Positions 1 through 64,000 of a stretch of 64,000 nt of DNA are shown here, piece after piece. Source of the stretch: an uncultured Oscillospiraceae bacterium (GTDB lineage: Bacteria > Bacillota > Clostridia > Oscillospirales > Oscillospiraceae); NCBI GenBank assembly GCA_947625845.1, contig CANQQB010000002.1, positions 9,122 through 73,121 of the forward strand, given 5' to 3'. The position numbers and the translations under genes were made by a program. The number at the start of each line of letters is the position of its first letter. Positions within the stretch are counted from its first letter, which is position 1. The notes beneath the pieces were generated by a model. That model had not been told where the DNA came from. It did no database searches and saw only the letters and a list, made by a program, of their open reading frames with translations.

Positions 1-338
1 TCCCCGAGCCCTCCGTGGGCGGCGGCGGGACACTGTGGGGCGAGGCACAGCCCAGCGAGGAACCCTCCCCCAGCCCGGAGGTCACCGAGGAACCGCCTCC
101 CGAGATGGAGGAACCGGAGGAGGCGCCGCCCGAGGTCATTCTGCCGGAGCAGCCGGTGGTCACGGACGTACCGGCGATCACGGACCCGCCCGTGATAACG
201 GACCCGCCGGTGGTCACGGAAGTGCCAGCGGCGCCGGAGCAGCCGACCGTCACGGACGTGCCCACGGTACCGGACTGGCCGACGGTCACGGACCCGCCCG
301 CTGCGCCGGACCAGCCGGACGCGCCTCTGCTGCCGTGA
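1..338 (+). CDS. 3' end of a Pro/Thr/Glu-rich secreted or cell-surface protein (partial; start lies outside the window)
   Basis: The frame is open from the window edge to TGA 336-338. The translation is degenerate PxVT(D/E)xP repeats (PVVTDVPAITDPPVITDPPVVTEVP). The overlapping ORFs 35..448(+) and 286..567(-) are Gly/Arg-rich shadow frames. A strong terminator follows. Confidence 0.5.
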   Translation, partial: PEPSVGGGGTLWGEAQPSEEPSPSPEVTEEPPPEMEEPEEAPPEVILPEQPVVTDVPAITDPPVITDPPVVTEVPAAPEQPTVTDVPTVPDWPTVTDPPAAPDQPDAPLLP

Positions 339-366
339 CCGGCCCATACAAAGACAAACCGCAAAC

Positions 367-415
367 ACCGCTTTCCTTCCCGGCTTTCTGGGGAAGGAAA
401 GCGGTATTATTTCCG
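367..415 (+). terminator. Rho-independent terminator
   Basis: ACCGCTTTCCTTCC (367-380) pairs perfectly with GGAAGGAAAGCGGT (392-405). ATTATTTCC follows. Confidence 0.6.
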
Positions 416-439
416 ATAAAAATTTTTTCTGTTACCAGG

Positions 440-468
440 TTGACATAGAAGATACAATATGTTACAAT
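440..468 (+). promoter_or_regulatory. Sigma-A type promoter
   Basis: TTGACA (440-445), 17-nt spacer, TACAAT (463-468). It lies about 30 nt upstream of the next start codon. Confidence 0.5.
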
Positions 469-499
469 CGGGTTACAAATCCTCATGGAGGTAAATGCA

Positions 500-793
500 A
501 TGGCCGACAAGAAGACCGCCGCCCTGCAATACAAGGGCCATCCCCTGCGCCGGAAGGACAATCTCATCTACTTCGGCAGCATGGCGGAAAAGTACATCAT
601 CATGCTCCAGATCCTGGACACCAAGAAGGTGAAGGACCTGGACGTTGCCACAAAGGTATCCGTGCAGTTACAGCTGACGGACCCGGACCTGAAGAGCCGG
701 GACCGGGTGGTGAAGAAGAGCGAGAAGGACAGCCTGTATGCGGCCATGGACGTGGCCAGCGTGTGGCTGGACCGGGCTCTCAGCACGCGGTAA
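500..793 (+). CDS. Small Lys-rich hypothetical protein (97 aa)
   Basis: GGAGG at 487-491 with ATG at 500. The track start at 485 sits too close to the SD. I recognise no domain. The TAA stop at 791-793 abuts the ATG of the next gene at 795, so the two are probably co-transcribed. Confidence 0.55.
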   Translation: MADKKTAALQYKGHPLRRKDNLIYFGSMAEKYIIMLQILDTKKVKDLDVATKVSVQLQLTDPDLKSRDRVVKKSEKDSLYAAMDVASVWLDRALSTR

Positions 794-794
794 G

Positions 795-2162
795 ATGAAA
801 AAGAGCGTTTCTGTCCCGGCCATATCGCGCGCGGTCGTGGTGCTGGTCATTCTGCTGTGCCTGCTTGCCGCCATCGGCGCTTCAGGCGCGTATGCGGACA
901 GCGGGGCCGGTACGGTGACCGCCTCGGCGCTGAACATGCGCGCCGAGCCCAACACGGCAAGCGCCGTGGTGACGTGCGTGCCGCGGGGCACGGTGGTGCT
1001 GGTGCTCAGCTCCGCCGACGGCTGGTATAAGGTCCAGTATCAGGACCGGACCGGCTATATGAGCGGGGAGTATATCTCCTTCTCGTCCGACGCGGACGGG
1101 GCCTTCGGTACCGGCAGCGTGACGGGCAGCGCCGTGAACGTGCGCTCCGGGCCGGGCACGGGCTACGCCGTGCTGGGCAGCGTGAACCAGGGTCAGAGCT
1201 TCTCCGTCACCGGCGTGTCCGGTGGCTGGTATAAGATCGATTATAACGGCGCCACGGGCTATATCTCCGGCGATTATCTCTCCCTGGGCGGCGACAGTAT
1301 GACGGCCGCTCCCGCGCCGGCCGCGCCTCAGACGGCGGCGGAGCAGGGCACGGGCGTCATCACCGGCAATTACGTGCGCATGCGCTCCGGCCCCTCCACG
1401 GGCTACGCCGTGCTGGGTACATATAACACCGGCGCCAAAATGACCATCACCGGCCAGTCCGGGGACTGGTATGCCGTCAGCTGTGACGGCAAGATGGGGT
1501 ATGTGTACAAGCAGTACCTGTCCCAGTCCGGCGTCACCGCCAATGTGACGGCCATGGACGCCACCCAGGCCCGGACCACCGCCGGGGTGAACCTGCGGGA
1601 GGGTCCCTCCACGGCCTACACCAGCAAACAGGTGCTCCCCGCTTGGACAGCCGTCACCATGACCGGCAGGTCCGGCCAGTGGTACCAGGTGTCCTACGGC
1701 GGCGTCAGCGGCTTCATCTACGGGGACTACGTGACCACCGATACGGCGGTCGCGGCGTCGTCGTCCAACGTCACCGCCATCTCCGCCGAGGCGGGACAGC
1801 GGCTGGCGGACGAGGCGAAGAAGTACCTGGGCGTGCGGTATGTCTACGGCGGGACAAGCCCCTCCGGCTTTGACTGCTCCGGATTCGTGTACTACGTGTA
1901 CCGCCAGTGCGGCTACTCCATCACCCGCACCGCCACCGCCCAAAACTCCGTAGGCGCCAAGGTGGACCGGTCCGACATGCAGCCCGGCGACATCATCATC
2001 TTCCTGAACGGCGCTCGCACCGCCATCGGCCACGCGGGGATGTACATCGGCGACGGCCAGTTCATCCACGCCTCCTCCGGCGGCGGAAAGGTCATGATCT
2101 CCAGCCTGTCCGAGAGCTATTATAATACAAGGTTCTACAGCGCAAGACGGGTCGTGAAGTGA
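795..2162 (+). CDS. Secreted cell-wall hydrolase: four SH3b repeats plus a C-terminal NlpC/P60 endopeptidase domain
   Basis: Signal peptide MKKSVSVPAISRAVVVLVILLCLLAAIGASGAYA. There are four repeats of the SH3b pattern (VTAS.LNVR.GP.T.Y.V.G...GWYK..Y.G..GY.SG.Y). The NlpC/P60 core is YVYGGTSPSGFDCSGFVYYVY ... GHAGMYIGDGQFIHASS. The track start at 738 is an upstream extension with no SD. Confidence 0.9.
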   Translation: MKKSVSVPAISRAVVVLVILLCLLAAIGASGAYADSGAGTVTASALNMRAEPNTASAVVTCVPRGTVVLVLSSADGWYKVQYQDRTGYMSGEYISFSSDADGAFGTGSVTGSAVNVRSGPGTGYAVLGSVNQGQSFSVTGVSGGWYKIDYNGATGYISGDYLSLGGDSMTAAPAPAAPQTAAEQGTGVITGNYVRMRSGPSTGYAVLGTYNTGAKMTITGQSGDWYAVSCDGKMGYVYKQYLSQSGVTANVTAMDATQARTTAGVNLREGPSTAYTSKQVLPAWTAVTMTGRSGQWYQVSYGGVSGFIYGDYVTTDTAVAASSSNVTAISAEAGQRLADEAKKYLGVRYVYGGTSPSGFDCSGFVYYVYRQCGYSITRTATAQNSVGAKVDRSDMQPGDIIIFLNGARTAIGHAGMYIGDGQFIHASSGGGKVMISSLSESYYNTRFYSARRVVK

Positions 2163-2186
2163 ATAAGAAGTGAATATAAAGAAGGA

Positions 2187-2450
2187 TGCACAAATGAAGT
2201 GCCCCCAAAAGTTAGACGAAAAAAGGAACTAAGCGATCTGAAGGGTCTGGTATCTGTGTTGAGCAGGTGTCATGCCCTTTAATTTTGCCTTGATCCTGCG
2301 ATTATTGTAGTAGTCGAGATAGTCGATAAGTTCAACCTTGAAATGTTCCATAGAATCGAAGTCCTGCAGATAGAGTAGCTCTGACTTGAGCAAACCAAAG
2401 AAATTTTCATTACTGCGTTGTCCAAGTAGTTTCCTTTCCGGCTCATGCTC
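2187..2450 (-). pseudogene. IS3-family transposase 3' fragment with terminal inverted repeat (remnant)
   Basis: The translation ...NENFFGLLKSELLYLQDFDSMEHFKVELIDYLDYYNNRRIKAKLKGMTPAQHRYQTLQIA is the C-terminal tail of an IS3 OrfB (rve) protein. The N-terminal three-quarters is absent. The same end sequence (TTTTTTCGTCTAACTTTTGG) recurs at 50866-50885. Confidence 0.7.
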
Positions 2451-2454
2451 TACT

Positions 2455-2745
2455 TTAGGCGTCCTCTGACGGCATCGCATAAAACTCCCGAATACGCTTT
2501 TGCCCATTGAAGTTATCGATGGATCGAAGGTTCGGGTTCAGTTTGTCGATGATGGCGTGGATCTTTGTGTCGGACAGCTGTGAACCCACCTCATAGGTGG
2601 TATATACACGGAAAGCAAACGGAATACACTCGCTGCGGTTGAGTTGCTGCAGCCGCCGACCGATGTCATCCGCATACCCGATCTTTACACAGTCCGGGAA
2701 AGAGGGATTGGTGAGAATGTAGATCACACCGCTTTTCTCGCTCAT
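2455..2745 (-). pseudogene. GIY-YIG / T5orf172-type nuclease domain protein, probably 3'-truncated by the adjacent IS remnant
   Basis: The N-terminus MSEKSGVIYILTNPSFPDCVKIGYADDIGRRLQQLNRSE...FRVY matches the GIY...YIG-like pattern (VIYILTN / KIGYA). The ORF ends exactly where IS3 homology begins. From memory, proteins of this type are usually longer. Confidence 0.5.
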
Positions 2746-2809
2746 GTTTGACCTCCCTATCCATATAGCGACACGAGGGTGTTGTCCGTCATGCCCCGGA
2801 TAACTCCTG

Positions 2810-3085
2810 TCATTTTGTTTCCTCCTCCAACATCTGCACCAGCGTCTTTTTCAACCGCTTGTTCATGGGGGATTTGGGGTCGAAGCACATCTCGATGAAC
2901 TCATTCATCTCCGGGTGCAGCTTGCCCAGGTCCGGCTCGTTGGAATACACCTTGCCTCGTGGATCGTCCGTGCGGCCATAGAGATAGTCCAGAGATACAT
3001 CGAAGTAGTCGGCATAGCGGAGTAGCACCTTGGCGGAGGGCTCACACTGGTTATTCTCATAACGGTTGACGCCGGACTGCCACCC
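2810..3085 (-). pseudogene. XRE-family HTH regulator remnant (5'-truncated)
   Basis: The frame is open only from 3085. It reads GWQSGVNRYENNQCEPSAKVLLRYADYFDVSLDYLYGRTD..., which is helix 3 of an HTH_3 domain onward. The preceding helices and any start codon are missing, and an in-frame TGA sits at 3086-3088. Confidence 0.55.
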
Positions 3086-3136
3086 TCATCTTGCCAGGCT
3101 CTGTTTAATCATGCTATACTGATAAAGGAAAGGGCG

Positions 3137-4051
3137 GTGAGCGGTTTGTATAATCCCCAGCTGGAGACCTTCGTTCGGGTAGCGGACGCGGGCAGCTTCA
3201 ACAAGGCGGCGGACGACGCCTTCATCACGCCCACGGCAGTCATCAAGCAGATCAATCTGCTGGAATCGGAGCTGGACCTGAAGCTCTTTGTCCGCAGCCA
3301 CCGGGGGCTCACGCTCACCAAGGCCGGCGAATCCCTCTACCGGGACGCAAAGTACATGATGGACTACTCCCGTCGGGCCATCGCCCGCGCCCACGCCGCC
3401 ATGCAGGAGGAGTACGGCGTGGTGCGCATCGGCACCTCCCCCATGACCCCGGCCCAGCTGCTCACCGACCTGTGGCCCCAGATCCACGAGCGGTGCGGGG
3501 ACGTGAGCTTTCAGCTGGTCCCCTTCGAGAACACCCCGGAGAACGCCCGCGAGATCCTGCGAAACCTTGGTGAGAACATCGACGTGGTGACGGGCATCTT
3601 TGACGAGACACTGCTGGCCCTGCGCCAATGCGCAGGCTTTGAAATATCCCGCGAGCCCATCTGCTGCGCCGTGAGCATCTATCACCCCCTGGCGGCCAAG
3701 GAGGTCTTGACGCCGGAGGACCTGGCCGGACAAGAATTACTGCTGATCCACCGGGGATGGAGCAGGTACATGGACGAGCTGCGGGACGACCTTACGCAGA
3801 ATCACCCGGACGTGCAGATCGCGGATTTTGATTTCTACGATATGAGCATCTTCAACCGCTGCGAGCAGAGCCGGAACGTGTTGACGGTGATCGGCAAGTG
3901 GTCATGCGTCCATCCCATGCTGAAGGTGCTGCCGGTAGCGTGGGACCACGCCATCCCCTTTGGCATACTCCACCCGCCTGAGCCGTCACCTATGCTGGCC
4001 CGGTTCCTAGACGCGGTCCGGGCCGTGGTGCAGGAAAACGGCCAGTTATAA
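3137..4051 (+). CDS. LysR-family transcriptional regulator
   Basis: N-terminal wHTH LETFVRVADAGSFNKAADDAFITPTAVIKQINLLESELDLKLFVRSHRGLTLTKAGESLY. Length 304 aa with a LysR substrate-binding-type C-terminus. GTG start preceded by AAGGAAAGGG. Confidence 0.9.
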   Translation: MSGLYNPQLETFVRVADAGSFNKAADDAFITPTAVIKQINLLESELDLKLFVRSHRGLTLTKAGESLYRDAKYMMDYSRRAIARAHAAMQEEYGVVRIGTSPMTPAQLLTDLWPQIHERCGDVSFQLVPFENTPENAREILRNLGENIDVVTGIFDETLLALRQCAGFEISREPICCAVSIYHPLAAKEVLTPEDLAGQELLLIHRGWSRYMDELRDDLTQNHPDVQIADFDFYDMSIFNRCEQSRNVLTVIGKWSCVHPMLKVLPVAWDHAIPFGILHPPEPSPMLARFLDAVRAVVQENGQL

Positions 4052-4100
4052 CCTTATGTTTCTTGTTGGAACGACAGATCGAAGTTTGTGGAGGGGAGTT

Positions 4101-4637
4101 ATGAGGTGCGAAGATATAAAGAAAGAAATGCCACACTACGATGCTGTTAGAAAGTTGCAGATGACGGCATTCCCTCCAGAGGAAAGTTTTTCAATGGAGG
4201 AGATTCTGAGGTTATCAGAATCAGATCATATAGAATATAAATCTTTTTGGGAAGGAGAACAGCTTTGTGGGCTCCTCTTTTATAATGTCGGGGAAACGAT
4301 GCTCTATTTGTTTTATTTTTCCGTACCCGCCAGAGTGCGTTCTAAAGGGTATGGGGCTCAGCTGATTCAATGGTTGATAAAGATGTATTCCGATAAAACT
4401 GTTGTTGGAAATATTGAACCGACAGGTTTCAATGCTGAAAATGAGGACCAGCGTATCCGCCGGCTTGCATTTTATGAACGGAACGGGTTCCATAAGGAAC
4501 CGTTCAGATTGATCGATGACAGCGGGCTTTATGATGTTATCTCAACAGGACCTGTTTTTGATGAGAAGGAATTTATGCAGTTGATCGATGAATTGGGATT
4601 TGGATCATATAATCCGTCGCTCCAGTCAGTAAGATAA
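4101..4637 (+). CDS. GNAT-family N-acetyltransferase, in a visibly AT-richer segment
   Basis: Acetyl-CoA-binding type motif RVRSKGYGAQLIQWLIK, and RLAFYERNGF near the C-terminus. GGAGGGGAG SD upstream of ATG 4101 (the track start 4056 lacks an SD). Base composition differs clearly from the flanks. Confidence 0.75.
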   Translation: MRCEDIKKEMPHYDAVRKLQMTAFPPEESFSMEEILRLSESDHIEYKSFWEGEQLCGLLFYNVGETMLYLFYFSVPARVRSKGYGAQLIQWLIKMYSDKTVVGNIEPTGFNAENEDQRIRRLAFYERNGFHKEPFRLIDDSGLYDVISTGPVFDEKEFMQLIDELGFGSYNPSLQSVR

Positions 4638-4913
4638 CTTCCCGTTTATCGGGCTGAAAAACAGGTTGCGGCAAATGAAATACAAATGATCATAGCTGCG
4701 ATAAGGCATGCGCCTCTCGTCAGTTATAACCTTTGGGTTTATACTTATGAACTGATCGGGACTTCTCAAGAGGTCCCGGTCTTTTTATAATATGACCATG
4801 GGATATACTCAAATGGGAGGGCGCGATGAAAAGAGCTGGTTTGGCAGCCGTGTTGCTTATACTATTCCCTGTTAAAAAATTTTAATACTTTGATAAGCTG
4901 TGGTATAATATAA

Positions 4914-5243
4914 ATGGGTGATGAAAATGGCAGCCAAGCGTACTTTAACATGACGCAAGAATGCGGCATAACGCCATCCATGTCAAGGCGCGGGAATTGC
5001 TACGACAACGCCATGGCTGAAAACTTTTTCTCCATCCTCAAGACGGAGTGCATTTACAGGCACAAGCCCAAAACTTTCCGGGAGGCCAATGAACTCATTG
5101 ACAACTTCATTCACTTCTACAACCATGAGCGCATCCAGTTAAAGACCGGAGTGGCGCCGCTCACGCTTCGCCACTCCGCTTAAATCCTTTTTCCTACGCA
5201 GGGAGCTCTTCTTTTCCCTGTCCACTTTTCCTGGGGCAGTACA
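4914..5243 (+). pseudogene. Second IS3-family transposase 3' fragment plus right end (remnant, different IS from 2187..2450)
   Basis: QECGITPSMSRRGNCYDNAMAENFFSILKTECIYRHKPKTFREANELIDNFIHFYNHERIQLKTG is the end of an rve integrase core. Nothing upstream is homologous. The sequence ends ...CCTGGGGCAGTACA (an IS3-type ...CA terminus). Confidence 0.75.
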
Positions 5244-5270
5244 TTTTTATATGGATAATTCATTTAAAAA

Positions 5271-5526
5271 AGCCTCCCCTGTGCAAGGGGAGGGGGACCG
5301 CGCGAAGTGCGGTGGAAGGGTTGTCGACAACCCTCCAGTCTCGTCGGAGCACGCTCGGCTAGGCCGGGATTCGCCGCAAGCAGCAAATCCCGGATAGCCA
5401 GCGGCTCCTCCTCTCCCCACGCGACAAGCGTGCCGCGTGGGGGCCCCAATAGGCGCGTGACAGCCCCCCTTACACAGGGGGGCCGTCGATATTGTGCGCC
5501 GGCGGCGTGATTTAAATATCTCCCCT
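5271..5526. repeat. Extragenic multi-hairpin repeat, locus A (TGTGCAA-loop arm + M4 core + arm)
   Basis: Left arm GCCTCCCCTGTGCAAGGGGAGG...GGAAGGGTTGT. 107-nt core 5341-5447, shared with 15029-15136 and 41059-41166. Right arm GTGACAGCCCCCCTTACACAGGGGGGCCGTCGATA. It ends at GATTTAAATATCTCC. Confidence 0.85.
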
Positions 5527-5551
5527 TTTTCGTCAAGCGCATATTTTTTGC

Positions 5552-5580
5552 TTGCGTTACATTGAACAATGCGATACAAT
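5552..5580 (+). promoter_or_regulatory. Sigma-A type promoter of LRR gene 1
   Basis: TTGCGT (5552-5557), 17-nt spacer, TACAAT (5575-5580). The arrangement is paralogous to 63021-63049. Confidence 0.55.
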
Positions 5581-5586
5581 AGGGAT

Positions 5587-5874
5587 ACGAGGTAAACAAA
5601 AGGCAGGACGTGAGGCGGTACCAACACCCCACGCCCCTATGCAGGAGCTAGCCCTCCCACACAGCAGAATTACTGCGCCGGACCCATTATAACCGTTGCC
5701 CCCCTTTTTTACAAGGACGGCTTGCGGCTGACGATGGGGCCAGTGTTGTCGTTCCACGGTGTAGGGAAGTTTCCCTGCACCGTCTTTTGTTTATCCCGGC
5801 GGAAGGGCTGCGGGCGGTCACTCGCCCCGGCCCAACTGTCGGGAAACAACTTAAGAAAGGAACGGTATAGCACT
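5587..5874 (+). promoter_or_regulatory. Long conserved 5' leader (candidate attenuator / cis-regulatory RNA) of LRR gene 1
   Basis: It aligns along its whole length with 63056-63364 (blocks GCCCCTATGCAGGAG, CTCCCACACAGCAG, GGTGTAGGGAA, TTAAGAAAGGAA). It contains an internal terminator. Confidence 0.55.
5756..5793 (+). terminator. Intrinsic terminator inside the leader
   Basis: ACGGTGTAGGGA (5756-5767) pairs with TCCCTGCACCGT (5772-5783). That is 12 bp with one G-U and a 4-nt loop. CTTTTGTTTA (5784-5793) follows. Confidence 0.6.
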
Positions 5875-7713
5875 ATGGCAAAGCGCGGTTTGTGTTTGCT
5901 CCTGGCGCTGGTGACGGTGTTCTCCCTCACCGCCCCAGCGTTCGCGGAGGAAGAACCGGTCACGGCGGAAGAACCCGTCGTGACGGAGGAACCGGAGGCC
6001 GAACCGGAGACGGCGGCGGAATACGGTGACTTCGGCAACGGCGTATTCTATCATCTGATGGACGACGGTGTTCTCACCGTCTCAGGCAGTGGCGCGATCC
6101 CAGAGGATGCGTTTCATTACCGGGACGACGTCAAAACAGTTGTCATAGAAAAGGGCGTGACCAGTATCGTGGACTATGCGTTTCTCGGCTGCACGTCGCT
6201 GACCAGTGTGACGATCCCGGACAGCGTGACTGACATCGGAGAGTGGGCGTTTTATGACTGTTCCGGTCTACAGGAAATCCAGGTCACGACAGGTAATAGC
6301 AATTACTCCTCTGTGGGAGGGGTGCTGTTCAATGCGGCTGGAACGGAGGTCGTTTGCTTTCCGAAAGGCTTTTCCGGCGTGTACACCATTCCTGACGGCG
6401 TGGCCAGCATCGGGGCGGGTGCGTTTTGGGGTTGCACGGCCCTGACCAGCGTGACGATCCCGAACGGCGTGACCAGCATCGGGGAAGCCGCGTTTTCAAG
6501 CTGCGGGGCGCTAACCAGCATAACGCTCCCGAACAGCGTGACCAGCATCGGGGATTATGCGTTTGACAGCTGCTATTCGCTGGCCAGCGTGACGATCCCG
6601 GGCAGTGTTACCGCCATGGGAGATTATACGTTCAGTTCCTGTACGTCATTGACTGACGTGACGCTCCAGAACGGCGTGACAAGCATTGGAGATTGGGCAT
6701 TTGAGTATTGCCGCTCGCTAACGAACCTAACGATCCCGAACAGTGTGACGAGCATCGGGATCGGGGCATTTTACAACTGTTTGCTGACAGACATAACGAT
6801 CCCAGACAGCGTGACCAGCATCGGTATCCAAGCGTTTCTTAACAGCGGTTTGACGAGTGTTACGATTCCGGCCAGCGTGACCAACATCGGGGGCCAAGCG
6901 TTTCTTGGCATGCTTCTGACAAGTGTGACGGTTCTGAATCCCAACTGTACTATTGGCGATTATTGGGGAAATGGTACGTCGCTGGGCGTCCCCGAACAGA
7001 CCGTTGTCCATGGCTATGCCGGGTCTACTGCGGAAGCGTATGCCAAACAGTGGGGCTATAAATTTGAAGCGCTTGCGCCTGTGCCCACGCCCACCCCCAC
7101 TCCCACGCCTACTCCTACGCCAACGCCTACGCCGGTGCCGACGGCCACGCCGGTGCCCAAGCTGGCGACGCCGAAGATCACCAAGATGGAGAATACCGCC
7201 AGCGGCCTGAAGGTGACCTGGGGCAAGGTGTCCGGCGCGGAGCGGTACATGGTCTTCTTCAAGGTCAAGGGAGCCAAGAGCTGGACCAAGATCGGCACGA
7301 CGACCGCCACCAGCTACACCCGCGCCGCCTCCAAGCTGAAAAACGGCACCACCTATATCTTCACCATCCGCTGCGTGAAAAATGACAAGAAGACCTACAA
7401 CAGCGACTATGACAAGGCCGGCGCGAGCCTGACCTTCTACGCCGCGCCGACGGTGAAGATCGCGAAGGTGGCCGGGGGAATCAAGGTGACGTGGAATAAG
7501 ATCACTGGCTCGCCGCGGTATATGGTGTACTACAAAGAAAACAATGGCGGGTGGAAGAAAATAGGGACCACCACCGCGACGAGCTACACCAGAGCGGCGA
7601 AGTACCTCAAGAACAATGTGACGTATACGTTTACGGTACGGTGCTGTGAGAACGATAAGAAAACGCTGCTGGGACCGTACAAGGCGAGCAATAGTTTGAA
7701 GTATACGAAATAA
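5875..7713 (+). CDS. BspA-like leucine-rich-repeat surface protein with a Pro-Thr linker and two C-terminal Fn3-like modules
   Basis: Signal peptide [24 protein letters not shown]. An acidic EEPVT spacer follows. There are about 11 repeats of the type IP..VTSIG..AF..C..LTSVT. The PTPTPTPT linker is at 7088-7158. Two ~85-aa repeats follow (K(I/V)...GG/SGLKVTW.K..G..RYMV(F/Y)(F/Y)K......[23 protein letters not shown](I/V)RC). The track start 5722 is an upstream extension. Confidence 0.85.
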
Positions 7714-7728
7714 AATTTATGGGCGCGT

Positions 7729-7822
7729 CGAAAGACGCGCCCATCATTATCGAAAGCCTCCCTCTGACGAGGGAGGTGGCGCGGCTTCGCCGCGTCGGAG
7801 GGAGAGACAAATTTCAAACTTC
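7729..7822. repeat. Extragenic repeat, locus D (stem-loop GGGCGCGTCGAAAGACGCGCCC plus one TGAC-loop arm)
   Basis: The hairpin at 7731-7752 is identical, in inverse orientation, to 51970-51991. The arm CCTCCCTCTGACGAGGGAGGTGGCGCGGCTTCGCCGCGTCGGAGGGAGAGA matches the right arms at 39240, 41282 and 55405. Confidence 0.8.
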
Positions 7823-7824
7823 CT

Positions 7825-7853
7825 ATGACATTTCCACAGACCTGTTGTATAAT
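7825..7853 (+). promoter_or_regulatory. Candidate promoter placed for a leaderless addB mRNA
   Basis: ATGACA (7825-7830), 17-nt spacer, TATAAT (7848-7853). The addB ATG at 7860 lies 6 nt after the -10 box and no SD is present. Confidence 0.4.
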
Positions 7854-7859
7854 GGACCC

Positions 7860-10800
7860 ATGGTACGTTTGATCTTGGGCCGGGGCGGGGCCGGGAAGAC
7901 GGCGCGGGTGTTCCGGGAGATAGCTGAATATGTGGCCCAGGGCCGGGAGAATATGGTCCTTCTGGTGCCGGAACAGTACAGCCACGAGGCGGAGAGGGAG
8001 CTCTGCGCCGCGGCGGGGGATACGCTGAGCCGGTACGGGGAGGTCTTGTCTTTTACGGGCCTGGCCCGGAAAATATTCGCCCTGTGCGGCGGCGGACGGC
8101 GGGCTATGGACGGCGGCGGCCGGCTGCTGTGTATGGCCGTGGCGGCGCGGACGGTGGGCGAAAAGCTGAAAATATACCGGAAAAGCTGCCGGGAGCCCAG
8201 GACCCTGGACAGCCTGAGCCGGGCGGTGGAGGAGCTGCAAAACGCCGGCGGCTCGGCGCAGGCGCTCTCCGACGCGGCGGAGAAGACGGAGGGGGCGCTT
8301 TCGGACAAGCTCCGGGACCTGGCGCTGCTGACGGAGGCCTACGCCGCCGTGCAGGAGCGAAGCGGCGCGGACAGCGCCGGCAGGCTCGCGGCTTTGGCCG
8401 ATAAGATCGCCGACGCCGGCATCGGCGGCTGGACCTTTTACGTGGACGGGTTTTCCGACTTCACCACCCTGGAAAAAAACGTGCTGCGCCAAATCATCAA
8501 GGCCGGCGCGGACCTGACGGTGTGCCTGACCTGCGGCCGGGACGGCGAGGACGGGGCGTTCCTGCTGCCCCGCGCCACGGCCCGGTGGCTGCACGCCGCT
8601 GCGGGGGAATACGACGCGCCCTGTGAGGAAGTATGGCTGGAGCCGGCGGAGGCGGAGCGCTCCCCCATCGCCTGGTTCTGCGACCACCTGTTTCATTATG
8701 CCGACGACCCGGCCCCGGAAAACGGCGGCGCGGTGCGGGCCGTGTACGCGTCGGATATCTACGAGGAATGTGAGCTGGCGGCGGCGCGGCTGGCCGAGCT
8801 TGCCCGGTCCGGGTGCCGCTGGCGGGATATGGCCGTGGCGGCGCGGGGGTTCGGCGACTACCGCACGGCGCTGGAGAGCGCCTGTGCCCGGTACGGCGTG
8901 CCGCTGTTTCTCTCCGGCCGGGAGGATACGGCTCAAAAGAGCCTGCCTTTGGCCATATTATCCGCGCTGGAGGCGGTGAGCCGGGGGTATGAGTACGAGG
9001 CGGTGTTCGGCTGGCTCAAGACCGGGCTGGGGCCGCTGACGGCGGACGAGACGGATAAACTGGAAAATTACGCGCTGCTCTGGTCCATCCGGGGCGATCA
9101 ATGGGACAGGCCCTGGACCATGCACCCGGAGGGGTACAACCGGGAATTTGACCAGGCGGCGGGCGAGACGCTTGCCGAGCTGAACGAGCTGCGGGCGCGG
9201 GTGATAACGCCGTTGAAAGCGCTGGAAAAGCGGGTGAGCGCCGCTGCAACGGCGGAGGCGCACGCGCATGCGGTGGGGGATTTTCTCGCCGACACGGACA
9301 TGGCCGGGAAGCTGTCCCGGCGGGCCGACGCGCTCACGCGGGAGGGCCGGAGCGAGACGGCGGCGGAGCTTTCCCGGCTGTGGGACGCGGTGTGCGCCGC
9401 GCTGGAGCAGTTCGCGGCGGTGCTGGGGGACATGACCATGGACGGGCCGGAGTTCGCGGCGCTTTATGGCCTGATGCTGTCCAAATACGACGTGAGCGTG
9501 ATCCCGGTGTCCCTGGACCGGGTGGGGGCCGGGGACATCGACGGCATGCGCCGGCGGCACATGAAGCACCTTCTGCTGCTTGGCGCGGCGGATGGGCGTA
9601 TCCCGGCCCTGTCGGACGCCATGGGCGTGTTCACTGCCGAGGAACGGGAGGAGCTGACGGCCCTGGGCCTGGACATGGGCGGCGCGGAGGAGGATCTGAG
9701 CCGGGAGTTCGGCCGTATTTACAGCGTGCTGACCCTGCCGTCGGAGAGCCTCACCATGAGCTGGTCCGCCTCGGACGCCGAGGGCGGCGCGGCCTCCCCC
9801 AGCGATCTGGTGAACCGGGCCAGGGATCTGCTGGGCGTGGAGCCGGAGCGGGGGGACATCCTTCGCGCCCGGACCTTTGCGCCCGGACCGGCCTTTGCCC
9901 TGGCCCTCATGGGCCAGACGGGACAGGACGCGCCGGTGTGTCTGGCCGCGCGGGAGCATTTCCTGCGCCAGGGGCGCGAGGCGGAGCTTGTGCGGCTGGC
10001 CGACGCCTCCAGAGCGCCCCAGGGTCGGCTCACGGCGGAGGCCGTGCGGGCCCTTTACGGCCGGACGCCGGGCCTGACCGCCACCAAGGCGGAGAAGTTC
10101 GCAAGCTGCCGGTTCGGGTACTTCCTCCAGTACGGCCTGCGGGCAAAACCCCGGCGGCCGGCGGTGTTCGACCCACGGGACTACGGCGATTTCATGCACT
10201 ATATCCTGGAAAAGACCGCCGGGGACGTGCTGGCCCTGGGGGGCTTCCAGGCCGTCACGGCACAGCAGGTGGGCGACATCGCGGACAAATACGTGGACGA
10301 ATATATCCAAAACGAGCTGCACGGCTTCGCGGACAAGACTCCCCGGTTCGCCTATCTCTTCCGGCGGCTGCGGACCACGGTGCGGCGGGTGACGGCGGAC
10401 ATGTGGCAGGAGCTTAAAGACTCCAAGTTCCGGCCGCTGGATCTGGAGCTGGACTTAAAGTCCGAGGGGGTCTTGGAACCTGCCGGGGACGATGAGCCGC
10501 CTTTGTCCGGCCGGGCCGACCGGGTGGACGGCTGGGTGGACGGGGACACCTTGTACCTGCGGGTGACGGACTACAAGACCGGGGTGAAAAAATTCGACCT
10601 GTCCGATGTGTGCCAGGGGCTCAATATGCAGATGCTTCTGTATCTGTTCGCTTTGGAAAAGCGGGGCAGGAGCTATTTCGGCGCGAAGAAGATAGAGCCG
10701 GCGGGGGTGCTGTACTCCCCCGCCCGGTTCGACGTGGTGAACGCGGACAGCGACGTGACGGACGAGGAGCTGGCGGCGCTGCGCCGGAGCATGACAAGGC

Positions 10801-11168
10801 GGAGCGGCCTGGTGCTGGACGACGCGGCGGTGCTGGAGGCCATGGAGCCGGGGCCGGACCGGCGGTTTCTGCCGGTGAAGCTCACCAAGGCCGGGGCCTG
10901 GACCAAGGATTCTCAGGCAAGTCTGGCCAGCCTGGAGCAGTTCGGCGCGCTCAGCCGCCACATCGACAAGACCCTCCGGGAGCTGGCGGCGGAGCTGCGG
11001 GCCGGGAGCGTGGACCTGGACCCCTGGTACAAAAACGCCGGGGACACCGCCTGCCGCTTCTGCGACTACCGGGAGGCGTGTCTGTTCGACGAGACGTCGG
11101 ACGGCTGGCGGCTGCGGGGGAAGCTTCCGGCGGAGCAGGCGTGGGAGAGGATAGAGGACCATGGGTGA
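7860..11168 (+). CDS. addB: ATP-dependent helicase/deoxyribonuclease AddAB, subunit B
   Basis: N-terminal GRGGAGKT Walker A. C-terminal PD-(D/E)XK nuclease (DYKTG) and the AddB Fe-S cysteines (...CRFCDYREACLFD). It overlaps addA by 8 nt. About 1100 aa. Confidence 0.9.
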   Translation: MVRLILGRGGAGKTARVFREIAEYVAQGRENMVLLVPEQYSHEAERELCAAAGDTLSRYGEVLSFTGLARKIFALCGGGRRAMDGGGRLLCMAVAARTVGEKLKIYRKSCREPRTLDSLSRAVEELQNAGGSAQALSDAAEKTEGALSDKLRDLALLTEAYAAVQERSGADSAGRLAALADKIADAGIGGWTFYVDGFSDFTTLEKNVLRQIIKAGADLTVCLTCGRDGEDGAFLLPRATARWLHAAAGEYDAPCEEVWLEPAEAERSPIAWFCDHLFHYADDPAPENGGAVRAVYASDIYEECELAAARLAELARSGCRWRDMAVAARGFGDYRTALESACARYGVPLFLSGREDTAQKSLPLAILSALEAVSRGYEYEAVFGWLKTGLGPLTADETDKLENYALLWSIRGDQWDRPWTMHPEGYNREFDQAAGETLAELNELRARVITPLKALEKRVSAAATAEAHAHAVGDFLADTDMAGKLSRRADALTREGRSETAAELSRLWDAVCAALEQFAAVLGDMTMDGPEFAALYGLMLSKYDVSVIPVSLDRVGAGDIDGMRRRHMKHLLLLGAADGRIPALSDAMGVFTAEEREELTALGLDMGGAEEDLSREFGRIYSVLTLPSESLTMSWSASDAEGGAASPSDLVNRARDLLGVEPERGDILRARTFAPGPAFALALMGQTGQDAPVCLAAREHFLRQGREAELVRLADASRAPQGRLTAEAVRALYGRTPGLTATKAEKFASCRFGYFLQYGLRAKPRRPAVFDPRDYGDFMHYILEKTAGDVLALGGFQAVTAQQVGDIADKYVDEYIQNELHGFADKTPRFAYLFRRLRTTVRRVTADMWQELKDSKFRPLDLELDLKSEGVLEPAGDDEPPLSGRADRVDGWVDGDTLYLRVTDYKTGVKKFDLSDVCQGLNMQMLLYLFALEKRGRSYFGAKKIEPAGVLYSPARFDVVNADSDVTDEELAALRRSMTRRSGLVLDDAAVLEAMEPGPDRRFLPVKLTKAGAWTKDSQASLASLEQFGALSRHIDKTLRELAAELRAGSVDLDPWYKNAGDTACRFCDYREACLFDETSDGWRLRGKLPAEQAWERIEDHG

Positions 11169-14100
11169 GTTCAAACCGACACCCTCGCAGGAGCGGGCGA
11201 TACATATAAAGGACGGACCGGTGCTGGTCAGCGCCGCGGCGGGCTCTGGCAAGACAAGGGTGCTCACCGAGCGGCTGATGGCACGTGTGCTGGCCGGGGA
11301 GGACATCGACCGGTTTCTGGTCATCACCTTCACCCGCGCGGCGGCGGCGGAGCTGCGGGGCCGTATTTTGCAGCGGCTGGGCGACCCATCCGACAAGCGG
11401 CTGCGGCGGCAGCGGGCACTGGTGTACCGTGCCCAGATCGGCACCATCGACAGCTTTTGCACGGCCCTGGTCCGGGAAAACGCCCACGCTCTGGGCGTGT
11501 CCCCCAGCTTCACCGTGCTGGACGAGGACCGGGCCCAGACCATGCGTGCCCGGGCGCTGGAGGACGTGCTGGACCGGGCCTACGAGCGCATCGAGGCCGA
11601 CGCGGGGCTGCGGGCCCTGGTGGACAGCGCCGGGGCCGGAAGGGACGACAGCCGTCTGGCCGCGCTCATATTGGACCTGGACAGCAAAATGCAGAGCTAC
11701 GCCTTCCCCAAACAGTGGGCGGAGGAAAAGCTGGCCAAGCTGGACGTGGAGGGCATGACCGACGCGGGCCAGACGGACTGGGGCCGGTATTTATTGGACG
11801 ACGCCGTGGCCGAGGCGGAATACCGTGCGGGGGAGCTGGAAAAGGCCAGGACGGAGATGCTGCGGCCGGAAAACGCCCCGTTCATGGGGGGCTACCCGGA
11901 CTCCTTCGGCGAGATGGCGCTGCTGCTGCGGGACCTGTCCCGCGCGGCATCTGACGGCTGGGAGGCGGCGCGGGCCGTGCTGGACCTGCCCAATCCCAAG
12001 CTGCGGACCATGAAGCGTGGCGCGGATGAGTGTTTAAAAGCCCGGTTCAAGCCCGTATGGGACGGGACGCGGGACGCGCTGGTCCGTCTGCGCAAGCTGT
12101 TGGCCGGGGACAGCGCCGCGCTGCTGGCCGGGATAAACGCCTCCAAAGCGCCGCTGACGGCGCTGATGGACCTGGTGTGGGAGCTGGAAAAGGAGTACGC
12201 CGCCCGCAAGCGGCGGGCGGACGCCTGCGATTTTTCCGACGTGGAGCACTTTTGCGTGCAGCTTTTGGACGACCCGGCATTGGCCGCGTCCGTGTCCGAT
12301 AGGTTTGCCGAGGTGATGGTGGACGAGTACCAGGACGTGAACGCCGTCCAGGAGCTGATCTTTAAACGTGTCAGCCATGAGGGGAAGAACCTCTTCATGG
12401 TGGGCGACGTGAAGCAGTCCGTCTACCGGTTCCGGCTGGCGGAGCCGGACATCTTCAACGAAAAATACCGGCGCTTCGCCGACGGTTCGGCGGGCACGCG
12501 GGTCTTGCTGCGGGAGAATTTCCGCAGCCGCAAAACCGTGCTGGACGCGTGCAACAGCGTGTTCTCCCGGATCATGAGCCGCCAGCTCGGGGAGATCGAC
12601 TACGATGACGACGCGGCGCTGGTCTTCGGCGCGAAGGACTATCCCCCCCAGGGGGACGTGCGGCCGGAGCTGTGCGTCCTGGAACCGGACAGGTCCGACG
12701 ACGAGCAGACTCCGGACAAGCTGCGGCAGGAGGCTCGGTATGTGGCCGAGCGTATCCGGTCCATGGTGGAGAACAGGGAGCCGGTGTCCGACGGCCAGGG
12801 CGGTATGCGGCCGGTGCGGTACGGGGACGTTGCCCTTTTATTGCGCACCCCCGGCACCTCGGGCGGGGCGTTCCGGCGGGCCTTGCGGGAGGCGGGCGTG
12901 CCCGTGAGCGCCCGACAGGGCGGCAGCTTTTTCGCTCAGCCGGAGGTGAGCTTCACCCTCTCCATGCTGTCGGTGCTGGATAACCCCCGGCAGGACGTGC
13001 CGCTGATCGCGGCTTTGCGGGGTCTGCCCTTCGGCTTTACCCCCGACGAGCTCTCCGCCGTCCGTGCGGCGGGCAAGGGGGACCTGTGGGACGCGCTGCA
13101 AATAAGAGCGCAGAGCGATGAACGCTGCGCGGATTTCGCGGCGCTGGTGCAAAGACTGCGGAGCTTTGCCCTTGAGGCGTCCACCGACAGCCTTCTCCGC
13201 CGGCTATACGACGAGACGGAGCTTCTCACCGTCTGCGGCGTGATGGCCGACGCGCCACGGCGTATCGCGGACCTGATGCAGCTGTATGAATATGCCCGGC
13301 GGTTCGAGCAGGACGGGAACCGGGGGCTTTTCCGGTTCGTGCTGTGGCTGCGGGAGCTGGAGCGGCGGGGGCTGGAGCCCCCCGCGCCGGCGGAGGAAAA
13401 CGCGGTGCAGATCATGAGCGTGCACAAGTCCAAGGGCCTGGAGTGGCCGGTGGTGTTTCTGGCCGACAACAGCCACGGGTGGAACCGGCAGCGGGGAGCG
13501 CAGGCCCTGTGCCACCGGGAGCTGGGTCTGGGCATGCAGCTGACGGACGCGGTCCGGGGGGTCCGGTGGCCGACGCTGGCCTGGCGGGCCATCGACCGGC
13601 GCACCCAATTGGAGGAGCTGAGCGAGCAGGAGCGGGTACTGTACGTGGCCATGACCCGCGCCAAGGAGCGGCTCATCATGACGTGCGTGCAGCCAAAGGC
13701 GGCGGAAAAGCTGGCGTCTTACGGCCCGGCGACCGCCGAACCCGTCAGCCCCCGGACGCTGATGCGGGCCCAGAGCGTGACGCCCTGGCTGCTGGCGGCC
13801 GCCGCCGGGGACGGAGGCGAGACCCTCGACATAAGGCTTGTCCCCCCCGCGCAGGCACAGGGGACGGCCGAGGAAAATGCCCCCCGGTCCATCCCGGCGG
13901 GGGACCCTGCCTTGACGGCGGAGATAGCCGCGCGGCTCGATTGGAAATACCCTTACCAGGCGGCGGTGGCCCTGCCCTCCAAGGTCACGGCCACGGGCAT
14001 AGCGGACCTGGCGCCGGACAATGCCGACCCGGAGGCGGCGGAGCTTCCCCACACGGCCCGGAGCGGCACGCGTCGGCTGCGTCCGCCGGACTTCGGCCGG

Positions 14101-14649
14101 GATGATAGGCCCCTCACCGGCCCGGAGCGGGGCGTGGCGGCCCACCTGGTCATGCAGCACATCGACTTTGCCCGTGTTTCCTCGGCGGCGGAGATCGCCG
14201 GCCAGATCAGGCGCATGGAGCAATTGGGTTTTCTGGACAGCCGGCAGGCGGCCGCGGCGGACCCGGAGGATATTTTGGCCTTTTTTGAGTCCGACCTTGG
14301 CGCGCGGCTGCGGCAGGCGGACAAGGTGGTGCGGGAGTTCAAATTCTCCCTGCTGTGCCAGGCCCACACCTGGTATCCCCAGGCGCCGGCGGGGGAGCAG
14401 ATACTGCTCCAGGGCGTGGTGGACTGCTGCATGGAGGAAGCGGGGCAATTGACCGTGATAGACTTCAAGACAGACGGTACGGTGGACCCGGACCGGTACG
14501 CCGGGCAGCTCGAGGCCTATGCCGCCGCGCTGGCGCGGATCTTCCAAAAGCCGGTGCGTCAGGCGGCGCTGTGGTACCTGCGGAAAAGGGAAATGGCACT
14601 GATACCAATAAAAAATAGTTGCGTTTTTGGCGGACCTGTGTTAATATGA
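11161..14649 (+). CDS. addA: ATP-dependent helicase/nuclease AddAB, subunit A (UvrD-like helicase plus C-terminal nuclease)
   Basis: AAAGSGKT; VDEYQDVN; GDVKQSVYRFR; NFRS; MSVHKSKGLEWPVVFL; YVAMTRAKERL. C-terminal nuclease motif GVVDCC...IDFKTD. Confidence 0.92.
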   Translation: MGEFKPTPSQERAIHIKDGPVLVSAAAGSGKTRVLTERLMARVLAGEDIDRFLVITFTRAAAAELRGRILQRLGDPSDKRLRRQRALVYRAQIGTIDSFCTALVRENAHALGVSPSFTVLDEDRAQTMRARALEDVLDRAYERIEADAGLRALVDSAGAGRDDSRLAALILDLDSKMQSYAFPKQWAEEKLAKLDVEGMTDAGQTDWGRYLLDDAVAEAEYRAGELEKARTEMLRPENAPFMGGYPDSFGEMALLLRDLSRAASDGWEAARAVLDLPNPKLRTMKRGADECLKARFKPVWDGTRDALVRLRKLLAGDSAALLAGINASKAPLTALMDLVWELEKEYAARKRRADACDFSDVEHFCVQLLDDPALAASVSDRFAEVMVDEYQDVNAVQELIFKRVSHEGKNLFMVGDVKQSVYRFRLAEPDIFNEKYRRFADGSAGTRVLLRENFRSRKTVLDACNSVFSRIMSRQLGEIDYDDDAALVFGAKDYPPQGDVRPELCVLEPDRSDDEQTPDKLRQEARYVAERIRSMVENREPVSDGQGGMRPVRYGDVALLLRTPGTSGGAFRRALREAGVPVSARQGGSFFAQPEVSFTLSMLSVLDNPRQDVPLIAALRGLPFGFTPDELSAVRAAGKGDLWDALQIRAQSDERCADFAALVQRLRSFALEASTDSLLRRLYDETELLTVCGVMADAPRRIADLMQLYEYARRFEQDGNRGLFRFVLWLRELERRGLEPPAPAEENAVQIMSVHKSKGLEWPVVFLADNSHGWNRQRGAQALCHRELGLGMQLTDAVRGVRWPTLAWRAIDRRTQLEELSEQERVLYVAMTRAKERLIMTCVQPKAAEKLASYGPATAEPVSPRTLMRAQSVTPWLLAAAAGDGGETLDIRLVPPAQAQGTAEENAPRSIPAGDPALTAEIAARLDWKYPYQAAVALPSKVTATGIADLAPDNADPEAAELPHTARSGTRRLRPPDFGRDDRPLTGPERGVAAHLVMQHIDFARVSSAAEIAGQIRRMEQLGFLDSRQAAAADPEDILAFFESDLGARLRQADKVVREFKFSLLCQAHTWYPQAPAGEQILLQGVVDCCMEEAGQLTVIDFKTDGTVDPDRYAGQLEAYAAALARIFQKPVRQAALWYLRKREMALIPIKNSCVFGGPVLI

Positions 14650-14716
14650 CCAATGCGCCTTGTAACGGCGGGCTTTTCCTCCCGCACTCAAGGCAGCTTG
14701 ATACGAGGTGAATGAA

Positions 14717-14920
14717 ATGAAGGAAGGCATCCATCCCAAGTACTACAAGACCACCATCCGCTGCGCCTGCGGCAACGTGATCGAGACCGGCTCCACACGG
14801 GAGAACATCTCCGTGGAGATCTGCTCCAAGTGCCACCCGTTCTACACCGGCAAACAGAAGCTGGTGGACACCAGCGGCCGCGTGGACAAGTTCAACAAGA
14901 AGTACGGCCTGACCAAGTAA
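14717..14920 (+). CDS. rpmE: 50S ribosomal protein L31 (Zn-ribbon type)
   Basis: [73 protein letters not shown] upstream of ATG 14717. Confidence 0.95.
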
Positions 14921-14940
14921 GAGGAAATGCCAATAGGTAC

Positions 14941-14968
14941 GCCCCGCTCATCCGAGCGGGGCGTTTAA
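14941..14968 (+). terminator. Rho-independent terminator of rpmE
   Basis: GCCCCGCTC-ATCC-GAGCGGGGC followed by GTTTAA. Confidence 0.65.
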
Positions 14969-15498
14969 CATTGCTGACGGCCCCCTTGTGAAAGGGGGCT
15001 GTCGAGCGTCAGCGAGACTGGGGGATTGTCGTCGGAGCACGCATGGCTAGGCCGGGATTCGCCGCAAGCGGCAAACCCTGGATAGCCAGCGGCTCCTCCT
15101 CTCCCCACGCGACAGGCGTGCCGCGTGGGGACCCCACGGCAATCCCCCCGAGCCGCCATTCGGCGGCCCACCCCCCTTTGACAAGGGGGGCGTTCGATAA
15201 GGTATTATTTAAATATCTCTCCCTCAGTCACCGCCTAAAGGCGGTGACAGCCCCCTCGACAGAGGGGGCCGGCCCCGCTGGGGCCGATTCGGGGGCAAAG
15301 CCCCCGCCTCCCTCTGACGAGGGAGGTGCCGAGCGACAGCGAGGCGGAGGGAGAGAAACATTAAAATCCAACGCGGTCCACGGCGTAAGCCGGGGACACC
15401 TTTTTGACATCGGCGGGCGGCGGTTATCTGGCGTTACAACCCTCCAGTCACGCTTACGCGTGACAGCCCCCCTTGCACAGGGGGGCCGTTCGATAAGG
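14968..15498. repeat. Extragenic repeat cluster, locus B (arm + M4 core + arm + full TGAC-type palindrome + GNRA hairpin + arm)
   Basis: It fills the whole convergent spacer between rpmE and the ABC ATPase gene. M4 core 15029-15136. Palindromic unit 15208-15369 (CTCTCC...GGGAGAGA). GTAA-loop hairpin 15376-15397. Final arm GTGACAGCCCCCCTTGCACAGGGGGGCCGTTCGATAAGG. Confidence 0.85.
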
Positions 15499-15499
15499 A

Positions 15500-16285
15500 T
15501 TATGACAATAGCATCCTGTCGTTATCCAGCGCCTTGCCCACGTTTTCCTTGAACATCCTCAGCAGGTCGTCCACGGTCAGGCCCTTGCGCGCGTCGCCCT
15601 TCAGGTCCAGCAGGATATGGCCCGCGTCCATCATCAGCGTCCGGTTGCCCAGTGCCAGAGCGGAGGACATGTTGTGGGTGATCATGAGGCAGGTGAGGTG
15701 ATTTTCCCGGACGATGCTCTCGGTCAGCGCCAGGACCTTTTCCGCCGTGCCGGGGTCCAACGCGGCGGTGTGTTCGTCCAGCAGCAGCAGCTTGGGCGGC
15801 ACCATGGTGGCCATCAGCAGCGTCAGCGCCTGGCGCTGCCCGCCGGACAGAAGCCCCACCGGCTGGCGCACCCGGTCCTCCAGCCCCATGTCCAGCAGGG
15901 AAAGCCGCTCCCGAAAGGCGGCCTTTTCCGCCTTGGAAACGTGGCTGAGCCACCCGCCGCCGCCGGCGGCCAGAGCCAGGTTTTCCTCGATGGTCATGGC
16001 CGGCGCGCTGCCCCGCATGGGGTCCTGGAAAAGCCGGCCGATGCTCCGGGCCCGCTTAAATTCCGGCTGGAAGGTGATGTCCTGCCCGTCCAGGGTGATG
16101 GAGCCGGTGTCGGGGTAAAAGCTGCCGGCGATGGCGTTGAACAGGGTAGACTTGCCCGCGCCGTTGGCGCCGATGATGGTGACGAAATCGCCGGGGTCCA
16201 GGTGCAGACTCACGTCCCGGAGGGCCGTCTTCTCGTTCACGGTGCCGGGGTTGAAGGTCTTGGAGATGTTTTGCAGCGTGAGCAT
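15500..16285 (-). CDS. ABC transporter ATP-binding protein (PF04392-type uptake system)
   Basis: Walker A GANGAGKST, signature LSGGQRQAL, Walker B LLLDEHTAALD. Third gene of the SBP-permease-ATPase operon. Confidence 0.9.
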   Translation of the reverse strand: MLTLQNISKTFNPGTVNEKTALRDVSLHLDPGDFVTIIGANGAGKSTLFNAIAGSFYPDTGSITLDGQDITFQPEFKRARSIGRLFQDPMRGSAPAMTIEENLALAAGGGGWLSHVSKAEKAAFRERLSLLDMGLEDRVRQPVGLLSGGQRQALTLLMATMVPPKLLLLDEHTAALDPGTAEKVLALTESIVRENHLTCLMITHNMSSALALGNRTLMMDAGHILLDLKGDARKGLTVDDLLRMFKENVGKALDNDRMLLS

Positions 16286-16288
16286 GCC

Positions 16289-17218
16289 TCAGCTCCCCTC
16301 CTTCCGCGACCCGGCCAGCCGCCGTTTGAGCATGGGGGCCTGGGTCTTGAAGTACGGCCCCGCGATGGCGACGATGACGATGACGGAGCTTACAAGCTTC
16401 AGCATGAACGCGGGCATATTGAGACGCAGGGCCACGGTGTACACCAGCCGGAAGATCACGGAGCCCACCACCATGCCCACCGCACGCTTGGCGATGGAGC
16501 CGCGGCCCATGAAGGTCTGGCCTATGAGCAGGCTGGCCAAGGCGATGGTGACCATGCCGGAGCCGATGTCGATGTTGACGGATTTCTGGCTCTGGGCCAG
16601 CAGGCACCCGGACAGGCCCGTGAAGGCGTTGGCCACGCACAGGCCCACGATGGTGGTGAACACCGGGTTGATGGACGAGGACCGGACCATGTCCGGGTTG
16701 TTGCCGGTGGCCCGGATGGCCAGGCCAAGCCGGGTCCGCAGGAACAGCGCCAAAAATACGATCACCAGCGCCACGGCTATGACGGCGATGACCAGGTCCT
16801 GAAACCCCGCCAGGGGCGTGTCCTTTAAAAGGCCCTTCACGGCGGTGAACACCGTCTCGGTCCGGTTCATGTTCAAAAGGGAGGACTTGCCCATGACGGC
16901 GATGTTGATGGAGTAAAGCCCCGTGTTGACGATGATGCCGGCCAGCAGGCTGTCTATGCCCATTTTCGTTTGCAGCACGGCGGTGACGAACCCGGACAGT
17001 ACCCCGGCGGCCATAGCGGCGGGGATAGAGAGGTACGGATGGCCGGATATGGCGACCACGGCCCCCACGGCGGCGCCAAGGGTAAAGCAGCCGTCGGTCG
17101 ACAGGTCGCACACGTTCAGCATGGAATAGCTCAAAAACAGGGCCAGCACGGTAAGCGAGCAGGTCAGTCCCAGCTCCAGCGCCGTCTGCACCAGGCCCCA
17201 TATGGCGGATAATGACAT
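16289..17218 (-). CDS. ABC transporter permease (BPD_transp_2 / branched-chain-type fold)
   Basis: 309 aa and highly hydrophobic, with multiple TM segments. It lies between the SBP and ATPase genes. The alternative frames (16056..17201-, 15617..16828+) are Arg/Gly/His shadow ORFs. Confidence 0.85.
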   Translation of the reverse strand: MSLSAIWGLVQTALELGLTCSLTVLALFLSYSMLNVCDLSTDGCFTLGAAVGAVVAISGHPYLSIPAAMAAGVLSGFVTAVLQTKMGIDSLLAGIIVNTGLYSINIAVMGKSSLLNMNRTETVFTAVKGLLKDTPLAGFQDLVIAVIAVALVIVFLALFLRTRLGLAIRATGNNPDMVRSSSINPVFTTIVGLCVANAFTGLSGCLLAQSQKSVNIDIGSGMVTIALASLLIGQTFMGRGSIAKRAVGMVVGSVIFRLVYTVALRLNMPAFMLKLVSSVIVIVAIAGPYFKTQAPMLKRRLAGSRKEGS

Positions 17219-17267
17219 GGATGGTTCTCCTTATAGAGGGGAATTGCTGTTCGGGGGAAGACTTGAA

Positions 17268-17412
17268 TTTCTCTCCCCCCGTCTCGCCCTGGCGGGCGAG
17301 CCACCCCCCTCGTCAGAGGGGGGCGGCCCCTGCCGGTGCCGATTCGGGGGCGCAGCCCCCGGCCCCCTCTGACGAGGGGGCTGTCAGCGAAGCTGACTGG
17401 GGGAGAGATATT
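17268..17412. repeat. Extragenic repeat, locus C (single ~145-bp palindromic TGAC-type unit) inside the ABC operon
   Basis: TCTCTCCCCCC...CCCCCCTCGTCAGAGGGGGG...GATTCGGGGGCGCAGCCCCC...CCCCCTCTGACGAGGGGG CTGTCAGCGAAGCTGAC TGGGGGAGAGA. It occupies most of the 196-bp SBP-permease spacer (17219-17414). Confidence 0.85.
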
Positions 17413-17414
17413 GA

Positions 17415-18431
17415 TTACTCAAACTCTTCGGCAGTTTCAATGCCCTTCACGGCGGTGCACATGGGAGCGAACAGCTCCTCCAGCTCCTCGAAGGTCTTGC
17501 CGGTGATCTGCTCGCACACGTCGGTGTTGATGGTGGCGGTGCCGTTATCGAAGGTCATGACCGGCAGCTCCGCCGGGTCCGCGCCGTCCACCAGCACCTG
17601 AGCGATCATGTTGGCGGTCTCCACGCCCAGGTTGGCGTAGTCCACGCCGTAGCCCAAAAACGCGCCGTTCAGGGCAAAGGAGTCCGCGCCGGTGTAGTGG
17701 GGGATGCCGGCCTCGGCCAGAGCCTCATAGATGCTGAGCTCCGCGGTCATGATGGTGTTGTCGGAGGGGGTGAACACCGCGTCCACGCCGTCGGCGATCA
17801 GGCTGTCCACGGCCAGCTGGACCTCGGGGACGGTGGTGCCGTTATACTCTTTGTACTCCACGCCCTTCTCGTCCAGATACTCCTTGGCGGCGGCGATGGG
17901 GGTGGCGGAGGAATCCTGCCCGATGTCATAGAGCAGGCCGATGGTCTTGGCGTCGGGGTTCTCGGCGAAGATCAGGTCCATGACGGCGTTGGTGTCCAGG
18001 TAATCGCTGGTGCCGGTGATGTTGGCGCCGGGGTGGTCGTTGCTCTCCACGATGCCGGCGGCCTCCGGGTCGGACACGGCGGAGAAGATCACGGGGATCT
18101 GGTTATCCTCGGTGTCGGCCTGCATGGCCATGGCCACAGGCGTGGCCACGCCCACCATCAGGTCCACCTCGTCGGCGATGAAGTTCTGGATGATCTGCTC
18201 CATGACGGTGGCGTCGGCGTTGCAGTTGTCCACGGACACGTCGAAGGTGACGCCCTTTTCCTCGCCGATGGCGGCAAGCTGGTTCTGGATGTTCTCCACG
18301 ATCTGGTTCAATGACGCGTCGTCCACGTAGTTGCAGATGCCGACCTTATAGGTTTCCCCGTCGGCAAAGGCCACGGACGCCAGGCTCAGGATCATAACAA
18401 GGGCCAAAACGGTGCAGATAAGCTTTTTCAT
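17415..18431 (-). CDS. ABC transporter substrate-binding lipoprotein-like protein (ABC_sub_bind type), predicted tryptophan-related
   Basis: Signal peptide MKKLICTVLALVMILSLASVAFA. YKVGICNYVDDASLNQI and the overall pattern are typical of PF04392 binding proteins. AAGGAG SD upstream of ATG 18431. A Trp T-box lies upstream. Confidence 0.8.
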   Translation of the reverse strand: MKKLICTVLALVMILSLASVAFADGETYKVGICNYVDDASLNQIVENIQNQLAAIGEEKGVTFDVSVDNCNADATVMEQIIQNFIADEVDLMVGVATPVAMAMQADTEDNQIPVIFSAVSDPEAAGIVESNDHPGANITGTSDYLDTNAVMDLIFAENPDAKTIGLLYDIGQDSSATPIAAAKEYLDEKGVEYKEYNGTTVPEVQLAVDSLIADGVDAVFTPSDNTIMTAELSIYEALAEAGIPHYTGADSFALNGAFLGYGVDYANLGVETANMIAQVLVDGADPAELPVMTFDNGTATINTDVCEQITGKTFEELEELFAPMCTAVKGIETAEEFE

Positions 18432-18561
18432 TTTAAAATTCTCCTTTTCATGCTTTCTCATATTATTTTTGGTTTGTGTTTTTGGTGTTTCGGTGTGTTG
18501 TCCTTCACGCCCGCCATCGCTTGGACAGTATAAACATTTCGTGTACCTCCTGTTTTGCAAA

Positions 18562-18852
18562 TAAAAAATCCTGCCCCTAGCATTTCTGCTGGGACAGGAT
18601 GTTTCAAACTTCCTGCGGTGCCACCCGGCTTGACGCTCTCGCGTCCGCTTTGCTCCGCGCTGTCACGCGGCGGCGTTGTTCACGGAGCGCCTCTCTCCGT
18701 CTCACATAGGGCGGAAACACATCCGCCTTCCGATCGCCCTCCGAAGTCCATTCGCACATTCCGGCCTGTACCGCGCTCTCAGCCTCCGCGGCTCTCTGTG
18801 CCACGCCTGGAAAGGTTACTTGCTCTTCTTCAACGGTTTGGTGTATTAAATT
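18562..18852 (-). promoter_or_regulatory. T-box riboswitch leader, specifier UGG (Trp)
   Basis: Read on the minus strand. Stem I elements are AGTA, AGAGAG and the distal-loop GGCTGAGAG. The specifier loop is GAA-TGG-A (TGG = complement of 18748-18750). The T-box sequence is AGCCGGGTGGCACCGCAGG (18611-18630). The terminator is ATCCTGTCCC...GGGGCAGGAT (18568-18600) followed by TTTTTTAT. Confidence 0.8.
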
Positions 18853-18858
18853 GTCTGC

Positions 18859-18887
18859 ATTATAAACCGGGCTTTTTCGTTTGTCAA
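18859..18887 (-). promoter_or_regulatory. Sigma-A consensus promoter of the T-box/ABC operon
   Basis: Minus strand: TTGACA (18887-18882), 17-nt spacer, TATAAT (18864-18859). Confidence 0.7.
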
Positions 18888-18919
18888 TAGCTTTTTTGCG
18901 ATTTTTTGCTGTCAGTTTT

Positions 18920-19834
<915 letters not shown>

Positions 19835-20003
19835 GCTTGACGCACCTCCGTTAGTTCTTTAAAATAGAGAAAAATGATAGGGAGCGAAGCCCGGTCAGGG
19901 CGAGCCGCGCGGCATTCCCGCGCGTGAAGTCGAAATCCGCTGTGCGACAGGATTTCGACTTCCTGCGAGGGGGAATTCACTTTCCCCTCGCAGTTTAAAT
20001 CGA

Positions 20004-20285
20004 TCAACGCGACATCGCGTTGATTAGCAGTAGAAAAAATCCTATCTGGCAGATGAGGATCACCGGCACCCCCACGGTAAAGCGGCGCTTGCGGGTCTTG
20101 TGGCGGAACAGCAGCATCCCCGCCAGCGCGCCCACGCCGCCGCCTACGGCCGCCAGCGCCATCAGCGCCGCCTCCGGGATACGCTCCCGGTGGACACGGG
20201 CCAGGTGCTTGTCATAGCCAAAGGCCGCCAGGGCCAGCAGATTCACGGTCTCCAGATAGATCAGCAGAACGGTAAAGATGTCCAT
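20004..20285 (-). CDS. DUF1294-family small membrane protein
   Basis: NLLALAAFGYDKHLARVHRERIPEAALMALAAVGGGVGALAGMLLFRHKTRKRRF matches the DUF1294 pattern (YDK..A......RIPE..L......GG..GA......RHKT.K..F). Confidence 0.75.
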   Translation of the reverse strand: MDIFTVLLIYLETVNLLALAAFGYDKHLARVHRERIPEAALMALAAVGGGVGALAGMLLFRHKTRKRRFTVGVPVILICQIGFFLLLINAMSR

Positions 20286-20324
20286 AGGCCGCAGTATACA
20301 CTTTTTTATCCGGGAGGTCAACCG

Positions 20325-21467
20325 ATGCGCACAAGGAAGCTCTATTACGAGGACGCATACACCCGCGTGTTCGAGTCCAGGGTACTGGCATGCGAAAAGG
20401 CGAAAAACGGCTGGTCCGTGGAACTGGCCGCCACGGCCTTCTTCCCCGAGGAAGGGGGCCAGGAGGCGGACAGGGGGGCATTAGGCGGCGTGCGGGTGCT
20501 GGATGCCCACGAAAAGGACGGCGTGGTCCTGCACCTGACCGACGGGCCGCTGCCCGTGGGAAAGACCGTGACCGGGGAGCTGGACTGGCCGGACAGGTTC
20601 CGGAAGATGCAGACCCACACGGCCGAGCACATCGTCTCCGGCATCATCCACCGCAAATACGGCTTTGACAACGTGGGCTTTCACCTGGGCTCCGACGGCT
20701 GCACCGTGGACGTGAGCGGGGAGCTGACCCGTGAGCAGTTGGACGAGATCGAGCGCGAGGCCAACGAAGCGGTGTGGCGGGACCTTCCCGTGACGGCCCG
20801 GTTCCCTCTGGCCTGCGAGCTGGCCCGGATGGAGTATCGGAGCAAGCTGGAACTGACCCACGACGTGCGGATCGTGACGGTGGAGGGCGTGGATATGTGC
20901 GCCTGCTGCGCGCCTCACGTGTCATCCACCGGCCAGATCGGAGCTGTCAAGCTGCTGGACTTCATGCGCCACCGAGGCGGTCTGCGCCTGTGGATGAAGG
21001 CCGGACCGGACGCGCTGGCCGACTACCGGTCCCGGTACGCCGACACTGTTAAAATTTCCGGGCTTTTGAACACGCCTCAGTCGGACGTGGCCGCCGGGGT
21101 GGAGAAGCTGCTGGCCCAGCGGGACGAGCTGAAGCGGGAGATCGCCGCTCTGCGCCGGCGGGAGGCGGAGCGCATGGCGGCGGCGTTGGAGAGCACGCCG
21201 GGGGACATATTGCTGTTCGTCCAGTCGGACGAGGACGGCATGCGGGCCCTGGTCAACGCCGGGATGGAGAAGGCCGGGGGCGTGTGCGCGGTGTTCTCCG
21301 GCAAGGAGCGGGACTGGCGGTTCGTCATGGGCAGCAAGCAGACGGACATGCGGGCATTTCTGCGGGAGCACGGCCAGGAGCTGGGAGCCAAAGGCGGCGG
21401 CCAGACGGGGATGGTCTCCGGCCGGTGCCAGGCCACCAGAGCCGAGCTTGAGGCATTTTTCGGATAA
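20325..21467 (+). CDS. alaX: Alanyl-tRNA editing protein (AlaX-L type; tRNA synthetase SAD plus DHHA1-like domain)
   Basis: MRTRKLYYEDAYTRVFESRV...; Zn motif HTAEHIVSG ... CCAPH. GGGAGG SD upstream of ATG 20325. The track start at 20100 lies antisense to the DUF1294 gene. Confidence 0.8.
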   Translation: MRTRKLYYEDAYTRVFESRVLACEKAKNGWSVELAATAFFPEEGGQEADRGALGGVRVLDAHEKDGVVLHLTDGPLPVGKTVTGELDWPDRFRKMQTHTAEHIVSGIIHRKYGFDNVGFHLGSDGCTVDVSGELTREQLDEIEREANEAVWRDLPVTARFPLACELARMEYRSKLELTHDVRIVTVEGVDMCACCAPHVSSTGQIGAVKLLDFMRHRGGLRLWMKAGPDALADYRSRYADTVKISGLLNTPQSDVAAGVEKLLAQRDELKREIAALRRREAERMAAALESTPGDILLFVQSDEDGMRALVNAGMEKAGGVCAVFSGKERDWRFVMGSKQTDMRAFLREHGQELGAKGGGQTGMVSGRCQATRAELEAFFG

Positions 21468-21496
21468 TTCATTGATTCGCGGAAGGAGAGAGGATC

Positions 21497-22090
21497 ATGC
21501 GCGAGGTACTTTTGGTGGATTGCTGCGTCCGGGGGGAGCAGTCCCGGACGGCCCGGCTGACCAGGGCGTTCCTGTCGGCCCTGGACGGGAGCCGGTTTCA
21601 CGTGACCACGGTGGACCCCGGCAAGGAGGGATTGAAGCCTCTGACGGCGGACACGCTGGGCGTCCGGGACGATTTATTGGCCCGCGGCGCGCTGGACGAC
21701 GAGAGCCTGCGCTTTGCCCGGCAGTTCGCCGCGGCGGACGAGGTGGTGGTGGCCGCGCCGTTCTGGGAGCTGAGCTTTCCCGCCATTTTGAAGGTGTACA
21801 TCGAAAATGTCAGCGTATCCGGTATCAGCTTTGAGATGCTGGACGACGGCATACACGGCCTGTGCCGGGGCAGACGCCTGGTCTTCCTCACCACCCGCGG
21901 CGGCGTCTATGAGAACACGGCCTGGGCTGATTGGGAGCAGGGCAGCCGGACCATGGAGGCGCTGAGCCGGTTTTTCGGCTTTGACGAGTATATCTGCGTG
22001 GCGGCGGAGGGGCTGGACATGACCAGCGACCCGGAGCCGCTGGTGGCGGCGGCGGAGGAACAGGCGCGGACTGTGGCGGCGGCATTATGA
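21497..22090 (+). CDS. Flavodoxin-like-fold NAD(P)H-dependent oxidoreductase (FMN-dependent azoreductase-like)
   Basis: Length 197 aa. APFWELSFPAILKVYIENVSVSGISF resembles the AzoR/ACP-phosphodiesterase family core (P.YN...P..LK..ID). Confidence 0.65.
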   Translation: MREVLLVDCCVRGEQSRTARLTRAFLSALDGSRFHVTTVDPGKEGLKPLTADTLGVRDDLLARGALDDESLRFARQFAAADEVVVAAPFWELSFPAILKVYIENVSVSGISFEMLDDGIHGLCRGRRLVFLTTRGGVYENTAWADWEQGSRTMEALSRFFGFDEYICVAAEGLDMTSDPEPLVAAAEEQARTVAAAL

Positions 22091-22153
22091 GCGCTTGCAA
22101 AAACGGGGACACAGTGATAAGATATGCTTATCAAAGCATAGGAGGCACTTATC

Positions 22154-22591
22154 ATGGGTAATCTTCGCAAGATCAAACGGAAAATGCGCCTGGACCGGGA
22201 CCTGCGCAAGACGCTGGTCCGCAGCACCAAGGATGAAATTCTCATCGACGTGGACGGGGACGGCATGCCCGACGTGGCGCTGCTGGACGTGTCCGGCGAC
22301 GGCGACGTGGACACCCTGGCGGTGGACCTGAACGGCAACGGCGAGTTCGACCTGTTCTTCCACGACTCGGACGCCAACGGCGTGCCCGACATGGTATGGC
22401 TCAACGACGAGGACGAAGGCGTGGAGCTGGTGGGCGTTGGCCCGGAGATCGAGCAGGCCATGATCGCGGCGGCTCAGGCCGTTCTGGAGCAGATGGCCCT
22501 GGAGGAATACGTGGCCCAGGAGCTGGACAAGGAGCTGGACGAGCTGCAACAGGAGATCGACCAGGCCCGCAAGGCCCTGCGCGGCAAGTAA
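22154..22591 (+). CDS. Hypothetical acidic protein with four tandem DxDxDG-type (calcium-loop-like) motifs and a coiled-coil tail
   Basis: DVDGDGMPD, DVSGDGDVD, DLNGNGEFD and DSDANGVPD occur within 60 aa. The C-terminal QELDKELDELQQEIDQARKAL is heptad-like. The N-terminus is basic (MGNLRKIKRKMR). Confidence 0.6.
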   Translation: MGNLRKIKRKMRLDRDLRKTLVRSTKDEILIDVDGDGMPDVALLDVSGDGDVDTLAVDLNGNGEFDLFFHDSDANGVPDMVWLNDEDEGVELVGVGPEIEQAMIAAAQAVLEQMALEEYVAQELDKELDELQQEIDQARKALRGK

Positions 22592-22615
22592 GATACCAAC
22601 ATAAAACGTAAAAAA

Positions 22616-22664
22616 GACCGTTGACTTTTCACCGGCGAGCCGGTGTGTCAACGGTCAATTTTGG
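22616..22664. terminator. Bidirectional terminator between convergent genes
   Basis: GACCGTTGAC (22616-22625) pairs with GTCAACGGTC (22647-22656), with a nested CACCGGC/GCCGGTG stem. It is flanked by an A-run and a T-run. Confidence 0.6.
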
Positions 22665-22683
22665 TATTGGGTTTTATTGGGAC

Positions 22684-23202
22684 TTAGCTTTTCGTCGACT
22701 GAAATTCATCTTGAAGTGATCCGTACAAATACAGGTCTACCCAATTCCCCTCATTGTTTTGCGTCTGGCTTCTCTGTACTCCCTCGCGCTTCATGCCCAG
22801 CTTTTCCATCAATCCAACTGACTTCACACCGTCAATGGTCTCCGCGACTATTTTATGCAATTTCATGTCAGAAAAGCCGTATCGCAGCACTGCGGAGCAG
22901 GACTCATACGCATAACCCTGACGCCAATATTTTTTATTAAATATCCAGCCGATCTCATAGACATCATCACCCCACGGCTTAAACAGGATATAACCAATTA
23001 CTTTGTGGGTCTGTTTCAGCTCCGCCGCCAGCGCGCCGCGTTTTCCGATGCAAAATTCGTGCAGAAATCGCCCCGTCTTTTCAAGCGTATAGGCGGGCTC
23101 ACAATTTTGCATCGTTTCGCTGTCGCCGAGGATTTCCTGTAGATCGTCTATATCGTTCGGCGTAAAATCCCTGACATACATTCTTGATGTTTCTATCTGC
23201 AT
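22684..23202 (-). CDS. GNAT-family N-acetyltransferase (RimJ/RimL-like), in an AT-richer islet
   Basis: MQIETSRMYVRDFTPNDIDDLQEILGD...IGYILFKP...EIGWIFNKKYWRQGYAYESCSAVLRYGF...LHKIVAETIDGVKSVGLMEKLGMKREG. GAGGTG SD upstream of ATG 23202. Confidence 0.8.
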   Translation of the reverse strand: MQIETSRMYVRDFTPNDIDDLQEILGDSETMQNCEPAYTLEKTGRFLHEFCIGKRGALAAELKQTHKVIGYILFKPWGDDVYEIGWIFNKKYWRQGYAYESCSAVLRYGFSDMKLHKIVAETIDGVKSVGLMEKLGMKREGVQRSQTQNNEGNWVDLYLYGSLQDEFQSTKS

Positions 23203-23501
23203 ATTAGTCACCTCACTAAATTTGAAATTCCATTTCAAACTTGTTGAACAGGTAAAGACGCGAAGCGGGTTTATCTGTTCGGCAAGTACACTGGGGATAG
23301 CCGCTTTAGCGGCGCAAGGGGGTGTAGCCCCCTTGACGGAGCGGAGCGACGAAACCTCTCGGACGGCGGCTTTCTGCTGTCAGAGAGGAAGCCTCGCAGA
23401 GCGCACGATACATGGTCGCCAGACCTATGTATGGAAGTGTGCCCTTTCGCTCCGAAAGGATTTTGCAACTTCTCGACAAGAAAGAATATCTAAGATGGGT
23501 T

Positions 23502-24098
23502 TTATTCTACCATGCTTTTCAAAATGCTTGTTATATCTTTTACTGCTTTAGCTGGTTTATCGCTCATAATCTCCCAAACAGGTGCTGAACTTTGCTGCCC
23601 GGAAAAATATCCTCGGGCACAAGACAAGACTGTCTCCACATCCTGCTTTTCAAACATGGCATCAATAGCTTCGTCAAAAAAGAGCATATCACATTTTTGA
23701 GGACACTCATCATCTAATTCGATCTCATATAAATGGATTTTTGCTCTTTCTTCTTCAGGCTCCTGCTTCCACCCTGCCTCATAGAGAGTTTTATAATTTT
23801 CAAGGTTGTCGAAAAAATATTTACATTTCAATCGACTGAGACAGTGCGGAAACTCTGTTTTGCGAACAAATTCAAAAACACCTTCAACGCTATATGTTTC
23901 ATACTTTGCCCGGTCTAAACACACCAATTCGTTGGGCACTGTCTGTTGAGCTTGACCGTTGGCAAGCATATCACAAAAGGTGTCAATTCCCTTTTCAAGC
24001 GCATACACGAATGGAAGAGTGAGTTCATATTTCTTCTCAAAATCGTTTTTCATCTCTTCTCCTAATACGAGCGTTTGGCTCATATGATATAAAATCAT
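23502..24098 (-). CDS. Hypothetical cytoplasmic protein (198 aa), in an AT-richer islet
   Basis: AGGAGGTGG SD upstream of ATG 24098. Coding-like composition. I recognise no motif. Confidence 0.55.
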   Translation of the reverse strand: MILYHMSQTLVLGEEMKNDFEKKYELTLPFVYALEKGIDTFCDMLANGQAQQTVPNELVCLDRAKYETYSVEGVFEFVRKTEFPHCLSRLKCKYFFDNLENYKTLYEAGWKQEPEEERAKIHLYEIELDDECPQKCDMLFFDEAIDAMFEKQDVETVLSCARGYFSGQQSSAPVWEIMSDKPAKAVKDITSILKSMVE

Positions 24099-24173
24099 TC
24101 TAACCACCTCCTGTAAATCTTTGCTCCAAAAAACGAAGCGGTAAAAACGAACTCTACCGTTTTACTAGCCCCC

Positions 24174-26039
24174 TCACCAGTCGATGGTGCAGGCGGTGGC
24201 GATCTCGTCCATGGTGTTGGTGCAGCCGATGGAGCCGTCGGGCCGGCGCTTGCAGACCAGGGACGGCTCGGAAAGCTCCGGGATATCGTCCACGGCGCCG
24301 TCGGCGAAGGCGCGCATCTTCTCCCGCGCGGTGTCCAGCCGGGCTGCCACGCCTCCCAGCCGCACGTCGATGACCTCGAAGCCGTTGGGCTTGTTGGTGC
24401 TCTCCCACAGCCGCCGCCAGAGCTGCCGCAATATCTGCACCGCCTCGATGGCGGCGGGGACGCTCCCGGCCAGCTCCGCCGCCAGCTCCCTGTCCCCGGT
24501 CCGGACGGCTTTCCCGGCGCTTTCGTGCCAGGCGCACTTGAGGGCCAGAGCATGGGCCAGCGCGGCGTAGTGCTCGAACAGCAGCTCGTAGGCCGGGTTT
24601 TCCGCCGCGTACCTGGCATACAGCGGCACCAGCGCGGCGAAGTGCTCCGCCAGGTGATACCCCTGCGTATCCGCCTCGAAAAGCTGCACCAGCGGGTCCT
24701 GGTACAGCATGAACTTGCACACGTTCGCCGGGTCGGCGGGCAGGTTCTTTATCGCCGGGGTGTAATTCAACCGGCTCAGGTCCAAAAACGCCTGCGCGGA
24801 CCCACCGCAGCACCGGCGGAACCGGGCCGCCAGCGCCGCCTCGTCGTACTCGCCGGTGTAGGTCATCTCGCCATATAGCTGCAAGCCCAGCAAGGCGGCG
24901 AGCATATTGCACTCCGCGCCGTTGTCCCCCCAGGCGGTGGCCAGCACCGTGTCCACGTCCGCCTTCATGCAGGCGGTCAGACCCGCCACGGTGTTCTCGA
25001 TGGCCAGGGGATAGACCGGCGCCGGACCGGGCCAGGTCCAAAGGCCGCCGGCGAAAACGGTAGGCACGCCGAACACGGCGTGCTTTTTCAGTGCCCAGGC
25101 GTACTGTTCTTCTTTCGCGTGGTAGTAGTCCCAGTAGACCAGGCTCACCCGCTTATCCACCGCGGCGATGGCCTTTTCCGACGGCATGTTCTCGCTGTGG
25201 TACCCGCCGCCGTCCAGGTGGAAGTACATGTCGCTCCACATCATGGGCTGCAAGCCGTACTTGTCCGCGATGTCCAGCACCTTTGTCAAATGCCGGCCGA
25301 TGACGGCACGCGGGTCCTCGTATCCGAACCGGGCCAGGTGCTCCCCCAGCCCCACGCCGTAGGCCTCGTCCATGCCGATGTGGATACGCCGGGAGCGAAA
25401 CGGCGCGCTGGCAGCCCGGAGCATCTGGTCAATGAGCGCGTACGTGCCCTCATCGTCCGCCAGCAGCACCTCGGCGTTGTCCCGCAGGTGGTGGAACGCC
25501 GGCCAGTGCAGCACCCGCTTCAGGTGCCCCAGCACCTGGATGCAGGGGCACAGCTCGATGCCGAACAGCGCCGCGTAGTCGTCCAGCGCCTTCAGTTCCT
25601 CGTAGGTATACCGGCCACGCTTGTAGCCGAAAAATGGCTGCTCCGGTATCTCATAGGTGTCCTCGGTGTACAGCATGCCCAGGTTCAGGCCCATTAAGGC
25701 CATCTTCCGCAAAAACAGCTTTACCGCCTCCGGCTTTAGAACCGCGTTGCGGGAGCAGTCGAACATGGGCCCCACGCTGGCGAACCGGGGTTTCTCCCTT
25801 TTGTGGCATGGGGTCACCGGGGTGGGGATGAGACTTAGGGCACGGTAAAACTGGATGGGTTCGGCCCAGGTGAGGCGCACGGTTTTCCCGTCGCTCTCCA
25901 CGGCGATGCCCTCGCCCCGCTGGCACACGATGTCCAGGCCGTCCTCCGCCGGGACAAAGCCCAGCTCTTCCTTGAGCTCCGCCAATGCGAGCTCCCAGTT
26001 TTCCGGCATTTGACCGGTCAAATGTATCTTCTGAGGCAT
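24174..26039 (-). CDS. GH20-family beta-N-acetylhexosaminidase-like glycoside hydrolase (intracellular)
   Basis: FDCSRNAV...LGLNLGMLYTEDTYEI...YTYEELKALDDYAALFGIELCPCIQVLGHL...RIHIGMDEAYGVGLG. This is a TIM-barrel hexosaminidase pattern with an H.G.DE-like catalytic block. No signal peptide. It is adjacent to the sugar ABC system and GH38. Confidence 0.65.
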   Translation of the reverse strand: MPQKIHLTGQMPENWELALAELKEELGFVPAEDGLDIVCQRGEGIAVESDGKTVRLTWAEPIQFYRALSLIPTPVTPCHKREKPRFASVGPMFDCSRNAVLKPEAVKLFLRKMALMGLNLGMLYTEDTYEIPEQPFFGYKRGRYTYEELKALDDYAALFGIELCPCIQVLGHLKRVLHWPAFHHLRDNAEVLLADDEGTYALIDQMLRAASAPFRSRRIHIGMDEAYGVGLGEHLARFGYEDPRAVIGRHLTKVLDIADKYGLQPMMWSDMYFHLDGGGYHSENMPSEKAIAAVDKRVSLVYWDYYHAKEEQYAWALKKHAVFGVPTVFAGGLWTWPGPAPVYPLAIENTVAGLTACMKADVDTVLATAWGDNGAECNMLAALLGLQLYGEMTYTGEYDEAALAARFRRCCGGSAQAFLDLSRLNYTPAIKNLPADPANVCKFMLYQDPLVQLFEADTQGYHLAEHFAALVPLYARYAAENPAYELLFEHYAALAHALALKCAWHESAGKAVRTGDRELAAELAGSVPAAIEAVQILRQLWRRLWESTNKPNGFEVIDVRLGGVAARLDTAREKMRAFADGAVDDIPELSEPSLVCKRRPDGSIGCTNTMDEIATACTIDW

Positions 26040-26335
26040 ATTCGCACGCTCCTTTGCTGTATTTCACGCCCATCATAACAGGCCAACGGCCCGGAGGGGA
26101 ACAGAAAAATGTCTTTTCTGGAAAAAATCGGCAGTTCACACATGCGGAACTGACGGATTTTGTGCAACTTAACAGCTGTCGGCGGAGCACAGCCGGATTT
26201 TTTGCATATTTTCCTGAAAAAGTATCTTTTGCGTACTAATAAATGACTTTTAGATACTATATATCAAATGGCACAAAGTGTATAATCAATATGGGAATTG
26301 TTTTTGTGCGTTTTGTCGACAAGGGGGGTGTCCGG

Positions 26336-27316
26336 ATGGGACGGAAAAAGAAGCGGACGGAGCTGGCGGCGGCGCCGCCGAAGAAACACCGCCGGTGGAC
26401 GAAGGACGACACGGAGCTGACGCTGCTGAGCCTGCCCACCTTTATCTGGTACATACTGTTCTGCTACCTGCCCATGTTCGGCGTGATCATCGCCTTCAAG
26501 GACTACAAGATCACCCCCGGCGCGGGCTTTGTGACCAGCCTTTTGAAGAGCGACTGGGTGCGCTTTGACAACTTCAAATACTTCTTCGGTCTGCGGGACT
26601 TTCCCCAGATACTGCGCAACACCCTGCTGTACAACGTGGCGTTCATCATCCTGGACATCGCGCTGCCGGTGCTGTTCGCCATCATGATCAGCAACATCTA
26701 CTCCAAGCGCAAGTCCAAGACCTATCAGACGCTGATGTTCATGCCCCACTTCATGAGCTGGGTGGTGGTCACCTATTTCGTGTACGCGTTCCTGATCACG
26801 GACAAGGGGCTTTTGAACGCCCTGCTCCGGTCCCTTGGCGGGGAGGGCATCAACTGGTATTTCGAGCCCAAGTACTGGCCGTACATTTTGATCATCATGC
26901 ACATCTGGAAATCCATCGGATACAGCATGGTGGTGTACCTGGCCAGCATCACGGGCATCGACTCCACACTGTACGAGGCGGCGGTGCTGGACGGGGCCAG
27001 CAAGTTCCAGCAGGGCCGGTACGTGACCCTGCCCAGCCTGAAACCCATCATCATCATGATGTTCATCCTGTCGGTGGGCCACATCTTCTCCACGGACTTC
27101 GGCCTGTTCTACCAGGTGTCCCGCGGCGCCAACCAGCCGCTTACGCCGGTGGTAGCCACCTTCGACGTGAAGATATACCAGATGCTCACGTCCAACTCCG
27201 TCAGTCTTGGCAAGACGGCGGCGGCCAGCCTGTTCCAGTCGGTGGTAGGCTGCGTCACCATTTTGATCGCCAACGGCATCGTGCGCAAGGTCGACAGGGC
27301 CAGCGCCCTGATCTGA
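26336..27316 (+). CDS. Sugar ABC transporter permease (LplB/MsmF-like)
   Basis: Basic N-terminus then FIWYILFCYLPMFGVIIAFKDYK (LplB-type). It has the EAA-like loop (LYEAAVLDGASKFQQGRYVTLPSLKP). Confidence 0.85.
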   Translation: MGRKKKRTELAAAPPKKHRRWTKDDTELTLLSLPTFIWYILFCYLPMFGVIIAFKDYKITPGAGFVTSLLKSDWVRFDNFKYFFGLRDFPQILRNTLLYNVAFIILDIALPVLFAIMISNIYSKRKSKTYQTLMFMPHFMSWVVVTYFVYAFLITDKGLLNALLRSLGGEGINWYFEPKYWPYILIIMHIWKSIGYSMVVYLASITGIDSTLYEAAVLDGASKFQQGRYVTLPSLKPIIIMMFILSVGHIFSTDFGLFYQVSRGANQPLTPVVATFDVKIYQMLTSNSVSLGKTAAASLFQSVVGCVTILIANGIVRKVDRASALI

Positions 27317-27329
27317 GGGGGTGGGTCCA

Positions 27330-28271
27330 ATGGCAAAGGAAAAGAAACAACATCTCAATGAAGGCGTGACCCGCCTGAACCGGATAAAGCCGGCCACCAA
27401 CGCCATCTTCAACGTGTTCTTCCTGATCGTGGCGCTGGCGTGCTTTCTGCCCATCGTGTTCATCTTCGTCATCTCCATCACGGACAACGACGTGATACGC
27501 CGCCAGGGCTATCAATTGTTCGTCACCGCCGAGACCTTCTCCAGCGAGGCGTACAAGTACCTCTGGGGCCAGCGGCAGACCATCTTGCACGCCCTGTGGG
27601 TGTCGGTGTACGTCACCTTCCTGGGCACGGTGCTGGGTGTGGCGCTGACCACGCTGATGGGGTATGTGCTCTCCCGCCGGGAATACCGGCTCAACGGCTT
27701 TATGGCCATCGTGGTCTTCATTCCCATGATCTTCGGCGGCGGCATGGCCGCGTCCTACATGGTCAACTCCCAGATACTGCACCTGCGGGACACCATGTGG
27801 ATTTTGATACTTCCCCTGGCGGTGAGCAGCTTCAACGTGACCATCACGCGCACGTTTTTCCGCACGACCATCCCGGACGAGGTGATCGAGTCTGCCAAGA
27901 TCGACGGGGCCAGCCAGTTCACCATCTTCTCCCGGATCGTGCTGCCCATCTCCAAGCCGGTACTGGCCACCATCGGCCTGTTTCTGGCGTTCGGCTACTG
28001 GAACGACTGGTTCCAGGCCCAGCTATACATCAGCAGCGACAATCTCCGGTCCTTACAGGCCATGCTCAACGCCATGCAGAACAACCTGGCCTACCTGACC
28101 AAGAACCCCACGGCCCTTTTGAGCACGGCCAGCGACTTGAAGAAGAACATGCCCCAGGAGAGCGTGCGCATGGCCATCGCGTTCGTGGTGGCGGTGCCCA
28201 TCGCGTGCGTGTACCCGTTCTTCCAGAAGTACTTCATCTCCGGCCTGACCGTGGGCGCGGTGAAGGGCTGA
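27330..28271 (+). CDS. Sugar ABC transporter permease (LplC/MsmG-like)
   Basis: EAA loop ESAKIDGASQFTIFSRIVLPISKPVLAT. Six predicted TM stretches. GAGGGGG SD upstream of ATG 27330. Confidence 0.85.
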   Translation: MAKEKKQHLNEGVTRLNRIKPATNAIFNVFFLIVALACFLPIVFIFVISITDNDVIRRQGYQLFVTAETFSSEAYKYLWGQRQTILHALWVSVYVTFLGTVLGVALTTLMGYVLSRREYRLNGFMAIVVFIPMIFGGGMAASYMVNSQILHLRDTMWILILPLAVSSFNVTITRTFFRTTIPDEVIESAKIDGASQFTIFSRIVLPISKPVLATIGLFLAFGYWNDWFQAQLYISSDNLRSLQAMLNAMQNNLAYLTKNPTALLSTASDLKKNMPQESVRMAIAFVVAVPIACVYPFFQKYFISGLTVGAVKG

Positions 28272-28355
28272 GAGGCGGCTCCCGTATTTTCCGTATTGCT
28301 TCGGCCTCCGGGCCGTATCAATAGACCCGAAAATTTTTATTTAGGAGGAACCCAC

Positions 28356-29840
28356 ATGAAAAAGTTGTTATCCATGCTCCTGGCGGTCGTGATGGTCGTT
28401 TCCATGTTCGCCTGCCTGGGCGCCAGCGCGCTGGCCGATGACATCCCCACCATCACCTGGTACATGGTGGGCGGCGGCCAGCCGGCCAACTATGACTCCT
28501 GGAAGGCCAAGGTCGACGCCTACCTGGAGGAAAAGATCGGCGTGCACCTGGATGTCCAGTGCATCTCCTGGGGCGACTGGGGCGACCGGCGCAGCGTGAT
28601 CGTGCAGACCAACGAGCCCTATGACATCATGTTCACCGACTCCGGCTCCTACATCGGCGACGTGAACATGGGCGCCTTCGCCGACCTGACCGACCTCATC
28701 AAGGAGACGCCGGGCCTGACCGAGGTCATCCCCGAGGATTACCTGAAGGCCTGCGAGATCGACGGCAAGCTGTACGCCATCCCCGCCTACAAGGACTCCT
28801 CCATGACCCAGTACTTTGTCTGGACGGAAGAGTATGTGGCGGATCACCCCGAGTATGCCGACGCCCACACCCTGGCGGACATCGGCCCCATTCTGGAAGC
28901 CGTCCATGACGAGACCGGCGACGTGTTCCTGATGAACAAGGACGGCATCTCCGCCATCATCGGCAACAAGTACGACAACTTCGGCACCGGCCTGCCCACC
29001 ATCGGCATCAGCTACACCAGCGGCGAGAACAAGATCGTCCCCGTGTTCGAGCAGGAGGACGTGCTGGCCGACCTGCGGACCATGCATGAGTACTTCAACG
29101 CCGGCCTTATCAACTCCGACGCCGCCGTGGCCGACGAGGCCTCCGGCATCTGCGCGCTGGGCGTGGCCCAGGGCTGGCCCTCCGCCGCCAAGGGCTGGGG
29201 CGACGGCCGCGGCTGCCCCGTGGTCGTGAGCCAGTTTGAGGACACCGTGCTCTCCAACGACACCGTGCAGGGCTCCATGGCCTGCATCTCCGCCTCCTCC
29301 GAGCATCCTCTGGAGGCTCTGAAGCTCCTGGAGCTGGTCAACACCGACTCCTGGCTGCGCGACGCGCTGGCCTACGGCGAGGAAGGCGTGAACTTTGAGT
29401 ACGTTCAGGACAAGGACACCGGCGAGACCGGCGTGTTCAAGCTGAACACCGACTGGACCCTGGCCGCCTACACCCAGGGCACCTTCTTCGACATGACCCT
29501 GGAGGCCACCAAGTATGAGCCCGCCGAGGGCGAGGAAGCTCCCGCGGAAGACCAGTACATTGTCCCCGAGAACTACTACGTCAACGAGGTCCAGGTCCAG
29601 AACGAGAACGCCACGCCCTCCCCGGCGCTGGGCTTCATCTTTGACGCCACCCCCGTGGCCGACCAGCTTGCCGCCTGCCAGGCCATCTTCGCCGAGTACA
29701 AGGGCCTGATCCAGACCGGCACCGGCGACCCCGACGTGGAAGTGCCCGCCATGATGGAGGCCATGCGCGCCGAGGGCTTTGACGACATCGTCGCCGAGGC
29801 TCAGAGCCAGTTCGACGCCTGGCTCGCCGCGCAGGCTTGA
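28356..29840 (+). CDS. Extracellular sugar-binding lipoprotein (LplA-like, large family-1 SBP)
   Basis: MKKLLSMLLAVVMVVSMFACLG is a signal/lipobox-like sequence. About 495 aa. AGGAGG SD. It is the third gene of the permease-permease-SBP set. Confidence 0.8.
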   Translation: MKKLLSMLLAVVMVVSMFACLGASALADDIPTITWYMVGGGQPANYDSWKAKVDAYLEEKIGVHLDVQCISWGDWGDRRSVIVQTNEPYDIMFTDSGSYIGDVNMGAFADLTDLIKETPGLTEVIPEDYLKACEIDGKLYAIPAYKDSSMTQYFVWTEEYVADHPEYADAHTLADIGPILEAVHDETGDVFLMNKDGISAIIGNKYDNFGTGLPTIGISYTSGENKIVPVFEQEDVLADLRTMHEYFNAGLINSDAAVADEASGICALGVAQGWPSAAKGWGDGRGCPVVVSQFEDTVLSNDTVQGSMACISASSEHPLEALKLLELVNTDSWLRDALAYGEEGVNFEYVQDKDTGETGVFKLNTDWTLAAYTQGTFFDMTLEATKYEPAEGEEAPAEDQYIVPENYYVNEVQVQNENATPSPALGFIFDATPVADQLAACQAIFAEYKGLIQTGTGDPDVEVPAMMEAMRAEGFDDIVAEAQSQFDAWLAAQA

Positions 29841-29973
29841 GCCATCGTAAGAACAACGTAAAGTAAAACCAGAGGGGGCCATTGCGACCGTCGGCCGCAA
29901 TGGCCCCCTTGCCTATCTTCCTGCTATCCTATATAATGGCGCCGGCCACCAAAATGACTGAGAGGTATCTCAT

Positions 29974-32900
29974 ATGTATTTCATCGACCAACGTATCCGG
30001 GTGATATGCGACCAGTTGGAGCGGCTGCGGTTTCTGGACAGCACGCCGCTTACCCGCTGGCAGTATAAGCACGGGCTCTATTTCCGTCCGGCCGAGGCGG
30101 ACGCCAACGGTCCCGCCTGGGAGGACTTTGACAGCGACACCATGCGCTGGTACTCCGTCTACGCCGGCACGGATGATTTCGAGGGCAAATTCAAGGGCCA
30201 CGGCGGGGACTTCAAAGGCATCCCCGGCGAGCACTACTGGTTCCGGGGAAAAGTGACCATCCCGGACGCCTGCGACGGCAAGAGCGTGTGGCTGCGGGTG
30301 AAGACCCAGATCGAGGAATGGGACGACGGGAAAAACCCCCAGTTCCTCATTTTTATCGACGGCGTGCCCGTCCAGGGGGCGGACATGAACCACCGGGAGG
30401 TGCTGCTGGACCGCCGGGCAGAGGGCGGCCGGACGCTGACCGTGGACGTACAGGCGTACACGGGCACGCTGCACCGGGAGTTCTGCTTCCTGGCGGAGCT
30501 TTACACCCTGGACGAGGATATCGACAGGCTCTACTGGGACATTCTGGTGCCCCTGCAGGGCTTTGCCCGCATGGGGGCGGACAGCAAGGTCCGGCTGGAT
30601 ATCCAGACCGTGCTGAACGACACGATCAACCTGCTGGACATGCGCCAGCCCTACTCCCCGGCCTTTTACGCCTCCGCCGCCGCGGCGCAGACATACATCA
30701 CGCGGGAGCTGTACGAAAAAATGGGCGGGCACGACGAGGTGATCGCCACGTGCATCGGCCATACCCATATCGACGTGGCCTGGTGGTGGACCGTGGCACA
30801 GACGCGGGAGAAGGTGGTCCGCTCCTTCGCCACGGTGCTCAAGCTCATGGACGAGTACCCCGGCTATAAATTCATGTCCAGCCAGCCGGTGCTGTACTAC
30901 TTCCTCAAACAGCGCTACCCGGACCTGTACGAGCGCATCAAGGAGCGGGTGGCCCAGGGACGCTGGGAGGTGGAGGGGGCCACCTGGCTGGAGATGGACA
31001 CGAACCTGACCAGCGGGGAGAGCCTGGTGCGCCAGTTTTTGTACGGCAAGCGGTTTTTCCGCCAGGAATTCGGCTACGACTGCAAAATACTCTGGCTGCC
31101 GGACGTGTTCGGCTATTCGGGGGCTCTGCCCCAGATCATGAAAAAGGCCGGCGTGGACTATTTCATGACCACCAAGCTTGCCTGGAACCAGCTCAATAAG
31201 ATACCCAACGACACCTTTATCTGGCGGGGCATCGACGGGTCCGAGGTGCTGGCCCATCTCATCACCACCGTGGGCGTGGGCCAGGACCCCAAGACCAGCT
31301 TTTTCACCACCTACAACGGCTTCCTCCATCCGGACGCGCTCATGGGCGGCTGGGAGAGGTACCAGAACAAGGAGATAAACAACGACATTCTCGTCTCCTA
31401 CGGCTACGGCGACGGCGGCGGCGGTCCCACGCGGGCCATGCTGGAAACCTCGGTCCGTATGGAAAAAGGCCTGCCCGGCATGCCCAGGGTCCGGCAGGAG
31501 ACTGCCCGGACCTACTTCGACCAGCTTGCCGCGCGGGTGCAGGGCAACAAGCGCTTAGAGCGCTGGGAGGGGGAGTTTTACTTCGAGTACCACCGGGGGA
31601 CGTACACCTCTATGGCCCGGAACAAGCGGGGCAACCGGAAGAGCGAGCTTGCCCTGATGGACGCGGAGCTGCTGGGGGTCCTCTCCGGCGACTACCCGGC
31701 CCAGACGCTTACCCGCCTGTGGCGGGACGTGGTGCTTTTGAACCAGTTCCACGACATCCTGCCCGGCAGCTCCATCGGCGAGGTCTACGAGGTCACCAAG
31801 GCCGAGTACGAGGGGCTGCTTTCCGAGACGGGCGCGCTCATCCGCGATAGGCTGGAAAAGCTGGCCGGGCCCGGCCAGGCCGTCACGGTGTTCAACACCC
31901 TGGGTTTTGTCCGGGACGACGCGGTTTTCCTGGGAAATTTCAGCAAACGCGCATTGCGCGGCGCAGATGGGCGCATCTTTCCCGTCCAGCAGACGGCCGA
32001 CGGCGCCGTGGCCTGCCTGAAAGGCTTGCCCCCCAAGGGCTGGACGGCTCTGACCCCCACGGATGACGTGCCGGAGACCAAGCGCCCGCTTGTGCGCGCT
32101 AATGGGCGCTTCATCGAGACGCCGTTTTACAAGGTGACCTTCGACGAGGCCGGCCATATCGCCTCCCTGTACGACAAGGAATATGACCGGGAGCTGGCCA
32201 TGCCCGGCAAAAAGCTGAACCAGCTCCGCCTTTATGAGGATAAGCCCATTTACTACGACAACTGGGACATCGACATGTTCTACACGGAAAAGTCCTGGCC
32301 GGTGGACGATCTCGTCTCCATGCGCTGGACGGAGGACGGCCCGGTCCGGGCCACGGTGGAGCTGGAATACAGGTGCAGCCAAAGCACCATCCGGCAGAAG
32401 ATACATTTTTACGCCGACAGCCGCCGTATCGACTTCGAGACCTGGGCAGACTGGAAGGAGCACCAGCACCTTCTCAAGGCGGAGTTCCCCCTGGATATCC
32501 ACACCGACGAGGCCACCTTCGAGGTCCAGTTCGGCTCCGTCAAGCGCAAGGTCCACGCCAACACCACCTGGGACATGGCCCGGTTCGAGAGCTGCGCGCA
32601 AAAGTGGATGGACTACTCCGAGGGCCATTACGGCGTGAGCCTCTTGAACGACTGCAAATACGGCCACTCGGTCCTGGACGGGGTGGTGGCCCTGACGCTG
32701 ATCAAGTGCGGCGTGGAGCCCAACCCCAACGCGGACGTGGAGGAGCACCGGTTCACCTACGCGCTGTATCCCCACGGGGGCACCTGGCAGCAGGCCGGCA
32801 CGGTCCGGGAGGCCTATAAGCTCAACCAGCCGGCCTACGCGGTCGGCCACGGCAAGCCTGGCGTCACGTACAGCTACGCCGCCGTCAGTCCGGCCAACGT

Positions 32901-33126
32901 GATCTTGGAGACGGTGAAGCAGGCGGAGGATTCCCATGGGGTGATATTGCGCCTGTATGAGAGCGAGAATGCTCGGACAAAGACAACCCTGACCCTGCCC
33001 GCCGGGTGCGAAAAGGCGTACAGCGTGGATCTGCTGGAAGAGATCGAGGAAGAGCTGCCCGTGGAGGACGGATGCCTGCATTTCACCATGAAACCGTTCG
33101 AGATCAAGAGCATACTGCTGCGGTAA
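29974..33126 (+). CDS. GH38-family alpha-mannosidase
   Basis: CIGHTHIDVAWWWT; LWLPDVFGYSGALPQIMKKAGVDYFMTTKLAWNQ; GYGDGGGGPT; FYFEYHRGTYTS. Length 1050 aa, typical for bacterial cytosolic GH38. Confidence 0.9.
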   Translation: MYFIDQRIRVICDQLERLRFLDSTPLTRWQYKHGLYFRPAEADANGPAWEDFDSDTMRWYSVYAGTDDFEGKFKGHGGDFKGIPGEHYWFRGKVTIPDACDGKSVWLRVKTQIEEWDDGKNPQFLIFIDGVPVQGADMNHREVLLDRRAEGGRTLTVDVQAYTGTLHREFCFLAELYTLDEDIDRLYWDILVPLQGFARMGADSKVRLDIQTVLNDTINLLDMRQPYSPAFYASAAAAQTYITRELYEKMGGHDEVIATCIGHTHIDVAWWWTVAQTREKVVRSFATVLKLMDEYPGYKFMSSQPVLYYFLKQRYPDLYERIKERVAQGRWEVEGATWLEMDTNLTSGESLVRQFLYGKRFFRQEFGYDCKILWLPDVFGYSGALPQIMKKAGVDYFMTTKLAWNQLNKIPNDTFIWRGIDGSEVLAHLITTVGVGQDPKTSFFTTYNGFLHPDALMGGWERYQNKEINNDILVSYGYGDGGGGPTRAMLETSVRMEKGLPGMPRVRQETARTYFDQLAARVQGNKRLERWEGEFYFEYHRGTYTSMARNKRGNRKSELALMDAELLGVLSGDYPAQTLTRLWRDVVLLNQFHDILPGSSIGEVYEVTKAEYEGLLSETGALIRDRLEKLAGPGQAVTVFNTLGFVRDDAVFLGNFSKRALRGADGRIFPVQQTADGAVACLKGLPPKGWTALTPTDDVPETKRPLVRANGRFIETPFYKVTFDEAGHIASLYDKEYDRELAMPGKKLNQLRLYEDKPIYYDNWDIDMFYTEKSWPVDDLVSMRWTEDGPVRATVELEYRCSQSTIRQKIHFYADSRRIDFETWADWKEHQHLLKAEFPLDIHTDEATFEVQFGSVKRKVHANTTWDMARFESCAQKWMDYSEGHYGVSLLNDCKYGHSVLDGVVALTLIKCGVEPNPNADVEEHRFTYALYPHGGTWQQAGTVREAYKLNQPAYAVGHGKPGVTYSYAAVSPANVILETVKQAEDSHGVILRLYESENARTKTTLTLPAGCEKAYSVDLLEEIEEELPVEDGCLHFTMKPFEIKSILLR

Positions 33127-33137
33127 GGAAAGACACA

Positions 33138-33418
33138 TTATTGACGGCCCCCCTGTGCAAGGGGGGCTGTCACGCGTTAGCGTGACTGGAGGGTTGTACC
33201 GGGACTGGTAACAACCCTTCCGAGCGCCGCAAAGCGGCGCCCACCTCCCCTTACACAGGGGAGGCTTTCAATAAGGAAGAGGATTTAGAATCCAACGGGT
33301 CCACGGCGTGAGCCGGGGACACCATTAGCGGAGGCGCTGGCGCACTACTGTTACAACCCTTCCGAGCGCCGCAAAGCGGCGCCCACCTCCCCTTGCACAG
33401 GGGAGGCTTTCAATATGG
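33138..33418. repeat. Extragenic repeat cluster, locus E (full TGTGCAA-type palindrome + GNRA hairpin + half unit)
   Basis: TTGACGGCCCCCCTGTGCAAGGGGGGCTGTCACGCGTTAGCGTGACTGGAGGGTTGT // ACAACCCTTCCGAGCGCCGCAAAGCGGCGCCCACCTCCCCTTACACAGGGGAGGCTTTCAA. GTGA-loop hairpin at ~33298-33319. The right arm is repeated at 33350-33412. Confidence 0.85.
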
Positions 33419-33428
33419 AAGAGATCAG

Positions 33429-33457
33429 AAAACCTCCCCTAAACAGGGGAGGTTTTT
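33429..33457. terminator. Bidirectional terminator
   Basis: AAAACCTCCCC-TAAACA-GGGGAGGTTTTT. The stem is perfect, with an A-run and a T-run on either side. Confidence 0.65.
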
Positions 33458-33882
33458 CAAAGCGGAATATCTTCCTCGTCCATTAAAATGATGCCGTGTT
33501 CCGACAGGAGGTTGGCGGTGACGCCCTGGCCGGGGATGACCTTACCCGTAAACGTGCCGTCGTACACCGCGTGGACGCCGCAGGAGGGGCTGCGGGCCTT
33601 TAAGATGGCGTGGGTCACGCCATGCTTTTGGCAGAAGGCCAGGGCCTTTTCCGCGCCGGCGTTGAACTCCGCCGTCACGTCGTCGCCGGCCTTGCTGTAC
33701 ACCCGGCCGTCCCGTATCTCGCTGGGCAGGCGCGGGGCCGGCAGGCCGGAGGCACGCTCCGGACAGAAGACCACATAGTCCTTGTCCCGGAGAAATGCCC
33801 GGACGGCGGCGTTATCGTTGTTGCCGCCGTTATACTTGCAATTGTGCCCCATGAGACACGCGCTGACCAAATACTTGCTCAT
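33457..33882 (-). CDS. DUF523-family protein (TudS-like thiouracil desulfidase family)
   Basis: MSKYLVSACLMGHNCKYNGGNN...VFCPERASGLP.PR.PSEI...ILKARSPSCG is the conserved Cys pattern of DUF523. Confidence 0.8.
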   Translation of the reverse strand: MSKYLVSACLMGHNCKYNGGNNDNAAVRAFLRDKDYVVFCPERASGLPAPRLPSEIRDGRVYSKAGDDVTAEFNAGAEKALAFCQKHGVTHAILKARSPSCGVHAVYDGTFTGKVIPGQGVTANLLSEHGIILMDEEDIPL

Positions 33883-34880
33883 TCGTAGTTACAAAGAAGG
33901 AATATGGGCTTGATCTGGACCACCTCGTCGTATTCCTCCTGTTCCACCTGGACGGAGGAATTGAGGGCCTTTAGGTCCTTCTTCATCAAATCGAACGCCT
34001 TGTCCACGCTCTGGGCGCGGCCCTCCCGGATGATGCGGATCATGCGGTCCAGGACGATGGGGTGGGCGTACTGGGGCGGCACGGGAAAGTCCGGGCCGAT
34101 CGTCTCCTGCATGGCGTCCCGGGCCTGTTCCCACTCCCGGTCGATGGTCCGGGTGTTGTTCTTGGCCGTGGGCAGCACGTGGGCGCCGGCGAAGAAGAAC
34201 ACGGCCGCCAGACCCAGCAGCGTCCAGTAGATGCCGGTCCGGTCGTGGCTCACCAGGGCGTACACGCCGTAGGCCGCGGCCAGCGCGCCGGCGATCACGA
34301 TGGCCAGGGCCACCCACTTGTAGGCCGGGTTGGCCTGGTCGTTGCGGCGCTTGTTCTTGGCGGCGCGGGCCAGACGGTTGGACCGGGCGGGGTCGTTTTC
34401 CAGGACCTTCTTGGCCCGCTCCAGCTCGTTCCAGGCGGCCTGCGCCTCCGGGGTCAGCTCCTTCAAAAAACGCGCGGCCTCCCGCTCGGCCTTGGCCCGC
34501 AGTTTCCGCTCCGCCTCCACGCTGTGCAGCGGGACATCCGGCCGGATACGGCTGAAGGCGAACAGGAAGCTGTCCACGTCCTCCTCCCGCTTGAAGTTGC
34601 ACTGCTTCACCTGGCCGTTGTCGTACTCCACCACCAGGTAGGGGATGGAGGCGAACACGCCGCGGCCGGTGAAGCCGCCTTTGCTCATGGCCACGCGCTT
34701 GAAAATGCGCTTGACGGACTTGATGGGCAGGTAGAACCGGCGCTCCAGATAGAAGCTGTTGAGGAAGATCAGCTCCTTGCCGATGCCGCAGGGACCGTAG
34801 CGCCGGCAGGTCTTTTTCTCCGCTTTCACGGTATCGTCGGCCACGGCGATCCGGCCAAGCTGCTTGGGTTTGAATATCAT
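33879..34880 (-). CDS. Hypothetical membrane protein (two central TM helices, coiled-coil segment)
   Basis: 333 aa. TM stretch WVALAIVIAGALAAAYGVYALV ... IYWTLLGLAAVFFFAGAHVL. It overlaps the DUF523 start by 4 nt (ATGA). I recognise no domain. Confidence 0.6.
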   Translation of the reverse strand: MIFKPKQLGRIAVADDTVKAEKKTCRRYGPCGIGKELIFLNSFYLERRFYLPIKSVKRIFKRVAMSKGGFTGRGVFASIPYLVVEYDNGQVKQCNFKREEDVDSFLFAFSRIRPDVPLHSVEAERKLRAKAEREAARFLKELTPEAQAAWNELERAKKVLENDPARSNRLARAAKNKRRNDQANPAYKWVALAIVIAGALAAAYGVYALVSHDRTGIYWTLLGLAAVFFFAGAHVLPTAKNNTRTIDREWEQARDAMQETIGPDFPVPPQYAHPIVLDRMIRIIREGRAQSVDKAFDLMKKDLKALNSSVQVEQEEYDEVVQIKPIFLLCNYE

Positions 34881-34956
34881 GGGAAAGGCCTCCCTGTTAT
34901 GGGGACGGCGGAGGAGCGTGGCCCCTCCGCCGTTCGGAATTGGTATGTTGGGTAAA

Positions 34957-36420
34957 TTACTTCGCCACGGCGGCCTTGGCCTTGTTGGCGGCGAACATGA
35001 AGATGCCGAAGAACACGACGGCGCAGACGATGCCCACCGGGTAGGCGATCTTGGTGCTCAGGCCCAGGCACTCGGAGCCGGCGCAGAAGTAGGTGATGGA
35101 CACCGCGCTCATGAACGTGGCGGGAACGGCGGTGATCCAGTAGTTCTTCTTCTCCTTCACCAGGAACATGGAGGCGGTCCACAGCACGATCATGGCCAAG
35201 GTCTGGTTGGTCCAGGAGAAGTAACGCCAGATGACCTGATAGCTGAACCAGCCCAGGCTGTTGCCGATGCCCAGGAAGGCGCCGACGCCCAGCACGGGGA
35301 TGCACAGGTACAGACGGTTCTTCATCTTGTCCTGGTCCAGCTTGAACCAGTCGGCCAGCACCAGACGGGCGGAACGGAAGGCCGTATCGCCGGAGGTGAT
35401 GGGGCAGGCCACAACGCCCAGCATGGCCAGGGCGATGCCGATGCCGCCCATGGTCTTGGAGCAGACATCATAAACGGCGGCGGGCTGGCCCTGGGCGATC
35501 ACGTCGTTCAGAGCGACGGACAGGCCGTCCTTCAACTCATACAGGGAGCAGCCGGCGGCGGCCCACACCAGAGCGATGACACCCTCGGCGACCATCGCGC
35601 CGTAGAACACGAAGTGGCCCTGATGCTCGTTCTTCATGCAGCGGGCCATCAGAGGGCTCTGGGTGGCGTGGAAACCGGAGATGGCGCCGCAGGCCACGGT
35701 GATGAACATGAACGACCACACGGGGGTGCCGGCGGGATGATGGTTGGTGAAGTTGGACCAGATCTCGGGGATCTTGTAGCCATGTACGGGGATGCCGATG
35801 GCGACGCCCACGGCCATGATGATCAGGCAGATGCCGAACACGGGGTAGATCTTGCCGATGATCTTGTCGATGGACAGGAACGTGGCGATGAAGTAGTAGA
35901 CCAGGATGAGGATCAGCCAGAACATGGTGTTGGCAACGATGCCGCTGCCGCCGTTCTCGGTGATGAGCTTCACCAGGATGCCGGCGGGGCCAACGGCGAA
36001 CACGGTGCCGACCATGATCAGCAGCACCACGTTGAACACGCGCATGACGTTCTTCATCACGCCGCCCAGGTAGATGCCGGTGACCTCGGAGATGGAGGCG
36101 CCGTCGTTGCGCTCGCTCATCATGCCGGAGAAGTAGTCATGCACAGCGCCGGCGAAGATGGTGCCGAAGGTGATCCACAGGAACACGATGGGTCCCCACA
36201 GAGCGCCCTGCAGAGCGCCGAAGATGGGGCCGAGACCGGCGATGTTCAAAAGCTGGATCATGAACAGACGCCACTGGGGCAGGACCACGTAGTCCACGCC
36301 GTCGTTGATCTTGACGGCGGGGGTCTCACGGTCGTCGGGGGCGAAGGTCTTCTCTACGACCTTGCCGTAGGTGAAGTACCCGCCGATGAGGATCGCGAGG
36401 CAGATAATGAAACTGATCAC
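34957..36420 (-). CDS. cstA: Carbon starvation protein A (peptide/pyruvate transporter family)
   Basis: LLNIAGLGPIFGALQGALWGP; HDYFSGMMSERNDGASI; FHATQSPLMARC. GAGGAGG SD 8 nt upstream of GTG 36420. The track start 36489 lacks an SD. Confidence 0.88.
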   Translation of the reverse strand: MISFIICLAILIGGYFTYGKVVEKTFAPDDRETPAVKINDGVDYVVLPQWRLFMIQLLNIAGLGPIFGALQGALWGPIVFLWITFGTIFAGAVHDYFSGMMSERNDGASISEVTGIYLGGVMKNVMRVFNVVLLIMVGTVFAVGPAGILVKLITENGGSGIVANTMFWLILILVYYFIATFLSIDKIIGKIYPVFGICLIIMAVGVAIGIPVHGYKIPEIWSNFTNHHPAGTPVWSFMFITVACGAISGFHATQSPLMARCMKNEHQGHFVFYGAMVAEGVIALVWAAAGCSLYELKDGLSVALNDVIAQGQPAAVYDVCSKTMGGIGIALAMLGVVACPITSGDTAFRSARLVLADWFKLDQDKMKNRLYLCIPVLGVGAFLGIGNSLGWFSYQVIWRYFSWTNQTLAMIVLWTASMFLVKEKKNYWITAVPATFMSAVSITYFCAGSECLGLSTKIAYPVGIVCAVVFFGIFMFAANKAKAAVAK

Positions 36421-36621
36421 TTTTGATTCCTCCTCATAAAAGTTGATCTTTTTCCCGGACCGCAGACGCGGACCCGTTTTTACCGTCATATTATACGCCC
36501 GCCAAAATCCATTGTCCAGATTGGAAACGGGGCACGATTTAACAAATTTTTAATATTTCATTTGTGAAATCTGACAAGAAACCGCCGTTTTTCTTGTGCC
36601 TTTCCCATAAAAGAAGCAAAA

Positions 36622-37989
36622 TCAACCCTTTGCCGGAGGCGCATGGTCCTTCCACCTGCCGGACAGGAAGTAGGGGCACATGACCAGGAAGAAGGCGTAC
36701 CCCGCCAGGGCCCCGCCCAGCCAGTAGCCGGTGACACCCATGTGGAACACCTCCGCCAGCAGCAGGCACAGCCCGATGCGCATAATTACCCCATCCAGCA
36801 TCCCCAGGAGGAAGTTCATCACGGGGAAACCCATGCCGTTGCACAGCGCCGTGCTGGGTCCCCGGACGGCGAAGCCGAAGAAGTTCAGCACCGCTATGAG
36901 CACATAACTGTGGCTCATGGCCAGCACCGCCGGGTCGTCGTCAAAGAGCGAGAACACCCGCTCCGGCCAGGCGATCATGACGGCGGATAAAAACGCCGCG
37001 AAGCTCAGGCCCACCGCCAATGCCGTGGCCGCGGTCCGGCCTACCCGGTCGAATTTCCGGGCGGCGAAGTTCTGGCCCACCATGGTGGCCCCCGACTGGC
37101 TCAGGGCCTGGGAGATGATGCTGGCCACGGTGGACAGCTTCCCGCCTACGCTGTTCACGGCGGAGACGGTGACGCCGAACATGTTGATGCGGCTGGACAC
37201 GAATAGCTGGGACACGCTGATGGCGCAGGACTGGATCATCATGGGTACCCCCAGGCGCAGAAGCTTGCCCAGGTTCGCCGGGTCGGGTTTGAGATACCGG
37301 AGTCGGAACGTAAAGCCCAGCCGGTCCCGCCGCCGCCAGAGATAGCCAACGCACAGCAGGAAGCTGACCCCCTGGGCAATCACCGTGGCCAGCGCCGCGC
37401 CAAGAGGTCCCATGCCGCGGGATACGAACAGGATGTCCAATACCACGTTCAGCGCCGAGGCGATCATGATGAAGAGCATGGGCATTTTGGACTCCCCCAT
37501 GCCCCGCAGGATGGCGGCCACCATCACGTACCCCACCAGGAAGAAAAGCCCCGCCGTGCAGCAGTCCGTGTACTGGCGGCAGTACACCGCCGCCTCCGCC
37601 GGCACGTGCAGCCAGGCCATCACATGCCCGGCCAGCAGAAGGCCGGCGGCGGATATGACCAGGCTGAGCCCTAAGATGAACGTGAACATGGCCCCCACGA
37701 TTTTGGAAAGGCCGTCAGCGTCCTTCAGCCCCACGTACTGGCTTATGAGCACCTGCCCGGCGTTGCAAAAGCCCATGCACAAAAACGTGTAAAAGTGGAT
37801 GAGATCCGCGCCGATGCCCACGGCGGACAATCCCGCCGGTCCCACGTACCGGCCCACCACCGCCATGTCCACCAGATTGTAGGCGGTCTGCAATAGATTG
37901 GACAGCATGAACGGCCACGCGAACGCCAGCAGCTGCCGGGTCACGGGGCCGGATGTATAGTCTTTTATCAGGGAATTATCCTTTTGCAT
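36622..37989 (-). CDS. MATE-family efflux transporter
   Basis: LLAFAWPFMLSNLLQTAYNLVDMAVVGRYVGPAGLSAVG is the MatE signature. 455 aa with a 12-TM pattern. Confidence 0.88.
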   Translation of the reverse strand: MQKDNSLIKDYTSGPVTRQLLAFAWPFMLSNLLQTAYNLVDMAVVGRYVGPAGLSAVGIGADLIHFYTFLCMGFCNAGQVLISQYVGLKDADGLSKIVGAMFTFILGLSLVISAAGLLLAGHVMAWLHVPAEAAVYCRQYTDCCTAGLFFLVGYVMVAAILRGMGESKMPMLFIMIASALNVVLDILFVSRGMGPLGAALATVIAQGVSFLLCVGYLWRRRDRLGFTFRLRYLKPDPANLGKLLRLGVPMMIQSCAISVSQLFVSSRINMFGVTVSAVNSVGGKLSTVASIISQALSQSGATMVGQNFAARKFDRVGRTAATALAVGLSFAAFLSAVMIAWPERVFSLFDDDPAVLAMSHSYVLIAVLNFFGFAVRGPSTALCNGMGFPVMNFLLGMLDGVIMRIGLCLLLAEVFHMGVTGYWLGGALAGYAFFLVMCPYFLSGRWKDHAPPAKG

Positions 37990-38058
37990 GGGACGCTCTC
38001 TCTTTTTATGTTCTCCCTTATATTGTATCCCACATAAAACCCCGCCGCAAGGGAAAAT

Positions 38059-38865
38059 TTACCGCTTTATCCGTATCGTCACCACCATCTCCCTGTCGTT
38101 CTGCTCCCGGCGCAGGCCTACGTCCACGCCTCCCTGGCGCATGATGTCCACGCTCTTTTGCAGGGTGTTCAAAAATATCCGCACGTCTTTTAAGACCAGC
38201 CGGGTCCGGCTCTGGGCAGTGGGCTTATTGAACCGCTCCAAAAGCGCGTCTATGTAGCTGTCCGCGGCGGGTACGGTCATGCGCCGCTCGATGATGTGGT
38301 CCAGGGCCTTGCGGCGAAGCTCATCGTCGGGAAGGCGCAGCAGCGCACGGCCGTGGCGCTCCGTCAGGTCCGCGGACCGGAGCTTGTCCAGGATGTCCGG
38401 CGGCAGCTTCAAAAGCCGCAGTTTGTTGGCCACGGCGGGCTGGCTCTTCCCCAGCCGCCGGGCACATTCCTCCTGGCTCAGGCCGTAGGCCTCCATGAGC
38501 CGGGCGATGCCCCGGGCCTGTTCGATGAAGTCCAGGTCCTGGCGCTGGATGTTCTCCACCAGGGCCAGCAGTCCGGCCTCCGCGCCGTCCGCGTCCAGCA
38601 CCAGGCATGGTACCCGGTCCAGTCCGGCCAGCCTTGCCGCTCGCCAGCGCCGCTCCCCGGCCACCAGCTCGTAGCCGCTCTCACCACGCCGGACCGACAG
38701 GGGGCACAGCACACCGTACTGGCGTATGCTCTCCGCCAGCTCCTCCAGCGCCTCGGGCTCGAACACCTGGCGCGGCTGCATGGGGTTGGGCACGATCTCG
38801 TCCAGCGCCAGGCTCAGCACCCCCGTCTCCGCCGCCTTCCGGCGGGTCTTCATCAGCATCGGCAT
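38059..38865 (-). CDS. ParB/Noc-family DNA-binding protein (nucleoid-occlusion-like)
   Basis: ParB box I/II: IVPNPMQPRQVFEPEALEELAESIRQYGVLCPLSV ... ELVAGERRWRAARLAG. HTH LSQEECARRLGKSQPAVANKLRLLKLP. Noc-like C-terminus VLKDVRIFLNTLQKSVDIM...VVTIRI. GGGGGAG SD upstream of ATG 38865. The track start 39090 runs into the repeat. Confidence 0.75.
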   Translation of the reverse strand: MPMLMKTRRKAAETGVLSLALDEIVPNPMQPRQVFEPEALEELAESIRQYGVLCPLSVRRGESGYELVAGERRWRAARLAGLDRVPCLVLDADGAEAGLLALVENIQRQDLDFIEQARGIARLMEAYGLSQEECARRLGKSQPAVANKLRLLKLPPDILDKLRSADLTERHGRALLRLPDDELRRKALDHIIERRMTVPAADSYIDALLERFNKPTAQSRTRLVLKDVRIFLNTLQKSVDIMRQGGVDVGLRREQNDREMVVTIRIKR

Positions 38866-38991
38866 AGAAAAAACTCCCCCTCGCGCGCGTGATGGACACA
38901 TTATAAAATGTCCCATCCGCGAAAGGGGGAGAAAGGAGGGGGAGGAAACCGGAGCGAGCGCTTGCGATATGAACATCGCCGTCAGGCGCTC

Positions 38992-39334
38992 CTTGTTGAC
39001 GGCCCCCCTGTGTAAGGGGAGGTGGCGAGCGAAGCGAGGCGGAAGGGTTGTAACGTTGTGGTTTACGGACAACCCTCCAGTCAGCGCCAAAGGCGCTGAC
39101 AGCCCCCCTTACACAGGGGGGCCGTTCGATAAGGAAAGATTTAAATATCTCTCCCCCAGTCAGCGCAAAGCGCTGACAGCCCCCTCGTCAGAGGGGGCCG
39201 GCCCCTGCCGGGGCCGATTTCGGGGGCAAAGCCCCCGCCTCCCTCTGACGAGGGAGGTGGCGCGGCGCAAGCCGCGACGGAAGGAGAGAAACATTAAAAT
39301 CCAACGCAGTCCACGGCGTGAGCCGGGGACACCT
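38992..39334. repeat. Extragenic repeat cluster, locus F (full TGTGCAA-type palindrome + full TGAC-type palindrome + GNRA hairpin)
   Basis: 38992-39135 is the TGTGCAA-type unit. 39140-39293 reads CTCTCCCCCAGTCAGCGCAAAGCGCTGAC...GGAAGGAGAGA. 39294-39334 reads AAAATCCAACGCAGTCCACGGCGTGAGCCGGGGACACC and abuts the stop codon of the radical-SAM gene. Confidence 0.88.
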
Positions 39335-40198
39335 TTATACCCCCGTGCCGTCGAAGGGCGGGGTGTACGCCGCCTCGGCGCTGGAAAGCTCCTGGGTGTA
39401 CCCCTCCAATAGCCCCAGCGCCGCCATATAATCGCAGGCGCGCCGGTATTCCTCCGCCGTCAGCCGCCGGTCCGGGCCGCCAAGCCCGTTGGGGGTATAC
39501 TGGCCCATGAGGCTCACCAGCACGTCCCCGTCCCGGAACGTCTCCCGTATCCAGTCCAGCACGGCGAAGGTGTTGTCCAGCTCCCCCGGCAGCACCAGGT
39601 GGCGGATCATCACGCCTTTTATGAGCATGCCGTCGTCGTCCAGCACATACGGCCCGGTCTGGCGGAACATCTCCGTGATGGCCGCTCTCGCCACGGCGGG
39701 GTAATCAGCCGCGCCGGAGAGCCTGTCCGCCAGCGCGCCGTCCATGTACTTCATGTCCGGCAGATAGACCTGTACCTTCCCCGCCAGCGCACGGAGAGCC
39801 GGGACGGATTCGTAGCCGCCGGTGTTCCACACCACGGGGACGGAGGGCGTCGGGGTCAGAGCCTGCAATACGGCAGGCAGGAAGTGGGACGCGGTGACCA
39901 GGTTCAAATTGTGGACCCCCTGCGCTTCCAGCTCCCGGAATATCTCCCGCAGCCGGTCCACGGTCACGGCCTTTCCCGCACCCCCGGCGCTGATGTCATG
40001 GTTCTGGCAGAACGCGCACCGGAGCGCGCACCCGGCGAAAAACACGGCTCCGCTGCCCCGCTGGCCGCTGATACAGGGTTCCTCCCAATAGTGGGGCGCG
40101 GCACGGGCGATAACGGGCTCCCAGCCCACGCCGCAATAGCCGGGGTGGGCCGCGTCCCGCGGCGCGCTGCATTTTCTCGGACATATGGAACAGAGCAT
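39335..40198 (-). CDS. Radical SAM protein (PflX-like putative activating enzyme, COG1313 type)
   Basis: N-terminal CSICPRKC...GYCG Cys cluster. Radical-SAM motif CALRCAFCQN (CxxxCxxC). 287 aa from ATG 40198. Confidence 0.8.
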   Translation of the reverse strand: MLCSICPRKCSAPRDAAHPGYCGVGWEPVIARAAPHYWEEPCISGQRGSGAVFFAGCALRCAFCQNHDISAGGAGKAVTVDRLREIFRELEAQGVHNLNLVTASHFLPAVLQALTPTPSVPVVWNTGGYESVPALRALAGKVQVYLPDMKYMDGALADRLSGAADYPAVARAAITEMFRQTGPYVLDDDGMLIKGVMIRHLVLPGELDNTFAVLDWIRETFRDGDVLVSLMGQYTPNGLGGPDRRLTAEEYRRACDYMAALGLLEGYTQELSSAEAAYTPPFDGTGV

Positions 40199-40280
40199 AT
40201 TTTCTCTCCCCCAGTCAGCGCGAAGCGCTGACAGCCCCCTCGTCAGAGGGGGCCGGCCCCTCTGGGGCCGATATCGGGGG
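40199..40280. repeat. Extragenic repeat, locus G (left arm and centre of a TGAC-type unit)
   Basis: TTTCTCTCCCCCAGTCAGCGCGAAGCGCTGACAGCCCCCTCGTCAGAGGGGGCCGGCCCCTCTGGGGCCGAT. It overlaps the last ~22 codons of the GNAT gene and provides GGGAGAGA upstream of the radical-SAM ATG. Confidence 0.85.
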
Positions 40281-40841
40281 TGCGGCTGATGCCGCATATT
40301 CCTCCCGCAAAATGGAATACCACACCTCGTCGATCACGCCCTGGTTGCAAAATCCCGCCTGGCGCAGGGTGCCCTCATAGCGCATGCCGATCTTCTGCAT
40401 ACACCGGCCCGACTTGGGGTTGCCCACGGCGTGGACGGCGGCGACGCGGTTGCAGCCCACTTCATCGAACAGAAACCGCACCACGGCCCGGCCGGCCTCG
40501 GGCATGAGCCCTTGGCCCCACCACTTGGTGCCCATGCAGTAGCCCAGCTCCGCGCAGTCGATATCCTCCCGGAGGCGGGTGACGGAGATGCTGCCGATAA
40601 GCTGGCCGGTCTGGCGCAGCTCCAGTGCCCAGGTGTAAAAATCCGCGCGCTCATAGGACGCGATCCAGCTCTCCAAAACCTGCCGCGTCACGTCCACGCT
40701 GGCGTGGGGCGGCCAGGTGAGAAATTCCGTCACGGCGGCGTCCGACGCCCAATTGGCGTACATCGCCCCGGCGTCCTCCGGGACGAACCGACGGAGAAGC
40801 AGTCTCTCCGTCTGAAGCGAAATGGTCCCTTTGTGGTGCAT
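40215..40841 (-). CDS. GNAT-family N-acetyltransferase (RimJ/RimL-like) with a repeat-encoded C-terminal tail
   Basis: LQTERLLLRRFVPEDAGAMYANWASD...IGSISV...ELGYCMGTKWWGQGLMPEAGRAVVRFLF...NRVAAVHAVGNPKSGRCMQKIGMRYEG. The tail AAPPISAPEGPAPSDEGAVSASR is read from the repeat. Confidence 0.8.
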   Translation of the reverse strand: MHHKGTISLQTERLLLRRFVPEDAGAMYANWASDAAVTEFLTWPPHASVDVTRQVLESWIASYERADFYTWALELRQTGQLIGSISVTRLREDIDCAELGYCMGTKWWGQGLMPEAGRAVVRFLFDEVGCNRVAAVHAVGNPKSGRCMQKIGMRYEGTLRQAGFCNQGVIDEVWYSILREEYAASAAPPISAPEGPAPSDEGAVSASR

Positions 40842-40884
40842 TTTTCATCCTCCGTGTTTGTATATCGCCGTCGGGCGATACTTT

Positions 40885-41460
40885 GTTGAAAGCCTCCCCT
40901 GTGCAAGGGGAGGTGCCGAGCGAAGCGAGGCGGAAGGGTTGTCTGTTATTGAACGTTACAACCCCTCCGAGCCGCCATACGGCGGCCCACCTCCCCTTAC
41001 ACAGGGGAGGCTTTCAATAAGGATGCGGCGCAGCCGCACAATTTTGACGGCCCCCTTGTCGTCGCCGCTCGCTGGGCTAGGTCGTGATTTGCCGCAAGCG
41101 GCAAACCCCGAATAGCCCGCGGCGTCTCCTCTCCCCAAAAGGCAAGCGTGCCTTTTGGGGGCCCCATTCAAAAAGGAAAAGGATTTAAATTATTCTCTCC
41201 CTCAGTCAGCGCGAAGCGCTGACAGCCCCCTCGTCAGAGGGGGCCGGCCCCGCCGGGGCCGATTCGGGGGCAAAGCCCCCGCCTCCCCCTGACGGGGGAG
41301 GTGGCACGGCGCAAGCCGTGACGGAGGGAGAGAAGCATTAAAATCCAGCGCAGTCCCCGGCGGGAGCCGGGGACACCTTTGGCGCGGCGGGGACAGCACC
41401 GTTACAATCCCCCCGCCCGCCGTGGCGGGCACCCCCCCCTTTGACAAGGGAGGCTTTCCA
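40885..41460. repeat. Extragenic repeat cluster, locus H (largest: TGTGCAA-type palindrome + M4 core + TGAC-type palindrome + GNRA hairpin + arm)
   Basis: 40885-41022 is a full unit. M4 core 41059-41166. TGAC-type unit 41186-41345. GGGA-loop hairpin GTCCCCGGCGGGAGCCGGGGAC around 41360. Final arm ...CCCCCCCCTTTGACAAGGGAGGCTTTCC. Confidence 0.88.
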
Positions 41461-41490
41461 TATGGTGCGCGGCTTGCGCCGCGCAGATTT

Positions 41491-42081
41491 TCACCCTACA
41501 ATAAACCGCCGCCAGAGCCACAGCGTGACCAGTGACACCGCCATGCCCAGTGCGCCTGCCCCGGCGGCAAGCAGGACCTTCTGATAAGGCCGCTTGCCCG
41601 CCTCCCGCGCCTTTTCGATCTCGGTGAGAGTCTTGCCCTCGGTGAAGGCCACGATCTCTTTGTAGGTCTGGATGTCGAATTTCTTCTTCCAGCGCTCCAC
41701 CCGGAGCGACCAGGCAAACGTCACGGCGGCCAGCACTGACCAACCCGCCAGACCCCACCACCGCCACAGCATCGCCAGCGGCACGCATGTGACCAGCATG
41801 GCCGCGAACAGCGCCGTCAAAATCACGCTGTCCCGCCGGAAGGCCGCCTTTTCCTCGTCGTCGATCTGCTTTTTCATTTCCGCGATGTCTCCTTTGACAA
41901 GATCGTCAAGGGACGCGGAAAAGACCTCCGCCAACAGCAGCAGGCTCTTGATGTCCGGGCAGGTCCGGCTGTTTTCCCAGTTGGAGACGGACTGGCGGGT
42001 TGCGTACACCCGCTGCGCCAGCTCGTCCTGGGAAAGGCCCAGAGCCTGCCGTCTTTTTCGTATCTGACCGCCAAGTTCCAT
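41491..42081 (-). CDS. XRE-family HTH regulator with C-terminal transmembrane segments
   Basis: IRKRRQALGLSQDELAQRVYATRQSVSNWENSRTCPDIKSLLLLAEVF (HTH_3). Hydrophobic stretches follow (VILTALFAAMLVTCVPLAMLW, GWSVLAAVTFAW, VLLAAGAGALGMAVSLVTLWLW). Confidence 0.85.
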   Translation of the reverse strand: MELGGQIRKRRQALGLSQDELAQRVYATRQSVSNWENSRTCPDIKSLLLLAEVFSASLDDLVKGDIAEMKKQIDDEEKAAFRRDSVILTALFAAMLVTCVPLAMLWRWWGLAGWSVLAAVTFAWSLRVERWKKKFDIQTYKEIVAFTEGKTLTEIEKAREAGKRPYQKVLLAAGAGALGMAVSLVTLWLWRRFIVG

Positions 42082-42155
42082 GGTCCGCGCCTCCTTGCTC
42101 CGCCAGCATACGGGAAAAACGGCGAGGCGTCTATCAAAGGTCTTTTACATGGAGG

Positions 42156-42647
42156 TCACTCGGCCCGGAAGCGCCATAATTTTGCCTGGTCTTCGGGGGC
42201 GGCGTAGGCGATGCCCACGCGGGGCGAGGCGGTTATGTTCTCCGGCTTGTACCCGTCATCCTCCAGCGCCAGCGCGCCGCCAAGGTGTGTGTCGTTCAGG
42301 CTCTTGTCGATGGCCAGGTATTTCGTCACCCTGCCGGGACCAGAGGCACCCTCCACGCCCCGTATCAGCACCGCCTGGGGACTGTCCGCCGGGCCGGTCA
42401 CCAGGTTCAGCATCCAGTGGACGCCGTAGCACAGGTATACGTATATGGTCCCCGCCGGGTGGTACAGCACCTCGGTCCGCTTCGTCCGGCCGTGGCTGGC
42501 GTGACAGGCGGTGTCGGCCTCGCCGAAATACGCCTCCGTCTCCGTGACGCGCACCCGCAGCTCCCGTCCGTCCGGAAAGCGGCGGACCAGTATTTTGCCC
42601 ACCAGAGCGCGGGCCGCCTCCGGGGCAGGCAGGTCAAGGATACTCAT
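42156..42647 (-). CDS. DNA-3-methyladenine glycosylase (AAG/Mpg family)
   Basis: ALVGKILVRR...VTETEAYFGEADTACHASHGRTKRTEVLY.PAGTIYVYLCYGVHWMLNLV...AVLIRGVEG..GPGRVTKYL. Confidence 0.88.
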   Translation of the reverse strand: MSILDLPAPEAARALVGKILVRRFPDGRELRVRVTETEAYFGEADTACHASHGRTKRTEVLYHPAGTIYVYLCYGVHWMLNLVTGPADSPQAVLIRGVEGASGPGRVTKYLAIDKSLNDTHLGGALALEDDGYKPENITASPRVGIAYAAPEDQAKLWRFRAE

Positions 42648-43677
42648 ACGTATACCCCTCGGCGTGCTCCGTGAAGCCGTCGGCCAGGCCGGCCGTGACG
42701 ACCACCCGGCCGTCGTCCGTCACCAGCACCAGGTCCACGTCCTCGTGAGCGGCGGCATAGAAGAGCGCGCCGTCCTCCCCCAGCACGAATAGGGCCGTAC
42801 TGAGCGCGTCGGCACGGGTCCCGTCCGCCGTCACCACCGTCACGGACGCAAGGCCGTTGTCCACGGGATAACCCGTGGCCGGGTCCAGGATGTGGATATA
42901 GCGCCGGCCGTCCCGGTCAAAATAGCGCTGATAGCCGCCGGAGGTGACCACCGCCGTCTCGCCTACGGACAGGGTACCCACGTAAGATCCCGTGTCGTTG
43001 GGGTCCGTGACGGCCACCTGCCAGGGTCCCCCGTCGGGCCGGGCGTCACCTAAAGTCTGCACGTTCCCGCCCAAGGAGAAGATGGCCCGCTCCGCGCCGG
43101 CGGCGCGGGCCGCCTCGATGGCCTTTTGGGCGGCATAGCCCTTGGCCACCGCGCCAAGGGACAGGGCCATACCCGCCGGGAGCGCGGCGGTCCCATTGGA
43201 AGTGTCCAGAATAATACCGTCCGTATTCTTCGCCGCCAGCAGTTCGTCCAGCTCCGTCTTATCCGGCACACGGTACTGGCCGGTGGTGAAGCCCCATGCC
43301 TGTATCACGGGATAGAGCGCCGGGTCCAAAGCGCCGCCGGTGTCCCGGTAAACGGCCAGGGCCGTGTCCAGCACGCGCATGCAGTCTTCCGACACGCTCA
43401 CCGGTCCGCCGGCGCCGGCGTTCAGGGCGTGGACGGAGCTGCCCGCCTTCTCCGGGTCCAGGTCCGCCGCCAGGGCGTTGATGGCGTCCACGGCGGCGGT
43501 CAGGGCGGCGTCGCCATGGTCGCCGTAGGCGGTCAGGAGCATCACCGTGTCCATGGCGAAAAGCTGCTTTTCGTGCTTTTCCGCCGCCGGGTCCTTGCCG
43601 CACCCGGCCAGTGTCACGGCCAGCGTTAAGACCAGCGCCAGGACGATGGGTTTACAGCTCCGCTTTGTGGGCCTCAT
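42634..43677 (-). CDS. apbE: FAD:protein FMN transferase (ApbE family lipoprotein)
   Basis: Lipobox LAGC. FAMDTVMLLTAYG...; GAVAKGYAAQ; GG.QRYF...G..Y.HILDP.TG.P. It overlaps both neighbours (14 nt and 26 nt). Confidence 0.88.
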   Translation of the reverse strand: MRPTKRSCKPIVLALVLTLAVTLAGCGKDPAAEKHEKQLFAMDTVMLLTAYGDHGDAALTAAVDAINALAADLDPEKAGSSVHALNAGAGGPVSVSEDCMRVLDTALAVYRDTGGALDPALYPVIQAWGFTTGQYRVPDKTELDELLAAKNTDGIILDTSNGTAALPAGMALSLGAVAKGYAAQKAIEAARAAGAERAIFSLGGNVQTLGDARPDGGPWQVAVTDPNDTGSYVGTLSVGETAVVTSGGYQRYFDRDGRRYIHILDPATGYPVDNGLASVTVVTADGTRADALSTALFVLGEDGALFYAAAHEDVDLVLVTDDGRVVVTAGLADGFTEHAEGYTYEYP

Positions 43678-44674
43678 AAAACTCCCAGTAATCCTTCAGC
43701 ATGTACTTGAGCACGTTGGGCGTGTCCAGGTGGTAGGGGCATTTGGACTTGCACCGGCCGCAGTTCACGCAGTCGTTGATCTTGTTCATCTTCGCCTGCC
43801 ACTCCGGGGTGAAGTAGGGCCGCCAGGGGCTGCGGCGGATGAGCATGTCCATCCGGGCGCACTGGCGTATCTCGATGCCCTGGGGGCAGGGCATGCAGTA
43901 GCCGCAGCTTCGGCAGAACTGGCCGCCCAATTCGGCCCGGTCCTTGTCGACGACCGCTTGCAGCTCGTCCGTCATGACCGGGTCCTCCTGAGCAAGAGCC
44001 AGCCACTGTTCCAGCTCCTCCATGGTCTGCACGCCGTAGATGGGCACCACCCCGTCCTGCTCCCGCATGAACGCGTGCACGGCCCGTGCGTTGGCCAGCA
44101 TGCCGCCGGCCAGGGCCTTCATGGCGATAAAGCCCATGCCCGCGTTGAGACAGGACCGGACCAGCGCCGCTTCCTCGTCGCTGGAGAGATAGCTGTACGG
44201 GAATTGGAGCGTCTCGAACCGGCCGGAGGCCACCGCTTCTTCGGAAAAGCGGATGGAATGGCTGGTGACGCCGATGTGCCGGACATATCCCTTTTCCTTG
44301 GCGTCCAGGGCCGCTTCAAAAGCGCCGCTGTCCACCTCGTCCCAATTGGACACCATGTGGAACTGGAACAGGTCGATGTAGTCCGTCTTCAGCCGCTCCA
44401 GGGAGGTCCGGATATGTTTGGCCACGGTGTCATAGTTCCGGCCCGTGCTCTTGGTGGAGATCACGATATCTCCCCGCACGTCGGCCAACGCCAGGCCGAT
44501 CTTTTCCTCCGAATCCGTATAGGCGTTGGCGGTATCGAAATAGCGTATGCCGCCCTCGTAGGCCCGGCGCAGGATGCGCACGGCCTCGTCCTTGTCCCGC
44601 CGCTGGATGGGCAGCGCCCCGAAGGCGGGTTTCGTCACGGTCAGGCCCGTGCTGCCAAGCTTCACGCTCTGCAT
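43652..44674 (-). CDS. Aldo/keto reductase with a C-terminal 4Fe-4S ferredoxin-type domain
   Basis: The N-terminus GALPIQR...A..ILRRAYEGGIRYFDTANAY..SE..IG.AL is AKR-like. The C-terminus has CRSCGYCMPCPQGI and CVNCGRCKSKCPY Cys clusters. Confidence 0.85.
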   Translation of the reverse strand: MQSVKLGSTGLTVTKPAFGALPIQRRDKDEAVRILRRAYEGGIRYFDTANAYTDSEEKIGLALADVRGDIVISTKSTGRNYDTVAKHIRTSLERLKTDYIDLFQFHMVSNWDEVDSGAFEAALDAKEKGYVRHIGVTSHSIRFSEEAVASGRFETLQFPYSYLSSDEEAALVRSCLNAGMGFIAMKALAGGMLANARAVHAFMREQDGVVPIYGVQTMEELEQWLALAQEDPVMTDELQAVVDKDRAELGGQFCRSCGYCMPCPQGIEIRQCARMDMLIRRSPWRPYFTPEWQAKMNKINDCVNCGRCKSKCPYHLDTPNVLKYMLKDYWEFYEAHKAEL

Positions 44675-44813
44675 GAATCATCACCTCGCACGAAAGTATA
44701 TCATATTCCCCCCGAGTTTCCAAGCCGCGCGGGGCATGCAAAAAGTTTGTTTGCATATGATGTTCCCGTATGATATAGTATAGGGTAATTTGGAACCTTG
44801 GGAGGCGAGCGGG

Positions 44814-45452
44814 TTGGACAGCTTTTACGCCCTCATCGCCCGGATGAAGAACATCGACCGCTGGGCGCTGATGCGCTCGGTGACGCGGGAGAACGTGCAG
44901 GAGCACAGCCACATGGTGGCGGTGCTGGCACACGCGCTGGCGGTGATACGCCGGGACGTGTTCGGCGTCGACTGCGACCCCAATGCGGCCGCGGCCGCGG
45001 CGCTGTTTCACGACGCGGGGGAGATATTGACCGGGGACCTGCCCACGCCGATAAAATATAATAACCCGGACATCATGACCGCCTACCGGCAGGTGGAGGC
45101 GGCGGCGGCTCAAAAGCTTCTGGGCATGCTCCCGGCGGAGCTGCGGCCGGCCTACGCGCCGCTTTTAAGCGAGCCGGACCCGGACTTAAAGCCCCTGGTG
45201 AAGGCCGCCGACAAGCTCAGCGCCTATATCAAGTGCATCGAGGAACGCAGAGCCGGCAACGACGAGTTTTTGATGGCCGAGCGCAAGAGCCTGGAAACGC
45301 TGCAAAACTATCATCTGCCCGAGGTGGATTACTTCCTGGAAAAGTTCATCCCCGCCTTCGAGCGGACACTGGACGACCTGGGGACCATGGATTACGAGGA
45401 ACCGAAACTGAATATACCTTCCGAGAAACTACCTTCCGAAAAGGAGAATTGA
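44814..45452 (+). CDS. HD-domain 5'-deoxynucleotidase (YfbR-like)
   Basis: (M)[42 protein letters not shown]...[28 protein letters not shown] 8 nt upstream of a TTG at 44814. That start is inferred, and the track start is 44790. Confidence 0.8.
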
Positions 45453-45456
45453 ACCA

Positions 45457-46893
45457 ATGCGCATGAAAGCCGAAGACAAGACGATGGAAAAGATCGTGGC
45501 CCTGTGCAAGAACAGGGGCTTCATCTTCGCCGGCTCCGAGATCTACGGTGGCCTGGCCAACTCCTGGGACTACGGTCCTCTGGGCGTGCTGATGAAGCAG
45601 AACGTGAAAAACGCCTGGTGGAAGAAATTCGTCCAGGAGAGCCCCTATAACGTGGGGCTGGACGCGGGCATCCTCATGAACCCCCGGGTGTGGGAGGCCT
45701 CCGGCCACGTGACCAACTTCAACGACCCGCTCATCGACTGCAAGGGCTGCAAGCGCCGCCATCGTGCCGACAAGCTCATTGAAGAGTGGGCCAAGGAGAC
45801 CGGCACCGACATCAACGTGGAAGCCCTGACCAACGACGAGATGGTGGACTATATCCGGGAGAAAAAGATACCCTGCCCCGGCTGCGGCGCCACGGATTTT
45901 TCCGACATCAAGAAGTTCAACCTGATGTTCAAGACCCACCAGGGCGTCACCCAGGAGAGCGGCACGGACGTGTACCTGCGGCCGGAGACCGCTCAGGGTA
46001 TTTTCGTGGACTACAAGAGCGTGCTGCGCACCACCCGCAAAAAGCTGCCCTTCGGCATCTGCCAGATCGGCAAGAGCTTCCGCAACGAGATCACGCCGGG
46101 CAACTTCACCTTCCGTATCCTGGAATTTGAGCAGATGGAGCTGGAGTTCTTCTGCCAGCCGGGGTCGGACCTGGAGTGGTTTAAGTACTGGCGGGAGTTC
46201 TGCCACAAGTGGCTGCTGGAGCTGGGCATGAACGACGAGTACCTGCGCCTGCGGGACCACACCCCCGAGGAGCTGAGCTTCTATTCCAAGGCCACCACGG
46301 ACTTTGAGTATCTGTTCCCCTTCGGCTGGGGCGAGCTGTGGGGCATCGCGGACAGGACGGACTACGACCTGACCCAGCACCAGACCTTCTCCGGGGAGAA
46401 GATGGAGTACAAGGAAGAGGGCATGGACGAGGGCTTCATCCCCTACGTGATAGAGCCGTCTCTCGGCGCGGACCGGGTGATGCTGGCCTTCCTGATCGAC
46501 GCCTACGACGAGGAACAGGTGGGCGTGGACAAGAAGGGCAACCCGGACGTGCGCACGGTGCTGCACCTGCACCCCCAGTTGGCGCCCTACAAGTGCGCGG
46601 TGCTGCCGCTTTCCAAGAAGGACGTGCTGGCCGGGCCGGCCAAGGAGCTGTACGCGAAGCTGGCGAAGGAATTTTCCTGCGACTACGACGAGACCGGCTC
46701 CATCGGCAAGCGCTACCGCCGTCAGGATGAGGTGGGCACGCCGTTCTGCGTGACGCTGGACTTCCAGACCGTGGGCGACGGGGAGGTCGAGGCCGACCAT
46801 TGCGTCACCGTCCGGGAGCGGGACAGCATGGAGCAGGTCCGCATCCCTATGGACCAGGTGGCGGACTACATCGCCCAGCGCGTCAAGTACTAA
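45457..46893 (+). CDS. glyQS: Glycine--tRNA ligase (single-chain alpha2 type)
   Basis: [34 protein letters not shown]; [25 protein letters not shown]; [18 protein letters not shown] upstream of ATG 45457. Confidence 0.92.
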
Positions 46894-46896
46894 ACC

Positions 46897-47289
46897 GTGG
46901 ACCAGGAGAAAAAGCCCGCTGACCAAAAGTCCGAACAGGAGCCTAAACTCACCGCCGGCCAGGCGTTCGTCAAGTCCATCGGTCCGGCCGGGTGCGCCAT
47001 GTTTTTGATCGTGTTCGTATTGGCGACGGTGCTGTGCTTCACGGTGGGACGGGACCCCATCCCCGGCTATACGCCGCCGGAGCGGGCCAGCTATGAAAAC
47101 GACCTTACGCAGCTGGCGGATATTCTGGAGGAACAGGTCTTCCCGAAGCTGCCGGAGTATGAGATGACCGCCGCGGTGACCGGGGACACCGTGACCGTGA
47201 CAGTCACGGAAGGCAACTTCGCGGCGGCTCGCGCCGCCATATTGCGGTATTTCCCCGCCGACCTCATGGAATTTGCAGAAGGGGGCTGA
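46897..47289 (+). CDS. Hypothetical single-pass membrane protein
   Basis: GTG start with no clear SD. Charged N-terminus, TM segment GCAMFLIVFVLATVLCFTV, then a ~70-aa extracytoplasmic domain. Tightly packed between glyQS and the next gene. Confidence 0.45.
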   Translation: MDQEKKPADQKSEQEPKLTAGQAFVKSIGPAGCAMFLIVFVLATVLCFTVGRDPIPGYTPPERASYENDLTQLADILEEQVFPKLPEYEMTAAVTGDTVTVTVTEGNFAAARAAILRYFPADLMEFAEGG

Positions 47290-47294
47290 CAAGC

Positions 47295-48491
47295 GTGAAG
47301 ATCAAAATCGCGGCGGCCGCGCCGGAGCTGCTGCCCGGCCAGCCGGGCCAGAACATGGCAAACGTGCTGGCGGCTATCGACCGGGCACGGAACGACGGGG
47401 CGTCCATTCTGGTGCTGCCCGCCGGCCTTCCGGAGGACATGAACCGGGGCGCCATCGAGCGCCAGGCCGGGAAGATGACGGTCTATCCCATCATGGAGCC
47501 GTCCCTGCCAAGGGAGGAGCTGGCCCACCCCCACCCGGAGCTGAAAATCTTATGCTGCTCGTCGGACACGGCGGCGACCGTTTCCTCCCACCTGGAAAAC
47601 ATCAACCTGGCGGGCCTTGCCAGCCATGAGAATATGGCCGTGGTGGTCATGGCCTGTCCCATGGGGGGCGACGGGGGGACGCTGTACACCGGCCAGTGCG
47701 TGATCGCGCAGAACGGCGCCATTTTGCAGAGCGACGACGGCTATGTCTTTGCCCGCGTGAGCATACCCAGCCGGGAGAAGGCCGCGCCCGAGGAAGGTCT
47801 GGTCACCGACCAGCCCCACGCACCCTGGACGCCGCTGCCCGAGCAGCTTCCCCGTGTGGTGAAGCTCCAGGGCGAGGGTTTGGCCCGCCGGATGAAGAGT
47901 CTGGGCGCCACCCAGCTCACGGTACATATCGACAGGACTGCCCCGTCCCTGCTGGCGCTGACCGCGGCCGTCACGGCGGTGGATAAATTGAAGCTCTCCC
48001 GCAAGAACATCCACGTCACCGCCGACGGCAACCGGGCCCACCAGATCGCGGCGGCCTTCGGCGTGACATTGGGAGGACAGGGCGGGTTAGAGCTGGACAG
48101 CACGGACCTGACGGCGCGGGTGCTGGAGGGGATAACGCCGGCGGGGTACGCCGTGAACGCCACAGTCCCCCGGAGCGTGGCGCGGCTGGTCATGCGCTGG
48201 TACGCCAACACCTGCGGCGATCTGGACCTGTCCCAGCCCATCCGCTCCATCGCGCGGGACGATGATGGGGAACCCTGGGAGCTTTACGACTTTTTGCTGC
48301 ACTTTTCGCTGGTCTACGACCTGCCCAAGTGGACCCAGGCAAGACTGTTAGAGGACACCTTCGAGGACGAGTACGACCTGGCGGCCATCCAAAAGGTCCT
48401 GGATAGGTTCTTCGACGTGTACCGACGGCCCGCGCCATGCGACGGACCCGTGGTCTTCTCCACGGACACCGTACGGGAAGCCCAGGGATAA
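47295..48491 (+). CDS. NAD+ synthase-like protein (short; catalytic motifs not evident)
   Basis: The N-terminus MKIKIAAAAPELLPGQPGQNMANVLAAIDRARNDGASILVLP is CN-hydrolase-like. The central and C-terminal parts resemble the NadE ATP-PPase region and tail (VLDRFFDVYRRPAPCDGPVV). I cannot find an SGG.DS P-loop or a clear Glu-Lys-Cys triad. Confidence 0.45.
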   Translation: MKIKIAAAAPELLPGQPGQNMANVLAAIDRARNDGASILVLPAGLPEDMNRGAIERQAGKMTVYPIMEPSLPREELAHPHPELKILCCSSDTAATVSSHLENINLAGLASHENMAVVVMACPMGGDGGTLYTGQCVIAQNGAILQSDDGYVFARVSIPSREKAAPEEGLVTDQPHAPWTPLPEQLPRVVKLQGEGLARRMKSLGATQLTVHIDRTAPSLLALTAAVTAVDKLKLSRKNIHVTADGNRAHQIAAAFGVTLGGQGGLELDSTDLTARVLEGITPAGYAVNATVPRSVARLVMRWYANTCGDLDLSQPIRSIARDDDGEPWELYDFLLHFSLVYDLPKWTQARLLEDTFEDEYDLAAIQKVLDRFFDVYRRPAPCDGPVVFSTDTVREAQG

Positions 48492-48505
48492 AGAGAGAGA
48501 AAAAA

Positions 48506-48545
48506 GGCTGTCAAAACTTGCTTTTGACAGCCTGTGACTTTATTT
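48506..48545 (+). terminator. Rho-independent terminator
   Basis: GGCTGTCAAAA-CTTGC-TTTTGACAGCC followed by TGTGACTTTATTT. Confidence 0.6.
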
Positions 48546-48567
48546 GCCCGAAAGGGGAGCTATACTT

Positions 48568-49218
48568 ATGCGAAAGATACTGGCTTTTCTGCTGACCGCG
48601 GCGGTGCTGGTGGTGCCAGCTCTGGCCGACGGCGGAAGCTGCGAGCACCATTTTGAGGTCACGGTGCTGCGGGAGGCGACCTGCGTGGAAGAGGGGCTCG
48701 CGGCCTATCGCTGCGACAAGTGCGGCTATACCTACACGGCCGAGACGCCGCCCAACGCGGCCCACACCCCCGAGGACGCTCCCGCCACCTGCGTGCACAG
48801 CCAGGTGTGCGTGGACTGCGGCAAAATATTGGTCCACGCCACCGGCCACGACTACGCCTATCAGTACGACGCCGTGCGGGACGAAAACGGGAACTTCACC
48901 GCCTGCGGCACCTGGAAGTGCGCCAACTGCGGCAAAATTTTACCGGCCACCGAGGGCAACGCGGCGTATTATTACAGCCTGCCCGAGGCGGAACAGGCGC
49001 TGGCCGCGCCGGACGCCGACAGGGCCAGCGACACGGACGCGGAACCCATCGAACCGGCCACCGACACGGACCTGGACGAGCCAGAACCGGCGGCGGAGGC
49101 CGATGGTGAGGATAACGACGGGCTGTGGATCGCCATATCCGCCGCCGTGGTGACGGCCGTGGTGGCGGAGGCGGTGATACTGGTGCTGTCCCTGCGCAAA
49201 AAAGCGCATGAGCGTTGA
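48568..49218 (+). CDS. Secreted Cys-rich protein with an acidic spacer and a C-terminal membrane anchor
   Basis: Signal peptide MRKILAFLLTAAVLVVPALA. Three C..-spaced modules (ATCVEEGLAAYRCDKCGY; ATCVHSQVCVDCGK; TACGTWKCANCGK). Acidic DTD/EPE stretch. TM anchor WIAISAAVVTAVVAEAVILVLSL followed by RKKAHER. Confidence 0.65.
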   Translation: MRKILAFLLTAAVLVVPALADGGSCEHHFEVTVLREATCVEEGLAAYRCDKCGYTYTAETPPNAAHTPEDAPATCVHSQVCVDCGKILVHATGHDYAYQYDAVRDENGNFTACGTWKCANCGKILPATEGNAAYYYSLPEAEQALAAPDADRASDTDAEPIEPATDTDLDEPEPAAEADGEDNDGLWIAISAAVVTAVVAEAVILVLSLRKKAHER

Positions 49219-49224
49219 GTTGAT

Positions 49225-50499
49225 ATGTTCAGCAATCGCAAATTTACTTATTACGCCTTGACGGTGTGCCTGACGGGGCTGGTGTACACGTTTTTGTGCG
49301 CGGCGCTGGACGAGGGAACTGTCCGGCTCGTCCGCGCGTTCGCGACCGGCTGGTCGGCGGAGGAAATATCCCTCCCCATGACCGTGGGGCGCTTCGCGGC
49401 GGTCCCGCTGGCGGTCGTCTGCTGCCGGGCGATCGACCGCTCCGGCGTGCGCGCCAGCCTCATCGTGTGCACGGCTCTGGCGGCGCTGGGGTGCCTGGGG
49501 CTGGTGTGCGCCAACGGGCTGGATGTGTGCGGCGGCGCGGTGAGCGGGCGGTACGGGCTGTTCGCTCTGTCCCTGGCGCTCATCCCCTGCGCGTGCACGC
49601 TTATCCGGCTCTCTCTCGCGGCGCTGTGTATCCAGTGGTTCATCCGCTTCCGGGGCCGGGCCCTGGCCGTGGTCTTTCTGGGCGGGCCGCTGTTTTCCGC
49701 CGTGGGGGCCGCCGCGCTGGTAAACTTCGTGGCCGTGGCGCTGGGCGGGGACTACCGGCCATTTTACCTGGGCGCGGCGGTGCTTTTGGCGCTGCTGGCG
49801 CTTATCGTTCGGTATCTTCTCCGGGACAGGCCGGAGGACGCCGGCCTCTACCCCGACGGGGACGGCCGGGCTCCGGCGGGCGAGGGGGAGGGTCCCGCGC
49901 CCCCGGCCAAGCTGGCGCGGGACGGGCGGCTGTGGCTCGTATTGCTGGCGGCTTGCGCGCTGGCCTTCGCCGCCGCCGGGACGCTGGAATTTCTGGAGGG
50001 CCGTCTGCTGGCAAAGGGCGGCGGCGGGCCTACGCTTTTGAACCGGGCCGCGCCCTGGCTGGCCCTGGGGGCCATACTGTCCATCCCGGCGGGCTATATT
50101 GCCGGCTGGCTGGGCGACCGGGTGAGCGCGGCGGGCACGGCAGCGCTGTTGGGCCTTGCGGACCTGGCGGCCATCGCGCTGCTGTGGCGGTTTCCCAAGG
50201 AGGTCGACTTGATAACGGGTCTGCCCCTGGCGCTGACCGGAGCCATCGTCACCGGCGGGACGCCGGTGGTGCTGGCCGCGTGCGTGGGCAGGGTCTTTGG
50301 AAGGACCGGCGCGCCGCGCGCGGGACAGCTTATCTATCCCGCCGCCGTGCTGGCCGCGGCATTGACCGGGCCGGTGGGCGCGGCGCTGGGCGGCGGAGCG
50401 CGGGCGCGACTGTATGCGGTGCTGGCCGCCGCCGCGTGCGTTGGCGTGCTGGCGTGTCTGGTCCTGCTGGCCGTGGACAGAAAAAAGAGGGACGAATAA
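49225..50499 (+). CDS. MFS-type transporter
   Basis: 424 aa with ~12 hydrophobic segments and two halves separated by a charged loop (RDRPEDAGLYPDGDGRAPAGEGEG). The overlapping frames 49266..50555(+) and 48940..50610(-) are Arg/Gly/Pro shadows. Confidence 0.7.
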   Translation: MFSNRKFTYYALTVCLTGLVYTFLCAALDEGTVRLVRAFATGWSAEEISLPMTVGRFAAVPLAVVCCRAIDRSGVRASLIVCTALAALGCLGLVCANGLDVCGGAVSGRYGLFALSLALIPCACTLIRLSLAALCIQWFIRFRGRALAVVFLGGPLFSAVGAAALVNFVAVALGGDYRPFYLGAAVLLALLALIVRYLLRDRPEDAGLYPDGDGRAPAGEGEGPAPPAKLARDGRLWLVLLAACALAFAAAGTLEFLEGRLLAKGGGGPTLLNRAAPWLALGAILSIPAGYIAGWLGDRVSAAGTAALLGLADLAAIALLWRFPKEVDLITGLPLALTGAIVTGGTPVVLAACVGRVFGRTGAPRAGQLIYPAAVLAAALTGPVGAALGGGARARLYAVLAAAACVGVLACLVLLAVDRKKRDE

Positions 50500-50504
50500 A
50501 ATCT

Positions 50505-50900
50505 CCGCCGGGAGTGCGCGCTCCCCATTTGTTAGACAGTATGGTATACTACTAACGAAAGGGGTATTACTTATGCCAAAAGGGAAACCGAAATACAGTG
50601 GAGAATTCAAGCAAAGAGTCGTAGAGACAATGATGCGGGAGAAATTGAGCTGCTGCGAGACGGCACAGGAATATGGAATAGCCGATCACACATTAGTTGC
50701 GAAATGGGAGCGCATCTATCTCGAAGAGGGGCCGGAAGGGCTGTATATTGAGCGGCGGGGGCGAGGATAAAGGGCGACCGCTACAATAACCGCAGGATCA
50801 AGGAAAAATTAAAGGGCCTGACACCTGCTCAGCACAGATACAAGGCCCTTCAAGTCGCTTAGCTCCTTTTTTCGTCTAACTTTTGGATTTCACTCCATCA
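50505..50900 (+). mobile_element. Internally deleted IS3-family element (both ends retained; OrfA N-terminus fused to the last ~27 codons of OrfB)
   Basis: 50573-50770 encodes MPKGKPKYSGEFKQRVVETMMREKLSCCETAQEYGIADHTLVAKWERIYLEEGPEGL (HTH_Tnp_1). 50780-50862 reads YNNRRIKEKLKGLTPAQHRYKALQVA. The end TTTTTTCGTCTAACTTTTGG matches the remnant at 2187-2230. The left end ...CCCCATTTGTTAGAC is its inverted counterpart. Confidence 0.7.
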
Positions 50901-50910
50901 ACGCGCCCTT

Positions 50911-50962
50911 CATTATTGACGGCCCCTTTGTGTAAAGGGGGCTGTCAGCGCGCTGCGCTGAC
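50911..50962. repeat. Extragenic repeat, locus I (single TGTGTAA-loop arm)
   Basis: ATTATTGACGGCCCCTTTGTGTAAAGGGGGCTGTCAGCGCGCTGCGCTGAC. Confidence 0.75.
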
Positions 50963-51163
50963 CACCCTCACGCCACGGGCAGGGAGATGTTGTTCACGAA
51001 CACGTAGACTGCGGGACGGGGCAGCGGCGCGAACTGCCGGCGGCCGGCATCCAGAGTACGGAGCTTGCGCATCTTCTTGGTCAGCTTACAAATCTTTTTC
51101 ATGGGTCATGCCCTCCTTGTTTTTTCTTATGGCCCGATTATGCCAGAAAAATCGGTTCGATTC

Positions 51164-51192
51164 TTGCATCTTCATTCGATTTATAGCATAAT
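51164..51192 (+). promoter_or_regulatory. Candidate promoter of the AraC-family gene
   Basis: TTGCAT (51164-51169), 17-nt spacer, CATAAT (51187-51192). The palindrome GCATAATTATGC overlaps the -10 box. Confidence 0.4.
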
Positions 51193-51218
51193 TATGCCGC
51201 AAAAAGGGGGACGGCGGC

Positions 51219-51956
51219 ATGAGTACGATGACGGTGGACGAGAAAAAGCTGCGGTACATGGAGTACATCCACCGGGAGACCGGGGAGCGGCACCACACCA
51301 ACGAGGAGGACATGCGCCAGTACGAGATGCTGCGCGCCGGGGATCCAGGGACCGTGGACGAGGCGGTGCGCATTTTTGCCTCCGACCTGCCGGGGCACGT
51401 GTCCAATGACCCGATAAGAAACTGCAAGTATCTGTTCGTGGCGTCCGCGACCATGGCATGCCGGACGGCGATGGCCGCCGGGATGGAGCCGGAGCGGGCC
51501 TACAACAGCAGCGACCTTTTCATCCTGCGCATGGACGAGATGGACAGCATCGAGGCCATCCGAGCCCTGCGGCGGGAGATGTTCGAGTTTTATTTGAAGG
51601 AGGTGCAGGCCGTGCCAAGGCGCACGCCCTATTCCCGGCCGGTGGCCCGGTGCGTGGACTATATCTACGAGCACCTGCACCAGCGCATCACGGTCCCGGA
51701 CCTGGCGGCGCAGGCGGGCCTGACGGCCAGCTATCTGTCCACGCTGTTCAAGAGGGAGACGGGTCGGTCCATCTCGGACTATGTGCTGGATAAGCGCATC
51801 GAGGCGGCGGGGAATATGCTCAAGTTCTCGGATTATTCCTGCGCGGACATCGGGGCCATCCTGGCGTTCAGCTCCCAGAGCCACTTTATCCGGGCGTTCA
51901 AGGCCCGCACGGGCCTGACGCCGAGAGCCTACCGGGAGCGATTTTTCGAGGGGTGA
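51219..51956 (+). CDS. AraC-family transcriptional regulator
   Basis: C-terminal double HTH: VDYIYEHLHQRITVPDLAAQAGLTASYLSTLFKRETGRSISDYVLDKRIEAAGNMLKFSDYSCADIGAILAFSSQSHFIRAFKARTGLTPRAYR. Confidence 0.9.
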   Translation: MSTMTVDEKKLRYMEYIHRETGERHHTNEEDMRQYEMLRAGDPGTVDEAVRIFASDLPGHVSNDPIRNCKYLFVASATMACRTAMAAGMEPERAYNSSDLFILRMDEMDSIEAIRALRREMFEFYLKEVQAVPRRTPYSRPVARCVDYIYEHLHQRITVPDLAAQAGLTASYLSTLFKRETGRSISDYVLDKRIEAAGNMLKFSDYSCADIGAILAFSSQSHFIRAFKARTGLTPRAYRERFFEG

Positions 51957-51969
51957 AAGGATAATGCGA

Positions 51970-52054
51970 GGGCGCGTCTTTCGACGCGCCCGTTGTCTCT
52001 CCTTCCGTCAACGCTTCGCGCTGCCACCTCTCCTTACACAGGGGAGGCTTTCAA
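51970..52054. repeat. Extragenic repeat, locus J (GGGCGCGTCTTTCGACGCGCCC hairpin plus one arm)
   Basis: This is the inverse orientation of locus D. It is followed by TCTCTCCTTCCGTCAACGCTTCGCGCTGCCACCTCTCCTTACACAGGGGAGGCTTTCAA. Confidence 0.8.
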
Positions 52055-52092
52055 AGCGGACAACCAGCCCGCCGCGAAATGCGGCGGGCCCT

Positions 52093-52650
52093 TCAGACCG
52101 TAGACAAATCGCCGTTCAAGGCCGGTGCCATGAACGGTGATTCTATATGGATGCCAGTAAACAGCCCAAATAGAGCAGAATGCAGGGCTTTCCAGCCTAG
52201 TTTCCATCGCCTCTTCGCCAACTTTTTCAGGTTCATGCATGCAAAGGTGAGCGCGGCCTTTACTTCCATCCGCGCTTGCCCATATTCCTGTGTATACCGA
52301 AATCCGTGCAGTTCCTTTGCTAATCCAAAGCATCGTTCAATCGTTTCCTGCCTCTTTGGATAGTATTCCCGCACCCCTACCGTATACTCGTTTTCTTCCG
52401 CTTCCTCCAAATACTCCGCCCATACATGCCGCGTCACTGTCTTTACATGGTCCTTGCTCTCCGTACACTTCCCCAGATACGGACACCTTGCGCATTTTTG
52501 CCCTTCGCTCCTGTATTCCCGGTATCCCTCCCGGTTCGTCGTGTAGTACAAAAGCACCTGGTCATTTGGACATAGATAACAGTCATGGTATTCGTCATAC
52601 ACATACTCATGCTTCGGAAAGAACCCCTTGCCTTTTTCTGTTTCTTTTTT
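52093..52650 (-). pseudogene. IS1182/IS5-type DDE transposase C-terminal fragment
   Basis: FFPKHEYVYDEYHDCYLCPNDQVLLYYTTNREGYREYRS...CARCPYLGKCT...RHVWAEYLEE...YPKRQETIERCFGLAKELHGFRYTQEYG..RMEVKAALTFACMNLKKLA is the zinc-ribbon plus C-terminal DDE_Tnp part only. The N-terminal half is absent. The track ORF extension to 52899 is antisense to polA. Confidence 0.7.
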
Positions 52651-52699
52651 GCGGAAAATATGGTATGATTTCAGAAAACCATCGGAAAGGACGGGCGGT

Positions 52700-55258
52700 A
52701 TGGGCGAGACGGCGAAAAAAATCATGGTCCTGGACGGCAACTCCATCGTCAACCGGGCGTTTTTCGGCATCCGCATGCTCAACGCCCCGGACGGCACGCC
52801 TACCAACGGCGTGTACGGCTTCATCGCCATCTTACAGCGGCTCTTGGAGCTGGAGACGCCGGAGGCGGTGTGCGTCACCTTCGACGTGCACGCGCCCACC
52901 TTCCGCCATCAGATGAGCGCGGACTATAAGGCCCAGAGGAAACCCATGCCGGAGGAGCTGCGGACCCAGATCCCGCTGCTCAAGGAGCTGCTGGACGCTA
53001 TGGGCATACGCCGGTACGAGCTGGCCGGGTGGGAGGCGGACGACCTGCTGGGGACCATGGCGGCGGTCTGCGAGCGCGCCGGGTGGGACTGCCGGCTGGT
53101 CACCGGCGACAAGGACGCCTTCCAGCTCATCACGGACACCACCCACGTGGTGCACATCAAGACCCGCATGGGCCAGACGGAGACCATCGAGTATGACCCG
53201 GCCCGGTTCCGGGACGAGTACGGCCTGGAGCCTGTGGGGATGGTGGATTTAAAGGCCCTGATGGGGGACAGCTCCGACAATATCCCCGGCGTGCCCGGTA
53301 TCGGGGAGAAGACGGCCCTGGACCTGCTGCACCGGTTCGGCAGCCTGGACGGGGTGTATCGAAACATCGGCGACGGGTCCATCAAGGCGGGGCAGAGGAA
53401 AAAACTGGAAGACGGCCTGGACAGCGCGCGGCTTTCCTATACGCTGGCCACCATACGCCGGGACGCGCCTATCGAGTTTGACCCGGCGGAGAATATCTGG
53501 CAGCTTCATGCCAGCGGGGCGCTGTACGACCTGTGCCGCCGGCTGGGGTTCGGCCGGTTCATCGAGCGCTGGGGCCTGACCCCGGATGATGACGCGCCGG
53601 AAAATGCCGCGCCGGGTTTGCCCCATGTGACCGGGGACGTACAGGCGGCGCTGGCGGCGGTCCGGGAGGCGGAGATCGTGGCCGTGGTGACCCATGACGG
53701 GCTGGACGGGGTGAGCCTGTGCGACGGGAAGACGGTGTACGACCTGGACTGGTCCAACGGCGGCGAGGAATACAACGAGCTGCTGCGGTGCGTGTTTTCC
53801 CCGGAAATAAAGAAGATCGGCCATCATATAAAAGAGCTGATGGTGCTGTTGCTGGCGGAGGGACTTTCTACGGAGGGCTTCCGGTTCGACACGGCTCTGG
53901 CCGGGTATTTGCTGGACGCGCTGGCGTCGGACTACGCGTTGGAAAAGCTGAGCATGCGGTACCTGGGCCGGGAGCTGACCGGAGCCGAGGCGGTGTACGC
54001 GCTGTACGCCGTGCTGCCGGGGAAGCTGGACGAGCTGGGCATGCATGAGCTTTATTACGAGATAGAGCTGCCCCTGTGTCCCGTGCTGGCGCAAATGGAG
54101 CGGACCGGGTTTCTGGCGGACAGGAAGGCGCTTTACGACTTCGGCCAGGAGCTGAGCGGGGGCATCGCGGACTTGCAGGAGCGGATATGGGACGCGGCGG
54201 GGTGCCAGTTCAACATCAACTCCCCCAAGCAGCTGGGGGAAGTGCTGTTCGAGCAGTTGAAGCTGCCCGGCGGCAAGCGGTACGCACGGGGCTGGAGCAC
54301 CAACGCGGACGTGCTGGACCGGCTGAAGGATAAGCACGCCATCGTGCCGCTGGTGCTGGAATACCGGGAGATGACCAAGCTCAAGAGCACCTATACCGAC
54401 GGGCTGCAAAAGGCCATCGGGCCGGACGGGCGCATCCACACCACGTTTCAAATGACCGTGACGGACACGGGACGGCTTTCCTCAAGGGACCCGAACCTGC
54501 AAAATATCCCCGTGCGGCGCGCTCTGGGCGCGGGCATCCGGCGCATGTTCGTGGCCGGACCGGGAAACGTGCTGGTGGACGCGGACTACAGCCAGATCGA
54601 ATTGCGGCTGCTGGCCCATATATCCGGGGACGAGACGATGCGGGAGGCGTTTTTGTCCGGGGAGGACATCCACGCCGTCACCGCCAGCCAGGTGTTCGGT
54701 CTGCCGCTGGAGCAGGTGACCCATGAGATACGGGGCCGGGCCAAGGCCGTGAACTTCGGCATCGTGTACGGCATCTCCGCCTTCTCCCTGGCGCAGGACA
54801 TCGGCGTGAGCCAGGCCGAGGCGAAGCAGTACATCGACGCGTATCTGGCCAAGTACCACGGCATCCGGGAATATATGCAGAGCACCATCGCCAGGGCCAA
54901 AGAGCGGGGCTATGTCTCCACCCTGTTCGGCCGGCGGCGGGCCATGCCGGAGCTCACGGCCTCCAGCTATAACCTGCGCTCCTTTGGGGAGCGGGTGGCA
55001 AGGAACATGCCCATCCAGGGCACGGCGGCGGACATTATAAAACTGGCCATGATCCGAGTGCACGCGAGGCTGGCGCGAGAGCTGCCGGAGGCAAAGCTGC
55101 TGTTGCAGGTACACGACGAGCTGATCGTGGAGTGCCCCCAGGCGCTGGCCGATAAGGCGGCGGGGATATTGAAGGAAGAGATGGAGAGCGCGGTGGAGTA
55201 TAGCGTGCCGCTGCTGGCGGAAACAGGTACTGGCAAGAGTTGGGCCGACGCGCACTAA
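52700..55258 (+). CDS. polA: DNA polymerase I
   Basis: 5'-nuclease domain IMVLDGNSIVNRAFFG...GDKDAFQL...LMGDSSDNIPGVPGIGEKTA. Polymerase motifs DYSQIELRLLAH, RRAKAVNFGIVYG and QVHDELIVE. Confidence 0.93.
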   Translation: MGETAKKIMVLDGNSIVNRAFFGIRMLNAPDGTPTNGVYGFIAILQRLLELETPEAVCVTFDVHAPTFRHQMSADYKAQRKPMPEELRTQIPLLKELLDAMGIRRYELAGWEADDLLGTMAAVCERAGWDCRLVTGDKDAFQLITDTTHVVHIKTRMGQTETIEYDPARFRDEYGLEPVGMVDLKALMGDSSDNIPGVPGIGEKTALDLLHRFGSLDGVYRNIGDGSIKAGQRKKLEDGLDSARLSYTLATIRRDAPIEFDPAENIWQLHASGALYDLCRRLGFGRFIERWGLTPDDDAPENAAPGLPHVTGDVQAALAAVREAEIVAVVTHDGLDGVSLCDGKTVYDLDWSNGGEEYNELLRCVFSPEIKKIGHHIKELMVLLLAEGLSTEGFRFDTALAGYLLDALASDYALEKLSMRYLGRELTGAEAVYALYAVLPGKLDELGMHELYYEIELPLCPVLAQMERTGFLADRKALYDFGQELSGGIADLQERIWDAAGCQFNINSPKQLGEVLFEQLKLPGGKRYARGWSTNADVLDRLKDKHAIVPLVLEYREMTKLKSTYTDGLQKAIGPDGRIHTTFQMTVTDTGRLSSRDPNLQNIPVRRALGAGIRRMFVAGPGNVLVDADYSQIELRLLAHISGDETMREAFLSGEDIHAVTASQVFGLPLEQVTHEIRGRAKAVNFGIVYGISAFSLAQDIGVSQAEAKQYIDAYLAKYHGIREYMQSTIARAKERGYVSTLFGRRRAMPELTASSYNLRSFGERVARNMPIQGTAADIIKLAMIRVHARLARELPEAKLLLQVHDELIVECPQALADKAAGILKEEMESAVEYSVPLLAETGTGKSWADAH

Positions 55259-55510
55259 GGGAGAGACGCCTTTTTCGGGAGCGCAGCGTAAGCCGCGAGG
55301 TCAGGAGAGATACTAAAGTTTTCTCTCCCCCAGTCAGCTTCGCTGACAGCCCCCTCGTCAGAGGGGGCCGGCCCCGCAGGGCCGATTCGGGGGCGCAGCC
55401 CCCGCCTCCCTCTGACGAGGGAGGTGGCGCGGCGTAAGCCGCGACGGAAGGAGAGATATTTAAATCCTCTTCCTTATCGAAAGTTCCCTTGCACAGGGGC
55501 CGACGATAAT
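55259..55510. repeat. Extragenic repeat cluster, locus K (half arm + full TGAC-type palindrome + arm)
   Basis: It starts immediately after the polA stop (GGGAGAGACGCC...). The full unit 55321-55466 reads TTCTCTCCCCCAGTCAGCTTCGCTGAC...GCGCGGCGTAAGCCGCGACGGAAGGAGAGATATTTAAATCC. CCCTTGCACAGGGGCCGACGATAAT follows. Confidence 0.88.
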
Positions 55511-55564
55511 GTGCGGCTGCGGCGCGTGTCTTTCCACAAGTGCACTTTGCGGGTACGGGACGAG

Positions 55565-56146
55565 ATGAAACTTCTTCTGACAGGATTTGAGCCGTTCGGC
55601 GGGCAGACGGTCAACCCCTCCTGGGAGGCCGTGCGCCTGCTGCCGGCGCGGACGGAGGGCGTGGAGCTGGTGAAGCTGCTGGTGCCCACCAGCTTTGCCG
55701 GGTCCGTGGCCGCGCTGCGCCGGGCTCTGGACCGGGAGCGGCCGGAGGCCGTGCTGTGCCTGGGTCAGGCCGGGGGCCGGGAGGGCCTGACGCCGGAGCG
55801 GGTGGCCATCAATGTGCTGGACGCGGCCATTCCCGACAACGACGGCGCCAAGCCCATGGACGTGCCCATCGTGCCGGACGGGCCGGCGGCCTATTTCGCC
55901 ACCCTGCCCGTGAAGGCGATGGCGGAGGCCATCCGGGCTGCGGGTGTGCCGGCCGGCGTGTCCAACACCGCGGGGACGTTCGTGTGCAACCATTTGATGT
56001 ACTCTCTGCTGCATATACTGGCTACCGAGCGGCCCGGCGTGCGGGGCGGGTTCATGCACGTGCCCTACATGCCCGGCCAGGGCACGCCATGTCTGCCGTT
56101 GGAGGGTATAGCAAAAGGTTTGATCGAGGCGATAAAGGCAATATGA
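55565..56146 (+). CDS. pcp: Pyroglutamyl-peptidase I
   Basis: MKLLLTGFEPFGGQTVNPSWEAV...SNTAGTFVCNHLMY...HVPY. This includes the Glu-Cys-His catalytic context. Confidence 0.9.
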   Translation: MKLLLTGFEPFGGQTVNPSWEAVRLLPARTEGVELVKLLVPTSFAGSVAALRRALDRERPEAVLCLGQAGGREGLTPERVAINVLDAAIPDNDGAKPMDVPIVPDGPAAYFATLPVKAMAEAIRAAGVPAGVSNTAGTFVCNHLMYSLLHILATERPGVRGGFMHVPYMPGQGTPCLPLEGIAKGLIEAIKAI

Positions 56147-56568
56147 TCATCCGCGAGGCGAGACAAGAGGATATACCGGCGGTGGCGGCGCTGGAGGCCG
56201 TGTGCTTCCCCGAGGAGCCCTGGCCGGAGCGGCTGTTTGCCCAGGCGACCGAGCGGCTTCTGGTGGCCGTGGAGGACGGGACCGTGCTGGGCTACGCGGT
56301 GCTGTTTTCCGTGCTGGACGAGGGCAGTCTGGACAATATCGCCGTGGCCCCGGACCACCGCCGCCAGGGCGTGGCCGACGCGCTGCTGGACGCGATGGTC
56401 CGGCGGGCGCGGGAAAAGGACCTGGCCTTTATCACGCTGGAGGTCCGACAGGGAAACCTGCCGGCCATTGCCCTGTACGAAAAGCACGGCTTTGCCCAGG
56501 CGGGACGACGGACCAATTATTATGAAAGACCGAGAGAGGACGCCATTTTGATGACGCTGGTGCTGTGA
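56143..56568 (+). CDS. rimI: Ribosomal-protein-alanine N-acetyltransferase
   Basis: MIIREARQEDIPAVAALEAVCFPEEPW...NIAVAPDHRRQGVADALLDAMV...ITLEVRQGNLPAIALYEKHGF...RTNYY. It lies immediately upstream of tsaD. ATGA overlap with pcp. Confidence 0.85.
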   Translation: MIIREARQEDIPAVAALEAVCFPEEPWPERLFAQATERLLVAVEDGTVLGYAVLFSVLDEGSLDNIAVAPDHRRQGVADALLDAMVRRAREKDLAFITLEVRQGNLPAIALYEKHGFAQAGRRTNYYERPREDAILMTLVL

Positions 56569-56571
56569 GAG

Positions 56572-57576
56572 ATGCTGATCTTATCTGTTGAATCCTCCTG
56601 CGACGAGACCGCCGTGGCGGTGGTGGAAAACGGCCGAAAAATATTGGCCGACGAGATATTCTCCCAGGTGGCGCTGCATGAGATATACGGCGGCGTGGTG
56701 CCGGAGATCGCGGCCAGAAGCCACCTGGAAGTGATAACCTATTTGGCGGACAGGGCGCTGGACAAGGCCGGGATATCCCGCCGGGAGATAGACGCCGTGG
56801 CGTGCACCTACGCGCCGGGGCTGATCGGCGCGGTGCTGGTGGGGGTGAACTTCGCCAAGAGCGCGGCGCTGGCGCTGGGGGTGCCGCTCATTCCCGTACA
56901 TCACATCCGGGGTCATATCGCGGCCAACTACCTGGCCTTTCCGGAGCTGGAGCCGCCGTTTCTGTGCCTGGCCATCTCCGGGGGCAATACCATGCTGGTA
57001 GACGTGCGGGACTATACGGACATGGCCGTACTGGGCCGTACCCGTGACGACGCGGCGGGCGAGTGCTTCGACAAGTCCGCGCGGGTGCTGGGCCTGGGCT
57101 ACCCCGGCGGCAAGCCTATCGACGAGCTGAGCAAACAGGGAGACGACCGGGCATACGACCTGCCAAGGCCGGCGGTACACGGGGATAACCCGTACGACAT
57201 GAGCTTTTCCGGGCTGAAGACCGCCGTGGTGAACATTGCCCACCACGCAGAGCAGACCGGCGAGGCGCTGGACAAGGCGGGGCTGGCGGCCAGTCTTTGC
57301 CGTGCGGTGAGCGAATCTCTGGTGGGACGGACCATGGACGCGGCGAAAGCGCTGGGGCAGACCCAAATCGCCGTGGCGGGGGGCGTGGCCGCCAACAGCC
57401 GCATCCGGGCTGACTTCGAGGCCGCCTGCGCAAAGGCGGGCAAAAAGCTCTTCGTGCCGCCTCTGCGCCTGTGCGGGGACAACGCCGCCATGATCGGCGC
57501 GCAGGGGTATTACGAGCTTCTGGCGGGCCACACCGCCGGCAGCGACCTGAACGCCTACGCCACAAAAGCGCTGTAA
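56572..57576 (+). CDS. tsaD: tRNA N6-adenosine threonylcarbamoyltransferase
   Basis: ILSVESSCDETAVAVV...GGVVPEIAARSHLE...HHIRGHI...ISGGNT...AGGVAAN. Confidence 0.93.
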   Translation: MLILSVESSCDETAVAVVENGRKILADEIFSQVALHEIYGGVVPEIAARSHLEVITYLADRALDKAGISRREIDAVACTYAPGLIGAVLVGVNFAKSAALALGVPLIPVHHIRGHIAANYLAFPELEPPFLCLAISGGNTMLVDVRDYTDMAVLGRTRDDAAGECFDKSARVLGLGYPGGKPIDELSKQGDDRAYDLPRPAVHGDNPYDMSFSGLKTAVVNIAHHAEQTGEALDKAGLAASLCRAVSESLVGRTMDAAKALGQTQIAVAGGVAANSRIRADFEAACAKAGKKLFVPPLRLCGDNAAMIGAQGYYELLAGHTAGSDLNAYATKAL

Positions 57577-57585
57577 AGGGACCGG

Positions 57586-58041
57586 ATGAAGCGATACGAG
57601 GCGTTTATCAGGGCCATTTGGCGGGTGTATCTGGTCTGGCTGTTCCTGTTCGTGGTGGTCAAGTTCCGGGGGTCCTTCGTGGAGCTGCGGGACCGGATGG
57701 CGCTGCCCCAGCAGTTTGCCCACTATAATCTCATACCCTTCGCCACCATACGGGTGCAGGTGCGGTTCATCTCCCGGGGGTGGGCATGGTTCAACCTGCT
57801 GGGCAACACCGTGTCCTTCGTGCCATTCGGGTTTCTGCTGCCGCTGGTGCGGGAAAAGGCGGACAGGCTGTGGAAGGTGCTGCTGGTCGGGCTGGGGACG
57901 GTGGCGCTCATCGAGCTTTTCCAGTACTTTACCCGGCTGGGGAGCCTGGACGTGGACGATCTCATCCTCAATATGGCGGGGATCGGCTTTGGATATTTTC
58001 TCATGCGGTGTTTTGCCCGGCCGGACCGGGAGACGCCGTAA
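57586..58041 (+). CDS. VanZ-family membrane protein
   Basis: NLIPFATI...NLLGNTVSFVPFGFLLPL...ALIELFQYFTRLGSLDVDDLILNMAGIGFGYFL. Confidence 0.8.
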   Translation: MKRYEAFIRAIWRVYLVWLFLFVVVKFRGSFVELRDRMALPQQFAHYNLIPFATIRVQVRFISRGWAWFNLLGNTVSFVPFGFLLPLVREKADRLWKVLLVGLGTVALIELFQYFTRLGSLDVDDLILNMAGIGFGYFLMRCFARPDRETP

Positions 58042-58055
58042 AAATGGAGCGAGCT

Positions 58056-58496
58056 ATGACAAAATTCACCCATTCGGAAGCGGAGACGGAGGCGCTGGGC
58101 GCGGCGTTCGCCGCAAAACTGCCCGCCGGGGCCGTGGTGGCCCTGTACGGGGACCTGGGCTGTGGCAAGACCGCCTTCGTCCGGGGGATGGCGCGGGGCA
58201 TGGGCCTGGACGAGCGGGAGGTCAACAGCCCCACCTTCACCATCGTCAACGAGTACGACGGCGGGGGCGGCGGGGAAAAACCCCTGTTCCACTTCGACAT
58301 GTACCGCCTGGCCAGCGCGGACGAGCTTTTCGACATCGGCTGGGAGGACTATCTCAGCCGGGGCGGCGTGTGCGCCGTGGAGTGGAGCGAGAACGTGCCC
58401 GGCGCGTTCGAGGGGGACGAATACGTGGTCCGATTCCGCAAATCGGGGGAGACGGACCGGGAGATAGAGCTCGAAGGGGGGCAGGAACTATGCTGA
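58056..58496 (+). CDS. tsaE: tRNA threonylcarbamoyladenosine biosynthesis ATPase TsaE
   Basis: VVALYGDLGCGKTAFVRGMARGMG....VNSPTFTIVNEY......HFDMYRL....E....G.EDY.....C.VEWSE. Confidence 0.9.
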   Translation: MTKFTHSEAETEALGAAFAAKLPAGAVVALYGDLGCGKTAFVRGMARGMGLDEREVNSPTFTIVNEYDGGGGGEKPLFHFDMYRLASADELFDIGWEDYLSRGGVCAVEWSENVPGAFEGDEYVVRFRKSGETDREIELEGGQELC

Positions 58497-59185
58497 TGCT
58501 GGCGCTGGAGAGCTCCGCCAAGGCCGCGTCCGCGGCGCTTTTCGAGGACGAAAAAATGCTGGCCCTGTCCCTGCAAAACAGCGGCCTGACCCACAGCCGG
58601 ACGCTGCTGCCCATGGCGGAGGATATGCTGCGCAATACGGAACGGAAGGTATCCGATTTAGACCTGGTGGCGGTGAGCCGGGGGCCGGGGTCCTTCACGG
58701 GCCTGCGTATCGGCCTTGCGGAGGCCAAGGGCCTGTGCTGGGCGCTGGAAATTCCGGCGGTGGGGGTGTCCACATTGGAGGCGATGGCATACGGCGGGCC
58801 GGTGCTGGACGGGCAGATGCTGTGCTGCTGCATGGATGCCCGGCGGGGCCAGGTGTACAACGCCCTGTTCACCGTGGAAGGCGGAAAACCCCGGCGGCTG
58901 ACGGAGGATAGGGCCATCTCCCTGGCGGAGCTGGAAAAAGAGCTGGCGGCGTCCCAGGAGCCGTGGATACTGCTTGGCGACGGGGCCCAACTGTGCTATA
59001 ATACTCTGGATAGGGAAAAGATCGCGCTGTTCATGGCGCCGGAGCCTCTGCGGGTGCAAAATGCCCGCGGCGTAGGCCTGGCGGCGCTGGGCAGGGAGCC
59101 GGTGAGCGCAAATGACCTGCTGCCCGCATACCTGCGCCTGAGCCAGGCGGAGCGGCAACGTATTGAAAAACTGGAAAACACATAA
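58490..59185 (+). CDS. tsaB: tRNA threonylcarbamoyladenosine biosynthesis protein TsaB
   Basis: [20 protein letters not shown]......[13 protein letters not shown]......[27 protein letters not shown]. It overlaps tsaE by 7 nt. The 489-aa track ORF 57716..59185 is this frame extended upstream through other genes. Confidence 0.88.
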
Positions 59186-59213
59186 TAACTTCACACAAAG
59201 GAGAAGTAGAAAA

Positions 59214-59843
59214 ATGAGCAAGGTAATGGTATTCGACCACCCCCTCATTCAGCACAAGCTGTCCATCCTCCGGGACGAGCGGACCAGCGTCAAGGAGTTC
59301 CGGGAGCTGATCAGCGAGATCGCCGAGCTGATGTGCTACGAGGCGACCCGGAACCTGCCGCTGGAAGAGGTGCAGGTCAAGACCCCCGTGGGGATCGCCA
59401 CCTGCCACCGTATCGCCGGCAAGAAGCTGGCCGTGGTGCCCATTTTGCGGGCCGGCCTGGGCATGGTGGACGGCATGGTCGCCATGATGCCCAACGTGAA
59501 GGTGGGCCACGTGGGCCTTTACCGGGACCCGGAGACGCTGGAGCCGGTGAAGTACTACTTCAAGATGCCGCCTGATATCACCGAGCGGGACGTGATCGTG
59601 GTGGACCCCATGCTGGCCACCGGCGGCAGCGCCGTGGCGGCGGTGCAGTTTTTGAAGGACGAGGGCGTGAAGAACATCAAGTTCATGTGCATCATCGGCG
59701 CTCCCGAGGGCATTGCTGCCATGCAGAAGGCTCACCCGGACGTGGACATCTTCGTGGCCGGGCAGGACGAGAAGCTCAACGAGCACGGGTACATCGTCCC
59801 CGGCCTGGGTGACGCCGGCGACCGTATCTTCGGCACCAAGTGA
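59214..59843 (+). CDS. upp: Uracil phosphoribosyltransferase
   Basis: [36 protein letters not shown]...[11 protein letters not shown]...[17 protein letters not shown]. Confidence 0.95.
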
Positions 59844-59856
59844 CAATAAAAAAGCT

Positions 59857-59890
59857 TCACCGGCGGGAATTTCTCCCGCCGGTGATTTTT
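59857..59890. terminator. Bidirectional terminator between upp and htpG
   Basis: AAAAAAGCT-TCACCGGCGGGA-ATTTC-TCCCGCCGGTGA-TTTTTAT. 12-bp perfect stem. Confidence 0.7.
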
Positions 59891-59905
59891 ATGCGGTTTT
59901 GGCTT

Positions 59906-61813
59906 TTAGAACAGCTCGCACACAAGCTCCGTGTACGCCGCCGGGTCGTCCAGGGGAAGGCCGGCGATCAGCTGGGCCTGGGCCAGCAGGACCATGGAGA
60001 GCTTGGCGGCGCGGGACTTGTCCTCCCTGTACGCCTTTTCCAGCGCGGCGAAGGCCGGGTGGGAGCCGTTCAGCTCCAGCACCCGCTTGGCCTTGACCCG
60101 CTCCGCCTCGGGCACGCCGGGCAGGTTCTGGAAGTACTTCTCCATCTCCAGCGTGACCTCGCCCTCGGTGGTCAAAAACACCGGCTGGCTCTTGAGCTTG
60201 TGGGAAAGGCGCACCGTCTCCACCGTGCCGCCAAGGCTCTGCTTGACGAAATCCAGCAGCTCTTTGGACTGCTCCGCTTTTTCCTCGGTGTCCTTCTTTT
60301 CCTCGTCGCTCTCCAGACCCAGATCGTCGCTGGTCACGTTGCAAAATTCCTTCTCATTGTAGGCGTGCAGCAGCTGCATCACGAACTCGTCCACGCTGTC
60401 CGTCAGGCACAGCATGTCGTAGCCCGCCGCCTTCACCGTCTCCGCCTGAGGCAGGGCTGCCGCCCGCTTCTCCGTCTCGGCGCAGGCGTAGTAGATCTTC
60501 TTCTGGCCCTCCGGCATGGCGTCGGCGTACTCTTTGAGGCTGATGAGTTTTTCCTGCCCCACGCTGTGGAACATGAGAAGGTCCTTGAGCTGGTCCTTGT
60601 GCATGCCGTAATCGCCCACCACGCCGTACTTGAGCTGGGGTGCGAAGGCCTTGTAGAACGTCAGGTACTTCTCCCTGTCCTCGGCCATGAGCCGGGTCAG
60701 CTCCGCCTGTATCTTCTTCTCCAAATTGCCGGCGATGATCTTCAATTGCCGGTCGTGCTGCAAAAGCTCCCGGGAGATGTTCAGGCTCAGGTCCGGGGAG
60801 TCCACCACGCCCCGGACGAACCGGAAGTGCTCCGGCACCAGGTCCGGGCACTTGTCCATGATCATCACCCCGGAGGAATAGAGCTGCAAGCCCGGCTGAT
60901 AGTCCCGCGTGTAGTAGTCATAGGGGGCCTGTGCCGGGATGAAGAGCATGGCGCGGTAGCTGGTCAACCCCTCGGCGTTCACGCGTATCACCGCCACCGG
61001 GTCGGCGCTGTCGTGGAAGTGCTCCTTGTAATACGCCTTGCAGTCGTCGTCAGACGCCTCGGCCTTGGACCGCTGCCAGATGGGGACCATGGTGTTGACC
61101 ACCTGGTCCTCGGCGACGGTGTTATACGCGCCTTTGCCGTCCTCGCCGCCTTTTTCGTCCCACTCCCGGCGCTCCACCGTCATGTGGATGGGCCAGCGCA
61201 CGTAATCGGAGTACTTCTTCACCAGCTCCTTGAGCCGCCAGCTCTCCAGATACGTGCCGTAGTCCTCCTGGTCCGCGTCGGCCTTGATGTGCATGATCAC
61301 GTCCGTGCCTACGGAATCCTTGTCGCAGGCCGTGACGGTGTACCCGTCCGCGCCGGCGGATTCCCACTTCCAGCCCTGGTCCTCCCCAAAGGCCCGGCTC
61401 AGCACCGTCACCTTGTCGGAGACCATGAACGCGGAGTAAAACCCCACGCCGAACTGGCCGATCACGTCCACGTCCGCCGCCTTCTCGTCCTCAGCCAGGC
61501 TGTCCCGGAAAAGCCGGGTGCCGCTGGAGGCGATCACACCCAGGTTGCTCTCCAGCTCGTCCTTCGTCATGCCGATGCCGTTGTCCCGGACGGTCAGGGT
61601 CCGCGCGTCCTTGTCCGCGTCGATGCGGATGCAGAAATCCTCCCGGTTCATGCCCACCGTCTCGTCCGTCAGGGACTTGTAGCACAGCTTGTCGATGGCG
61701 TCGGAGGCGTTGGAGATGATCTCCCGGAGAAAAATCTCCTTGTGGGTGTAGATGGAGTTGATCATCAGGTCCAAAAGCCGCTTGGATTCCGCCTTGAACT
61801 GTTTCTTTGCCAT
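59906..61813 (-). CDS. htpG: Molecular chaperone HtpG (Hsp90)
   Basis: FKAESKRLLDLMINSIYTHKEIFLREIISNASDAIDKL...IGQFGVGFYSAFMV. 635 aa. Confidence 0.95.
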   Translation of the reverse strand: MAKKQFKAESKRLLDLMINSIYTHKEIFLREIISNASDAIDKLCYKSLTDETVGMNREDFCIRIDADKDARTLTVRDNGIGMTKDELESNLGVIASSGTRLFRDSLAEDEKAADVDVIGQFGVGFYSAFMVSDKVTVLSRAFGEDQGWKWESAGADGYTVTACDKDSVGTDVIMHIKADADQEDYGTYLESWRLKELVKKYSDYVRWPIHMTVERREWDEKGGEDGKGAYNTVAEDQVVNTMVPIWQRSKAEASDDDCKAYYKEHFHDSADPVAVIRVNAEGLTSYRAMLFIPAQAPYDYYTRDYQPGLQLYSSGVMIMDKCPDLVPEHFRFVRGVVDSPDLSLNISRELLQHDRQLKIIAGNLEKKIQAELTRLMAEDREKYLTFYKAFAPQLKYGVVGDYGMHKDQLKDLLMFHSVGQEKLISLKEYADAMPEGQKKIYYACAETEKRAAALPQAETVKAAGYDMLCLTDSVDEFVMQLLHAYNEKEFCNVTSDDLGLESDEEKKDTEEKAEQSKELLDFVKQSLGGTVETVRLSHKLKSQPVFLTTEGEVTLEMEKYFQNLPGVPEAERVKAKRVLELNGSHPAFAALEKAYREDKSRAAKLSMVLLAQAQLIAGLPLDDPAAYTELVCELF

Positions 61814-61841
61814 AAGTAAAAATGCGCTTCCTTTCTTGGGT

Positions 61842-61868
61842 TTGGCACTCTTGGTCTTTGAGTGCTAA
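61842..61868 (-). promoter_or_regulatory. CIRCE operator (HrcA binding site)
   Basis: Minus strand: TTAGCACTC-AAAGACCAA-GAGTGCCAA. The consensus is TTAGCACTC-N9-GAGTGCTAA, so there is one mismatch. It lies between the promoter and the htpG start. Confidence 0.8.
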
Positions 61869-61895
61869 TTTAGCACATTCCCAGGCCGTTGTCAA
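61867..61895 (-). promoter_or_regulatory. Sigma-A promoter of htpG
   Basis: Minus strand: TTGACA (61895-61890), 17-nt spacer, TAAATT (61872-61867), overlapping the CIRCE left arm. Confidence 0.6.
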
Positions 61896-62009
61896 GCCCA
61901 TTACAAGTGGTTACAAATCTTTATTTCCCCTTTACAATCCCGACGGTCGATGGATATAATAATTTTGAATTTACATAATATTGCAGATGAGACTTTATGG
62001 AGGTGGACC

Positions 62010-62822
62010 ATGAGACGGTTGGGGATTTGGCTTACCGCTTTGGCGGTCCTGCTGGGCTGTCTGGCCACATGCGGCGCTGCCGCCCCCACCGACGTGCCGG
62101 AGACGGTGGCGCTGCCCGCCGCTGTGGACGGCTGGCAGGACAGCTACCTGGCCTTTGTGGCCAACGATTACGATATCCTGGCCGCTCTGTGGCCTGACGG
62201 ACTGGGCGGCGTGGGGTTCATCGACCTGGACCTGGACGGCACGCCGGAGATGGTGGCCTTTGACCAGGGAGCCTCGGCGGCTCTGGGCGCGCAGATATTC
62301 GACCTGGCGGACGGACAGGTGTACTGCGTGTCCAGCACGCTGGACAGCGCCGCCGGCGCCTTTGACGACACGTATCTTTCCGGCGTGAGCGTGTGCACCA
62401 GCTTTTTTGAGTCCTTCCGCCTGAGCCGCACGCAGGACGGCTGGTGCTTCTGGGTGGACAGCTCCAACGGCACCGACCAGACCTCCTGGGACGAGATCGT
62501 CCGCTTCAACGGCCGGGACGGGGTGCTGGCGCCGGTGAGTACCTGCTACCGGTACCTGGAATTTGACCCGGTCAGCGGCGTGGTGGTCTCGGAGAGCTAC
62601 ACCGTGGCCGGCGCGGGCGCGGACGCCACGGCCTATCAGGCGGCGGCCGACGTGTACCAGGGCGCGCTGGACGCGGGCTATGAGGCCAAGGGCGTGTTTT
62701 TGTGGGATGACTACGACAGGTACAGCGCCGGCCGCGACGGGCTTTTGACCATGGTGAAGGATGCCCTGACGGCCTATGTCCCCATCACGGACACGGTGAC
62801 GTTGGCGTCGCCGGTGGAATAA
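62010..62822 (+). CDS. Hypothetical lipoprotein / secreted protein
   Basis: MRRLGIWLTALAVLLGCLATCG is a signal peptide with an LLGC lipobox-like site. GGAGGTGG SD upstream of ATG 62010. I recognise no domain. Confidence 0.6.
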   Translation: MRRLGIWLTALAVLLGCLATCGAAAPTDVPETVALPAAVDGWQDSYLAFVANDYDILAALWPDGLGGVGFIDLDLDGTPEMVAFDQGASAALGAQIFDLADGQVYCVSSTLDSAAGAFDDTYLSGVSVCTSFFESFRLSRTQDGWCFWVDSSNGTDQTSWDEIVRFNGRDGVLAPVSTCYRYLEFDPVSGVVVSESYTVAGAGADATAYQAAADVYQGALDAGYEAKGVFLWDDYDRYSAGRDGLLTMVKDALTAYVPITDTVTLASPVE

Positions 62823-62988
62823 AAGGTGTCCCCGGCTTACGCCGGGGACGCACCTTATCAAAAGCCCCCCTTGTCAAAGGGGGGTGCCCGCCATCGGCGG
62901 GCGGGGGGATTGTCCCCTCGCGCCGCAGCGCGGCCCCCTCTGACGAGGGGGCTGTCAGCGCCTTTGGCGCTGACTGGGGGAGAGAATC
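62823..62988. repeat. Extragenic repeat cluster, locus L (inverted GNRA hairpin + TTGTCAA-loop arm + TGAC-type right arm)
   Basis: AAGGTGTCCCCGGCTTACGCCGGGGACGCACC; AAAAGCCCCCCTTGTCAAAGGGGGGTGCCCGCCATCGGCGGGCGGGGGG; CCCCCTCTGACGAGGGGGCTGTCAGCGCCTTTGGCGCTGACTGGGGGAGAGA. Confidence 0.85.
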
Positions 62989-63020
62989 CCCAAAAATATT
63001 TGCTTTGCCCGGTTTGCCGC

Positions 63021-63049
63021 TTGCATTAGGCGCGGGAGCGCGCTATAAT
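63021..63049 (+). promoter_or_regulatory. Sigma-A type promoter of LRR gene 2
   Basis: TTGCAT (63021-63026), 17-nt spacer, TATAAT (63044-63049). Confidence 0.6.
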
Positions 63050-63055
63050 GGCATA

Positions 63056-63364
63056 AACGGAATAACAAAGGCGGGACTTGGAGCGGTTTGCGGCACTCCA
63101 AGCCCCTATGCAGGAGAATGGCTCTCTCCCACACAGCAGTTATCTGCGCCCAGCTCATTATACCCGTTTGCCTTCCTGTTTACAAGGGCGAAGCGGCGGG
63201 TATCACAGGCGCTGTGTCGCGGCCTTTCATGCGGTGTAGGGAATTTCTATCCCCTGCGCCGCTTTTGTTGTTCCGGCAGGAAAGCTCGGGGACGCGCAAG
63301 CGTCCTCCGAGCCGGTCCTGTCGTGAATGGGAACAACAAAATTTAAGAAAGGAAGGCACGAACC
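63056..63364 (+). promoter_or_regulatory. Long conserved 5' leader of LRR gene 2 (paralogue of 5587-5874)
   Basis: It aligns block by block with leader 1. First hairpin CTTGGAG...CTCCAAG (63077-63102). Internal terminator present. SD region TTAAGAAAGGAAGG. Confidence 0.55.
63231..63272 (+). terminator. Intrinsic terminator inside leader 2
   Basis: GCGGTGTAGGGA ... TCCCCTGCGCCGC followed by TTTTGTTGTT. Confidence 0.55.
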
Positions 63365-64000
63365 ATGGCAAAGCGCAGTTTATGTTTGCTCCTGGCGCTG
63401 GCGACGCTCTTTTCGCTGAGCGTCCCAGCGTTCGCGGAGGAAGCACCGGTCACAGCGGAGGACCCCGTCGTGACAGAAGAGCCCGTGGAGGCGGCGGAGG
63501 AAGTCGTCGAAGCGGCGGAAGAGCCGGTCATTGAACCGGAAGAAACAGTGGAGGCAACAGAAGAACCGGTCGTGACGGAAGAACCCGTTGAAGTCACGGA
63601 GGAACCGGCGGAACCGGAGGCCGAGCCGGAGACGGCGGCAGCCACCTCTGGCACCTGCGGTGAGAATTTGACCTGGGAAGTGAACGGCACCACTTTGATC
63701 ATCTCCGGCACGGGTCCGATGAGCGGTTATGAGAGTCCCGATTACGATTATGATGATGACGTAGTGTATTATGATACACCCTGGCCCCTTAGTATCACTG
63801 CGGTAGTCATTAATGACGGCGTGACCAGCATCGGTGTGAACGCGTTCGCGCAGTACAACGCGCTGGAGAGCGTGACGATCCCGGACAGTGTGACCTACAT
63901 CGGGTCCCGTGCGTTTAGTGGGTCGCGGTTGACAAGCGTGACGATCCCGAACGGCGTGACCAACATCGATGTCGGTGTGTTTGAGGACTGCGTTGCGCTG
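63365..64000 (+). CDS. Second BspA-like LRR surface protein (5' part; continues beyond the window)
   Basis: MAKRSLCLLLALATLFSLSVPAFAEEAPVTAEDPVVTEEP... is near-identical in its signal peptide to 5875. After a long acidic EEPV spacer comes TSGTCGENLTWEVNGTTLIISGTGPM, then LRR units (VTSIGVNAF...[18 protein letters not shown]). The frame is open to the window end. The track lists only the antisense ORF 63343..63711. Confidence 0.8.
   Translation, partial: MAKRSLCLLLALATLFSLSVPAFAEEAPVTAEDPVVTEEPVEAAEEVVEAAEEPVIEPEETVEATEEPVVTEEPVEVTEEPAEPEAEPETAAATSGTCGENLTWEVNGTTLIISGTGPMSGYESPDYDYDDDVVYYDTPWPLSITAVVINDGVTSIGVNAFAQYNALESVTIPDSVTYIGSRAFSGSRLTSVTIPNGVTNIDVGVFEDCVAL

Follow-up and report, generated by a model that had tools for sequence, protein, structure and literature searches.

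The twelve GC-rich intergenic repeat loci in the 64,000-nucleotide stretch of Oscillospiraceae DNA analyzed here (the window) are best read, from sequence comparison, as gene-less copies of an element that in its full form carries a small Vsr-like (DUF559) nuclease gene. We consider it probable that the loci belong to a family of palindromic elements whose full form consists of two inverted ~52-nt half-units around a gene for a DUF559 (Vsr-like PD-(D/E)XK) nuclease, that the copies in the window are non-autonomous, and that the whole is a REPIN/RAYT-like system. The DUF559 protein is thereby a candidate enzyme for widespread bacterial repeats that had none, i.e., the BoxC/triplex motifs and the CGTC-tagged REPs.

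Repeat loci in the window

The modules described in the first-pass annotation were found in all 12 loci at the coordinates it gave, and its estimate of ~2.8 kb (~4%) agrees with the measured 2,863 bp, or 4.5% of the window. Profile searches gave 14 A-type and 16 B-type ("sister") half-unit matches, all within the 12 loci; one A-profile match (39074-39121) is actually a B half. Perfect pyrimidine/purine hairpins whose stem reaches 7 bp or more number 13 in the window; every one lies in the loci, with none in the remaining ~61 kb, so the pattern is not due to chance. As proposed, every locus is flanked by ORFs that have high GC3 and are supported by Pfam. ORFs overlapping the loci (e.g., 15043-15552, 5264-5632, 40956-41171 and 41202-41447) are flat in GC3 (0.60-0.73), whereas most real genes reach 0.80-0.91. 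A search of Rfam for an already catalogued family found no match at the gathering threshold; E-values within the loci did not rise above chance level.

In the description below, B-type half-units were located with the nhmmer B profile and A-type ones by profile search, except where sequence or ortholog comparison is named. The first locus has the left arm of a tail-to-tail B pair (5264-5324, minus strand; also from sequence), the 107-nt core in the spacer (5341-5448, plus; from sequence) and a partial right arm (5455-5489, plus). The hairpin GGGCGCGTCGAAAGACGCGCCC (7721-7742, plus) lies 8 nt past the stop of an LRR gene and is followed by a solo A-type half-unit of b flavour upstream of addB (7757-7807, minus; also ortholog comparison). 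The next mosaic contains a B left arm (14969-15029, minus), the 107-nt core in the tail-to-tail spacer of the pair (15029-15136, plus), the right arm (15140-15202, plus), a head-to-head A unit (15216-15356; a half 15216-15272, GC-rich centre, b half in reverse complement 15304-15356), the 22-nt hairpin GTCCACGGCG-TAA-GCCGGGGAC (15376-15397, plus) and a solo B-type half-unit abutting the stop of an ABC ATPase gene (15436-15498, plus). A head-to-head A unit (17270-17408; also ortholog comparison) occupies the SBP/permease spacer of one ABC-transporter operon.

Further along, a tail-to-tail B unit (33136-33276; 33136-33197 minus, 33211-33276 plus) precedes a 22-nt GNRA hairpin (33299-33320, plus) and a solo B-type half-unit (33353-33418, plus). 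Another B unit of this type (38993-39134; 38993-39051 minus, 39069-39134 plus) is followed by a head-to-head A unit (39148-39289; a 39148-39201, b in reverse complement 39235-39289) and a 22-nt GNRA hairpin (39309-39330, plus). A solo A-type half-unit of a flavour (40203-40256, plus; also from sequence) continues into part of the centre, to about 40280. The mosaic at 40883 combines a tail-to-tail B unit (40883-41022; 40883-40942 minus, 40958-41022 plus), the 107-nt core (41059-41166, plus), a head-to-head A unit (41194-41333; a 41194-41247, b in reverse complement 41279-41333), a 22-nt GNRA hairpin (41353-41374, plus) and a solo B-type half-unit (41404-41465, plus). A partial B-type half-unit lies at 50911-50952 (minus). 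The second copy of the GGGCGCGTCGAAAGACGCGCCC hairpin, in reverse complement (GGGCGCGTC...GACGCGCCC; 51970-51991, minus), lies 14 nt past the AraC stop and is followed by a B-type half-unit (52001-52055, plus). Directly after the polA stop, a degenerate b-type A half (GGGAGAGA...GCGCAGCGTAAGCCGCG...GGAGAGA; 55259-55310, minus; from sequence) precedes a head-to-head A unit (55322-55456; a 55322-55371, b in reverse complement 55402-55456). The last locus holds a 22-nt GNRA hairpin in reverse complement (62828-62849, minus), a B-type half-unit (62853-62913, minus) and a solo A-type half-unit of a flavour (62931-62985, minus).

Half-unit structure and covariation

The 145-bp palindrome that had been taken as the unit is present, but the repeat is better defined as a half-unit of ~52 nt, because half-units also occur singly and tail-to-tail and because the palindrome's centre is not the same from one species to the next. 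The palindrome itself measures 135-142 bp rather than the 145-150 bp first assigned to it. Each half-unit comprises a tail of pyrimidines (TCTCTCCCNC), a variable hairpin 1 tagged (A/C)GTC and a constant hairpin 2, CC(C/T)CCTC-GTCA-GAGG(G/A)GG. The a flavour contains AGTC...GACAG; in b-type half-units, hairpin 1 consists of CGTC, a stem, a short loop and a (G)CCA tail. The two flavours alternate head-to-head and tail-to-tail with specific linkers at exclusively intergenic positions, as expected from the REP/BIME-like architecture suggested earlier. Tail-to-tail pairs are frequent, and pairs lacking an ORF, with spacers of 5-25 nt, are common. The earlier description of the loops as GNRA or GAA/TTC holds in part: the loop of hairpin 2 is GTCA/TGAC or TGTGCAA, not GNRA, and that of hairpin 1 varies widely. 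Likewise, GCGAAGC/GCTTCGC is ~12-fold enriched in the loci (8 of 22 occurrences in the window), but it is found in a minority of the hairpins, not in most copies.

Both stems covary. In the stem alignment 95% of cells are paired, almost exclusively by Watson-Crick pairs (G-U in 2 of 416 cells), and 65 double-sided changes were counted against 16 ± 3.3 in shuffled alignments, none of 500 reaching 65. Covariation also links the tail to hairpin 2, with 113 T,T and 65 C,C pairs against 11 discordant (Fisher p 1e-38, for copies that are not independent); the tail mirrors hairpin 2 exactly in 160 of 190 unique copies. Judged from the letters, this mirror repeat is the design of a putative intrastrand triplex. 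Compensatory change in palindromes can also come from template switching, without selection.

A DUF559 nuclease gene between inverted half-units

In related genomes, the tail-to-tail spacer holds a gene for a DUF559 nuclease of 120-140 aa. The gene lay between inverted half-units in all six independent loci first examined (L003, L037, L078, L080 with two genes, and L085). Among 80 metagenomic DUF559 loci, the downstream half-unit was present in 69 of the 77 testable, at an offset fixed in most; in 49 its start precedes the end of the protein match by exactly 15 nt. The ORF extends into this half-unit, giving the C-terminal ...SLPQS...APSSEGA. Of 78 loci, 55 have an upstream half-unit no more than 40 nt from the start, ending 1-3 nt before the ATG in 47 of these, and both half-units were present in 50 of 75. 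About 29% of the loci have no recognizable upstream half-unit; several of the missing halves are degenerate copies or B-type hybrids. The gene runs from a to b in L037 and from b to a in the other loci. The two copies in L080 are only 76% identical and thus give no sign of recent self-copying. No DUF559 gene was found in the window, where passive copies only are the best reading, or seen in nine Bifidobacterium loci.

Pfam assigns the proteins to DUF559 with E-values of 1e-25 to 1e-49. The closest folds are 3HRL and the catalytic domain of the homing endonuclease I-Bth0305I, and more distantly Vsr; residues D50, E61, D63 and H67 are invariant. The repeat-linked protein differs from Vsr and I-Bth0305I-type nucleases, which share the family and fold, in consisting of one ~115-aa domain, to which no DNA-binding domain is joined, and in not residing within an intron or intein. 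A neighboring cytosine methyltransferase was not seen in the DUF559 loci examined.

A half-unit in single-stranded or extruded DNA could adopt either a two-hairpin fold or an intrastrand triplex. The nuclease would recognize and nick the folded or duplex motif at a presumed site, and repair of the nick by copying from other copies (gene conversion or staggered-nick fill-in) would spread, homogenize and reshuffle the units. Such a system would be a counterpart of REPIN/RAYT with a different class of enzyme.

The same gene could instead be a homing-type selfish gene targeting the tail-to-tail junction, with repeats that pre-exist, spread by other means and serve the gene as a landing site rather than as cargo. 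We regard this as unlikely, though the best of the alternatives. The homing-endonuclease fold, the constant position in the tail-to-tail spacer and the presence or absence of the gene within an otherwise repeat-filled orthologous spacer would all fit, and the common ORF-less pairs could be empty sites. However, homing leaves the multiplication of the repeats and the homogeneity of their arms unexplained, the reversed gene direction in L037 is not what a single homing site would give, and the variable flanks in Proteobacteria (see below) also speak against this reading.

Occurrence in relatives and turnover at orthologous sites

The copies are not confined to the window: the family was found across Clostridia, and near-identical half-units in Bifidobacterium and Clostridia point to horizontal spread rather than host-specific function. 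Comparison of orthologous spacers revealed the insertion polymorphism that the first-pass annotation had asked about, with units gained and lost. At the site upstream of addB, L003 carries no half-unit, against one in the window and three in L002, and the orthologous half has switched flavour. In the rpmE-ABC spacer, the DUF559 gene occurs in L003 only. The unit at 17270-17408 is orthologous to L002 15882-16009; its arms are 100% identical and far more conserved than the flanking coding DNA, whereas the centre has been replaced. No short, constant target-site duplication was found. Some DUF559 elements lie between direct repeats of 17-50 bp, but long direct repeats are limited to ~6 of 66 loci.

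This turnover bears on a second, distinctly improbable explanation, in which the repeats are host-maintained structural or regulatory elements (mRNA 3'-end stabilizers, attenuators, terminators or DNA-structure signals) and DUF559 is a host nuclease that processes them with no role in mobility. The REP between malE and malF is a parallel for a repeat in an operon spacer. All copies are intergenic, many directly after stop codons or in operon spacers, and the conservation of the arms fits a host function, as does the role in repair of Vsr-like DUF559 proteins in Caulobacter (PMC12907096). Host function is harder to reconcile with units that are gained, lost and swapped in orthologous spacers, occur in both orientations and as halves, and are near-identical in Bifidobacterium and Clostridia. 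Moreover, the hairpins are not followed by a T run, a canonical terminator belonging to rpmE itself precedes the mosaic, and published tests found no promoter or terminator activity for BoxC/PIT (PMC4666352). Under the mobile-element reading, operon-internal copies are still co-transcribed and may affect mRNA ends.

Comparison with known repeat systems

The earlier view that the architecture matches no named family needs revision, since relatives exist in the BoxC/PIT/TMECO triplex motif, the CGTC-tagged REPs and a Novosphingobium element. BoxC/PIT/TMECO is an intrastrand-triplex motif of E. coli and 262 proteobacterial genomes (Holder 2015, PMC4666352). Shared features are three blocks (a C-rich arm, a complementary G-rich arm and a third block mirroring the purine arm), GC-richness, a strictly intergenic position, dozens of copies in both orientations, the absence of a transposase or integrase nearby and a link to genome rearrangement. 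The literal TMECO pattern has no match in the window. Half-unit stems are shorter (7 bp against 9 bp), a tagged hairpin of 18-25 nt (or the 107-nt core) takes the place of the 3-nt second loop, half-units dimerize head-to-head and tail-to-tail with conserved linkers, and the hosts are Clostridia and Bifidobacterium.

CGTC-tagged REPs, which include Neisseria dRS3, have the consensus CGTC, stem, loop and CCA tail (Di Nocera 2013, PMC3733652), which b-type hairpin 1 fits, and are reported without a dedicated transposase. Both groups are intergenic, with common head-to-head dimers and two-flavour heterodimers. In contrast, the a flavour has AGTC...GACAG, stems in the GC-rich host do not start with A/T pairs, the REP part is embedded in a larger half-unit with tail and second hairpin, and tail-to-tail dimers, frequent here, are rare in CGTC REPs, for which there is no earlier report in Firmicutes or Actinobacteria.

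With the REP/BIME and REPIN-RAYT systems of E. coli and Pseudomonas, the family shares short palindromes as inverted doublets, alternating flavours with specific head-head and tail-tail linkers, inverted repeats flanking the associated gene, a gene that in E. coli is single-copy among many dispersed repeats, and copies that can occupy ABC-transporter operon spacers. It differs in lacking the GTAG tag, in its triplex-type mirror block and in flanking a PD-(D/E)XK Vsr-like nuclease gene, not an HUH Y1 transposase gene. MITEs such as Correia, RUP and Nezha likewise have ~140-bp units with terminal inverted repeats, adjoining AT-rich DNA and ends related to a longer coding element, but here the parent element encodes no DDE transposase, a short, fixed target-site duplication is lacking, and halves occur alone and in both relative orientations.

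It is very improbable that these are classical REPINs or MITEs moved in trans by a RAYT/IS200-type Y1 or DDE transposase encoded elsewhere, despite the resemblance to REP doublets and BIMEs and a search that covered part of each genome. The Y1 transposase expected in the first-pass annotation did not appear: a crude motif screen found no such ORF in ~560 kb of loci, and inverted half-units were seen to enclose no gene other than DUF559. For CGTC REPs, a survey of many genomes reported no transposase flanked by them (Di Nocera 2013, PMC3733652), and none was found near TMECO (Holder 2015, PMC4666352).

DUF559 genes in other phyla and in E. coli

Palindromes of the same design flank DUF559 genes in 11 of 12 loci from other phyla (Proteobacteria, Deinococcus and cyanobacteria); by a strict rule, a perfect pyrimidine/purine hairpin lies within 150 nt of the gene in 8 of 11. 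The arrangement in Proteobacteria is variable (direct, inverted or one-sided). In Novosphingobium, a DUF559 gene lies between two b halves, the first in reverse complement, which share the CCTCCGTC-hairpin-GCCACCTCCC blocks; by its layout this copy is a CGTC REP as well as a b-type half-unit.

E. coli strains with ycjD have one copy of it, always at the same locus; strains without it have the eef operon in its place, not a clean empty site. We take strains 042, UMN026 and IAI39 to belong to phylogroups D/F. In most strains of the phylogroups that bear ycjD, A/B1/C, published TMECO counts lie at 19-30 (13 in UMNK88); the counts are 11 in O157, 6-15 in 042, UMN026 and IAI39, and 1-2 in B2, a correlation that rests on few phylogenetic events. 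An exact TMECO/BoxC lies at the 3' end of ycjD in strain KE47, and a second exact TMECO 168-195 bp downstream of ycjD in KE47 and K-12.

Other modules

The 107-nt core (three copies) consists of a long CGTC-tagged hairpin and a second hairpin, and the 22-nt GNRA hairpin occurs five times in the window. That the repeats are structured non-coding RNA genes or cis-regulatory RNAs is hardly credible: the hairpins are strong and covarying and the operon-internal copies are certainly transcribed, but no Rfam family matched, compensation nearly always avoids G-U pairs, and the units are palindromic as DNA and occur in both orientations relative to genes. Of the two copies of GGGCGCGTCGAAAGACGCGCCC, the one at 7721-7742 is probably an ordinary terminator-type hairpin; its L002 ortholog carries compensatory changes.

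Repeat loci and half-unit structure

All 12 loci listed in the first-pass annotation carry the repeat modules, which were recovered as multi-copy repeat families. The loci total 2,863 bp, or 4.5% of the window (~4% had been estimated), and they do lie between well-supported genes. Every locus is flanked by ORFs with high third-position GC and Pfam domains, the flanking genes being addB/addA, rpmE, an ABC transporter operon, a GH38 mannosidase, parB-like, radical-SAM, GNAT, HTH, MFS and AraC genes, polA, pcp and htpG. ORFs overlapping the loci have flat codon-position GC and are spurious, in agreement with the earlier view that the repeats generate spurious ORFs. The window has 13 perfect pyrimidine/purine hairpins, and all of them are inside the loci (13/13). 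The description of the loops as overwhelmingly GNRA was overstated, and the heptamer GCGAAGC is indeed enriched but is found in a minority of hairpins.

The ~145-bp palindrome that had been considered a basic module exists as a head-to-head pair of inverted half-units (a-centre-b), but comparison of the window with related sequences shows that the natural unit is a half-unit of ~52 nt, composed of a pyrimidine tail and two hairpins. In A-type half-units, the tail TCTCTCC(C/T)(C/T)C is followed by hairpin 1, with an (A/C)GTC tag and a variable stem and loop, and by hairpin 2, CC(C/T)CCTC-GTCA-GAGG(G/A)GG. Two flavours can be distinguished, a (...CAGTC-hp1-GACAG-CCCCCTC...) and b (...CCGTC-hp1-GCCAC-CTCCCTC...). 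The B-type or 'sister' unit has the same layout and a/b dichotomy, with the tail ACAACCC and hairpin 2 CCCCCCTTACACAGGGGGG; in the window it is mostly arranged tail-to-tail. A profile search gave 201 half-units in the window and 77 loci, and later 392 in 884 kb, with 190 unique cores. The A half-units showed 39 head-to-head (a-centre-b), ~30 tail-to-tail (5-25 nt apart) and 44 solitary arrangements. Paired half-units are a/b heterodimers, with linkers conserved within a given lineage.

The 107-nt core, a further module, consists of a long CGTC-tagged hairpin and a second hairpin, with compensatory variants in both stems. It occupies the tail-to-tail spacer of B units and, in relatives, the place of hairpin 1 in an A half. 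In the four related loci L065 (1122-1228), L037 (2314-2420), L051 (5321-5422) and L032 (6580-6693), it directly follows the tail ...CAGTC, replacing hairpin 1 or lying inside it. Its behaviour is thus that of a nested insertion or of an oversized form of hairpin 1.

The first-pass annotation could not place the repeats in a named family. An Rfam search of the window returned 0 matches at gathering score, with only chance-level matches inside the loci (E ≥ 0.5), and the family is absent from Rfam at gathering thresholds. The hammerhead-like motifs CTGATGAG/CTGACGAG are present in hairpin 2, but these bases form the stem and loop of a simple hairpin; with no ribozyme model match either, a hammerhead ribozyme was dropped. 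A role of the half-unit tail as Shine-Dalgarno sequence of the window's downstream host genes was also rejected, since the spacing to those genes is 20-50 nt; for the DUF559 gene such a role does fit.

A gene tied to B-type pairs was looked for and not found. An AraC-family regulator gene (51219-51956) lies between B half-units at 50911-50952 (-) and 52001-52055 (+), tail-to-tail and with the geometry seen around DUF559 genes elsewhere, which may well be a coincidence. The sequence AAAACCTCCCCTAAACAGGGGAGGTTTTT at 33429-33459, directly 3' of the stop of the minus-strand gene 33457-33882, is a hairpin with a B-type hairpin-2 stem and A and T runs on its sides. It looks like a bidirectional terminator made from the repeat's stem.

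A DUF559 gene between inverted half-units

In L003, a locus from a relative, the spacer orthologous to window positions 14921-15499 holds a gene for a 121-aa DUF559 protein, exactly within a tail-to-tail half-unit pair. A second relative has a DUF559 gene between tail-to-tail half-units at another locus, and three exact-protein look-ups revealed the arrangement at 4 further loci. The end of the upstream half-unit reads GGAGGGAGAGA(A)AA-ATG, which means that the tail of this half-unit provides the DUF559 gene with a Shine-Dalgarno-like sequence. The downstream half-unit begins within the last codons of the ORF, which explains the recurrent C-terminus SLPQS...APSSEGA.

A metagenome scan with the DUF559 alignment yielded 80 loci with 67-81% identity. 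A downstream half-unit was present at 69 of the 77 testable loci, 49 times at exactly one offset. On the upstream side, 55 of 78 loci have a half-unit no more than 40 nt from the start, and in 47 of those it ends 1-3 nt 5' of the start codon. Both half-units were present at 50 of 75 loci; several apparent exceptions have degenerate halves or halves with a B-type hairpin 2. This DUF559 subfamily comprises more than 5,000 clusters at 90% identity, and no DUF559 relatives were found in viral contigs. The gene is absent from the window itself. These data show that the repeats in the window belong, as non-autonomous copies, to a family of which the complete form has a DUF559 nuclease between inverted structured half-units.

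We infer that the nuclease would recognize and nick the folded or duplex motif. As one joint statement, a non-autonomous family, nicking of its motif by DUF559 and copying repair of the nicks form a probable account of the repeats. The protein matches Pfam PF04480 (DUF559) with 89.6-167 bits, compared with a gathering cut-off of 20.6. Its closest solved sequence is NGO0050 of N. gonorrhoeae (PDB 3HRL). An AF2 model (pLDDT 78) gave 3HRL and 3R3P as best Foldseek matches, with 1VSR further down the list, and the predicted structure has a Vsr-like fold in which acidic and His residues are conserved. D50, E61, D63 and H67 are invariant, and we take them to be catalytic. The model resembles the catalytic domain of the homing endonuclease I-Bth0305I, Vsr being more distant. 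The main rival explanation is that DUF559 is a homing-type parasite and that the repeats were there first, which we consider unlikely.

Distribution and turnover

Copies also occur beyond the window, in many spacers of relatives and in other genera. The AddA protein of the window, which comes from an uncultured genome of Oscillospiraceae type, is 100% identical to P0001. Two relatives, rabbit-gut MAGs with AddA 89% and 80% identical, have the same modules in many spacers. A scan of representative genomes with one hairpin-2 23-mer gave at least 74 loci. Among the matches listed were rabbit Oscillospiraceae MAGs, Faecousia, Lawsonibacter, Acutalibacteraceae, one rumen Clostridiales genome and, in Bifidobacterium, B. 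rousetti (at least 6 loci), B. callitrichos, B. reuteri and B. stellenboschense. The Bifidobacterium half-unit of 50 nt is nearly identical to the clostridial one and intergenic. Single intergenic a-type copies are found in the Bifidobacterium loci L004, L009, L013, L018, L022, L043, L055, L066 and L070. The carriers are primate- and bat-associated species. B. stellenboschense L004 also has an a/b tail-to-tail pair with a 77-nt spacer (654-831), and one half-unit copy is orthologous in B. callitrichos and B. rousetti.

The b-type half-units were also present on 11 IMG/VR contigs, including L186, L194 and L195, all without DUF559, and the a-type 23-mer was absent from the viral contigs searched. 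L186 and L194 have five half-unit copies, all in one orientation, at gene boundaries. The IMG/VR contigs could be a vehicle for inter-phylum transfer or misclassified host DNA.

Presence and absence vary between relatives. The spacer upstream of addB is without a unit in L003; the window has one half there and the related locus L002 three, so that half-units have been gained or lost. The half shared by orthology has flavour b in the window and flavour a in L002. Between the permease and SBP genes, one unit of the window has its ortholog in L002, and their arms are 100% identical (55 + 54 nt), while differences are found in the adjacent coding DNA. The centre has been swapped for the typical centre of each species.

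Long direct repeats around some DUF559 elements copy the 3' end of the upstream gene, with lengths of 50 bp in L125 (1364-1957), >27 bp in L156, ~200 bp in L109 and 16-45 bp in others; further elements with long direct repeats are L161, L149 and L121. Most DUF559-bearing copies have no flanking direct repeats. Either a long target duplication of variable length or a scar of recombination could explain the long repeats. Copying repair of DUF559-induced nicks would account for the homogenized arms, lineage-specific linkers, flavour switches and occasional long duplications of flanking DNA, and for the instability that has been reported near BoxC. A structural or regulatory role of the repeats for the host fits the data less well and appears distinctly improbable.

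Comparison with REP/BIME and MITE elements

E. coli BIMEs have two alternating flavours and specific head-head and tail-tail linkers. The proposed resemblance to REP/BIME elements holds, as in the window's family two flavours likewise form inverted doublets, and the head-head and tail-tail linkers are specific. The GTAG tag 5' of the palindrome, a hallmark of REPIN-RAYT systems, was found in none of the copies. In those systems a RAYT (Y1 HUH transposase) gene is located between the repeats, whereas here DUF559 has that position. Screening the ORFs in ~560 kb of fetched loci with a crude filter for HUH/Y motifs gave no Y1 transposase. The arms are inverted as in MITEs, but the flanks have no constant short target-site duplication; direct repeats of 17-50 bp are found only occasionally, around copies that carry DUF559. 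It is a DUF559-bearing element, not a transposase-encoding IS, that has ends in common with the repeats, and a transposase domain was not found. A hidden Y1 or DDE transposase that moves the repeats is a poorer fit to the data, and we regard it as very improbable.

Covariation and likeness to triplex and CGTC-tagged motifs

Base pairing was examined in 26 diverse half-units of equal length. Paired cells amounted to 95%, compared with 44-57% in slid controls, and there were 65 double-sided changes versus 16 ± 3.3 in shuffles, none of 500 shuffles reaching 65. G-U cells numbered only 2 of 416. Compensation thus maintains pairing in both strands, which is expected of DNA palindromes and not of an RNA; that the repeats are an RNA gene is a poorer fit and scarcely credible. 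Hairpin 1 has 157 distinct sequences and forms at least 6 bp in 88% of them, versus 24% of shuffles. For hairpin 2, 110 copies show one complementary state and 74 the other, while 3 exceptions are non-complementary. There is covariation between the tail and hairpin 2 (T,T in 113 pairs and C,C in 65, versus 11 discordant; Fisher p 1e-38, with non-independent copies). A tail that mirrors the purine arm exactly, in parallel orientation, is found in 160 of the 190 unique copies; of the scanned half-units of the window, 8 of 11 are exact mirrors. Judged from sequence, the three blocks, the third mirroring the purine arm, would be a triplex-competent design.

This three-block mirror design is common to the clostridial half-unit and BoxC/PIT/TMECO, the published E. 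coli intrastrand-triplex motif (PMC4666352), but the hairpin-1 module stands where TMECO has a 3-nt second loop. The literal TMECO pattern CCCTCNCCC-N3-6-GGGNGAGGG-N3-GGGNGAGGG, as a regular expression with ≤2 substitutions, occurs nowhere in the window, and it matches beside ycjD in E. coli loci. CGTC-tagged REPs have an unpaired CGTC (or TGTC/CCTC) tag on one side of the hairpin. The b-type halves have CGTC (at least 76 of 190 unique copies), whereas a-type half-units have AGTC instead (at least 84 of 190). CGTC-tagged REPs are further characterized by an 8-9-bp stem opening with A/T pairs, a 4-5-nt loop and a CCA tail, compared with stems of 6-9 bp, loops of 3-5 nt and a GCCAC tail in the half-units. 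Stems starting with A/T pairs are found in low-GC hosts (AAAACC..., ATTTGC...) and are absent from the window.

Knowledge of BoxC/PIT elements in E. coli dates back to the 1990s, and that of CGTC-tagged REPs to 2013. For both, an associated mobility gene was reported absent and origin and maintenance are open questions (PMC4666352; PMC3733652).

DUF559 genes and repeats outside Clostridia

A tblastn search of PLSDB, in which some chromosomes are mislabelled as plasmids, with a clostridial DUF559 protein gave 28 matches of 31-47% identity. GC-rich palindromes of half-unit design lie beside the DUF559 gene at 11 of 12 fetched loci, and 8 of 11 satisfied a strict rule (perfect pyrimidine/purine hairpin ≤150 nt from the gene). 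Novosphingobium has b(reverse complement)-gene-b, with CCTCCGTC-hairpin-GCCACCTCCC..., which is by layout a CGTC-tagged REP (PMC3733652) and at once a b-type half-unit. In Deinococcus, inverted CCTCCCCC hairpins lie on both sides of the gene, at a distance of 18 nt upstream and of 3 nt downstream. Hairpin pairs occur on one or both sides in Azospirillum, Sphingomonas and Shinella, one hairpin upstream in Synechocystis, and arrays of CTCTCTCCC-TGT-GGGAGAGAG-type hairpins in N. gonorrhoeae and Photobacterium. Downstream of DUF559, L171 (N. gonorrhoeae, 1430-2260) and L181 (Photobacterium, 985-1515) have tandem arrays with periods of ~281 and ~148 bp, every unit with pyrimidine/purine hairpins.

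The sole DUF559 gene of E. coli is ycjD, with sapF and fabI as neighbours. An exact TMECO/BoxC is located at its 3' end in strain KE47, and a second TMECO 168-195 bp downstream in both KE47 and K-12. With 23 TMECOs in the K-12 genome (PMC4666352), the chance of one this near ycjD is estimated at ~0.002. The gene is present in ~61% of 5,426 complete E. coli genomes, always at one locus. A clean empty site was sought and rejected: strains without ycjD have the eef efflux cluster (PMC12817139) at that locus, so this is not an insertion polymorphism. Published TMECO counts are 19-30 in most strains of the ycjD-bearing phylogroups A/B1/C (13 in UMNK88), 1-2 in B2 strains and 11 in O157:H7, which we confirmed to be ycjD-negative. 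Counts are 6-15 in strains 042, UMN026 and IAI39, which we assume to be phylogroups D/F. That TMECO counts track ycjD presence is suggestive, with few independent events behind it.

The general kind of repeat (BoxC/PIT/TMECO, CGTC REPs, BIMEs) is already known. What appears to be new is the clostridial/bifidobacterial family with its double-hairpin half-unit, the evidence uniting tail, CGTC-REP-like hairpin 1 and BoxC-like hairpin 2 in one unit, and the linkage of DUF559 to the repeats. No paper linking DUF559 or ycjD to these repeats was found among the open-access papers and bioRxiv preprints searched. We tentatively suggest, as a possible wider reading, that GC-rich palindromic/triplex repeats might form a pan-bacterial superfamily whose missing cognate enzymes are DUF559 nucleases, and that the two together would define a new minimal element class. 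The members would be BoxC/PIT/TMECO of enterobacteria, CGTC-tagged REPs, Neisseria arrays, clostridial/bifidobacterial half-units and possibly alpha-proteobacterial RIME-like elements. Such an element would be mobile or self-maintaining, ~0.5 kb long, with two structured inverted repeats and a 115-aa putative nickase; it would spread by nick-induced copying without a transposase and drive local genome rearrangement.

The fixed-register linkage in Clostridia, echoed in five other phyla, offers a concrete and cheaply testable hypothesis. If true, the REPIN/RAYT paradigm would gain a second enzyme class, there would be a reason why these motifs mark rearrangement hot spots, and a very large 'domain of unknown function' family would acquire a function. 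The repeats also break metagenome assemblies and yield spurious ORFs and C-terminal extensions; ENA contig L001, with the same sequence as the window, stops within the 14968-15498 mosaic.

Other observations in the window

A T-box leader match at 18587-18842 (-) covers the full model length with 52.7 bits (Rfam gathering 93; E 1e-8). It lies upstream of the ABC substrate-binding protein gene 17415-18560, and this sub-threshold match suggests that the ABC transporter operon is under tRNA-sensing control. Coding repeats with a 69-nt period, of the BspA-type leucine-rich kind (Pfam LRR_5), are found at 6131-6920 and 63818-63999 in two separate genes, 5722-7713 and an ORF leaving the window end; the stretches 5872-6009 and 63362-63499 share 82% identity. 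Low-GC islands at 4001-5000, 23001-24000 and 2001-3000 (0.43-0.50 versus ~0.63 for the window), where high-GC3 ORFs are weak or absent, may be foreign or non-coding DNA. Three coding repeats of ~71 nt with a spacing of 204-240 nt (903-1417) lie inside ORF 738-2162, from which it follows that the protein has a repeated domain.

Follow-up and report, generated by a model that had tools for sequence, protein, structure and literature searches.

The window analysed here, a 64,000-nt stretch of contig CANQQB010000002.1 (positions 9,122 to 73,121, forward strand; assembly GCA_947625845.1) from an uncultured Oscillospiraceae bacterium, contains two homologous leaders, each located immediately upstream of an LRR protein gene (Table 1). 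A sense promoter, the left arm of an inverted repeat (arm A), a core, a terminator-like hairpin (T), the right arm (arm B), helix P5 with hairpin 2, an SD sequence and a signal-peptide gene follow one another, and this order was constant in all homologous loci.

Table 1. Features of the two leaders, in coordinates of the window
Feature	Leader	Position	Strand	Detail
Sense promoter	1	5552..5580	+	-35 TTGCGT 5552-5557, -10 TACAAT 5575-5580
Sense promoter	2	63021..63049	+	-35 TTGCAT 63021-63026, -10 TATAAT 63044-63049; inferred start ~63055-63057
Left arm (arm A)	1	5588..5602	+	repeat search, fold
Left arm (arm A)	2	63058..63074	+	5' strand of P1: covariation, G.U bias
Arm A, other strand	2	63058..63074	-	template of antisense terminator U-tail
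Antisense terminator hairpin T'	1	5605..5637	-	tail GCCTTTTGTT
Hairpin T' (P1a when read as sense)	2	63073..63106	-	terminator hairpin of predicted antisense RNA
Core of sense/antisense overlap	2	63103..63139		CCCCTATGCAGGAG 63103-63116, small hairpin, TCCCACACAGCAG 63127-63139
Antisense promoter	1	5686..5714	-	TTGTAA 5714->5709, TATAAT 5691->5686
Antisense promoter	2	63157..63185	-	-35 TTGTAA 63185->63180, 17-nt spacer, -10 TATAAT 63162->63157
Predicted antisense RNA	1	~5679 to ~5594	-	from antisense promoter
Predicted antisense RNA	2	~63150 to ~63063	-	from antisense promoter
Pyrimidine-rich linker before T	2	63220..63227	+	GGCCTTTC, complementary to GAAAGG 63347-63352: candidate anti-SD
Sense terminator hairpin T	1	5756..5783	+	12 pairs, tail CTTTTGTTTA
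Sense terminator-like hairpin T	2	63231..63262	+	-20.4 kcal/mol
Right arm (arm B)	1	5784..5798	+	repeat search, fold
Right arm (arm B)	2	63263..63275	+	U-tract and distal bases, 3' strand of P1
Downstream elements	1	5795..5877	+	P5 5795-5802 with 5836-5843, hairpin 2 5805-5833
Alternative arm B partner	2	63274..63341	+	P5 63274-63280 with 63317-63323 around hairpin 2 63284-63312
A-rich mimic of arm A	2	63330-63341	+	alternative arm B partner
Ribosome-binding site	1	5853-5865	+	GGAACG 5859-5864 complementary to CGTTCC 5750-5755
Ribosome-binding site	2	63345-63356	+	AAGAAAGGAAGG
ATG	1	5875	+	start of BspA-type LRR protein
ATG	2	63365	+	LRR protein gene, cut off by window end

More than 111 homologous loci, up to 9 per assembly, were collected from Oscillospiraceae genomes with an exact-word pattern made of the two core motifs, CCCCTATGCAGGAG and TCCCACACAGCAG. 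As these motifs were the search pattern, their invariance reflects ascertainment, and as many of the loci are paralogues or come from close relatives, homologue counts are not counts of independent events. The genes that follow the leaders code for BspA-LRR, SLH, choline-binding and WG-repeat proteins and lipoproteins. No Rfam 15 family matched the whole window at the gathering score, and the scattered weak matches obtained at E<=10 for both window leaders and one homologue were taken as noise. Literature searches covering Oscillospiraceae riboswitches and the gut-microbiome structured-RNA catalogue turned up no description of a motif in these taxa or gene classes. A MITE or REP-like repeat with terminal inverted repeats was also considered, and was rejected because conservation extends to the flanks beyond the arms (promoter, P5/hairpin 2, SD, signal peptide); the unrelated genomic contexts expected of such copies were not seen.

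The sense promoter was conserved over 110 homologous upstream regions as -35 TTGCnn, a spacer of 17-18 and -10 TAnAAT (TATAAT 58, TACAAT 24, TAAAAT 18, TAGAAT 5). It was missed by a simple promoter scan, because TTGCAT scores 3/6 against TTGACA. The sequence-only reading had placed the left arm at the extreme 5' end of each leader, a plausible location given that the conserved -10 boxes of the two leaders put the inferred start 1-3 nt before the arm. Its description of the repeat was borne out: in leader 2, positions 63058-63077 and the reverse complement of 63256-63275 are identical at 16 of 20 positions, in leader 1 the 10-mers at 5593-5602 and 5784-5793 pair without a mismatch, and the arm sequences differ between the leaders and are complementary within each. 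As RNA, the 20-nt arms of leader 2 form 16 Watson-Crick and 2 G.U pairs with 2 mismatches. A repeat search returned arms of 17 nt (63058-63074 and 63259-63275; 88%) placed 184 nt apart in leader 2, and arms of 15 nt (5588-5602 and 5784-5798; 87%) placed 181 nt apart in leader 1.

Within a single sequence such a repeat is near chance, mononucleotide shuffles matching its score in 5% (leader 2) and 18% (leader 1) of trials; its significance comes from the covarying arms of more than 100 homologous leaders. Among the homologues, cognate arms paired at -20.3 kcal/mol; swapping the partners gave -15.3 and shuffling the arms gave -9.7. In a model-fitted alignment of 102 leaders, 11 of the 13 pairs of the helix formed by the arms (P1) changed on both sides, with a covariation score of 0.337 against 0.169 when shuffled (0/500 as high) and at most 0.138 for slid partners. 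Covariation was strongest in the outer pairs past the U-tracts (alignment columns 6-14), and the inner part, an A-tract facing a U-tract, was nearly invariant. As the four inner pairs keep U on the 3' side, the U-tract itself is constrained.

Mismatches between the arms, read on the sense strand, were of the G.U type (G.T/T.G) in 153 cells, about 90 of which stem from one conserved position, and A.C/C.A in 8 cells. A fixed-register alignment of the arms contained 64 A.C cells, which were attributed to a shifted-register subfamily; P1 is retained in a shifted register, with bulges, in the AGAAGCA subfamily. The longest perfect DNA run between the arms averaged 6.7 bp. As the mismatches are almost all sense-strand G.U, they point to a helix of the sense RNA, not to a recombinase repeat. 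Covariation and strand-specific wobble pairs show P1, as a predicted structure, to be a long-range sense-RNA helix of 13-18 bp, and the arms are in all likelihood such a helix rather than a DNA switch. P1 was present in the minimum-energy and centroid folds of window-leader transcripts ending at arm B. In equilibrium folds of full leaders it was mostly absent and arm B paired downstream; kinetic or other assistance would be required for P1 to form. For the arms, scoring pairs column by column on plain MAFFT alignments gave no information, as A-rich columns pair with any U-rich column and registers differ among subfamilies, and this approach was replaced by partner-swap energies and a covariance-model alignment; RNAalifold missed P1 for the same reasons. 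The U-richness of arm B could also follow from pairing with the A-rich arm instead of from termination.

Sequence evidence places a second promoter within the leader on the opposite strand, where it converges on the sense promoter. Among 100 scorable homologues its -10 was TATAAT in 93, TAAAAT in 4 and TAGAAT in 2, its -35 was TTGnnn in 97, and the spacer, variable in sequence, was 17 nt in 98. The minus-strand promoter and a terminator-like site on that strand were called in both window leaders. Hairpin T' has 13 pairs, of which 11 changed on both sides, and 98% of its cells were paired on the antisense strand. Wobble cells on that strand numbered 244 G.U versus 2 A.C, and reading the same hairpin as sense gave 65 A.C versus 2 G.U. 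In the antisense consensus fold from the plain alignment, 99.1% of cells were paired. The predicted antisense RNA folds at -46.9 kcal/mol (z = -4.7), its CCCCTATGCAGGAG and TCCCACACAGCAG motifs form a stem of 9 bp, three of them G.U, and on average 5.5 of 8 nt in its tail are U; the predicted RNA is thus structured and ends at its own terminator. The antisense unit is very likely real, and the antisense RNA, the starts and the 3' ends are predictions.

Downstream of the sense/antisense overlap, T and its U-tract make up an intrinsic terminator in the sense leader. T is a sense-specific hairpin: across homologues it has 11 pairs, 98.3% of cells paired and a sense-strand wobble count of 187 G.U versus 12 A.C, and on average 6.07 of 8 nt in the tail after it are U. 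A simple scan called the leader 1 copy and missed that of leader 2, because the loop of the latter exceeds 8 nt. In the sense RNA, CUCCCACAC of the core is a candidate preemptor, that is, a partner of the 5' arm of T. The two paired in nascent-RNA folds of 83/95 homologues, both segments being invariant, one by ascertainment; as the core motifs were the search pattern, the pairing is without covariation support, and in one diverged copy it is not obviously kept.

Arm B has a further partner, which the sequence-only reading had missed: in leader 2, TTTTGTTGTTCC (63263-63274) is complementary at 12/12 positions to GGAACAACAAAA (63330-63341). P5 shares the distal 4-5 nt of arm B with P1, and it covaries (cognate -17.3, swapped -14.8, shuffled -12.6). 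The predicted specific partner of the SD is the linker before T. The linker:SD complementarity was -7.42 for cognate and -6.79 +/- 0.24 for permuted pairs, the cognate value being reached in 0.45% of permutations; partner-swap scans against the SD region in 12-nt windows gave a small SD-specific signal only. Predicted SD accessibility was 0.73 with P1 forced versus 0.41 with arm A blocked, rising in 48/65 and falling in 1, figures that depend on a folding model forbidding pseudoknots. Sequestration of the SD by arm B was rejected, arm B supplying just 0.19 of 10 SD nucleotides in the ensemble.

The best explanation, which we consider somewhat more probable than not, is an antisense-RNA attenuator, with P1 as the mark or lock of the read-through ON form and as a competitor of the downstream helix. 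The arms would each serve as an intrinsic-terminator tail, the terminators facing outward on opposite strands of one conserved leader of ~300 nt. The right arm would be the U-tract and following bases of the sense attenuator hairpin T; the left arm would be the first bases of the sense transcript and, on the other strand, the template of the U-tail of T', which would end a short (~85-100 nt) antisense RNA from the conserved promoter inside the leader. The regulatory logic, modelled as follows, is offered tentatively, at roughly even chances or slightly below. The antisense RNA would be complementary to the sense RNA from ~+7 to +95, including arm A and CUCCCACAC, and its binding would free T to terminate and would block P1. 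As P1 would be able to form only once a transcript has passed T, it would not decide termination. In read-through transcripts it would close the whole leader into one domain, remove the distal arm B bases from P5, and keep the pyrimidine-rich linker, inside the domain, off the ribosome-binding site. This would make P1 the helix of the ON state.

Two readings of the repeat had been proposed from the sequence alone. As for an RNA antiterminator, the helix between the 5' end and the U-tract found support in covariation and the sense G.U bias, and the antiterminator role did not. In a classical long-range antiterminator the 5' arm would invade the 3' arm of the terminator and prevent termination, and in leader 2 and ~28% of homologues (GGCGGG) P1 can indeed reach 4 bp into the terminator stem from its base. 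However, this extension competes with a conserved local closing stem beside arm A, and P1 overlaps the T stem by 0-2 nt in most homologues, reaching 4 nt in the GGCGGG subgroup, so that the alternative helix does not overlap the stem enough to exclude it. The conserved P1 partners are the U-tract and the 9-13 nt after it, which are transcribed after the stem and leave the polymerase post-decision, and in both window leaders P1 and the terminator hairpin coexist in predicted folds; this role is very improbable. It is also improbable, slightly less so, that the arms are alike merely as U-rich tails of opposite-strand terminators, with no selected pairing between A and B. Both tails are U-rich, the inner A-tract/U-tract part hardly varies and the repeat is near chance in one sequence, as such a by-product would predict, but covariation peaks in the outer pairs, past the U-tracts, cognate pairing is 5 kcal/mol more favourable than pairing of swapped arms, pairing is kept through the register shift, and mismatches are biased to G.U. 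A ligand- or protein-sensing riboswitch-like leader, in which P1 closes a large aptamer and its 3' strand is common with the expression platform P5, is unlikely, though the most credible of these alternatives; the antisense promoter likeness would then be incidental, or the antisense RNA would have no regulatory role. P1 closes a multi-helix junction in folds ending at arm B, is mutually exclusive with P5 as in riboswitch platforms and needs extra stabilisation in silico, and the associated genes form a coherent cell-surface set. The helix resembles an aptamer P1 in joining the 5' and 3' ends of a leader and in having a 3' strand in common with an alternative expression-platform helix; unlike there, the 3' strand here comes after the terminator, not before, and no ligand pocket or known family is recognisable, in keeping with the lack of an Rfam family match. 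Against this alternative, the conservation of 'domain 2' consists of two hexamers a constant 17 nt apart, with variable sequence between them, the signature of a promoter and not of an RNA, the hairpin beside arm A is optimised for the antisense strand, and the junction motifs are invariant by ascertainment.

The other proposal was an invertible DNA switch, in which a recombinase flips the ~180-bp segment between the arms; a RecV-like recombinase need not be linked to its switch. The geometry is close to that of cwpV, where imperfect 21-bp repeats 195 bp apart lie between a fixed promoter and a cell-wall protein gene and the OFF form carries a terminator (PMC2784873). As in the cwpV and flgB switches of Clostridioides difficile (PMC2784873, PMC5386303), the leaders have imperfect inverted repeats of ~20 bp, separated by ~190 bp and located between a fixed promoter and a cell-wall protein gene, and contain a terminator; the arms, 181-184 nt apart, follow the conserved promoter and precede the ATG by ~90 nt, and the segment between them holds a promoter. 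Unlike those switches, the leaders showed no sign of inversion in assemblies: none of ~105 distinct loci was inverted, and a second assembly of the window locus had the same orientation. A single orientation is weak evidence alone, because cwpV is likewise mostly in one orientation, OFF, in assemblies (PMC2784873). Metagenome contigs scanned for the inverted junction gave 3 unrelated chance matches lacking the core motifs, a result of little weight as the scan had no positive control. Also against inversion, the mismatches are strand-biased (153 vs 8), perfect runs are short (mean 6.7 bp) and one subfamily keeps the helix despite a shifted register and bulges; the repeats follow the strand-specific pairing rules of a sense-RNA helix and are not conserved as DNA sites. 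It had also been proposed that inversion abolishes termination, by separating the hairpin from the U-tract. In-silico inversion instead placed a hairpin of -22.8 / -21.9 kcal/mol (native, -20.4 / -21.5) directly before the same U-tract, an equally strong hairpin with which termination would persist. With hairpin and U-tract in both orientations, rather than in one only, the two would not differ as ON and OFF by the proposed logic, and an invertible switch is extremely improbable.

The antisense-RNA attenuator model resembles the antisense-RNA-driven attenuation of pT181, pIP501 and RnaG/icsA. In the Gram-positive systems pT181 (RNAI/II) and pIP501 (RNAIII), a short constitutive antisense RNA binds the nascent leader of a replication gene, and this countertranscript removes the preemptor segment, so that the downstream terminator forms. 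Those are plasmid copy-number circuits, whereas the targets here are chromosomal genes for surface or secreted proteins, and the corresponding preemptor pairing (CUCCCACAC with GUGUAGGG) is only predicted. The 5'-terminal base-pairing of the ermC and aprE leaders stabilises Gram-positive mRNAs and, in Bacillus, guards against 5'-end-dependent decay; the first transcript nucleotides would likewise be paired here, with a partner ~190 nt away instead of in a local 5' stem-loop. In Shigella flexneri, RnaG acts on icsA by antisense-RNA-induced attenuation and transcriptional interference, the convergent promoters being 120 bp apart (PMC2879508). The Oscillospiraceae leaders share with RnaG/icsA face-to-face promoters ~100-120 bp apart in the leader of a surface-protein gene, an intrinsic terminator in the sense leader downstream of the overlap and, by prediction here, a structured antisense RNA with its own intrinsic terminator. 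RnaG is ~450 nt, plasmid-borne, confined to a single locus and experimentally shown, and the antisense RNA predicted here is ~85-100 nt. Unlike RnaG, the Oscillospiraceae element is present up to 9 or more times per genome, and its leader also has a long-range helix between 5' end and U-tract, together with a downstream helix that competes with it.

It is conceivable, though rather doubtful, that the antisense RNAs cross-regulate leaders in trans, as a genome-wide network giving surface variation without DNA change. Each surface-protein gene (up to 9 or more per genome) would have its own short antisense RNA, the antisense core would be common to all paralogous leaders and the loops locus-specific, and the 5'-end:U-tract helix would make read-through mRNAs resistant. 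If true, adhesin-like proteins of abundant gut commensals would be expressed either in concert or to the exclusion of one another.

Two points bear on the reading of such leaders in general. A cwpV-like inverted-repeat geometry alone is insufficient to call an inverton, and the strand on which a helix acts can be read from strand-specific wobble bias (G.U vs A.C), which within 220 bp here told apart a hairpin and a long-range helix of the sense strand and a hairpin of the antisense strand. Genetic work on the Oscillospiraceae (Oscillibacter, Flavonifractor and relatives), which are abundant in the gut, is difficult, and to our knowledge next to nothing has been established about how their surface proteins are regulated. 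The whole element is apparently an undescribed sense/antisense control element ahead of many surface-protein genes of gut Oscillospiraceae. As the ~300-nt cassette (promoter, attenuator, predicted antisense RNA and long-range helix), found in dozens of species, stands ahead of many LRR, SLH, choline-binding and lipoprotein genes, it would be a major control point of the cell surface. We know of antisense-driven attenuation mainly from plasmids and one virulence gene; if the model is true, it would be extended to a chromosomal multigene family.

The two leaders that precede LRR genes in the window are paralogous 5′ regions of about 300 nt with 79% identity, each preceded by a conserved promoter and followed by the gene of a secreted BspA-type LRR protein. 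The inverted repeat that the sequence-only reading had reported at their 5′ ends was reproduced: in leader 2, 63058-63077 and the reverse complement of 63256-63275 shared 16 of 20 bases, two of the remaining four positions forming G·U pairs when read as RNA, and the 10-mers of leader 1 were perfect complements. As shuffled sequence reached the repeat score in 5% (leader 2) and 18% (leader 1) of shuffles, each repeat alone is near shuffle level and a single window is unable to settle its meaning.

More than 111 loci in a species-representative genome collection were matched by a pattern of exact words from the two most conserved blocks, CTATGCAGGAG and CCACACAGCAG, which are thus invariant in the homologue set by construction. 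Nearly all matches listed came from Oscillospiraceae (Oscillibacter, Flavonifractor, Pseudoflavonifractor and unnamed MAGs, the MAG hosts being rabbit, mouse, chicken, deer and human gut), with up to nine leader copies in one assembly among them. Every full-length copy had the order promoter, left arm, core, sense terminator-like hairpin (T), right arm, P5/hairpin 2, ribosome-binding site (SD) and gene. In nearly every case the gene begins by encoding a signal or lipoprotein peptide; the products sampled were LRR_5, SLH, choline-binding, WG-repeat and Cu_amine_oxidN1 proteins, with a few AMP-binding or acyltransferase proteins. The minority of leaders before such cytoplasmic-looking genes, rather than before genes for secreted proteins, may serve envelope-modifying enzymes. 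A covariance model recovered two further leader copies (151.9 and 89.7 bits) without the exact words of the pattern, and two truncated copies, at loci L071 and L103, whose similarity breaks off short of or within the terminator, at a distance from the arms. No Rfam family was matched by either strand of the leaders.

The left arm (the predicted first bases of the sense transcript) and the right arm (the U-tract and the bases distal to it) pair as a helix, P1. The mean arm duplex energy was −20.3 kcal/mol for cognate arms, −15.3 for arms swapped between loci and −9.7 for shuffled arms. In 102 leaders re-aligned to a covariance model into which P1 had been written, both sides changed in 11 of 13 pairs (for example GGAAUAAC/GUUGUUCC, CGAGAUGAAC/GUUUGUCUCG, GGCGAAUAAA/UUUAUUCGCC and CCGAGGAAAU/AUUUUCUCGG), and the covariation score was 0.337; shuffles gave 0.169 (0/500) and slid partners 0.138 at most. 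The …AGACAGCAGAAGC… subfamily retains a helix of 13 bp with its register displaced by about 6 nt, which accounts for spurious A·C cells in the fixed-register count. On a DNA alignment scoring all mismatches equally, the arms had 153 G·T/T·G, 8 A·C/C·A and 15 other mismatches; one conserved position supplied about 90 of the G·T cases, and the bias was still about 7:1 when it was removed. The four inner pairs were, with few exceptions, A-U or G·U whose U lies in the 3′ strand, and they never flipped, indicating that the U-tract as such is constrained.

A simple scan of the minus strand of both window leaders detected a promoter, TTGTAA-17-TATAAT, directed at a terminator-like site, namely a hairpin adjoining the left arm (T′) followed by a U-rich tail ending in that arm. 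In the homologues, the antisense −10 was TATAAT in 93, TAAAAT in 4 and TAGAAT in 2, the −35 was TTGnnn in 97 of 100, and the spacer was 17 nt in 98 of 100, variable in sequence and free of indels. A fixed-length spacer of variable sequence between conserved hexamers is conservation of the promoter type, not of the RNA-domain type. T′ read as sense contained 65 A·C/C·A cells versus 2 G·U; read as antisense, these A·C cells become wobble pairs (244 G·U, 2 A·C), and T as a sense hairpin had 187 G·U and 12 A·C. In T′, both sides changed in 11 of 13 pairs, with a covariation of 0.259 versus 0.124 in shuffles (0/500). In a plain alignment, the antisense stretches of 104 loci gave three hairpins closed by a short stem, with 99.1% of cells paired. 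CTATGCAGGAG and CCACACAGCAG pair with each other in the antisense strand only, through three G·U pairs, and a diverged copy retains this stem through compensatory changes. The antisense RNA predicted for the window (about 63150 to 63063) has a fold energy of −46.9 kcal/mol (z = −4.7). The leader is thereby predicted to contain an antisense transcription unit. Since T′ is antisense-specific and T sense-specific, the left arm is read as the U-tail of the antisense terminator on the other strand, and the right arm as that of the sense terminator; on the sequence evidence, the inverted repeat is a pair of predicted outward-facing terminator tails, also selected for pairing in the sense RNA. The main copy at locus L011 has a broken antisense −10 (TATAGG), together with the weakest U-tract and P1 in the set.

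Two functions had been proposed for the repeat. For an RNA antiterminator, pairing of the arms as a sense-RNA helix was borne out by the covariation and G·U bias, but the antiterminator role was not, P1 lying mostly beyond the T stem. Its conserved pairs sit on the U-tract and the following 9-13 nt, overlapping the T stem by 0-2 nt in most homologues and by 4 nt in the GGCGGG subgroup, which includes leader 2. Because the partner bases exit the polymerase after T has formed or failed, and both T and P1 were present when RNAs with their 3′ end at the right arm were folded in silico, P1 is a feature of read-through RNA and not a competitor of T. For an invertible DNA switch, the model was cwpV (PMC2784873), in which imperfect repeats of 21 bp are separated by 195 bp, the promoter lies outside them and the OFF form carries a terminator, and the resemblance in geometry made the idea reasonable. 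About 105 distinct loci included no inverted copy, and the orientation of the window locus was identical in a second assembly. When metagenome contigs were scanned, without a positive control, for the junction that inversion is predicted to create, three unrelated chance matches resulted. As cwpV itself is mostly OFF in assemblies (PMC2784873), modest weight was given to orientation, and the switch was rejected on the stronger arguments of strand-biased mismatches and hairpin symmetry. A preference for wobble on one strand is expected of a sense-RNA helix and has no reason in a recombinase repeat; as DNA, the arms had a longest perfect run of 6.7 bp on average. Nor would inversion separate hairpin from U-tract, as had been supposed: the hairpin just inside the left arm equals T in strength and, inverted in silico, stands directly before the right arm's U-tract (−22.8 / −21.9 kcal/mol; native T, −20.4 / −21.5).

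P1, as the read-through helix, may bear on the SD. P5, a downstream helix around hairpin 2, shares its outer 5′ strand with the right arm (its distal 4-5 nt), so that P1 and full P5 are mutually exclusive. P5 covaries (UCUCGGCGG/CUGCCGGGA, UCUUGAUGG/CCAUUAAGA, UCUUUGCGG/CCGCAAGAGA), with energies of −17.3 (cognate), −14.8 (swapped) and −12.6 kcal/mol (shuffled). Leader 2 has, immediately before its SD, an A-rich copy of left-arm sequence to which the entire U-tract arm is complementary as well (12/12). When full leaders were folded at equilibrium, the right arm was paired downstream and the 5′ arm mostly free. With a pseudoknot-free folding model, the predicted unpaired probability of the SD was 0.73 with P1 forced versus 0.41 with the 5′ arm blocked, and forcing P1 raised SD accessibility in 48 of 65 leaders and lowered it in one; because pseudoknots are outside the model, this is a hint, not a result, that P1 raises SD access. 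The predicted partners of the SD in these folds were core elements and a pyrimidine-rich linker just before T. The linker was specifically complementary to the SD region of its own leader, scoring −7.42 versus −6.79 ± 0.24 (0.45% of permutations reached the cognate value). The hairpin after the right arm, comprising P5, an internal loop GGAAA / CGGUAC and a G/C-rich inner stem, is conserved family-wide in shape and partly in sequence; a protein might bind, or cleavage occur, at the loop. In one subfamily an additional hairpin separates P5 from the SD; at locus L013 it gave a weak match to the Rfam DUF805 RNA (20.6 bits, E = 0.2, below the gathering score), probably by chance.

Short G+C-rich palindromes recur on both strands in intergenic regions of the window and look like REP-type dispersed repeats or terminators. 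Locus L001, the second assembly, which covers leader 1, agrees with the window at 99.9% identity from 5331 on; upstream of that point (L001 1-1610) lies different DNA with a PP2C-family gene on the other strand, and 108 nt at the junction match window 15029-15136 at 93.5%, which suggests that a dispersed repeat was the site of a rearrangement or that the contig is chimeric.

Coordinates of leader elements, further leader copies and other features (window positions unless a locus from another assembly is named)
Feature	Position	Strand	Remarks
Leader 1 arms	5588-5602 / 5784-5798		repeat search; 15 nt, 87%, 181 nt apart
Leader 2 arms	63058-63074 / 63259-63275		repeat search; 17 nt, 88%, 184 nt apart
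Antisense promoter	63157-63185; 5686-5714	−	conserved ATTATA-N17-TTACAA; near-consensus sigma-70 type on the opposite strand
Linker:SD, leader 1	5750-5755 with 5859-5864		CGTTCC with GGAACG
Linker:SD, leader 2	63220-63227 with 63347-63352		GGCCTTTC with GAAAGG
Hairpin after right arm	63284-63312; 5805-5833		also in homologues
DUF805 RNA match	L013 3579-3637	+	
Covariance-model copies	L021 7668-7883; L011 6993-7237; L071 3204-3459; L103 3830-4052	−	
Cytoplasmic-looking genes after leaders	L028 5305-7005; L031 4073-5047		similar: L066, L089, L098, L100
14-mer CCCCTGTGCAAGGG	5276; 15470; 33150; 33390; 40896; 55486		six occurrences
Further G+C-rich palindromes	62865-62884; 62954-62974		

The predicted antisense RNA is complementary to sense positions of about +7 to +95, including the left arm and CUCCCACAC. 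In folds of nascent RNA cut just past the 5′ arm of T, this arm, GUGUAGGG, paired with CUCCCACAC in 83 of 95 homologues. Should the pairing delay T, binding of the antisense RNA would release the 5′ arm of T, favouring termination; it would also prevent P1. The proposed logic is also that of pT181 and pIP501, in which antisense binding frees a terminator arm and favours termination. It is likewise that of RnaG/icsA, where convergent promoters 120 bp apart were shown to give antisense-induced termination and transcriptional interference (PMC2879508); for the leaders it is proposed from sequence. The repeat is part of an apparently undescribed sense/antisense leader cassette, widespread before the surface-protein genes of gut Oscillospiraceae.
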